Below, one piece after another: positions 1-32,000 of a DNA stretch of 32,000 nt. A model generated the notes under the pieces. That model did no database searches, was not told where the DNA came from, and saw only the letters and a list, made by a program, of their open reading frames with translations. The stretch lies in NCBI GenBank assembly GCA_003584625.1, contig AP017647.1, forward strand, positions 760,603 through 792,602, given 5' to 3'. Numbering within the stretch: the first letter of the stretch is position 1; each line of letters opens with the position of its first letter. Source of the stretch: Methanothermobacter sp. MT-2 (GTDB taxonomy: Archaea > Methanobacteriota > Methanobacteria > Methanobacteriales > DSM-23052). Position numbers and translations under genes: made by a program.

Positions 1-303
1 TCCATCAAGCCAGGTCCTTGAATGAGGGAGATTGTGTGAGTATAGAAAGACTGACCAGGATAAAGGAAAGGCTAAACATAGAAAGAAATTGTAGGGCTAC
101 TTTCCATGGCCGGGCTTTCAAGAGATTGTAGAATATGGTTGAATACAAATGCTTGGAGAATGGAATCCCAATAGTCTATGTTGAACCCTTATACTTCTCA
201 GAGATGTCCAAAATGCGGAACCATCGACAAGCGGAGCCAATCTTTTTTCAAATGTATTAGATACGGCTACCAAGGTGACGCTGATTATATCACCTCCTCT
301 TAA
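1..303 (+). pseudogene. tnpB: IS200/IS605-family TnpB (OrfB) 3' remnant, disrupted; N-terminus off window
   Basis: Frame 3 reads ..VSIERLTRIKERLNIERNCRATFHGRAFKRL*NMVEYKCLENGIPIVYVEP. Frame 1 continues NPYTSQRCPKCGTIDKRSQSFFKCIRYGYQGDADYITSS*. The order EYK..G-I-x-V..V.P.YTSQ.C..CG...C..DAD matches the TnpB RuvC/zinc-finger C-terminus. There is an in-frame TAG at 129-131 and a frameshift near 180-190. Confidence 0.6.
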
Positions 304-532
304 CCTTAATTAGATGCTGGGCAAGTTTGAATTCCTGTCAACCAGTCCCAGGAGGGATCTTATGCAAATACAAAATAGTCTGCAGCCCCCTCGATTAAGA
401 GGCGGGGTAGTTGACAATATCTTGAACTTTATAGTATCATGGCATTTTGACCATAACATTATGGTATTTTTACCATAATTTTCGCCATTGTAAATCGACA
501 ATATAAAGTGATTTAAGCATTCGAAAAAATCT

Positions 533-905
533 TTATTTTATTAGTTTTTCTTTTTTTCTTTGCCATGGAGGTGAGACTATGCAGAGGAATGAAAGAATTG
601 AATCTCCAATATTCTCAATATATTGCACTGCCCCTTGCTGGTATGAAAATAGCGTCGCCTGCTGCGACCTTCTTTGTTTCTTTTTCAATGTGCATCCTAG
701 CATCGCCCTCTAGAATATAATAAACTTCTACAGACTCTTTTAGATAATGTGGTAGTGAAGATTCCCCTGATTTGAGGATGGCATGGGCTAAGCTGAATTC
801 TATTCCTAAATCTTCTTTATGTGGGTGTAAAAGTTCACAGAGCAGGGTAGCATCTAACACTCTATTATACCTACAATCCTTGACACTTTTAACAATCAAA
901 AACAT
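533..905 (-). pseudogene. cupin-domain protein with an apparent 1-nt frameshift near the C-terminus
   Basis: ORF 615..1016 ends ..SLPHYLKESVEVYYILEGDARMHIEKETKKVAAGDAIFIPARGSAIY*. Shifting one base around 631-640 continues IPAGAVQYIENIGDSILSFLCIVSPPWQRKKEKLIK* (stop at 533-535), which completes a typical cupin barrel. ATG at 905 is preceded by GGAGG. Confidence 0.6.
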
Positions 906-946
906 CAAACCTCCATAAGATATTATGTGAAGAAAAATATAATGTT

Positions 947-1321
947 TTGTGGGAGGGTGTCTTTTTGTTAGATGATGAAATGCTTGTGTTCCATTATGCT
1001 GACCGGGCGAAAGCATTCATAATAGAAGTATTCAGACTATTTGAATACTATGAGGGATTGGAGGATTCAGAAGAGCTGGAAAAACTTATGTTAGAAATAT
1101 TCAAGGGATGTGAAAGGGAACTGACACTTGGAAAAACCGTCTGCTCCAATATAAACTGGGCACAAGATTACTTTGAAGATGCGTCAAAACTGGCCAGGGA
1201 ACTTATAAGGGATTTCAACAGAAAAGACCACGAAGGAGTAAAAGAAGACCTAAGAAACATATTGAATAAAATGACAACCTGCGCGGCCACAGCAGAAACA
1301 AGGAACATGAACAAAAATTAA
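947..1321 (+). CDS. hypothetical protein (acidic, helical); start uncertain
   Basis: 124-aa ORF with no motif I recognise. The 5' end overlaps the cupin upstream region, so an internal start (for example M12 at 980) is possible. Confidence 0.4.
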   Translation: MWEGVFLLDDEMLVFHYADRAKAFIIEVFRLFEYYEGLEDSEELEKLMLEIFKGCERELTLGKTVCSNINWAQDYFEDASKLARELIRDFNRKDHEGVKEDLRNILNKMTTCAATAETRNMNKN

Positions 1322-1757
1322 CTTAATAACACCCTACACAGGTTACATAAGATTTAAATTACATCTTAAAACATATAGTTCACAATCTACTATAAATATA
1401 CGGGTTTAAAAGATTAGAGGAACTTCCCAGATAAAATCTAAATATTCCAATCTAATTTCGAAATAAAGGATGTACTTTAGGATTGCAGAAAAATAAGAGA
1501 ATAATTGATACAATAAATAATCTAATATCAAATATCATCAAATGAAAAACTGGAAAACTTGGTTTACAAGCCAAACACGAAACTAATTAGGAAAATATAT
1601 TTAAGGAGTCACATGAATATAATGCTTCCTTTAAATGCTAAATTTTTAAGTCTGGGATAATTCCATCTAAAAAAATAAGAGTGGAGGATTCTTCGAACTA
1701 AATTTTTTCGAGCAGTTCTTCAATTTCCCATGAAATTATAAAAGTTCGGGGGTTCAT

Positions 1758-2073
1758 TTAAAGACACTGAAAGGCTATTTCATCATCGATTTTCTCATAA
1801 AAATGAACTAGGATATTTTTTGAAGGCTTTCATGGCTCTGAGTTTTTCACCTATCTCTTTGCTGATGATATTATCCTGCAGAAGGTTTTCGAATACGTCC
1901 TCATCTTCACTTAGAACTCCAAGTTTTAGATCGGAATAGGATTGAACGTATATCAGATATTCTAAATCTTTTATAGATCCCGTCTCTTACAATTTCAGAA
2001 TATTCTCTTCCATTAGTTTTGTGCCTTCTTTTATTTCCTTAAGCTTCGTCCTTATAATGGCTTGCCTTAACAT
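1758..2073 (-). pseudogene. HEPN (DUF86) toxin-like gene, degraded
   Basis: ATG at 2073 follows GGTGAGGTG. It reads MLRQAIIRTKLKEIKEGTKLMEENILKL*ETGS.. with an in-frame TAA at 1987-1989. After ..EKLRAMKAF, a frameshift in the T6/A6 run at 1816-1821 restores KNILVHFYEKIDDEIAFQCL*, which is the DUF86 (R/K)N-x3-H-x-Y motif. Confidence 0.6.
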
Positions 2074-2086
2074 CACCTCACCTTAT

Positions 2087-2340
2087 TCATATTGGTTTTT
2101 CTCCAATCATAGGATCTCTGTTTGAATGCCTCAAATTCATAGCCTCCCAAGCAATATCATGAAGGAATCTTTCATTCTCACAGTAGATTACCTTCCCCAC
2201 AAGCACTTCAACTCTGAACATGCAAAGATCTATATCAGAGCTACTATGCATTCTCTCATGTACTGCTAACCCCATAAAATACCCTATCAAAAACTTCTGG
2301 TTGCTTTTATCTTGTCAAGAGCCTTTTTTAACATGTTCAT
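2087..2340 (-). pseudogene. MNT-type nucleotidyltransferase antitoxin-like gene, degraded
   Basis: ORF 2087..2290 contains ..SSSDIDLCMF.., the nucleotidyltransferase SDIDL motif. The upstream piece MNMLKKALDKIKATRSF* (ATG at 2340) is in a different frame. The expected GS..ARGE motif has diverged to GLAVHERM. It sits immediately upstream of the HEPN remnant in the classic MNT-HEPN order. Confidence 0.5.
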
Positions 2341-2667
2341 AGGATCCCATGTATGACAAGCTTATCTAAACTTCTGCAAGAACACCGCCCCTTCCAAGAG
2401 GTAGAGGTATGAATTGCAAAGCTTAAATACTGCTTTCCACACTTCATGTAGCCCATGCCTTAACGAAAGGCATGATATGTGGGAGCCATGAATCCCTCAG
2501 AACTCCAAAATGAAGTCCGCCCGTAAGGGAAGGGTAGTTCACTGAATGGGATTTTTCCCCTATTTTAGGGTGGTTAATGTCAAAAAAATTGTTGGGGATA
2601 ATCCTGGAATAGGGATCACAACTATGGGTTGGTAGCCTCTAACCTTATCTGGCAAAGCAATTAAAGT

Positions 2668-2829
2668 CTATTTTTGGGTTTTGGCGTTGATAATGGCCAT
2701 TAAGAGAAATCCGAGTCCGACTCCGATTATTGCACCTATATCTGGCCTGTTAACTGCTAATCCTATACCCATGCATATTAGTATGCAACCTACAAAGGCT
2801 AAACTTCCATATTTTTTCTCTTCGCTCAT
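2668..2829 (-). CDS. small two-TM membrane protein (53 aa), below the ORF-track size cut-off
   Basis: Hand translation gives MSEEKKYGSLAFVGCILICMGIGLAVNRPDIGAIIGVGLGFLLMAIINAKTQK*. It has two hydrophobic segments and lies 38 nt downstream of the CPBP gene on the same strand. The RBS (AGGA) is weak. Confidence 0.4.
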   Translation of the reverse strand: MSEEKKYGSLAFVGCILICMGIGLAVNRPDIGAIIGVGLGFLLMAIINAKTQK

Positions 2830-2867
2830 TTTTTTTACGTCCTATTTGTTTTTATGACCCACACACA

Positions 2868-3671
2868 TTAGGCGGAATCCTCGATTTTTAAGCGCTTTTT
2901 TTGTGTGCGGGTCATTTTTTCAGGTCCCCATATTATTAGGATGATTATCACCACGATTATGTTTAGTATGAGTGAGTATAGTCCTCCTAGTTTGGTTGTG
3001 TTAAGTGGGAATATGAAGTGTGAAAGGTTGCCTGTTGTGTGGAGAAGAAGTACTGCTAGGATGCTTTTACCTGTATTGTTGTATACCCATGTAAATATTA
3101 TTGAAAAAAGGACTGTTCCCAGGATAAAGCCCCAGATCGGCACATTATAATACATTTCCTGTCTGGGCATGAAAAATAGAGGGAGATGCCATAATCCCCA
3201 TATTATCCCAATTATTATACTCGAAATGAGGGCATTGTAATATATTTGTAACCTGTCAAGGGCATATCCTCTCCAACCAAACTCTTCTTCCACCGGCCCG
3301 CCAAGGAAAAGAATATAGAAAAATGCCGGGATAATAACCCATGGCTGAGACAAAACAGCTATTTCAGGTGCTGGTTCGCCGCTGAGGATTGCTAAAAGGA
3401 GTGAGAAGCCTACGATAGCCGGCATCAGTAAAAATATTGGTATAAGCCAAACCTTCCCGAACCTAAAATCCAAACCCCTACCAAGCAACCTTTTTATCCC
3501 ATCTAAACCTTCACTCATATATGTAAGGATAAAAGCAGCTACTGTAGGGCCAAAAGGTGCAAGATACAATCTTAAATCCCATAGAACCTCAGGCAGCCAA
3601 AGCAGCCAAGACCAAGCAAAGGCCATGATAAAGAATAAACACAAATTTCTCTTTTCATTTCCATAGTTCAT
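2868..3671 (-). CDS. CPBP (CAAX/Abi) family intramembrane metalloprotease
   Basis: Polytopic membrane protein with the motifs EEEFGWRGY (EExxxR), WGLWHLP (FxxxH) and LLHTTGN. The likely start is the ATG at 3671 (MNYGNEKR), preceded by GGGGGGTGA. Confidence 0.85.
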   Translation of the reverse strand: MNYGNEKRNLCLFFIMAFAWSWLLWLPEVLWDLRLYLAPFGPTVAAFILTYMSEGLDGIKRLLGRGLDFRFGKVWLIPIFLLMPAIVGFSLLLAILSGEPAPEIAVLSQPWVIIPAFFYILFLGGPVEEEFGWRGYALDRLQIYYNALISSIIIGIIWGLWHLPLFFMPRQEMYYNVPIWGFILGTVLFSIIFTWVYNNTGKSILAVLLLHTTGNLSHFIFPLNTTKLGGLYSLILNIIVVIIILIIWGPEKMTRTQKKRLKIEDSA

Positions 3672-3719
3672 CTCAATCACCCCCCACCAATCTGCTCCCC
3701 CATTGGATTCTATATGTGA

Positions 3720-3752
3720 ATTACCCCCAGGTAAGCAATGGGGGTTTCTCTC
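3720..3752. repeat. G/C-run hairpin element, copy A (ATTACCCCCAG-loop-GGGGGTTTCTCTC)
   Basis: ACCCCC (3723-3728) can pair with GGGGGT (3740-3745). It shares an identical 11-mer, ATTACCCCCAG, and the GGGGGTyTCTC tail with 8113-8139. Confidence 0.5.
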
Positions 3753-4313
3753 TTTTCCTATTGACTTTTACTTCAAGGGGGGGACTTCACTTGGGGAAGT
3801 TCACAGCTCCCCCCACATCCTACAGCTTATTAGGTGTGGGCTGTGCTCTGCTGTCTCTTAAGGCAACTTGATGTGGAATATCACCCTTAAGGTTTCCTTA
3901 ACATTCAAAATATTTAAAGTTATCCAAATGTATCACCCCCCTCGAGTATGTGTGGGGGTTTGACAAGCAAACAGAAAGATAAAAACATTAAAGTGAAATG
4001 AGAGGGTATGAGTTTGCAAATCCAACATTTTTTTGTGAAGCATACAAATAACCAAAGAAAGGATCCTCCCAAGAAACCCCCATGGTAAAACATCCCAAAA
4101 ATTATATAAAATTTAGAAAGCTTCACCAACCTTTTTTTGGCTATTAACCTACAATAGAAAGGACACCCCACACATAAAAAACCTTTTTCCTATGGGGGCT
4201 GAATCCTCGAAAAATAAGGATAAGTTTTTACAAAAAGGTATATAATAGAATGTGTAGACATATTAGCTGTTAGAACCCCCCACACACACAGATATGATAT
4301 CGAGAGAATTTGT

Positions 4314-4811
4314 TTGGAGGAAAGCCCTTTGAAAATTGGAACATTAACAATATTGATAGTAGGCCTTTTAGCAGTAGTTGCAGCCGCATATCTGCTAACA
4401 AAGGAACCTGGCACACCCACATTGTCAAACACAACCCAGAAAACAGAATCCAATGTAACAAGCACAGGAGCCGCCAAACTCGTAGCAACCCAAGAAGGCC
4501 CTGAAACAGCACATCCAGGAACAAATGTGACAATAACTTGTGAAATAAAAAACGTGGGATCAGAACCGGCTGAGAATATTATTGTAACTTCTCAAGTTTT
4601 TGAAAAAAGGATAGAAAAAATAAACCCTGGAGAAAAAGTGAAATTTAATATTAGCGTGTACATTCCAACCCTAGAGGAAGTTAAGAAAGATTTCGGTCCA
4701 AACGCAACCCTTTCAAACCCATTCTACATTGGAGGATACACAGTGATATATCATGACATAAAAGGCGAACATCAAATAACATCCAACCCAATCAACATAA
4801 AACTCATCTAA
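4314..4811 (+). CDS. membrane-anchored extracellular protein with a CARDB/DUF11-like beta-sandwich domain
   Basis: N-terminal TM/signal anchor (KIGTLTILIVGLLAVVAAAYLL), then TITCEIKNVGSEPAENIIVTS, typical of CARDB-like domains. The track start is TTG at 4314. An alternative TTG at 4329 lies 8 nt after GGAGG (4316-4320). Confidence 0.6.
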   Translation: MEESPLKIGTLTILIVGLLAVVAAAYLLTKEPGTPTLSNTTQKTESNVTSTGAAKLVATQEGPETAHPGTNVTITCEIKNVGSEPAENIIVTSQVFEKRIEKINPGEKVKFNISVYIPTLEEVKKDFGPNATLSNPFYIGGYTVIYHDIKGEHQITSNPINIKLI

Positions 4812-4987
4812 AAAAAAAGAGGACCTTTAACAACCCCATCCACAACTACCAACAGGGAAACTTCCCAGCAACAAAATCCCAGCGCACCCCCCAACATAAA
4901 AAGAAAATAGTCAAATCTATGGCCTGAAAAATTCAAAACCTTCTTAAATAATAAAACATGCTTTCCCACAAAAAAATAAGAAGGTTT

Positions 4988-6172
4988 TTAATATCTCCTG
5001 GAAACACTGAAACCCACGATAATCGACAATACTGCGAACACCATTAAAACTAATGGAACTCCCGTTGGCTGCATTGGAACCTCCCATGGACTTGGTGGCT
5101 TAGGTGGTCTACCTCCTACTTCTATAGTAACAGAAGCCTTGTTATTACCCATATCAGGATCATATATATCACTTGTCACCGTAGCCACATTAGTAATATT
5201 CTTATTAGATGTTACGACCCTTGCTATGATACTAAGAGTTGCAATCGAACCCTTTGATAAGTTCCCAATAATCCAAACTCCAGATACCGGATCATAACTT
5301 GGACTGCTCGCACTCACAAACCGCAAGCCCGCCGGTAACAAATCAGTAACCCTAACATTCACTGCAGTATCAGGTCCAAAGTTTATAACCCCTATAATAA
5401 ACCTTACAGTATCCCCATATCTTACCTTCGTTGCATTCACAACCTTAATGATCGCAAGATCAGCCGCTGGAGGCACATTAAATGTAATATTAGCCCTAGT
5501 GTTATTCAAGTGAGGATCATAGATACTGCTTGACACATTAGCCATATTATCTATCGTCTCATTAGACCCAATAACCCTAGTTATGATCTCAAGCGTAGCC
5601 AAATCACCAACTGAAAGATATCCAACACTCCACAGACCAACAACCGGATCATAAGTTCCATGCGATGCTATGGCACTTAAAAATTCTAAACCACTAGGCA
5701 ACTCATCAGTCACCAACACACCTACAGCAGGATCCGGCCCAGCATTCCTAACCACTAAAGTAAACTTAACAATATCCCAATAATTGATACTCGTTTGGTT
5801 AGCAGCTTTAGTGATGGCAAGATCTGCTGCAGGAGGCACAAGTATCGTCACATTATCTCTATTGTTGCTCATGTCTGGATCGTATATGTCGCTTGAAACA
5901 TTCGCCACATTAGTTATGCTGGTGTTGCTTGCCACAACCTTGGCTATGATCTCCAAGGTTGCCACAGCACCCTTTGCTAACTCGCCAATGGTCCAAATAC
6001 CACTCGTACTATTATAATCTGTACTGTTTACACTCACAAATTGTAATCCGGCTGGTAACAAGTCAGTTACCCTAACATTCACTCCAGCATCCGGTCCATT
6101 GTTTGTAACAGTTAAAGTGAACTTGACAGTGTCCAGGTAATTGACAGTTGCAGCATTGGCTCCCTTCTCCAT
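4988..6172 (-). CDS. DUF11 (conserved repeat domain) surface protein with a C-terminal TM anchor; apparently 5'-truncated
   Basis: Three roughly 121-aa repeats (ADLAI[TI]K..NY.D.V.F....N.GPD.A..V.VTD.LP.GL.F.S......G.W..G.L..G..ATL.I...V......I.N.A.V.S..YDP...NN). The C-terminus is PKPPSPWEVPMQPTGVPLVLMVFAVLSIIVGFSVSRRY. There is no signal peptide, the ATG falls inside a repeat unit, and an in-frame TAG lies 3 codons upstream. Confidence 0.75.
   Translation of the reverse strand: MEKGANAATVNYLDTVKFTLTVTNNGPDAGVNVRVTDLLPAGLQFVSVNSTDYNSTSGIWTIGELAKGAVATLEIIAKVVASNTSITNVANVSSDIYDPDMSNNRDNVTILVPPAADLAITKAANQTSINYWDIVKFTLVVRNAGPDPAVGVLVTDELPSGLEFLSAIASHGTYDPVVGLWSVGYLSVGDLATLEIITRVIGSNETIDNMANVSSSIYDPHLNNTRANITFNVPPAADLAIIKVVNATKVRYGDTVRFIIGVINFGPDTAVNVRVTDLLPAGLRFVSASSPSYDPVSGVWIIGNLSKGSIATLSIIARVVTSNKNITNVATVTSDIYDPDMGNNKASVTIEVGGRPPKPPSPWEVPMQPTGVPLVLMVFAVLSIIVGFSVSRRY
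5113..6172 (-). repeat. intragenic tandem repeat, about 363-nt period, three units (DUF11 modules)
   Basis: ADLAITK starts at aa 116 (nt 5827) and ADLAIIK at aa 237 (nt 5464). Units 1 and 3 share exact strings (VNVRVTDLLPAGL, DIYDPDM) that unit 2 lacks. Confidence 0.8.
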
Positions 6173-6503
6173 AAAAAAAATCTATCTCCAACCTCTAAAG
6201 GAGGATCCCCTCTGCAAGCATTCAAGGCCCATACTATTAGATTTGAAGAGACATCATACACCTCACAGGGACATTCTAGACAAGCAAATAAGAACTATCT
6301 AAAATTCTAAGGGAGAGTTCTTTTCATGAACACAATTTACACAAGTTATTCAATTCTACTTTCATCATCCCCATCTAACAGCTCTTTTTCAACCCTTAGA
6401 TTCTTGACCTATAAGGTTCCCTGCTCTATCACCTTCCAGAAGAAAACTCAACAGAAAAAAATAAAATAGGGATAAGGTTTGTGCGCTGATCTCTTGTGAT
6501 TTC

Positions 6504-7010
6504 TTAGGATATTTTGAAAGTTTCTATTATTTTTTTGAATGTGGTCAGGTCACTGTTTTGACTCCAATAAAATATTTCGTATCCCTGACTTTCATCTATT
6601 CTTATATGTACTATGGTGACATAGTTGCCTCCAATGGTATATTGGAATAGCGCGGCATCATATCCATCTACTTTCATGCTTTCATCTGTTGACACGATCT
6701 CTGATTCGTTGTATGATGATCTCATTTCCTGGAGCCATTCACTTGGTGATCTCACATAACCAGCACCAGATGCTTTTAATTTCGCCACTGCAAATTCTTC
6801 AGTCTCATTCCCAAGATATGTTATAATACTTATTGAACCGAACTCTGATGTGGGAAGAGAAGCCTCCAAATCACTCGCAGATAAATTCTCCCAACCCTGG
6901 GGATAATTAAATGTTATACCATCCCCAGAAAACGTCTTTTCCTGTGTTCCCGTGCAACCAAATCCAAAAGCCACAATAGCTAATATAAAAATCGGCAAAA
7001 ACCTCTTCAC
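6504..7010 (-). CDS. predicted secreted lipoprotein, function unknown
   Basis: Signal peptide MKRFLPIFILAIVAFGFGC with a lipobox-like Cys, followed by a soluble domain (GITFNYPQGWENL..). Confidence 0.7.
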   Translation of the reverse strand: MKRFLPIFILAIVAFGFGCTGTQEKTFSGDGITFNYPQGWENLSASDLEASLPTSEFGSISIITYLGNETEEFAVAKLKASGAGYVRSPSEWLQEMRSSYNESEIVSTDESMKVDGYDAALFQYTIGGNYVTIVHIRIDESQGYEIFYWSQNSDLTTFKKIIETFKIS

Positions 7011-7394
7011 AAAAAAACCTCCATGATACTATACCAATATCTCTTATTCCAATAACATATAAAATTAATGAAAAAAACCACAACCAAAAAAATTGGATAA
7101 ACACAAAATGTGAATACAAACTGACAAGAACACCAAAAAAGTTACCCATTGTCCATCTGCTAAGACCCCCCACACTATCGAATACTATGAATCACAAAAG
7201 AAAATATAGAGTGTTTTTTTTTTCGCTAAGACCCCACCACCATTTGGGTTTGGGAAAACATTTTGTAAAAGCAGAGACCCAGAGAAACCACACAAAAAAA
7301 ATAAGGGTAGTGGCCGCGCAGCCAATGAAAAGATCATTGGGGATTGTCAAAAAGGGATCCTATTGGATGGGGGGGATTCATAACTGTGATGTGA

Positions 7395-7754
7395 TCAGCC
7401 TTTTTCTCGGTAGTATGGTTTGAGTGCTTCTGGAAGTTTTCTGCCAATATATAACCTTTTTAATTTTCCGTTCACTTGTTTGTATGCATAATAGTATGGG
7501 CCATGTGGGCATCGTTTGCAGTTGGGTTTTCCACAATTGACCTTTTCTTTCGTGATCGTTAAACCATCTATTTTCATGTTTTCTTTAATTCCAAGCCTCT
7601 TCCTCACCTTCACCGGGATCATACTCTTTTCCTCTTTTATTTCAGCTTGTAATTCCCCCATTCTCTTATTTATATAAACTAGGAAAAAAGAGAGAACTTT
7701 CAAATCCTTTTGCCTGTCTACTATATCCTTAAATGTTTTAGGGAGCCTATCCAT
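7395..7754 (-). CDS. small zinc-ribbon protein with a CGKxxCxxC-x-HGPYYY motif (DUF6788-like)
   Basis: Contains ..VNCGKPNCKRCPHGPYYYAYKQVNGKLKRLYIGRK... The likely start is M28 of the track ORF (ATG at 7754), about 25-30 nt downstream of a TATA-like ATTTATATATTATG, so the mRNA may be leaderless. Confidence 0.55.
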   Translation of the reverse strand: MDRLPKTFKDIVDRQKDLKVLSFFLVYINKRMGELQAEIKEEKSMIPVKVRKRLGIKENMKIDGLTITKEKVNCGKPNCKRCPHGPYYYAYKQVNGKLKRLYIGRKLPEALKPYYREKG

Positions 7755-8112
7755 CAACAAACATCTTAGATAAACATAATATATAAATCTTATATCCAAA
7801 CATTTTAGGCCTCCAATAGCCTGTTCACAGCCCAATGAACAATTACCAATATAACTAGATCACTTCACACCCTACATCTCTTGGATTCTCAATTCTACAA
7901 ACGCAAAAAAAAACCTCTTATGATAGGCCTCAAAGACATTAACCCACATCATTTTTAACCGCTACTAAGCTCACACAAGAAAGGGAATAGAACAGAAGGA
8001 TGGAGGATCAACCTTCATATCAGAGATATACATGTAACTTACAAGGCTGAGAGAGCTGGTAGGAGCAGAAATGACATGGAACCGCCCCCCAGAACACCCA
8101 TGAAAAGAACCA

Positions 8113-8139
8113 TTACCCCCAGATTGAAGGGGGTCTCTC
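8113..8139. repeat. G/C-run hairpin element, copy B (ATTACCCCCAG-loop-GGGGGTCTCTC)
   Basis: ACCCCC (8116-8121) can pair with GGGGGT (8129-8134). It carries the same 11-mer and tail as copy A at 3720-3752. Confidence 0.5.
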
Positions 8140-8363
8140 AATGAAGCAAGAAACCCATCCCATCCATCAAGTCGAGGTAATTCACACATACAAACCTTAA
8201 AAAAACGCCAAGAAGACATAAACCCACCAACACATCCCCCATACAACTCCCATAAACTAATTTTAACCTACGATCCCCCCCCAATAGAGCGAAAGTCTAA
8301 TGTACCCAATTAAACTACACCCCCCACACATCTCACACAAAGCCTCTAACAATTCTATCCTAA

Positions 8364-8600
8364 AATTTACCTCAAAAACTACAAAAAAAGAGAGTTTTCA
8401 TCCTAGAACCCTTCGAATTTTGGACACCCGGACCCAAAGTCAAAAACTTTGAGGAATTCCCAAAAGAACTGGAAAAAAGCATAGAAAATCCAAACTATTA
8501 TCAAAGAGAAAGAAAGATCATAGACGACCCCGTAAACAAGTATAAAGATGACAAATCCGCTGAAAGAATATACAAACTCATATTCGAAAAAGAATTGTAA
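8364..8600 (+). pseudogene. 3' fragment of a TagF-like CDP-glycerol glycerophosphotransferase gene (no start codon)
   Basis: Open frame ..KKRVFILEPFEFWTPGPKVKNFEEFPKELEKSIENPNYYQRERKIIDDPVNKYKDDKSAERIYKLIFEKEL* (stop at 8598-8600). The pattern PGP-V...EE(L/F)...I.....Y........D(G/D)K(A/S)xERI...I resembles TagB/TagF C-termini. No start codon or upstream coding sequence is recognisable. Confidence 0.45.
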
Positions 8601-8662
8601 AAACTTTTGCAGTTTTATGCACATGGAAGTTATAATTATGTGCTTTTTTTGAAACTGAAAAG

Positions 8663-8669
8663 AAAAAAA
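8663..8669 (-). terminator. oligo-T run downstream of trxB (minus strand)
   Basis: A7 on the plus strand equals T7 on the minus strand, about 75 nt after the trxB stop. Archaeal terminators are oligo-T tracts. Confidence 0.35.
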
Positions 8670-8744
8670 TAAGACGCCAAAACTTCAATGAGACTTCAAT
8701 GAGAATAGAACTTTTTGTGGATGGGTATCCTCGGATTGGATCTC

Positions 8745-9653
8745 CTAGATTCTTTCTGAGATGTCCTTGTATGCTGTGGTTGCAGCTATTGCTCCTTCTG
8801 CGCATGCTGTAACCCATTGGTTTAAGCCGCCTGTTATGTCCCCAGCCGCGTAGACTCTTTTGATGTTGGTTCTTTGTTGTTTGTCGGTTATTATGTAACC
8901 GGCCTTGTCTAGTTTTATTCCCAGGTTTTTTGCTAGTTTGTTTATGGGTTCTTCTCCTATTGCTATGAATATTCCGTCGGTTTTTATTGTGCTGGTTTTT
9001 CCTGTTTTCTTGTTTTCTATTATGGCCTCTTGGACTTTGTTTTTGCCTTTGATTTCTTTTAGTGTGGTGTTCCAGATTATGGGGATTTTTTGTTTTTTTG
9101 TTTGGTTTTGTAGGTATTTTTGCGCCCTTAGTTGGTTTCTTCTGTGTATTATTGTTGGTTTGGATCCTATTTTGTGTAGGAATATTGCTTCTTGTAGTGC
9201 GCTGTTTCCTCCTCCGATTACTAGTACTTTTTTGTTTTTGTATAGTGGTCCGTCGCATGTTGCACAGTATGATACTCCCCGGCCTAGGAATTCTTTTTCT
9301 CCTGGGATTTTTAGTTTTCGGTGGCGTGTGCCTGTGGCTAGTATTATTGTTTTGGTTGTGTAGGTGTCTTTTTTTGTTTCTATTTTAAGGTTTTTAGAGT
9401 TTTTTTCGATTTTTGTGACTTCTTCTAGTTCTTTGAGTTTTGCATGTTTTGTTGCTTGTTTTTTCATTTTTTGTATGAGTTTTTGGCCTTCTATTTTTTC
9501 GTATCCTGGGTAGTTTTCCATGAGTGGTACTTCTAGTCCTTTTCCTCCGGCTATTCCTTTTTCGAGTATGAGTGTTTTGCTTCCTTGTCTTCCGGCGTAT
9601 ATTGCTGCTGTTAGTCCGGCTGGTCCTGCTCCTATTATTATTGTATCATACAT
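8745..9653 (-). CDS. trxB: thioredoxin-disulfide reductase
   Basis: [20 protein letters not shown] (FAD GxGxxG), the redox-active CATC in [20 protein letters not shown] plus HRRNQLRA (NADPH-type motif), and AAGD near the C-terminus. The start is ATG at 9653. The longer track ORF, up to 9728, runs into the tRNA gene. Confidence 0.92.
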
Positions 9654-9671
9654 TGGTTTGGTCTCCGAAAA

Positions 9672-9680
9672 TTTTATAAA
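9672..9680 (+). promoter_or_regulatory. TATA box (TTTTATAAA) for the tRNA-Glu/tRNA-Gly unit
   Basis: An A/T-rich palindromic TATA-like element centred about 29 nt upstream of the tRNA-Glu 5' end. It lies in the 51-nt gap between the divergent trxB and the tRNAs. Confidence 0.4.
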
Positions 9681-9704
9681 CTTTATACTACTTAGAATAA
9701 TTAT

Positions 9705-9779
9705 GCTCCGATAGTGTAGTCCGGCCAATCATCTCGGCCTCTCGAGCCGAGGACCCGGGTTCAAATCCCGGTCGGAGCA
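9705..9779 (+). tRNA. tRNA-Glu (anticodon CTC)
   Basis: Cloverleaf folded by hand. Acceptor GCTCCGA/TCGGAGC plus A73. Anticodon stem TCGGC/GCCGA with loop CTCTCGA (anticodon at 9741-9743). T-arm CCGGG-TTCAAAT-CCCGG. No encoded CCA. Confidence 0.9.
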
Positions 9780-9783
9780 TTTT

Positions 9784-9857
9784 GCGGCGTTGGTCCAGTC
9801 TGGTTAAGACACTGGCCCCCCAAGCCAGTGACCCGGGTTCAAATCCCGGGCGCCGCA
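9784..9857 (+). tRNA. tRNA-Gly (anticodon CCC) with C at position 33
   Basis: Acceptor GCGGCGT/GCGCCGC plus A73. Anticodon stem CTGGC/GCCAG with loop CCCCCAA (9817-9823, anticodon 9819-9821). T-arm CCGGG-TTCAAAT-CCCGG. It is separated from tRNA-Glu by only TTTT. Confidence 0.85.
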
Positions 9858-9866
9858 TTTTTTTTT
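9858..9866 (+). terminator. oligo-T (T9) terminator after the tRNA pair
   Basis: Nine consecutive T directly after the tRNA-Gly discriminator base. The run overlaps the stop codon of the convergent Csa3-like gene. Confidence 0.55.
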
Positions 9867-10458
9867 ATAGTGTTGCGATTTCTCCTGCTGATGTTATTTC
9901 GAGTTTTTCGGGGTCTATGAATCCCATGTTTCTTAGTTCTCTTATGTGGTTGTATGTCATGCCTCGGCTTATTCCGAGTTTTATGGCGAGGTTTTTTACT
10001 GAGGTTTCTCCTTTTTTGAGTTCTTCTAGTAGTTTCTTTTTTGTCTTGGATATTCCGAAGCTTAGTATGGGTAGGTCTATTATTTCTCCTTCTTCTTCTG
10101 TTACGTAGGCTATTCTTTGGACGTCGTTGTTTCTGGCGTAGCATCCGAATAGTACTCCTAGGGCTTGGGTTTTTCTTCCTCCGCTTATGTTTACTACTAT
10201 TTTTCTTCCTTTTGCTCTTTCTTCGTCTATTGTGTCTACTGTGTCTTTTGCTATTTGGACTACGTCGTATAGGCTTGTTTCTTTTATTTGTACTTTGATG
10301 AAGTTTCCTAGTGTGTCTTCTATGATTTTTTGTACTTGTTCTTTTTCTCTTGGTGGTTCTTCTTCCATTATTAGGACGACTTTTCTGGGTGAGAATTGTG
10401 TTATGCAGATCATGACTGGTTCTATGGAATATACTGTTGATATTAGGGTTGTTTCCAT
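9865..10458 (-). CDS. Csa3-like CARF-domain transcriptional regulator (CARF + C-terminal wHTH)
   Basis: N-terminal Rossmann-like domain ([13 protein letters not shown].., ..[20 protein letters not shown]..) resembles the Csa3/CARF core with its GG-x-K/R loop. The C-terminus [42 protein letters not shown] is a winged helix-turn-helix. Confidence 0.7.
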
Positions 10459-10640
10459 CAGTTATCAACTCCATTTTATGATTTTTCTTATGATATGTAT
10501 ATTTTTCCTTTTATAAATAATATTATTATTGTATGGTTGGTATATTACTTATTAGATTTGTTCTTTGAATTTCTCCTTGTGTAGGGTAGATTATTTATTG
10601 GTTGTGGTCTGATATTGTTTTATAGGTTTTGGTGGTTGTT

Positions 10641-12188
10641 ATGGTCTTGGAGGTTTGGAGGTCCTTGGATGATGGCTTGTTCCTTTGTAAGGTGAGGGTT
10701 TATGTGCCTGATAGGCCTGGTTCTTTGGCGAAGATTGCGGGTTATTTTGCAGATTATAATATAAATATTTCTTATTTTTATTATAATAGGTCTGAGCATC
10801 CTAATCGTGTTCTGGTTGAGGGGAAATCCGGGGATAATATATTCAGGTCACTTTATCAGGATCTTTTAGGGGAGGGATTTTTTAGGGAATTGTTCCAGGA
10901 GGATCTTCAGATCACAACCCCTGATAACATCCTTAAAGTTTCTGCTTATCTTGAAAACAAACCAGGGACACTTGCGGATTTTGCGAGTATACTCAAAGGT
11001 TATGATGCGAATGTCACCTACATGGTCTATAATGAGATGATATCAGAGAATAGGGCTGAGATAGCATTTTATGTTGAGGATCCGCGGGAGATTAGTGAAC
11101 TTGCCAGGGAATTGAATGATCTGGGTTATCATTACAATTTGGAGTATAGTGGGGCTGATGAAGAATCTGATAGGATAATCGGTTTAAACCTTGTTGAAAT
11201 GTTCTATTTCAAACTTAGAGAAATATTAGATGATAAGGAAGTTGATAAGATAAAAGAGCTTGTTAACACTTCAAAAAGGCTTTCGGATACCCTTTTAAGG
11301 TTTAATAGGGAGGCTGGTCGGAACCTTGAAGCCGGCCAGGTATTCGGGAACATATTAGCACTTGCAATATCTTCCAGGACGAAAATGGGAGGGGCATTCC
11401 AGTATAGGAGATTGCCTAGTCTACCCGTGGGTGATGTGCTTTTACATGCTTTCAGGCCTCCTACAGGGGGTAACATTTATCTTTTGGAATGTGATGGGGA
11501 TCTTGTGATGATTGACGGCTCCTATGGCATATACTATGATAATGTGAAAGTTATGTTGGATGAGAATGGTTTGGATCCTTCAAGGGTGGATAGGATTTAT
11601 ATTTCGCATGCTGATGCTGATCATGCTGGTCTTAGCGGATACTTCCAAGGAGAGTATGGTTCAAAGGTTTTCATGCATCCAAGCGCCAAGAATATTATAA
11701 TGGAGGATAATCGTGCGGCGGGTTCAAAAACTCCACTTCTTGAACTTAACCATTATTTCACAGTCCTCGTGAACCATTTCACGGAATGTAAGTTCCCAGA
11801 AACCTGGCAAGCCTACAAGACAAAAAAGGAAGGCGAAATTGGAGAGTTCCCAATAATTGACGATTTCAAGGTGGGAGATCTTCACTTTAAAGTTCTTGAA
11901 AGTCTTGGGGGTCATATACCAGGGCAGGTTTTCTTTTTATCAGAAGATGCCGGGCTTTTGTTTACTGCAGATTATCTGCTTTATGTGCCTAGTCTAGAAG
12001 GTGATGAGAGAAGATTCTTGAATATTCAAAGGTTTCTTATGACAAGTACAAATGCAAATTCAATGTTATTCCATGAAGAGATGCGAAAACTAGAAGAAGT
12101 GGCGAAGAAAATCGATGAGAAAACTGATAGGGGCTTGTTAATCTTACCAGGCCATGGGGATTATTATCCTATAAGATTAGCCCCATAA
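10641..12188 (+). CDS. tandem ACT domains fused to an MBL-fold metallo-hydrolase
   Basis: ACT1 is VRVYVPDRPGSLAKIAGYFADYNINIS and ACT2 is VSAYLENKPGTLADFASILKGYDANVT. The C-terminal MBL fold has VMIDGSYG, ISHADADHAG (an HxHxDH-type motif with D in place of the second H), GGHIPGQ and LPGHGD. ATG at 10641 is preferred over the TTG at 10629. Confidence 0.8.
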   Translation: MVLEVWRSLDDGLFLCKVRVYVPDRPGSLAKIAGYFADYNINISYFYYNRSEHPNRVLVEGKSGDNIFRSLYQDLLGEGFFRELFQEDLQITTPDNILKVSAYLENKPGTLADFASILKGYDANVTYMVYNEMISENRAEIAFYVEDPREISELARELNDLGYHYNLEYSGADEESDRIIGLNLVEMFYFKLREILDDKEVDKIKELVNTSKRLSDTLLRFNREAGRNLEAGQVFGNILALAISSRTKMGGAFQYRRLPSLPVGDVLLHAFRPPTGGNIYLLECDGDLVMIDGSYGIYYDNVKVMLDENGLDPSRVDRIYISHADADHAGLSGYFQGEYGSKVFMHPSAKNIIMEDNRAAGSKTPLLELNHYFTVLVNHFTECKFPETWQAYKTKKEGEIGEFPIIDDFKVGDLHFKVLESLGGHIPGQVFFLSEDAGLLFTADYLLYVPSLEGDERRFLNIQRFLMTSTNANSMLFHEEMRKLEEVAKKIDEKTDRGLLILPGHGDYYPIRLAP

Positions 12189-12264
12189 AATATTATTTGA
12201 TTATCTCTTGGAATGAGAGTAAAACTAGCTATGGGTGGCTTTTTTTTGGGGGATTTTCCAAGTT

Positions 12265-12591
12265 TTATCCTTTTTTGAACCAGCCTGCTTCTTCCATGGC
12301 TTTTAAGGCTATTTTGGTGCTTGTGTCATCGCCTCTTGCCACGCTTATCCCGATGTTTTCTCCGATAGCATCTATTATCCTTGCTATTGTCTTGTGTGTG
12401 AATCCTGGGCATAATATTATTGAATGGACCCCCTCCTCGGCTAGTTCCTCGCACACTTTTATTGCCTGGTCATCATCTTTTATTAGGATGCTTGTAAGCT
12501 CATATAAGCCTGTTTCGATCTTGCACCTGTCCCTTTGGGGTTTGGCGTCTGGGACATGTGCTATGAATGCTGTCTTAAATTTTTTAGTCAT
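12265..12591 (-). CDS. conserved hypothetical small alpha/beta protein (possibly DUF6506-like)
   Basis: MTKKFKTAFIAHVPDAKPQ... is a 108-aa ORF from the ATG at 12591. The family assignment is from memory of similar Methanobacteria proteins and has not been checked. Confidence 0.55.
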   Translation of the reverse strand: MTKKFKTAFIAHVPDAKPQRDRCKIETGLYELTSILIKDDDQAIKVCEELAEEGVHSIILCPGFTHKTIARIIDAIGENIGISVARGDDTSTKIALKAMEEAGWFKKG

Positions 12592-12639
12592 ACAATAATA
12601 TAAAGGGTGAAAATATAATATATATCTTATCAAAATCTT

Positions 12640-12837
12640 TTGGGGGGTTGCTTAGCCTTGATACATTATAGGTTAGATGTGCCTGATACCGTTAAATGTT
12701 CAGTTTGTGGCGGTGTTGCAGTTGAAATTGAGGAAAGTTACCCAGAGGGAGGTTTTATCACGATAACCTATAAGTGTAAGGATTGTGGACATATAGAAAA
12801 GAGACAATATGGCAGACCCACCAGTATAATAGACTAA
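12640..12837 (+). CDS. small zinc-ribbon protein
   Basis: Two CxxC pairs (CSVCGG ... CKDCGH). The start is uncertain: the TTG at 12658 lies about 10 nt after GGGGGGT. Confidence 0.5.
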   Translation: MGGCLALIHYRLDVPDTVKCSVCGGVAVEIEESYPEGGFITITYKCKDCGHIEKRQYGRPTSIID

Positions 12838-12860
12838 AAAATGGAATATGGGGGCATGGT

Positions 12861-13532
12861 ATGAAAACCGAATATAAAAACATCTCAAAAAAAATGAAAG
12901 AAAAACTGGGACTTGAAAGGTCTCCAGTAGCTGTTAAACTCGTACTCCGCGAAGAAGACCTGCCAGAAGGCATTGAAAGGATAAGTGAACCTGCAAGGCA
13001 TTGTGAAATGGTGATGAGGGCGAGTAGAGGCGAAATCTTCTACGCCCTTGCAGAAGATCAGAAATGTAAAGGCGGAGCCGGTGCCATCGGAGCCGAGGAA
13101 ATACCGGAAAAAGTTAAAACCGGAGAATTCTACTATGAACTGGGCCGATTTTCAAGTTTCCCAGCCGCAAAAAGAACACTAGACCTAATCCCGAAAATAG
13201 ACCTAAGATTCTATGCCGTAGTATACGCGCCACTAGAAAAAATAGAATACGACCCAGATGTTATAATAGTGGTCTGTAACCCAGCCCAAGCCCTAAGGAT
13301 AGTCCAAGCCCTAGTCTATACCAAGGGTGGTAGAGTCAAAGGAGACTTTGCAGGTATACAATCAATCTGTGCAGATGCAGTCGCAGGACCATACATGAGA
13401 GGCGAAGCCAACATAACCCTAGCCTGCAGCGGATCAAGACAATACTCCGACATAAAAGAAGACGAACTCATAATAGGTCTAACAGCCGAAAACATAGACT
13501 GCATAATAGAAGCACTAGAAGAAATGGCATAA
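12861..13532 (+). CDS. DUF169 domain protein
   Basis: MKTEYKNISKKMKEKLGLERSPVAVKL...ARHCEMVMRASRGEIFYA...KCKGGAGAIG.. matches my memory of DUF169 (COG2043) proteins. ATG at 12861 follows a GGGGG-containing RBS. Confidence 0.75.
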   Translation: MKTEYKNISKKMKEKLGLERSPVAVKLVLREEDLPEGIERISEPARHCEMVMRASRGEIFYALAEDQKCKGGAGAIGAEEIPEKVKTGEFYYELGRFSSFPAAKRTLDLIPKIDLRFYAVVYAPLEKIEYDPDVIIVVCNPAQALRIVQALVYTKGGRVKGDFAGIQSICADAVAGPYMRGEANITLACSGSRQYSDIKEDELIIGLTAENIDCIIEALEEMA

Positions 13533-13547
13533 AGGGTGAAAATAGAC

Positions 13548-13751
13548 ATGGCCGAAATAACTGAAGTATTAGATGAAGCACGTGACTTGGCCGAGAAGAT
13601 AAAAAAGTATAGGAGCGAGGCTAAAGGCGAGATTATAGCCTGTTGGGTCTATGATGTCCTACTTTCAATGGAAAAGTTGGCCGAGATCGTTGAGGAATTA
13701 CAGGATAGGGTTGATTTGCTTGAGGAGGAGCTAGAAGGTAAGAAATTCTAG
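13548..13751 (+). CDS. small acidic coiled-coil protein, unknown function
   Basis: MAEITEVLDEARDLAEKIKKYRSEAKGE...LLEEELEGKKF. ATG at 13548 lies 7 nt after AGGGTGA, directly downstream of the DUF169 gene. Confidence 0.45.
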   Translation: MAEITEVLDEARDLAEKIKKYRSEAKGEIIACWVYDVLLSMEKLAEIVEELQDRVDLLEEELEGKKF

Positions 13752-14383
13752 TTCCCAGATTTTATTTTTAGATAATGATCATAGGTATTTAAATTTACCA
13801 GCTCTATTTCATTTTCCGGTTTTACTGCATATAATTTTATGTTATTTTTTAGCATCTTCCAAAGTAGTGGGTTAATATTACCCTTGTATGATGGCAGATA
13901 TTCTAGTAGTAGTTTTTTATGGGCTGCGAATGGCATTCCAAGGCCTTTAGGATTATCTAAGCGGCCGAAAACGCCTCTACCCATAATAGAGATGGTTTTA
14001 TAACCTTTCAGGTTTCCTATGATTTTTTTGTAGGTTTTTGGGGTTACTGTGGGCTGATCCCCGGCAACGCAAAGACAAATCCCGCCTTTAGCATTTTTTA
14101 TTCCATTTAGGAGGGAACCAGTCAAGGGAATCCTAAAGTTTGGGTTTTCCACGATCTTAACATCCATATCTGAGATTTTCGGGATTATCTCATCCTTTTG
14201 ACAGCCCACAACGACTATGCACTCATCCACACCAGCTTTAAGAACATTATTTATAGTTTTTTCAATAACAGTCTCATCATTTAACCTGAGCAAGAGTTTA
14301 TGGACTGGTCTAAAACCCCTCCTTCTCATATCAGCTTTCATCCTTTCCCCTTTACCAGCCGCTGTTATAATCCCTGAAATCAT
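13748..14383 (-). CDS. MobA-like NTP transferase (nucleotidyltransferase) family protein
   Basis: N-terminus MISGIITAAGKGERM (GxxAAGxGxRM signature), then ..LL.L.DETVIEKTI...GVDECIVVVG.. and ..CVAGDQP.., typical of NTP_transf_3 enzymes. It is the last gene of the Mur-ligase array. Confidence 0.7.
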   Translation of the reverse strand: MISGIITAAGKGERMKADMRRRGFRPVHKLLLRLNDETVIEKTINNVLKAGVDECIVVVGCQKDEIIPKISDMDVKIVENPNFRIPLTGSLLNGIKNAKGGICLCVAGDQPTVTPKTYKKIIGNLKGYKTISIMGRGVFGRLDNPKGLGMPFAAHKKLLLEYLPSYKGNINPLLWKMLKNNIKLYAVKPENEIELVNLNTYDHYLKIKSGN

Positions 14384-14390
14384 ACCATTT

Positions 14391-15554
14391 TCACGCCGGC
14401 ACCAATCTGTAGATCTTAGCATGTATTATCATACCAGGTCCTGAACCTTCAGTCCACATGATTATCATTATGGGATAGTTACCATCATTGTATACTTTAA
14501 CGTCTGTTGCCGGGTCATAGCCATACATTAGGGCGAAGTATCCCCAGGTTATGCCTGAAGGTGTTGGCAATCCTGCTTCTGCCACAGCATCTCTAAGTGC
14601 TCTTGCTGGAGGACAAGTACCATGTGAAGCATATCCACCAGGAGCCTCAGGATCCCCTGATGACGTGAACTGCACAGTCTCCTTTCCCGGCGAAATCGCC
14701 CCTGGCGGTACTATCGTCCCATTCCAAGCCCTTACGAACTCTCTTGCATTATATTCTCTGCTTATATCCCCATATTCTGGGTATGACTCGAGTTGGCTTG
14801 TGGCTGTTGCAACCTCCTCCATTTTATAATTGTGCATATAGGCCATGATTGGTGAACCTGAGGGATATTCCATCATGTATTTTTTTGTTTGTTCACCGAA
14901 AAATTTCACTATATCTTCTGGTGGCACTTCTCTTCTGCCGTCGCTGAAATTGGATAGTGAGAAGTCTATGGGTATCTTGTCTCCTATCTTGGCTTCTTTG
15001 TACCATTCTTTGATTTTTGTTGCGTTAACATACTCTGATATGTTGTTTATCTGGTCTGGTTTCAAGGTTTTTATGGTTTTGTTATTTTCTATGATGGCAA
15101 TACCATCCTTTGTTTTAACTGCATAGGTGTAAGGTGTCTTGTAGGCCCATATGAAGTTTGCTGGTGGTTGTACAACTAGTTTATTTTCTTTTGTTGTTAT
15201 CATCCCTGGGCCTTCGAATTTTTGGGCTCGTCCATCTGCTTCTATGCCTTCTGTTATGTCTTTGATTGGTGTCATTATGGTTCCGGTGAGTAGTCCATAG
15301 ATTGCTGGGATGATCTGTCCTTCTTGGAGGTTTTCTATAAGGTAGTCTGGGTGTGTGATCAGGGGTTCTTTTCTTACTTTGGTGAGGTCTACTACTTGTG
15401 TTTCTGCCATTACTGTGCTTCCTATTGGCATGCTACTTATTTCTGCCGGATTTTGTGTTGGAGTATTAGATGAGATGTAGTAGTCTATTGGAGCCATTAT
15501 AATTATTATGAGTATTAGTGGGATTATTATCCTATGTAAATATTTTTTTGGCAT
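14391..15554 (-). CDS. membrane-anchored extracytoplasmic protein with a possible VanW-like C-terminal domain
   Basis: N-terminal TM anchor (RIIIPLILIIIIMAPI). The C-terminal strings AWNGTIVPPGAISPG, SHGTCPPARALRDAVAEAGLP, GYDPATDVKVYNDGNYPIMI and IIHAKIYR resemble VanW-family motifs (G.i.PGe.fS, GGGiCq.sstLy.aal.aGL, G.DAtv...f.N.t..pi.I, l.v.iyG). The match is by eye only. Its start overlaps the upstream ligase gene by 23 nt. Confidence 0.8.
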   Translation of the reverse strand: MPKKYLHRIIIPLILIIIIMAPIDYYISSNTPTQNPAEISSMPIGSTVMAETQVVDLTKVRKEPLITHPDYLIENLQEGQIIPAIYGLLTGTIMTPIKDITEGIEADGRAQKFEGPGMITTKENKLVVQPPANFIWAYKTPYTYAVKTKDGIAIIENNKTIKTLKPDQINNISEYVNATKIKEWYKEAKIGDKIPIDFSLSNFSDGRREVPPEDIVKFFGEQTKKYMMEYPSGSPIMAYMHNYKMEEVATATSQLESYPEYGDISREYNAREFVRAWNGTIVPPGAISPGKETVQFTSSGDPEAPGGYASHGTCPPARALRDAVAEAGLPTPSGITWGYFALMYGYDPATDVKVYNDGNYPIMIIMWTEGSGPGMIIHAKIYRLVPA

Positions 15555-16998
15555 ATCTGTAGCCTCCTTCCCCTATTATTAGGAGCGTGTCATTTTTATC
15601 GGCGTGTTCTAGGCCTTTTTGGATGGCTTCTTTCACTTGTTTTTGGCTGGCTCCTAGGGTTCCTTGTTTTATTTTTTCTTTGCTTGATTTTATATGTATG
15701 GTTTCTGATTTTATATGTTTTGATGCTTTTCTTGCCTGGTATGATGCTGGTATTATGAGGTCTGCGTTTGAGAGTATCTCTGCTATTTCCTTGTCGCCTT
15801 CCATCCCGCTTTCGGATGATATGGTGTTTATTATGATGATTTTGCCCTTTGTATCTTTTTTCACGAGTTGTAGTATTGCTTTGACACCAGCAGGGTTGTG
15901 GGCATAATCTATGATTATCCTTGGTTTTTCTTTTATTATCTCATATCTTCCTTCAGTGCCTTGGAATGATTCTATGCCTTTTATGATATGTTCTGGTTTT
16001 ATGCCTAGTATCGTGGCTGCGCTTGCTGCTGCAAGACTATTATATACATTGAATAGGCCTTTGATTTTGGGGTTTATTTTAGCTTTTTTTGATCCTATTT
16101 TTATTGTGTAGCTGTTTTCTTTAACATGGATGGCTTTGATGTCTGGTTTTGGTCTTTTGTATCCGCATGTGCAATGGTAGTCTCCAAGGTGTCCGAGGAA
16201 CCTTTTCTTGTATTTTAATGGTCTGTTGCAGTATGGACATTCTCTTTCCTCTGGGAAAATTTCGAAGTTGGATTCTAGGGTTTCTATGCCATAGAATGTT
16301 ATTTTTTCCCTTGGCAGGTTTTCTGCGAAACTTGCGACTATGGGGTCGTCTGCATTTAATATGATATGCTGGGCAACATCTAGGATTTCCTTTTTGCATT
16401 CTATGTAGTTTGGGAATTCTCTTGGTGGCAGATGATCCCTTGAAATGTTCGTTATAATGGCTATTTTAACTTCACTGTCTTCCGCAGCCCTTTTTATCTC
16501 CCCGGGTCTTCCGAAGGTTCCTATTTCAACTACTGCTATGTCCCCTTCTAATCTGGCTTGTAGGGCTGGTATAAATTCTGTGTTTCCTTGGATGTTAAGA
16601 TAATGTTCAGGGACCTTGTATCCTGCAACCTTTAGGATGTTTTTTAGGATGTTTGTTGTTGTGGTTTTGCCATTGGTTCCTGTGACACCTACAACAGGCT
16701 TCCCAACCCTAAAAGATGCTAAGATATCTTCAACTGTTATGATCTTCTTGCCTTTTATAAGCTTTAAGATTTCCTCATTTTCTAGTAGGCTTGGTGCTAC
16801 TGCTATGCTGTCAGCTTCTCTTATTAGCTTGAAATTATGGCTTCCAAGGTCTAGTTTAATGTTCTCGGCCTCAAAAACCTTACTTAGGGGTGTTTCATTA
16901 CAAGTGTCCGATATTGTTACTTTGGCTTTTTTTGCAAGTATTCTGGCCATTAGGCTTCCTACTGTCCCGCATCCGCCAAGAACAACTATGTTCTCCAT
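15532..16998 (-). CDS. Mur ligase family protein (pseudomurein peptide ligase candidate) with a Cys4 zinc-ribbon insert
   Basis: MurD-like Rossmann N-terminus (VVLGGCGTVGS), P-loop GVTGTNGKTTT, and a Mur central/C-terminal organisation (DYAHNP). The insert CPYC...CTC lies at nt 16165-16239. Confidence 0.88.
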   Translation of the reverse strand: MENIVVLGGCGTVGSLMARILAKKAKVTISDTCNETPLSKVFEAENIKLDLGSHNFKLIREADSIAVAPSLLENEEILKLIKGKKIITVEDILASFRVGKPVVGVTGTNGKTTTTNILKNILKVAGYKVPEHYLNIQGNTEFIPALQARLEGDIAVVEIGTFGRPGEIKRAAEDSEVKIAIITNISRDHLPPREFPNYIECKKEILDVAQHIILNADDPIVASFAENLPREKITFYGIETLESNFEIFPEERECPYCNRPLKYKKRFLGHLGDYHCTCGYKRPKPDIKAIHVKENSYTIKIGSKKAKINPKIKGLFNVYNSLAAASAATILGIKPEHIIKGIESFQGTEGRYEIIKEKPRIIIDYAHNPAGVKAILQLVKKDTKGKIIIINTISSESGMEGDKEIAEILSNADLIIPASYQARKASKHIKSETIHIKSSKEKIKQGTLGASQKQVKEAIQKGLEHADKNDTLLIIGEGGYRYAKKIFT

Positions 16999-18542
16999 TC
17001 TAGCTTCTCCTTGTATTCTTTTATCGCTTTTTTCATGTCTTTTTTAACGTTTTTGTAGGCGTTAACGACACCTGGTCCCATGTGTATTATCATGTCTCCT
17101 TTTTTTGCATTATACAAGCCTGTTTTGATGGATTCATATACGCTGCCAGTTATTATGGTTTCTGTGCTTTCAGCCCCTTTTGCAACTTCCTCTGCCGCTT
17201 TCCAGTCTATTTCTTCTATTGTTTCGTTTTTCGCGCTTACAATGAGCAGATCAGCCACCTTTGCAAGTGTCCTTCCAATCTTGAATTTGTCACGGACTGT
17301 TAGGGTGTCCGGGTTGTCAAGGCTTATTATAAGCCTCCCATTAAATTCAAGACCCTCAAAAAGTTTTTCCATGCTCTCTGGGTTGTGGGCGGCGTCCATG
17401 TAAACTTTAACCCCATCTATCTCATCTATAACCTCGAAACGCCCCCTTATACCCCTAAATTCACCTATCCGCCCCCTTAGATAATCCATGTCAAAACCTA
17501 ATATGAGTCCTGTTGTAATCGCTGCAAGGGCATTTTCAACATTAAATATACCAGGGACATTGAGCCTGATCTTACTAGTGAATGGTCCTATGCATCTTCG
17601 TTTAAAGTCTTTGCATGTGCATCCTAGACTTCCACAATTTTCACAGACCAGCGTGGGTATACTCCCAACCTTCAAGGTGAACTCTGACCCACTAAGACCA
17701 TCCAATCTAATATTTTCAGCTCTAACATCAACTTTCAAAGATCTTGTAGTATATTTTTTCCCCTGGAATTCTATTTCTCTCCCCTTACCTAAACTGTAGA
17801 TGATGTGAGTCGATTCAAGCCCATCTAAAAGATTGTTTATTATAGGATCATCACCATTAACTATAAGTATCCCCTTTTCATTGATAAGATCCTTAATCAA
17901 AAAGTTGCGTTGTATATAATCATCATAGTCTTTGAATTCGTCAAGATGATCCGGGGTTAAAGTTGTTATGACACCAGCACATAATTCAAGGCCTTGCGTC
18001 ATCCTTATGGTTCCATGTGGCAGTTCAAAGACTGCGAACTCACCACCCTCTATCCTATTCTCTATTAGCAAGTCTACTAAACCTTCAATTACAAGAGAAT
18101 CCTGTAATGAGGAGAACGAAATCGTTGGATGCCTTCCCTCTATGATATGCTTTATCATATTTGTAGTTGTTGTTTTACCATCGGTACCCGCCACCCCAAC
18201 CATCGGAATCTTAATGAAAGAGTTTAGCATCCTCCCAATCATTGAAGGTGTTATAAAATCCTTTTTACCTGCTTTCTCTATTAACTTGTATATTATTGAA
18301 TCTCTTGGGACGTTTGGCGATACAAAAATAGAATCTGCCCAGATCACATCCTCTAACTCGTGCCCGCCAAACTTGAATTTCACACCATTCTCTCGCATCT
18401 TTTTTATCCTTTCCCTGGCCTTTAGGGGCAACTCCTGGAAATTTTTGATTTCTGTAACTAGGACTTCGTTGCCAAGATAGTGTAGTAGTTTTGCGGCTGG
18501 TCTTCCCGCGTTCCCTGCTCCAACCACTAGAATCTTCTTCAT
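16986..18542 (-). CDS. Mur ligase family protein (pseudomurein peptide ligase candidate) with a Cys-rich insert
   Basis: KILVVGAGNAGRPAA Rossmann N-terminus, GVAGTDGKTTT P-loop, and DAAHNPES. The insert CENCGSLGCTCKDFKRRC lies at nt 17592-17645. ATG at 18542 forms an ATGA overlap with the upstream ligase stop. Confidence 0.88.
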   Translation of the reverse strand: MKKILVVGAGNAGRPAAKLLHYLGNEVLVTEIKNFQELPLKARERIKKMRENGVKFKFGGHELEDVIWADSIFVSPNVPRDSIIYKLIEKAGKKDFITPSMIGRMLNSFIKIPMVGVAGTDGKTTTTNMIKHIIEGRHPTISFSSLQDSLVIEGLVDLLIENRIEGGEFAVFELPHGTIRMTQGLELCAGVITTLTPDHLDEFKDYDDYIQRNFLIKDLINEKGILIVNGDDPIINNLLDGLESTHIIYSLGKGREIEFQGKKYTTRSLKVDVRAENIRLDGLSGSEFTLKVGSIPTLVCENCGSLGCTCKDFKRRCIGPFTSKIRLNVPGIFNVENALAAITTGLILGFDMDYLRGRIGEFRGIRGRFEVIDEIDGVKVYMDAAHNPESMEKLFEGLEFNGRLIISLDNPDTLTVRDKFKIGRTLAKVADLLIVSAKNETIEEIDWKAAEEVAKGAESTETIITGSVYESIKTGLYNAKKGDMIIHMGPGVVNAYKNVKKDMKKAIKEYKEKLEWRT

Positions 18543-19738
18543 TCTCTCCACCCTTCTATTTTATCCTGAATTTCTATGATCTTATCCTGCCCATTACCAC
18601 CTATAAATATCCTATGATATTCTCCAATAAACCTTTCTAGCAATTTTAGGATCTCATCTGTGTCTTTTGCTATGAGTATCTTTGATGGCAGATTTTTCGC
18701 ATATTCTAGGGCTATATCGGTCGTGTCCTCAAGGCCCGGGAATAGTATGAGGGTCTCTGGGGGTTTTTCGGCTATTTCTTGTATTGTTTCGAATCTCCAT
18801 TTTTCATCTTTTCTTGGCGTGCCCAGGAAGATAATCTCAAAATCAGTTTCTTTTAGTATGCTTTTCATGGCTGAGGGATTATCAGCTTTCCCTATGATTA
18901 TATTAGTATTGTTAAATTTATATTTTTGCACACGTCCCCTTGGGGGTTTGAAATCTTCTAGGGCAGAATCTATTATCTTTTTTGGCGCTCCTAGTATCTT
19001 AGCTGCTTTTGCAGCGGCTCCCGCATTCAATCTGTTGAATTCCCCGAATAATCTTAGTTTGCCATTGTATGACTTGTATAGTATTGTTTTTGGTGTTTTT
19101 AGTTGGAGTGATAGTGGGTCTTTTTGGTTGAGTAGAACCGTTTTATTTTTTATGAATTTTTCAAGGCTTTTTTTATAATTTTTGATGGTTTTGTGGTGGT
19201 TCATGTGGTCTCGGCCTATGTTGGTTAGGATTACTAGGTTTGGTTTGAGGCATTGGTCTGCGAATTCTAGTGTCATGTCGCATATTTCAACGATTATGAT
19301 GTCGTATTTGTTTTCTTTGGCTTGGAGTATGAGTTCTGTGTAACCTTCAAAGCCGCCGCCGGCGTTACCTCCTACTAGTACGCGTTTACCCCATTTTTTG
19401 AGTATTTTTGCCAGCATTAGGGTTGTTGTGGTTTTGCCATTGGTTCCTGTGATGCCTATAGTGTATATTTTTTTGTGGTCTTCTATGATGTTGCAGAGTA
19501 GTTTGTTTTTTACTTTTTCTTTGATTGGTGTGTTGTAGAGGCTTGGGCTTAGCATGACAGCGTCGCATGCTCTTATTTTTCCCATGTCATGGAAGCCCAA
19601 GTCTACTTCAATATTTTCTAGGCCCTCCAAATTTAGGTTGGTGTTGATGTCAGTGGCGTATACTTCGTATCCACGCCTTCTAAGTGATTTAACGGCTTTT
19701 CTGCCTTCTACGCCTAATCCTATCACTGCGAATTTCAT
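18539..19738 (-). CDS. Mur ligase family protein (pseudomurein peptide ligase candidate), shortest paralogue
   Basis: MKFAVIGLGVEGRKA Rossmann N-terminus, GITGTNGKTTT P-loop, and TNIGRDHMNHH. It has no Cys-rich insert and is 399 aa long. Confidence 0.85.
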   Translation of the reverse strand: MKFAVIGLGVEGRKAVKSLRRRGYEVYATDINTNLNLEGLENIEVDLGFHDMGKIRACDAVMLSPSLYNTPIKEKVKNKLLCNIIEDHKKIYTIGITGTNGKTTTTLMLAKILKKWGKRVLVGGNAGGGFEGYTELILQAKENKYDIIIVEICDMTLEFADQCLKPNLVILTNIGRDHMNHHKTIKNYKKSLEKFIKNKTVLLNQKDPLSLQLKTPKTILYKSYNGKLRLFGEFNRLNAGAAAKAAKILGAPKKIIDSALEDFKPPRGRVQKYKFNNTNIIIGKADNPSAMKSILKETDFEIIFLGTPRKDEKWRFETIQEIAEKPPETLILFPGLEDTTDIALEYAKNLPSKILIAKDTDEILKLLERFIGEYHRIFIGGNGQDKIIEIQDKIEGWRE

Positions 19739-19781
19739 AATGGGACACCAGAATAAGGGTTACAATCAAGAAGATTTTTTT

Positions 19782-22295
19782 TTATCCTGTTTGGATTGTT
19801 GAGATTCCGCCATTTTTTTCTACTGTGAATGTGTGGTCTGCGAGGTTTTCTAGTTCTTCTTCATGGGATACTATTATTATCTGTGAGCATTCTAATTCAT
19901 CTAATATTTCTCTGAATTTTAGGAGTTGTTCTTTGCTAAATCCGTCTGTTGGCTCGTCTAGTATGAGTATGTCTGATTTTATTGAGGAGTGTCTTTGAAT
20001 GATGGTGTTTAGTGCTAGTCTGTATGCTAGTGCTACGCTTGTTTTTTCTCCTCCACTGAGGTGCTCTATGTCTTGTTCGTAGCCTCCCTGTTCTATGATG
20101 GGTGTGAAGTTTTCGTCTATTCTCACTGTTTTTTCATTGTCTTCTACGAGTTTTTGGAACCAGCGTTGGAAGTGGCTGTTGAATTCCTGGTTCATTTGTA
20201 GCATTACATGGGTTTCGATATCATATAGTGTTGGTATGAAGTATTCTTTGAGCCATTTAACATACTCTTTTAGTCTTTTTATGGATCTTTTTATCTTTTC
20301 TTTTTCTTTTATCTGTTCTTCCAATTCTCTGATTTCTTTTTTTATCCGTTTGAGCGCTCCAAGGTTTCTTTGGCGTTCATTTTCACATTCTCTTATCCTT
20401 TCCATGATTTGGTCTAGTTTGTTCTGGGTTTGGTCTCTTTTTTCTTTTATTTTATCTTTTTTCTCTAGTATTTTGTCTAGTTTTTTGATTTTTTCCTTTG
20501 CGGATTCTATTTGGTTTGTTTTTTCCTTTATGATTTTTTTGTTTTCCTGGTATTCCATGTTTTGGGTTGGTTTTAGTTTCCTGATCATTTCTTGATGTGA
20601 TCTTATGGAGGCTTTTATGTTGGCTATTTCCTCTTTCAATCTATCTCTCTTACCCTCTAATCCACCCTCTTCGGTTTTAAGCCGTTCCATCTCATCCTGT
20701 ATGCCTGATTTCGCTCTTATGCTCTCTTCTAGGCTTTTTATCATCCTTTTTATATTTTTTGTTTTTTCTTGGATTTTTTCTATCGCTTTATTATTTTTTT
20801 GGCAGGTTTGTTCCTTGTCTTCTAGTTTTTCTTTGAGGTTTTCTAGTTCCCTTTTGGCGTTTTCGTATTCTCTTATTTCTTCTTTGAGCTTCTTTTTTTC
20901 TTTTATTTTTCTCTCGTATTCTTTTTTTGTCTTTTCAAGTTCTTTTTTCTGCTCTTGTTTTTCTTTGAGTTTCTTTTTGATCTTGGATGGGTTGACTGGG
21001 GCTCCGCATGTTGGACAAGTTTTTTCTTCTTTTATTGAGGAGTAGTCATTTATCTTAGCGTTGATTTCCCCTATTTTTTTCTCTGTTATCCCTATTTTTT
21101 CCCTGTATTTTTCTATGATTTCTTCGACTTCTGTTAGGCTTTGAGCGGATGGTTTTTTAATCCTTTCCAGGCTTTTGATTTTTTTGGTGATCGTGGATTG
21201 TTCCTTTTTGATTCTTTCGTTGTCTTTTTGGATTTCTTGGAGTCTTTCTAGGTGCTCTTGCTTTTGTTTTTTCAGGTTGTCTAATTGGTTTTTGCCTAGT
21301 AGTATGCTCTCATAGTCTTCTTGTATGTTCTCTATTCCCCTTTTTATAATTTCTAGGGATTCTTCTACCCTTTTTAGTCTCTTTTCTTGTTTTGATTTTT
21401 CTTTTTCCTTTTCCTCTTTTTCTAGAATGTGTCTTCTGTATTCTTCCTCTATCCTCTCATTTTTCTTCTTGGCTTCTTCTATCTGCTCCCCTATAATATC
21501 AATTTTCTCTATCAGACTTTTTTTCTTGTTTTCAGCATATTTGACCTTTTCATATTTCATTTCTAGCTCTTTGAGGTTGTATTCTACAAGTTTTCTCTTC
21601 TCTTCTAGTTTTTCCTTCTCATCTTCTATTTTTCCGATTAAAAGCTCATACCTTTGCATTTCATCTTCACTGTCATCTTTCTTATCCTTTAATTTTTGCA
21701 GGTCGTGTATTCTCTCCTTGAGTTCATCAGCCCTTTTTACAATCCTAGCCGCCACCATACTAGCGTTATTTATGGCTATCTTATAACCTTCCAATTTTAG
21801 AGCCTTTCTAATAGTTTTAAGCCGATCTTCAGGGTTCATGTTTATTATATTTTTCATCTCCTCTTGTGGGGTGAAAACAGCATACCTGTAAATGCGGCTT
21901 TTTGCACGCGGATTCAAAGGCTCATTATACTCTAATTTCTTAAGTATCTCATCCTTCATCTCTGTTGGTCTCAAGTTCATCCTACCATTCTCTGTCTCAA
22001 TATAACATTCATCCTGGCTTATACTCCCATCAGTCCTTCTAAGACTCCTATAACTAGTGTAGGTTTCACCATCCACTTGGAATGTTAAGGACACATAACC
22101 CCTATTCGAACCCAGACGGAGCAGACCAGCCCCTCGTTGACCGCCAAGACCAAAAAGGGCGAACTCAACCGCTAAGAGTAGTGTTGTCTTACCAGAGCCG
22201 ATATCACCCTTAATAAATGTGACACCAGTAGAAAAGTCTATCCTCGCCTCCCTATAACTTCGAATATTTTTAAGTTCCAAAGATTTGATGATCAT
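19782..22295 (-). CDS. rad50: DNA double-strand break repair ATPase Rad50
   Basis: Walker A GDIGSGKTTLL, a long K/E-rich coiled coil with the zinc hook CPTCG, signature LSGGEKTSVALAYRLAL, and Walker B ILILDEPTDG. It overlaps the mre11 stop by 4 nt. Confidence 0.95.
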   Translation of the reverse strand: MIIKSLELKNIRSYREARIDFSTGVTFIKGDIGSGKTTLLLAVEFALFGLGGQRGAGLLRLGSNRGYVSLTFQVDGETYTSYRSLRRTDGSISQDECYIETENGRMNLRPTEMKDEILKKLEYNEPLNPRAKSRIYRYAVFTPQEEMKNIINMNPEDRLKTIRKALKLEGYKIAINNASMVAARIVKRADELKERIHDLQKLKDKKDDSEDEMQRYELLIGKIEDEKEKLEEKRKLVEYNLKELEMKYEKVKYAENKKKSLIEKIDIIGEQIEEAKKKNERIEEEYRRHILEKEEKEKEKSKQEKRLKRVEESLEIIKRGIENIQEDYESILLGKNQLDNLKKQKQEHLERLQEIQKDNERIKKEQSTITKKIKSLERIKKPSAQSLTEVEEIIEKYREKIGITEKKIGEINAKINDYSSIKEEKTCPTCGAPVNPSKIKKKLKEKQEQKKELEKTKKEYERKIKEKKKLKEEIREYENAKRELENLKEKLEDKEQTCQKNNKAIEKIQEKTKNIKRMIKSLEESIRAKSGIQDEMERLKTEEGGLEGKRDRLKEEIANIKASIRSHQEMIRKLKPTQNMEYQENKKIIKEKTNQIESAKEKIKKLDKILEKKDKIKEKRDQTQNKLDQIMERIRECENERQRNLGALKRIKKEIRELEEQIKEKEKIKRSIKRLKEYVKWLKEYFIPTLYDIETHVMLQMNQEFNSHFQRWFQKLVEDNEKTVRIDENFTPIIEQGGYEQDIEHLSGGEKTSVALAYRLALNTIIQRHSSIKSDILILDEPTDGFSKEQLLKFREILDELECSQIIIVSHEEELENLADHTFTVEKNGGISTIQTG

Positions 22296-23545
22296 AAAAG
22301 ATCACCTAGGGACTTATCAAGTGACAATACACGAAGAGCATCACGAAACATCCCATCCTCATAATCTATTCTGCGCTCATTAGGTTCCTTATCCCGCTTC
22401 AAAACATCCAAAAGTTCCTTGGCAACATCAACATCACACTCTCTGAGAACATCCAAGTTTTCCCTGTTCTCCTTGAAAAGACTCTCTTCAATCTTTGAAG
22501 CATCCTGATCAAACCTAACCCTTATCCGACGTCTTTCACGGCGCTTGAGGCCATGCCGGTTTATGTTAACATGTAAAGCTCCCATCTCCATGAGCAGATT
22601 CCTTATCCTTAAAGGGTCTATATCGGCTGTTTTACCTGATGAAAGCTCCCCCAAAATCTTCACCATAACGAGTTTATCCTCAACATCATAAACTTGTAGC
22701 TTGGAAATTATATCATCCATAGCCTCCTGGGAACCTTTACCTGTAACATCATATTCAAAATAGGCATATTTAACAAAATCCAATGGCATAAAATTCGTAC
22801 TCTGGATAGTATCATCAAATTCTATAATATAAAATCCCCGCTGTTTGCCATTGGCATTTGCTTCAAGATCAGTTGCATATGATCCAAACAATGGCCCAGG
22901 ATAGACTATCAGACCATAATCTTCTTCATATTTTTCTATCCTCTCATGTAGGTGACCCCCTGCATAATAATCAAAGCCTTGGGGGAAAAGGTTTAATGGG
23001 ATGGATTCCACCTCTGAAAGATGTGCTGGTTTAAATTCTGTTATGGCACTATGAAAAAGGAATATCTTAAACCCTTCCTCGGCTTCTAATGGGCCCCTGT
23101 CAAGGTATCTGAACTGTTCTATTTCCATGCTCATTCTACGGGCTGATATACCTGTAAGTTTCGCCCCGGTCACCGGGTCTGCGGTAAAATCAAGAGTATA
23201 CCCTTTTTCTTCTCGGCGGATCTTGTCCACCCTTTTTAGTAAACCCGCGCTTTCAAACACGTCGATCATTGATGTTCTGGTTGGACTGTAATCATGACTC
23301 CCATAACATACATATACTGGTATTTTAGCCTCTTTGAGACCTTTTAATATTTTAGCGACTTCCTTGACAACTTCCATATTGGGTATGTTAGAATGGAATA
23401 GATCCCCTGATATTAGGATAAAATCAACCTTTGAATCGATGGACCTCTTGATGGCCCTTTCAAAACTTTCAATTTCTAGCCTTTTAAGTTCTGTGTATCT
23501 ATGCGCCCCAAGGTGACAGTCTGCTAAATGAGCGAATCTATACAT
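22292..23545 (-). CDS. mre11: DNA double-strand break repair nuclease Mre11
   Basis: Calcineurin-like phosphoesterase motifs FAHLADCHLG, GDLFH, GSHD and GGHLH. ATG at 23545 lies 6 nt after GAGGTG. Confidence 0.93.
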   Translation of the reverse strand: MYRFAHLADCHLGAHRYTELKRLEIESFERAIKRSIDSKVDFILISGDLFHSNIPNMEVVKEVAKILKGLKEAKIPVYVCYGSHDYSPTRTSMIDVFESAGLLKRVDKIRREEKGYTLDFTADPVTGAKLTGISARRMSMEIEQFRYLDRGPLEAEEGFKIFLFHSAITEFKPAHLSEVESIPLNLFPQGFDYYAGGHLHERIEKYEEDYGLIVYPGPLFGSYATDLEANANGKQRGFYIIEFDDTIQSTNFMPLDFVKYAYFEYDVTGKGSQEAMDDIISKLQVYDVEDKLVMVKILGELSSGKTADIDPLRIRNLLMEMGALHVNINRHGLKRRERRRIRVRFDQDASKIEESLFKENRENLDVLRECDVDVAKELLDVLKRDKEPNERRIDYEDGMFRDALRVLSLDKSLGDLL

Positions 23546-23557
23546 AATCTGCACCTC

Positions 23558-25129
23558 TTATAGGTCCTCTGGAGATAGGAGTGGAGGTTTCTTCTTCGTT
23601 TCGCTTATTTTGTCTTTGACATGTTCTTCGAAGAGCGGTATTTTGACGGGTACTGCGAATTTTGTGAATATGCTAGTCACTATAGCCTCTCCCCTGTCAA
23701 GACTTGCTATTGCCCGGTTATCATCTGATAAGTCTTGTGATGCGCTTGCTATGATCTCGGCCCTTTCCTGTGACATCTCATTTCCCAGGATTATCTTTGT
23801 GTTCATATTCGCAAGTATTGTCCTGGGGATTAAAGTTACAAGTTGTGTTATGGCCACGAGTCCAATGTTGAATTTCCGGCCTTCTCTTGCTATTGTACTG
23901 TAAATGTTATGGCCTTGTCTTTCTATGACTTCTTTGCCGAGGACTCTTGGGGCTTCTTCGATCACTATACCGATTATGGGTTTCTCTTCTAATTTCCCTT
24001 CTGCTTTGTACTTCTGGTATTTGTTGAATAATGCTCCGACGATTATGCTGCCTACTAGTAATTCTGCTTCGCCCATAAGCCGTGAGGTGTCTATTATAAC
24101 GATTTCACCATTTTCTAGGGATTTTATAATATCTTTGATGGTTGAATCCCCAGCGTCTGTTGTGAACACACCTCCACGAGATTCTAATCGGTCTTCTTCT
24201 TTGTAAATGCCGAGTATGTTATCGAATTTTCTCTGAAGGACGCTGATCGTGCTGGGACTTACCTTTTCCTTGGTTCCTTCCTGGTTCTCGTTTTCTTCTA
24301 TTATAATTTTTTGTATCCAGTTCTCTTCGAACTTGTTATGGTAAAGTTTTATTGCATCCTTTTGTGCGCTTGTAAATTCGACTATACCATCAAAATGTTC
24401 TGGTCTTATGGATTTAAGGTTTATGTTAAGGGAATATGCCATGCCTTCAACCTTTGAAGTCTCAGGAGTATAATATCTAAGTTTTTCTTGGTTTGGATGG
24501 TTCTTTAGTCCTGTTTCGTTTCTGCCATAGTATTCGTCGTGTGGGTCGAGGACTAGCATGCCTATGTTTTCTATGTTCATGATTTCCCAGAGCATGACCT
24601 TGACTAGGTTGCTTTTTCCTCTTCCTGTTGTTGCTGGTATTAGGATATGGTGTGGTATTGCTTCTTTGGCATCAACGTGTATTTTTGTTTTAAGTTCTTT
24701 GGAGCCGCTTCTCACATTACCAAGGTAGAGTGGGTTTTCTATTTTTTCTTTCATTAGGAAGTTGAGGTCGTCGTCTTTTATGCGTCTTATGCGGTTGAAG
24801 AAGCCTGGGAGGGTTTTGGGTAATTGTGGTTCATCGTCTTGTATTTGGAGTATGGTTTTGGCTTCTGCAATTATATAGTTTCTAAGTTTTTCATCTAGGA
24901 ATTCCATGTGTGAGCCGTGACCTTCAAGTTGTAGTCCTGAGGCGAGTTCCCTCATGATCTGGGGTATCTGTGAATGATAAACCAGATCTTTTACTTGTAG
25001 GATGCTGTAGCTGTTATCATCCTCTTCCGCGACTAACAGGTCTCCTAATTCTATTTTTGAACCGCTTTTTTCTCTTATGAAGATCTTTGAGGTTTCTCCT
25101 CCTATGATTTGTCCTATGGGATCCATCAA
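23558..25129 (-). CDS. herA: HerA helicase (FtsK/HerA-superfamily ATPase)
   Basis: Walker [14 protein letters not shown], Walker B region GIVIEEAPR, and an N-terminal HAS-barrel-like region. It sits between nurA and mre11. The RBS is GGGGGG. Confidence 0.92.
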
Positions 25130-25150
25130 ACCCCCCTATAATGTGTATTT

Positions 25151-26233
25151 TTAATTTTTGCTTATATTTGCTATCATGTTTAATTTTTCATGGGCGTCAA
25201 CTGCCCTTATATGTGCTTTCAAATCTTCTAGGATATCCTCTGATAGTCCTGAGAGTATCCTTGTTTTATATAATTGTACTTCGTCCATGCGCACTCTTGC
25301 GTTAAGGTCGGCGTCTATTAAACCGTAGGGGTAGCCTGGGAATGTTGGGTCAATGGCGTTTTCTCCAATGGCAGATATTACCTCGACTTCGTCATCATCT
25401 CCCTTGAGGAGGTCTAGGCGGAAAATATATTCTGTGAGTTTGTGTAATTTAACAACAAGGATTCTTAAGCCTGGAAGCTCCTTTCCATCCGCCCCTTTAT
25501 CTACTATGGGATGACACCACCTATCATATTTATTGTCTTTGGCAAACTTTTTAATGGAGGCTATTAGGGAGTTTCCTGTGGTGGTGGGGAGTGTGGATGT
25601 TTTTGAAAGGCCTGCGAGGTTAACACCCTTTTTGTGGGCGGTTTCCATTACTTTGTGCAAGTATTTGTTTTCTCCTTCAAATGATGCTTTAAGTGAACCA
25701 TCCCTTACTAGTATGTCACCATCATCAAGCTCTTCTTCTATTATGCTTGTGCTGAAGCTCCATTCTGCAAATCTGCGGGCTACAGAGAACATTCTACTCC
25801 GCTGATAGAAATCTGGGGGTCCTGGGAGCGTGAATGTAAGATCTTCTTCTCTTGGAAGGTATTTTGCATGCTCTTCTGAGAGTGGGAATATCTTCACTTT
25901 ACCTATCGGTGCATCTTCCAACTCATGGACATTGAAATAAGAGAGGAACTCTATCTTCTCAGGTATCCTTGAAGATGGTTTTCTGCGTTCTCTGCCCTTA
26001 AAAAGGTTGAAGTATACTCTGTTTACTTGTAATGAGAATCTTGGAGCCTCTAATATGGTGTTATTCCCGCCGTCGACAAAGGCCATAAGACGCGGTTCAA
26101 CATCCCTAAGAGGTTTGAAATAGGCCTTGTTAAAATCGTAAATCTTATAATCCCCGGATCGGAAGTATGGTCTGCCTATATCCTTTTTAACCTCTTTTTC
26201 AAGGGTTTTAATTATCCTTTCCAAGACCCCCAA
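25151..26233 (-). CDS. nurA: NurA 5'-3' nuclease
   Basis: NurA-type motifs MAFVDGGNN and ILVRDGSL, in an operon with herA. The start is uncertain: the track ATG at 26290 overlaps the upstream gene, while the TTG at 26233 lies 9 nt after GGAGG. Confidence 0.85.
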   Translation of the reverse strand: MGVLERIIKTLEKEVKKDIGRPYFRSGDYKIYDFNKAYFKPLRDVEPRLMAFVDGGNNTILEAPRFSLQVNRVYFNLFKGRERRKPSSRIPEKIEFLSYFNVHELEDAPIGKVKIFPLSEEHAKYLPREEDLTFTLPGPPDFYQRSRMFSVARRFAEWSFSTSIIEEELDDGDILVRDGSLKASFEGENKYLHKVMETAHKKGVNLAGLSKTSTLPTTTGNSLIASIKKFAKDNKYDRWCHPIVDKGADGKELPGLRILVVKLHKLTEYIFRLDLLKGDDDEVEVISAIGENAIDPTFPGYPYGLIDADLNARVRMDEVQLYKTRILSGLSEDILEDLKAHIRAVDAHEKLNMIANISKN

Positions 26234-26255
26234 TATTATAAATCCTCCGTGGGTT

Positions 26256-26813
26256 TTATTCTTTTTTCTCTGCGATAACAGCAGTCCCATATGCTAATAG
26301 TTCCTGCATTATATTGGAAATGGAATCAGAGTCGAACCTTGTACTTATAACAGCATTGGCTCCAAGTTCCCTTGCATGACTTATCATACGATCAATGGCT
26401 TCTTGACGTGCATGTTCCATCATGGTAACATATTCTTTGATCTCACCCCCACCAATAGACCTTAAATTGGCGGTTATCTGGCCTCCGAGTCCTCTGCTTC
26501 TTACTGTAAGACCATAAACTAAGCCAATGGTTTTAACAACATCATATCCAGGGATATAATTTGAGGTTACAACAATAAAATCCCCAGATACGATTGGAGC
26601 CTCTGGAGCCGCCATCTTCTCCTCCACAACCTTCTCTTCGAGTTTTGTGCCGCATTCCTCGCAGAAATTAGCTCCTGGCCCGTATTCCCTGCCACATGTC
26701 GGACAGTATTTGGTAGGTGCCTCTGTTCCCGGTCTTGGAGGGGTTGAAGGTTCAACCTCCCCTCTTCTTCTTTTTTCTTCCAATCTTCTTTTCATCTCTT
26801 CTGTAGATACCAT
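26256..26813 (-). CDS. YbjQ/UPF0145 (DUF74) domain protein with an N-terminal zinc ribbon
   Basis: CPTCGREYGPGANFCEECG zinc ribbon, then FIVVTSNYIPGYDVVKTIGLVYGLTVRSRG..GG.I....GGE, typical of YbjQ. ATG at 26813 lies 5 nt after GTGGGGGTGG. Confidence 0.8.
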   Translation of the reverse strand: MVSTEEMKRRLEEKRRRGEVEPSTPPRPGTEAPTKYCPTCGREYGPGANFCEECGTKLEEKVVEEKMAAPEAPIVSGDFIVVTSNYIPGYDVVKTIGLVYGLTVRSRGLGGQITANLRSIGGGEIKEYVTMMEHARQEAIDRMISHARELGANAVISTRFDSDSISNIMQELLAYGTAVIAEKKE

Positions 26814-27177
26814 ATCAACCACCCCCACATTTTCTCTCGATCAGATTCTTAAAAAACCCCCGATATTAGTAGAATGAGCCATCCAAGATCTTCCACATCC
26901 CCTAATATCCTTTTTTTATGGTATGGGGGTTCCTGGTGTTTTATTCCAAGGAGTTCATAATGCCACCTTGGGGGTAATATGCCCTCATTTCAAAAGGTAG
27001 ATTTTCAAACTATTTAACTTCTTCGGGGGGTGTGAACACAGTTAATTGTAATGTTAGTTCACCTATAATGAGATTAGGATGATGGCATCTATGTATAGAA
27101 TCATTGTAGAAAGATTATTAGATCATTTTTTCTTTAAGATACGGTTAAATATTAGATCTTGCTAGAAATGTTATCCT

Positions 27178-28551
27178 ATGAGGCTTCGAAGGGCTCTCAC
27201 ATTATTTGATGTTGTGAACCTTGTCATTGGAACTATAGTCGGCGCCGATATTTATATAGTGGCTGCTGTCGGCGCCGGAACCCTTGGACCTGCATCCATT
27301 TTATCATGGCTTATAGCAGGGTTCATGGCGATTATAATAGCACTTGTATTTGCAGAGGCCTCATCCTTACTACCTAGGGTTGGGGGTCCTTATGCTTATG
27401 CTAAACATGTTTTCGGGGATTTTTTAGGTTTTGTTGTGGGTTGGTCTCTTTGGGTTTCGTCTTGGGTGGCTATAGCGGTTTTCCCAGTTGCATTTGTTTC
27501 ATATTTGCTCCATTTTATTGCCTTGGATCCTATCATACAAGGCTTTGTTAAGGTTGTTTTCATAGTTTCTTTAACTATGATAAATTATAAGGGTGTGAAG
27601 TTGGCTGGTAAGGTTAATGATGCTTTAACTGTTTTGAAGCTCGCCCCACTTTTTATTTTTGCCATTGCGGGTTTGATCTATTTTTTCATGGAACCAGGCG
27701 TCCTAGTATCTAATTATGTGCCATTCGCACCCTATGGTTTCGGGGGTTTGGGTAGTGTTGTTGTTCTTGTTTTCTGGGCATATGTAGGTTTTGAACTTGT
27801 AACAGTACCATCTGATGAGGTTATAGACCCTGAGAAGACCATACCAAAGGCTATAATCCTTGGGATGGTATTTATCATGTTATTTTATCTTATCACGAAT
27901 TTTGTTATATTAGGTGTTGTACCATCAAAGCTGCTTGCAAACAGTAGCGCGCCACTGGCACTTGCAGGTTACATGCTACTAGGATCCTCAGGGGCTATGA
28001 TAATGACCCTAGGAGCCCTATTCTCAATATCGGGTTCTGAGGAGGCGGGTATACTCTCCACTGCCAGGATATTGTATGCTATGGCCTCTGATGGGCTTCT
28101 CCCAAGGATATTCGCCTCGGTGCATCCAAGGTATAAGACGCCCTATGTAAGTTTGGTTTTCCAGAACTTAACAGCTCTTCTAGCAGCACTTCTTGGAACC
28201 GCCACACAACTTATAAGTATTTCGGTGTTCACCCTACTATTCTGTTATATTTTAACTTGCATCTCATTACCATTACTTAAAAAAAGTAGGATCTCTGTTA
28301 AGGCTATCCTAGGATTTTTGATTTGTGTCTATCTTATGATTAACTGTTCTATTGATTCTATCATCTGGGGTTTGATTTTAACCTTTATTGGAATCCCATT
28401 ATATCTTAGGCATGCAACCCATCAAACCGACATTTATGTGAAGAGGCTGGCAAGACAATTACAAGATGCTATATTGGCTAGGAGGGAGAGAAGGTTTCTT
28501 GCAAGGTTTCTAAGGTCAATGCTAAACCTTATAATGAAACTGAAAAAATAA
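27178..28551 (+). CDS. APC-superfamily amino acid/polyamine permease
   Basis: About 12 predicted TM segments. The N-terminus LTLFDVVNLVIGTIVGADIYIV and FAEASSLLPRVGGPYAYA are typical of APC transporters. Confidence 0.88.
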   Translation: MRLRRALTLFDVVNLVIGTIVGADIYIVAAVGAGTLGPASILSWLIAGFMAIIIALVFAEASSLLPRVGGPYAYAKHVFGDFLGFVVGWSLWVSSWVAIAVFPVAFVSYLLHFIALDPIIQGFVKVVFIVSLTMINYKGVKLAGKVNDALTVLKLAPLFIFAIAGLIYFFMEPGVLVSNYVPFAPYGFGGLGSVVVLVFWAYVGFELVTVPSDEVIDPEKTIPKAIILGMVFIMLFYLITNFVILGVVPSKLLANSSAPLALAGYMLLGSSGAMIMTLGALFSISGSEEAGILSTARILYAMASDGLLPRIFASVHPRYKTPYVSLVFQNLTALLAALLGTATQLISISVFTLLFCYILTCISLPLLKKSRISVKAILGFLICVYLMINCSIDSIIWGLILTFIGIPLYLRHATHQTDIYVKRLARQLQDAILARRERRFLARFLRSMLNLIMKLKK

Positions 28552-28572
28552 CATTAAGGGGGGATATTCTTC

Positions 28573-30258
28573 TTATTTTAGAAATTTTCTGATTTCCTTT
28601 AGGTTCCTCGTGTTTATTATGTCTTTGGGTGTGGCCCATCCTCTTCTTGCTGTTTTAACACCCCATTTTATGTTGTGTAGGTCTGTGAGTCTGTGAGCGT
28701 CACTGTTTATTGCGAGTTTGCATCCGTATTCTATGGCCCTTTTTATGTAAATGTCTCTGATGTCTAGGCGGATTGGGTTGGCGTTTATTTCGAGTATTGT
28801 GCCTGTTTTGGCTGCTTCTTCGAATATTCTGTCGAGGTTTAGGGGGTATTCGTCTCTTTTGAATAGTTTTCTTCCGGTGGGGTGTCCTATGATATGTACA
28901 TGTTTGTTTTCTATGGCTGCGATTATTCTTTCTGTCATGTCTTCCCTTCCGGGTGAGTGTATGCTTGCTATTACAATGTCTAGTTTTGTTAGTATGTCAT
29001 CTGGGATGTCTAGGCGGCCGTCTAATCTTATGTTGGCTTCTATACCCTTGAGGATCTGTGTTTTAAGGTTTAGTTTGTCTATTTCTTCTATTTGTCTTTG
29101 GAGTTTTTCCTCGTTGAGGCCTCCTGTGATTTTTAGGGAGCTGCTGTGGTCTGTGATTGCTATATATTCGTATTGTAGGTTTTGGGCGGCTTTTGCAATG
29201 TCTTTTATGGTTTCGGTGCCGTCGCTCCATATGGTGTGGATGTGGAGATCTCCTTTGATTTGGTTTTCTTTTATGAGTTTTGGGAGTTTTCCCTGGGCTG
29301 CGGCTTCTATTTCTCCGTTGTTTTCTCGAAGTTCTGGTTGGATGTATTCTAGTCCTAGGGTTTTGAAGATTTCTTTTTCTGTTTTTGATGCTATTTTTTT
29401 CTTGTTTTTGTATAGTCCGTATTCGTTTAGTTTCATTGATTTTGACTGTGCTAGTTTTCGAAGTTCTATGTTGAATTCCATTGATCCTGTGAAGTATAGT
29501 AGGGCTGCGCCGAATTCTTCTTTCTTGAAGGTGCGTAGTTCACATTCAACTCCATCTTCTAGACGTATTATGGCCTTCTTGGGGCCTTTGGCTATTGTTT
29601 CATTGGCTATTTTTAGGGATGTGAAGTGTTCTATGATTTTTTCTGGGTTTTGTGTTATTGTGAGTAGGTCTATGTCTCCTATTGTTTCTTTTCCTCTTCT
29701 TATGGATCCGGCTATTTCTACTTTTTCTGTTTTTGGGTGTTCTTCTAGTATGGATTTTATGTATTGTGCTATGGGTTCTATGTAGGCTATTGGTTTTCTT
29801 CCCAGTGTTGATTGGACGAATTTGATGCTTTGGAGTATTCTTTTTTCTTTTTTTTCTCCTATTCCTTTTATTTTTTGGAGGTTGCCTTTTTTGGCGTGGT
29901 ATTCTAGGTCTTCTAGGTTTTGGATTTTGAGTTTTTCATAGAGTGTTTTTATTGTTTTGGGGCCTATTCCTTCTATTGCGAGTAGGCTGTCCATGTCTAT
30001 GGGGTATTCTTTTTCTAGTTTTTCTAGGTAGGATAGTTTGCCTGTTTTTAGTATTTCTTCTATTTTTTCTGCTATGTTTTCCCCTATTCCTGGCAGTTCT
30101 GTTAGTTTTCTTTTTTTGGCGTATTCTTTTATGTCTATTGGTAATAGTTGGATTGTGTGGGCTGCTTTTCTGTAGGCTTTAACTTTGAATGTTTCTTCTT
30201 CCATTTCTAGGAAGTCAGCTACCCTGTTCAGGATTTTAGCGACTAGTGCGTTTTTCAT
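28573..30258 (-). CDS. polX: family X DNA polymerase with a C-terminal PHP domain (PolX)
   Basis: HhH motifs (LPGIGENIAEKI, IEGIGPKTIK, IKGIGEKKEK), the Pol-beta nucleotidyltransferase motif GSIRRGKETIGDIDLL, YFTGS, and the PHP motifs GDLHIHTIWSDG, ITDHS and NSDAH. Confidence 0.92.
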   Translation of the reverse strand: MKNALVAKILNRVADFLEMEEETFKVKAYRKAAHTIQLLPIDIKEYAKKRKLTELPGIGENIAEKIEEILKTGKLSYLEKLEKEYPIDMDSLLAIEGIGPKTIKTLYEKLKIQNLEDLEYHAKKGNLQKIKGIGEKKEKRILQSIKFVQSTLGRKPIAYIEPIAQYIKSILEEHPKTEKVEIAGSIRRGKETIGDIDLLTITQNPEKIIEHFTSLKIANETIAKGPKKAIIRLEDGVECELRTFKKEEFGAALLYFTGSMEFNIELRKLAQSKSMKLNEYGLYKNKKKIASKTEKEIFKTLGLEYIQPELRENNGEIEAAAQGKLPKLIKENQIKGDLHIHTIWSDGTETIKDIAKAAQNLQYEYIAITDHSSSLKITGGLNEEKLQRQIEEIDKLNLKTQILKGIEANIRLDGRLDIPDDILTKLDIVIASIHSPGREDMTERIIAAIENKHVHIIGHPTGRKLFKRDEYPLNLDRIFEEAAKTGTILEINANPIRLDIRDIYIKRAIEYGCKLAINSDAHRLTDLHNIKWGVKTARRGWATPKDIINTRNLKEIRKFLK

Positions 30259-30284
30259 AGTCCCACATCGGGAAGAATAAAAGT

Positions 30285-31019
30285 TTAAAGGTTTATGGCT
30301 TTCACTATTTCTGTTATCTTTTCCTGGATGTTCGTGGCGTCTTCTACTATTGTCCCTGTTACTATTATGTCTGCTCCGGCTTTGGCTGCTCTTCTAGCGT
30401 CTTTTTCTGTTCTTATACCGCCGCCTACTATGAGTGTTAGGTTTGTGGATTTTTTCACCCTTTTTATCATCTTTGCTGGGACTGGTTTTTCGGCTCCTGA
30501 TCCTGCTTCTAGGTAGAATAGTCTCATGCCGAGTAGTTCTGCTGCCATTGCATAGGCTGCTGCTATGTCTGGTTTGTTTCTTGGGATGAGTTTGGCGTCT
30601 CCAACCCATCCTACTGTGCCTCCTGGTTCTATTACAAGGTATCCCATTGGTAGGGGTTCTATGTCCATTTTTTTTATGGTGGGTGCGGCTAGTGCTTGGG
30701 CTCCTATTATCCAGTATGGGTTTGTGGAGTTCAGGAGGCTCATGAAGAATATGGCGTCAGCGTATCCTGTGACGCCTGAAATGTTACCAGGGAATAATAT
30801 TATCGGAACTTTAAGGTTTTCTTTAAGCGTTTTTGCCGTGGCTTCTAGTTCCAGACCGTCTGTTGTGGATCCTCCGAGCATTATACCATCCGATCCTCCT
30901 TGGACCGCGGCTTTAGCTATCTTCAGGGCTTCTTGTGGTGTTTGTTCCTCTGGGTCGATTAGGGTGAGGTGGATTTTTCTCTCCTTGAGAATTTTATTAA
31001 AGTAATCTTCGACTTTCAT
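30285..31019 (-). CDS. geranylgeranylglyceryl phosphate synthase (PcrB/GGGPS family)
   Basis: A TIM-barrel PcrB-family sequence with ..HLTLIDPE.., GSDGIMLGGS, YLVIEPGGTVGWVG, LFYLEAGSGA and LIVGGGIR. It sits in an archaeal lipid and ribosome-gene neighbourhood. Confidence 0.9.
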   Translation of the reverse strand: MKVEDYFNKILKERKIHLTLIDPEEQTPQEALKIAKAAVQGGSDGIMLGGSTTDGLELEATAKTLKENLKVPIILFPGNISGVTGYADAIFFMSLLNSTNPYWIIGAQALAAPTIKKMDIEPLPMGYLVIEPGGTVGWVGDAKLIPRNKPDIAAAYAMAAELLGMRLFYLEAGSGAEKPVPAKMIKRVKKSTNLTLIVGGGIRTEKDARRAAKAGADIIVTGTIVEDATNIQEKITEIVKAINL

Positions 31020-31045
31020 CTCAGACCCAAAAAAAAGTAGATTTT

Positions 31046-31192
31046 TCAGCCTCTCGGATCCTTGGCTTTGAACCTTAAACCTTTATAGCCGCATTTTCTG
31101 CATCTTGTAGCGTTTGGCGGGTTTCTAGCATTACATTTGAAGCATATTTTGACGTTGAATATTCTCTCTTCTGCTACTTCGAATTTTGCCAT
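31046..31192 (-). CDS. rpl40e: 50S ribosomal protein L40e
   Basis: [48 protein letters not shown] is 48 aa with a C4 zinc ribbon. ATG at 31192 lies 5 nt after AGGTGAT. The longer track ORF is a spurious extension. Confidence 0.9.
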
Positions 31193-31197
31193 TAATA

Positions 31198-31704
31198 TCA
31201 CCTTATGAATTCTTCTTGGATTTTTATAACTTCTCGACTGTCTTTGGCTTTGGAGTATGCCTCTAATAGTTCTCTGTTGAGGTCTAGGAAGTGCGGACCC
31301 CATTTGAATGAGGACATTATATTGACTGCTATATCTTTTAATCCGATTATATAAAAGGTTGCTGCGAGGGCTTCTGCAGTGGACAATATTAGGGGTTTGC
31401 CATAATTAGTTGGGTTGGCGGCTACAAGATATGGTAGCGCCCTATGATATTTCTTCACTGCGAATATTGACGAAGATCTCCTAACTTCCTTCCATGAGCA
31501 GTCTAGGGCCGCCACTCCCCTTTTTAGTATCTGTTCTTTGTCTGTTGGTGATAGTGCTTTTTCTGCGAACGGGTTGAGCACTATGCTACCTGTTGGTATT
31601 CTTTTGATACTTGTTACTATTTTAAGTTTTCCCATCCTAGCCAGTTTTAGGCTTGTACATTTTTTCCTGTCACATTCTTCTGCATGATATACGATAATCT
31701 TCAT
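31198..31704 (-). CDS. tsr3: 16S rRNA aminocarboxypropyltransferase Tsr3
   Basis: [21 protein letters not shown].., ..ALDCSWKE.. and ..[24 protein letters not shown].. match the Tsr3 (DUF367/COG2042) family. Confidence 0.88.
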
Positions 31705-31706
31705 GT

Positions 31707-32000
31707 TTAAAATTGGTTTCTTTCATAGTCCATTATTTGGGGTATTGCAAGTGAGGGGTCGTTTAGCTGGTCGAGGTCATAGTATCTTCCGCCTGATAGC
31801 ATTGCAAGTTCCATGTTTATGTTGCGGCCTTGTTGGAATTTCCTTTCGAAGTTTATTACTATGGTGTGTATTTCGTTTTTGTTGAGTTCTCTTCCGAGTT
31901 CCATGACGTCTTGGATTGGTCTGCCTTTCATGCCGACGTTGGGCATCCCATCACTTAATATGAGCATTACTGGCACGTATTCTTCTTTTTTCTTTTCTTC
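31707..32000 (-). CDS. vWA-domain protein, C-terminal part (5' end beyond window)
   Basis: ..VMLILSDGMPNVG..., ..IHTIVINFE.. and ..LAMLSGGRYYDL.. are typical of the end of a von Willebrand A / ChlD-like domain. The reading frame stays open to the window edge. Confidence 0.7.
   Translation of the reverse strand, partial: EEKKKEEYVPVMLILSDGMPNVGMKGRPIQDVMELGRELNKNEIHTIVINFERKFQQGRNINMELAMLSGGRYYDLDQLNDPSLAIPQIMDYERNQF

Follow-up and report, generated by a model that had tools for sequence, protein, structure and literature searches.

Why should the two strands of a stretch of archaeal DNA exchange a G+T-rich and an A+C-rich composition from one kilobase to the next? We discuss this question for a window of 32,000 nucleotides from the thermophilic methanogen Methanothermobacter sp. 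MT-2 ("Met2", M. tenebrarum clade), located at about 760.6-792.6 kb of its genome. The initial annotation had described the mosaic, taken its sign to be independent of gene orientation and proposed strand-specific deamination; on the whole, that observation is partly confirmed and that interpretation partly supported. The mosaic is genuine and of unusual strength: in most genes the sense strand is nearly emptied of G and T at silent positions, in patches on the kilobase scale whose ends are often intragenic. An artefact of assembly, consensus or chimera, which the initial annotation had kept as an alternative, has a negligible probability, with no point found in its support: assemblies of seven different samples (JGI, ENA and NCBI) agree with the window sequence at 100% identity over 13-21 kb, and therefore the mosaic is not an artefact. 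The gene coordinates also agree with the published complete genome AP017647 and the same mosaic is present in five related lineages, which together refute this candidate.

Over all sites, the five stretches described as G+T-rich have keto skews (positive where G+T prevail) of +0.32 to +0.39, with z = 10-17 against parity, and the spacer 10460-10640 has +0.43. Among the stretches described as A+C-rich, 1205-1345, 3440-3700, 4690-4990, 7011-7350 and 7840-8600 have skews of -0.28 to -0.40 and 12861-13532 has -0.17, while 17300-18540 (-0.03) and 21700-23550 (-0.05) are neutral; of these two, 21700-23550 is A+C-rich at third positions, and there only in part. Most of the signal lies at third codon positions, where the coding-strand skew ranges from -0.92 to +0.34 with a constant GC3 (0.32-0.44). 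Codon counts made earlier by hand are exact (trxB, TAC 10 and TAT 1, GAC 7 and GAT 1; Mre11, GAT 29 and GAC 6); one unit implied to prefer G/T is, however, a wrong-strand ORF, 12197-12598(+), the shadow of DUF6506 at 12265-12591(-). For bins of 50 codons, the variance is 8.6 times that expected from a binomial. Their distribution is broad and unimodal, with two discrete classes not seen. An internal change-point is significant in 17 of the 35 genes with 200 codons or more (0.35 expected by chance). The strongest one is at codon 283 of Rad50 (window 21446, CUSUM 5.4), and the CPBP gene flips state at codon 184. Patches from HMM segmentation are 1-2.4 kb long (Table 1), with more than 20 changes of sign or amplitude within 55 kb, and at least five of them extend from a gene into a spacer or a neighbour of opposite orientation, so that the skew does ignore gene boundaries as first described. 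Along the uninterrupted gene row from NurA to MobA there are four rises and falls of the skew, which follow no consistent trend from 5' to 3'.

Table 1. Patches in the window. Skew is plus-strand keto skew.
Position	Strand	Content and state	Skew
2671..3102	-	A/C-ending; CPBP 3' part and 53-codon ORF	+0.53
3444..5855		Plus strand A+C-rich (HMM segmentation); CPBP(-) 5' part, orf165(+), convergent spacer 4812-4987 (-0.44), two-thirds of DUF11(-)	-0.42
7011..7394		Non-coding, plus strand A+C-rich; flanked by two minus-strand genes	-0.22
7755..8744	+	Gene-free, plus strand A+C-rich; terminates in C-terminal remnant (~8400-8600) of plus-strand glycerophosphotransferase-like gene	-0.28; -0.35 over 7840-8360
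8748..10823		Most extreme patch, plus strand G+T-rich (HMM segmentation); trxB(-) 8745-9653, tRNA-Glu/Gly(+) 9704-9858, regulator orf197(-) 9865-10458, divergent spacer, first ~60 codons of ACT-MBL(+)	+0.86 over 561 third-position sites
10459..10640		Divergent non-coding spacer; A39 C14 G32 T97	+0.42
10826..12188	+	Remainder of ACT-MBL, mildly G/T-ending on own coding strand; includes 33-codon spike at +0.88	+0.06 to +0.26
12265..12571	-	DUF6506 gene (12265-12591), A/C-ending on coding strand	+0.51
12574..13523	+	DUF169 gene, plus strand A+C-rich	-0.34; -0.92 over last 49 codons
13526..14874		Neutral; o71(+), MobA(-), orf387(-) 3' part	+0.01
14877..17238	-	A/C-ending; begins inside orf387, spans Mur1, ends inside Mur2	+0.52
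17241..18737		Neutral; most of Mur2 and Mur3 3' part	-0.04
18740..21444	-	A/C-ending; Mur3 5' part and Rad50 3' two-thirds	+0.60
21906..22841	-	Reversed; Rad50 5' part and Mre11 3' half, G/T-ending on own coding strand	-0.36; down to -0.76 in counterpart of relative L014
23600..25781	-	A/C-ending; HerA and NurA 3' part	+0.45
25784..28609		Near-neutral; NurA 5' part, YbjQ(-), amino-acid permease(+)	+0.12
28612..30199	-	PolX, extreme A/C-ending over full length	+0.83
30202..32000	-	A/C-ending; GGGPS, L40e, Tsr3, start of Mg-chelatase-like gene; runs past window end	+0.51

The pattern mostly follows gene direction, and the claim that its sign is independent of orientation is wrong at the gene level. 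Of 51 genes within 55 kb, 41 have an A+C-rich coding strand at third positions; plus-strand skew and orientation correlate with r=-0.67 (p=6e-8). Expressed by strand, the template for transcription is the G+T-rich one in about 80% of genes, whichever way they point (41 of 51, and likewise in about 15 independent patches), and where a coding strand is G+T-rich, the stretch nearly always continues the patch of a neighbouring gene. The plus-strand genes DeoC, DHQS, CCA and DUF169 have coding-strand skews of -0.46 to -0.69; DUF169, with its A+C-rich plus strand, shows that the A+C-rich strand goes with the coding strand. In favour of a skew linked to replication, for example near a terminus or with several origins, are the position of the window, close to the middle of the 1.52-Mb genome, and the fact that replication skew usually takes the form of a keto skew. 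However, the mean coding-strand skew is -0.28 for plus-strand and -0.29 for minus-strand genes, so no strand-of-replication component is detectable; with more than 20 changes in 55 kb besides, this explanation is very improbable and, for this region, refuted by the orientation test; the initial annotation had also argued against it. The polarity is opposite to textbook deamination of the non-template strand, and also to what has been reported for 92% of prokaryotes, a preference for T over A at four-fold sites.

The pressure is on nucleotides, not on codons, and is not tRNA-specific. All codon families are shifted to A/C, Leu moving from TTR to CTA (51% vs 15%), and among amino acids Lys, Gln and Thr go up while Phe, Val and Trp go down. 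Between MT-2 and a tenebrarum-like genome, the skew change at positions 1-2 tracks that at position 3 (r=0.80, p=1.5e-5, 21 genes); within 14877-16430 the window-specific changes favour the same direction at position 3 (19:5) and at positions 1-2 (17:6). Four-fold sites are enriched in purines, with T>A transversions on the sense strand contributing too; orf197 has A.72, C.28, G 0 and T 0 at these sites, and PolX A.58, C.34, G.02 and T.06.

Non-coding DNA may carry the local sign as well, as in the spacers 10459-10640, 4812-4987 and o151/DUF116 (-0.41), while nine other divergent spacers have keto skews of -0.17 to +0.13. At 20 junctions of oppositely oriented genes, the facing bins correlate with r=+0.45 in plus-strand and r=-0.68 in coding-strand terms. 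Where two genes converge, the 3' end of one takes the sign of its better-expressed partner (PriS from CCA, DUF11 from orf165, ACT-MBL from DUF6506), and some gene parts reach +0.5 to +0.85 on the coding strand, past the neutral value of about 0. The patch 3444..5855 crosses CPBP and DUF11, and therefore both minus-strand genes are G/T-ending there; the first ~60 codons of ACT-MBL are G/T-ending since they lie inside 8748..10823.

The mRNA levels of PMC5431450, which come from one reactor community and from RNA data possibly not strand-specific, correlate with the skew (Spearman rho=-0.44, p=3e-4, 64 genes), the mean skew being -0.05 below 15 RPKM and -0.45 above 300 RPKM. The thermosome gene, for example, has 738 RPKM and a skew of -0.60. 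The mRNA level nevertheless accounts for only about 19% of the skew variance: trxB (36 RPKM, -0.83) and PolX (32 RPKM, -0.81) are extreme with low mRNA, HtpX (484 RPKM) and orf168 (424 RPKM) are neutral despite high mRNA, and one patch holds both trxB and orf197 (813 RPKM), a 20-fold gap.

As to the relatives, the patchy A+C skew is a feature of the M. tenebrarum clade and is absent from the orthologues of M. thermautotrophicus (merely -0.17 to +0.12); Methanobacterium paludis has a weak skew. In the tenebrarum-like genome the pattern from gene to gene is preserved with a smaller amplitude (r=0.73), while in L025, a more distant clade member, the correlation is 0.37 and not significant, showing that the pattern is partly a historical accident and not a fixed property of each gene. 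Patch positions are common to all six lineages, and the amplitude varies by lineage and by block: 14877..17238 is stronger in the window lineage than in the five relatives, and 17241..18737 is neutral in all six. Directional transitions are ongoing. On the plus strand of 8745-12188 the window lineage has 35 A>G vs 5 G>A and 14 C>T vs 5 T>C, the excess being seen at all codon positions, including ACT-MBL's own coding strand, where the plus strand (10826..12188) is still gaining G and T at all three. Such strand-specific transitions, predicted by the initial annotation, are found in two blocks.

The model put forward there, in which recombination, resection or repair exposes kilobase single-strand tracts to hot deamination (C>U, A>hypoxanthine) and leaves G+T-rich patches ignoring genes, is in our view unlikely. 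It accords with the patch lengths and intragenic boundaries, with the crossing of opposite genes and spacers, with the one-strand transition excess even on the coding strand of ACT-MBL, with trxB and orf197 sharing one patch despite their 20-fold gap in expression, and with a thermophilic host that recombines with relatives. But the choice of strand is not random, G+T-rich coding stretches being almost only neighbours' extensions, and randomly placed tracts predict neither the template-strand rule nor the correlation with expression. Deaminase-typical sequence context is not seen, T>A transversions on the sense strand contribute too, purines are enriched at four-fold sites, and a single heavy event is excluded for orf197, whose third positions are saturated while its protein is 95% identical to that of a relative with about half the third-position skew. 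Deamination is, besides, just one of two chemically distinct readings, since G>A plus T>C on the A+C-rich strand gives the same composition. Codons ending in A or C are, by the standard rule of archaeal decoding, exact partners of U34 and G34 tRNAs, and translational selection could thus prefer them according to expression, leaving G/T-ending genes as weakly selected. The bias does go with the coding strand, every family prefers the codons expected from this rule to match, and the skew follows the mRNA level, with a strongly biased thermosome gene. We hold this quite unlikely, however, because the bias is greatest in a regulator gene, trxB and PolX (the latter two at 32-36 RPKM), positions 1-2 and amino acids move the same way, spacers and a pseudogene remnant are skewed, gene parts lie beyond neutrality in the opposite direction, half of the longer genes switch state internally, and M. 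thermautotrophicus orthologues have no such axis. Moreover, by our own corrected estimates of four-fold divergence from a relative, an extreme gene (K ~0.67) lies barely below a neutral one (~0.82). Flips inside genes and extension through spacers into opposite genes likewise bear out the earlier judgement that this is not ordinary codon selection.

Kilobase exchange between strongly and weakly skewed lineages could also make the patches, the state of a tract then reflecting its residence time in the biased lineage; this is possible though doubtful, and compatible with the explanation preferred below, as the cause of patchiness. Recombination, as had been suggested, occurs here: L014 is 88-99% identical over 8.7-13.7 kb and 79-86% beyond, and from ~20.2 kb the otherwise more distant L015-L017 are closer than L014 and L013. 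The strength of the skew is not the same in all lineages and blocks, SucD and UCP5278 of L025 have lost it and are also most diverged at four-fold sites, and Met2 is found together with Met7 in the same reactors. However, neither of the two clearest breakpoints matches a skew change-point: that at ~13.7 kb coincides with a change of gene orientation, and that at ~20.2 kb falls within a homogeneous A/C-ending patch. Patch positions shared by six lineages also speak against it, as do the neutral N-terminal patch of Rad50, with no affinity to any sampled outside lineage, and the closest lineage pair, 92% identical and still differing by directional point changes.

To a patchy nucleotide bias that is oriented by transcription and reshuffled as lineages recombine, we give an even chance of being right. 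Against it we count that a single transcript does not predict the four rises and falls from NurA to MobA, that mRNA level explains so little variance, with trxB and PolX extreme and HtpX and orf168 neutral, that the polarity is the reverse of textbook deamination and of that in most prokaryotes, that the gene-by-gene pattern weakens in L025, and that spill-over at the divergent junctions orf197/ACT-MBL, CPBP/orf165 and UCP5278/DHQ requires transcription starts several hundred bases upstream, within the neighbour. Transcription, including read-through, antisense or long leader transcripts, would define the patches, and the pressure is probably mutational rather than selection on RNA composition; its chemistry may be either C>T and A>G on the template strand, or G>A and T>C (plus T>A) on the non-template strand. 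As a property of the M. tenebrarum clade, the transcription-oriented pressure would swap G/T for A/C on the sense (RNA-like) strand, mainly at silent sites and to about one-fifth of that extent at amino-acid-changing sites. Its strength varies in patches of 1-2.4 kb, rises on average with transcript abundance and depends on lineage, being strongest in MT-2. Because it would act on DNA or RNA and not on codons, it would run past ORF ends into spacers and the facing ends of neighbours, so that oppositely oriented neighbours would hold G/T-ending codons there, and homologous recombination among co-occurring lineages would shuffle the patches further.

On the whole, the sign of the skew follows the direction of transcription. 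Of the 51 genes with 100 codons or more (20 on the plus strand and 31 on the minus strand, in 55 kb), 41 have an A+C-rich coding strand at third positions, and the mean coding-strand keto skew, (G+T-A-C)/N, at these positions is -0.28 for the plus genes and -0.29 for the minus genes, the two orientations being alike. Plus-strand skew correlates with gene orientation at r=-0.67, and the plus-strand genes beyond the window include DeoC with -0.67, DHQS with -0.52 and the CCA-adding enzyme with -0.69. The initial annotation had held the sign to be independent of gene orientation, which is not the case. Since the means of plus and minus genes are equal, there is no room for a replication-strand component; as the state also changes more than 20 times over the 55 kb, a replication-associated skew is rejected for this region. 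As for size, the G+T-rich stretches listed in the same annotation have all-site keto skews of +0.32 to +0.43, and most of its A+C-rich stretches also stand (-0.17 to -0.40), except 17300-18540 and 21700-23550, which are neutral; its hand-counted codons are exact on recount. Third codon positions carry most of the skew, with GC3 staying at 0.32-0.44 throughout. At these positions the coding-strand skew is -0.92 in orf197 (the regulator gene), -0.83 in trxB and -0.81 in PolX, around -0.5 in Mur1, Mur3, HerA, GGGPS and DUF169, around 0 in Mur2, MobA and YbjQ, and +0.11 to +0.34 in Mre11, the permease, ACT-MBL and DUF11. In the extreme genes G+T falls as low as 0-10% of four-fold sites, where A is favoured over T, and the regulator gene has G+T at 0 of its 80 such sites. 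Bins of 50 codons have a variance 8.6 times the binomial one, and their values are distributed broadly and unimodally, not in two classes.

An assembly artefact, one of the alternatives in the initial annotation, is excluded by independent public assemblies, because the window DNA is 100% identical over 13-21 kb to contigs from thermophilic digesters (JGI, ENA, NCBI; one single-base indel in two), with identical coding of PolX, DUF11 and other window proteins on them, and because gene lengths and spacing agree with rows METMT2_0801-0831 of the gene table of the complete Met2 genome (PMC5431450; genome AP017647). Genome coordinates are window coordinates plus 760,602; PriS, just outside the window, is METMT2_0854, and the nearest named species to the window organism is M. 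tenebrarum. The analysis extended the region to 55 kb and then 65 kb of the same genome, with 10-20 kb read for each relative.

Genes of the window, mapped by Pfam and the gene calls of public contigs, and patches shared by oppositely oriented genes
Feature	Position	Strand	Keto skew	Content
CPBP	2868-3671	-		
orf165	4314-4811	+		
DUF11	4988-6172	-		
orf168	6504-7010	-		
DUF6788	7395-7754	-		
trxB	8745-9653	-		
tRNA-Glu and tRNA-Gly	9704-9858	+		
orf197	9865-10458	-		197-residue regulator
ACT-MBL	10641-12188	+		
DUF6506	12265-12591	-		
DUF169	12783-13532	+		
MobA-like	13748-14383	-		
orf387	14391-15554	-		
Three Mur ligases	15532-19738	-		
Rad50	19782-22295	-		
Mre11	22292-23545	-		
HerA	23558-25126	-		
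NurA	25151-26290	-		
YbjQ	26256-26813	-		
Permease	27178-28551	+		
PolX	28573-30258	-		
GGGPS	30285-31019	-		
L40e, Tsr3	after GGGPS	-		
Cross-orientation patch	8748-10823		+0.86	trxB, regulator, spacer, first ~60 codons of ACT-MBL
Cross-orientation patch	3444-5855		-0.42	5' part of CPBP, orf165, spacer, DUF11
Cross-orientation patch				5' end of Mg-chelatase-like gene with o151, DUF116, TatD
Cross-orientation patch				5' part of UCP5278 with DHQ
Cross-orientation patch				CCA with 3' half of PriS

Because strands depleted in G and T, and the complements of such strands, have few stop codons, long false ORFs appear in wrong frames or antisense. Spurious ORFs of up to 344 codons lie in strongly skewed genes at 8578-9258(-), 9839-10474(-), 12197-12598(+) and 28751-29785(+); the second was rejected as a gene, being a wrong frame of orf197, and the third likewise, being the antisense of DUF6506. 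The scans with Rfam and for tRNAs gave two tRNAs only, and no structured RNA accounting for the non-coding A+C-rich stretches. These two, with anticodons CUC (Glu) and CCC (Gly), stand head to tail, flanked by two minus-strand genes, within the most extreme patch. In one non-coding A+C-rich stretch (7150-7245) the 11-mer GCTAAGACCCC has two copies within about 90 bases. Positions 1-8600 form an accessory, decayed island with few intact genes and long stretches closed in all six frames; it is the sole part of the region whose best database matches are outside the clade, and synteny with the relatives is lost at about 8750. The island holds a Cas12f1/TnpB-like fragment of 41 residues (about 178-303) and, on the plus strand, the C-terminal remnant of a glycerophosphotransferase-like gene (about 8400-8600). 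NurA-HerA-Mre11-Rad50 continues without gap into the three Mur-type ligase genes, which we take to serve pseudomurein synthesis, and then into orf387 and the MobA-like gene (13748-26290, minus strand). This row is unlikely to be one transcript, because the mRNA levels of neighbours differ up to 27-fold (Mur2 9 RPKM, orf387 247 RPKM).

The skew was also claimed to ignore gene boundaries, and this is borne out. A permutation test at p<0.01 detects an internal change-point in 17 of the 35 genes with 200 or more codons, for example Rad50 (+0.15 to -0.63 at codon 283), orf387 (-0.57 to +0.02), CPBP (+0.17 to -0.57) and TatD (-0.44 to +0.19). The patches are around 0.3-2.7 kb in a hidden-Markov segmentation of third positions, and the autocorrelation of coding-strand skew reaches zero at 1.2 kb; having no later peak, it lends no support to a 4.4-kb periodicity suggested by eye in the NurA-to-MobA row. 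At least five patches cross between oppositely oriented genes without a sign change of the DNA, as listed in the table, and facing bins at 20 opposite-orientation junctions correlate with r=+0.45 (p=0.046) in plus-strand terms and with r=-0.68 in coding-strand terms. Spacers in the cross-orientation patches keep the sign of the patch (10459-10640, +0.42; 4812-4987, -0.44; o151/DUF116, -0.41), compared with -0.17 to +0.13 in nine other divergent spacers. The G/T-ending stretches are mostly extensions of the patch of a neighbour; only the stretch at 21906-22841, made up of the 5' part of Rad50 and the 3' part of Mre11, stands by itself. At convergent pairs, the sign of the better-expressed gene enters the 3' end of its partner (CCA into PriS, orf165 into DUF11, DUF6506 into ACT-MBL). 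The skewed spacers and the spill-over into neighbours agree with an asymmetry covering transcribed non-coding DNA. The rises and falls inside the NurA-to-MobA row and the spill-over at divergent junctions would call for promoters that are internal, antisense or located far upstream.

In the strongly biased genes, every codon family moves toward A and C, and in leucine codons the first position does so as well: CTA makes up 51% of Leu codons in the strongly and 15% in the weakly biased set, TTA plus TTG 8% and 38%, respectively. Lys, Gln, Thr and Ile are up in these genes, and Phe, Val, Trp and Tyr are down. Between MT-2 and a tenebrarum-like genome, a separate member of the clade compared gene by gene, the per-gene changes of skew at positions 1-2 and at position 3 correlate with r=0.80 (p=1.5e-5, 21 genes), and the amplitude at positions 1-2 is about one fifth of that at position 3 by inspection of the per-gene values. 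Since positions 1-2 track position 3, the pressure acts on nucleotides and not on tRNA-matched codon choice. The directional substitutions predicted by the initial annotation, strand-specific A>G and C>T, are seen among the window-specific changes of 8745-12188, where on the plus strand A>G outnumbers G>A by 35 to 5 and C>T outnumbers T>C by 14 to 5; of the A>G changes, 18 fall on first or second codon positions, almost all of them within ACT-MBL and hence on its own coding strand. The direction is the same in 14877-16430 (36 against 11, silent and replacement positions alike) and reversed in 17241-19028. Changes away from the prevailing skew, such as 2 against 24 in 19031-21444, were not read as decay, because parsimony is biased that way under skewed composition. 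No motif, and in particular no deaminase motif, was seen around the A>G and C>T changes specific to the lineage. All assemblies being identical, they offer no within-population SNPs for polarising recent mutations, and the published variant list has 3-20 changes only (PMC5431450). The composition may come either from C>T together with A>G, if the template strand is the one changed, or from G>A together with T>C, if it is the non-template strand; a share is also due to sense-strand T>A, because the four-fold sites are purine-enriched too. It is A and C that the non-template strand gains, not T and G as in the canonical polarity of deamination.

The skew correlates moderately with the expression of the genes. 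With the published RNA-RPKM of Met2 genes in two reactor samples (PMC5431450), third-position skew and log expression have a Spearman correlation of -0.44 (p=3e-4, 64 genes; one condition, with RPKM possibly unstranded), and the mean skew is -0.05 below 15 RPKM and -0.45 above 300 RPKM; the thermosome gene, for example, has 738 RPKM and -0.60. The scatter is large, trxB and PolX being extreme at 32-36 RPKM and HtpX and orf168 neutral at more than 400 RPKM. Along the thermosome gene (1204-2823 of contig L024, about 26 kb beyond the right window end) the skew is -0.6 to -0.9 throughout, bar one patch of some 80 codons (roughly codons 400-480) with +0.3 and -0.1, which might be due to gene conversion with a paralogue. 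Loss of repair genes as the cause is rejected, since the annotation of Met2 includes ogt, uvrABC, nfi and a glycosylase of the OGG/AGOG type. The gene tables of Met2, Met7 and the thermautotrophicus-type Met20 have no annotation of uracil-DNA glycosylase. Endonuclease V (nfi) is in Supplementary Data 4, a table pairing Met2 with Met7 genes (PMC5431450), which we take as one of the lists of genes absent from M. thermautotrophicus deltaH.

Five related lineages of 77-92% nucleotide identity, recovered for 8.7-23.5 kb of the window, share the positions of the mosaic but differ in its amplitude. In the tenebrarum-like genome the pattern is kept gene by gene (r=0.73) at lower amplitude, its identity to MT-2 at four-fold sites being 0.60, against 0.32 at saturation. 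In the more distant clade member L025 the skew is weak and its correlation with MT-2 (r=0.37) is not significant; in M. thermautotrophicus the orthologues of 19 genes range from -0.17 to +0.12 without correlation to MT-2 (r=0.23), and Methanobacterium paludis is weakly skewed. Conservation of the pattern is thus largely shared ancestry, given the unsaturated four-fold sites, the fading in L025 and the absence in M. thermautotrophicus, and a persistent gene-specific force inferred from it is rejected. This comparison with relatives shows that the skew is clade-specific, tunable and partly contingent. In addition, an uncultured member of Methanobacteriaceae with 28% G+C (contig L006) has same-strand adjacent genes with third-position keto skews from -0.58 to +0.53, which is essentially A versus T, since GC3 is about 0.1-0.2; strong heterogeneity from gene to gene is therefore not confined to the M. 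tenebrarum clade.

The simplest account of orientation, nucleotide nature, leakage, expression, clade restriction and ongoing substitutions is a transcription-oriented pressure on nucleotides, which would remove G and T from the sense strand with a local strength set by net transcription and lineage history. A mutational cause of this pressure is favoured, because the skew also reaches read-through and spacer DNA and because replacement sites move with silent sites. Strand-coordinated deamination tracts on single-stranded DNA, the model of the initial annotation, explain part of the data: they account for the boundaries and the transitions, and the coordinated C>T and A>G changes of 8745-12188 and 14877-16430 are of the kind they imply, but the choice of strand is not random, the template strand being G+T-rich in 41 of 51 genes, and the link to expression is left unexplained. 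Translational selection on codon usage is also a partial explanation and does account for the choice of strand. However, the skew extends beyond synonymous sites in ORFs to three spacers and the remnant of a pseudogene, positions 1-2 co-vary with position 3 between species, and the change-points in nearly half of the genes show that the bias is not uniform along them; reversed patches and the extreme skew of the poorly expressed trxB and PolX also remain outside its reach.

The patchiness is probably increased by recombination among lineages whose bias differs in strength. Contig L014, from a related lineage, is 88-99% identical to the window up to 13.7 kb and 79-86% beyond, and L015-L017, which are more distant elsewhere, become closer to the window from about 20.2 kb onward; because relatedness ranks change at these two places, homologous recombination occurs. 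Co-occurring lineages of the M. tenebrarum clade, e.g. Met2 and Met7, share reactors, and recombination among such lineages is indicated. Yet the change-points examined are not accounted for in this way: in the six lineages sampled, the two clear breakpoints do not match skew changes, the one at about 20.2 kb lying inside a homogeneous patch, and foreign import of the neutral Rad50 patch is unsupported, as it has no outside affinity. Going beyond the transcription-oriented pressure, we consider it possible, though rather unlikely, that the clade has evolved a new strand-specific mutational process, working in kilobase patches with near-complete keto loss on one strand at silent sites. Such a process could consist in a build-up of deaminated bases specific to the template strand or, alternatively, in error-biased repair synthesis copying the sense strand; it might be linked to a clade-specific change of repair, e.g. 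in endonuclease V, and the patches would then be a historical record of single-stranded or repair-intermediate sites on the archaeal chromosome.

Our search of the available literature found no description of such a pattern, and each of the closest known systems resembles it in part. Transcription-associated strand asymmetry and base loading of mRNA-synonymous strands (Szybalski's rule, purine loading in thermophiles, the C>T bias of the non-template strand; general knowledge and PMC12999951, PMC4844684) are alike in that the sign follows transcription, the strength tends to rise with expression, and silent sites are affected most while the effect leaks into the amino-acid composition. Unlike there, A and C are loaded here, not A+G or G+T, with the reverse of the polarity of non-template deamination; four-fold sites favour A over T, whereas 92% of prokaryotes prefer T over A; and the amplitude is extreme, patchy within genes and found in one clade only. 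The nearest compositional analogue is vertebrate mitochondrial DNA, in which the sense strand of most genes is A+C-rich and G-poor at third positions, an asymmetry attributed to deamination of C and A on the strand that is single-stranded during replication. The four-fold composition is nearly equal (A > C >> T, G), the composition is mirrored in genes of the opposite strand and transitions dominate, but the mitochondrial case has one replication mechanism, a genome-wide sign and a smooth gradient, while here the sign flips with the orientation of each gene and it is the amplitude that varies in patches of 1-2 kb. From general knowledge, archaeal codon-usage bias shares the gene-specific, expression-correlated axis with C over T and A over G, but here the bias goes beyond synonymous sites and ORFs, is uneven within genes and has poorly expressed extremes. 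Kataegis-type clusters likewise have kilobase tracts, transitions on one strand and ends that ignore genes; here, however, the strand is tied to transcription, the build-up is gradual under purifying selection, and A>G is as prominent as C>T without a deaminase motif. Mosaics of transfer and amelioration also place segments of different codon usage side by side, and recombination is detected here, but G+C is constant across the patches and the neutral patches have no foreign affinity.

False ORFs on skewed strands are a hazard for gene calling, and one of them misled the first gene map. Besides, codon models, phylogenetics and the detection of gene transfer by composition presume a stationarity that neighbouring genes, and even halves of one gene, violate, and the amino-acid composition is dragged along by the skew, with Lys, Gln and Thr up and Phe, Val and Trp down. 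If the bias is mutational, it would rank among the strongest strand asymmetries known in nature apart from those of organelles and single-stranded viruses. Strain Met2-1 is cultivable (PMC7074840), and in that case a cultivable host with close unskewed relatives would open the transcription- or repair-linked mutation chemistry of thermophilic archaea to experiment.
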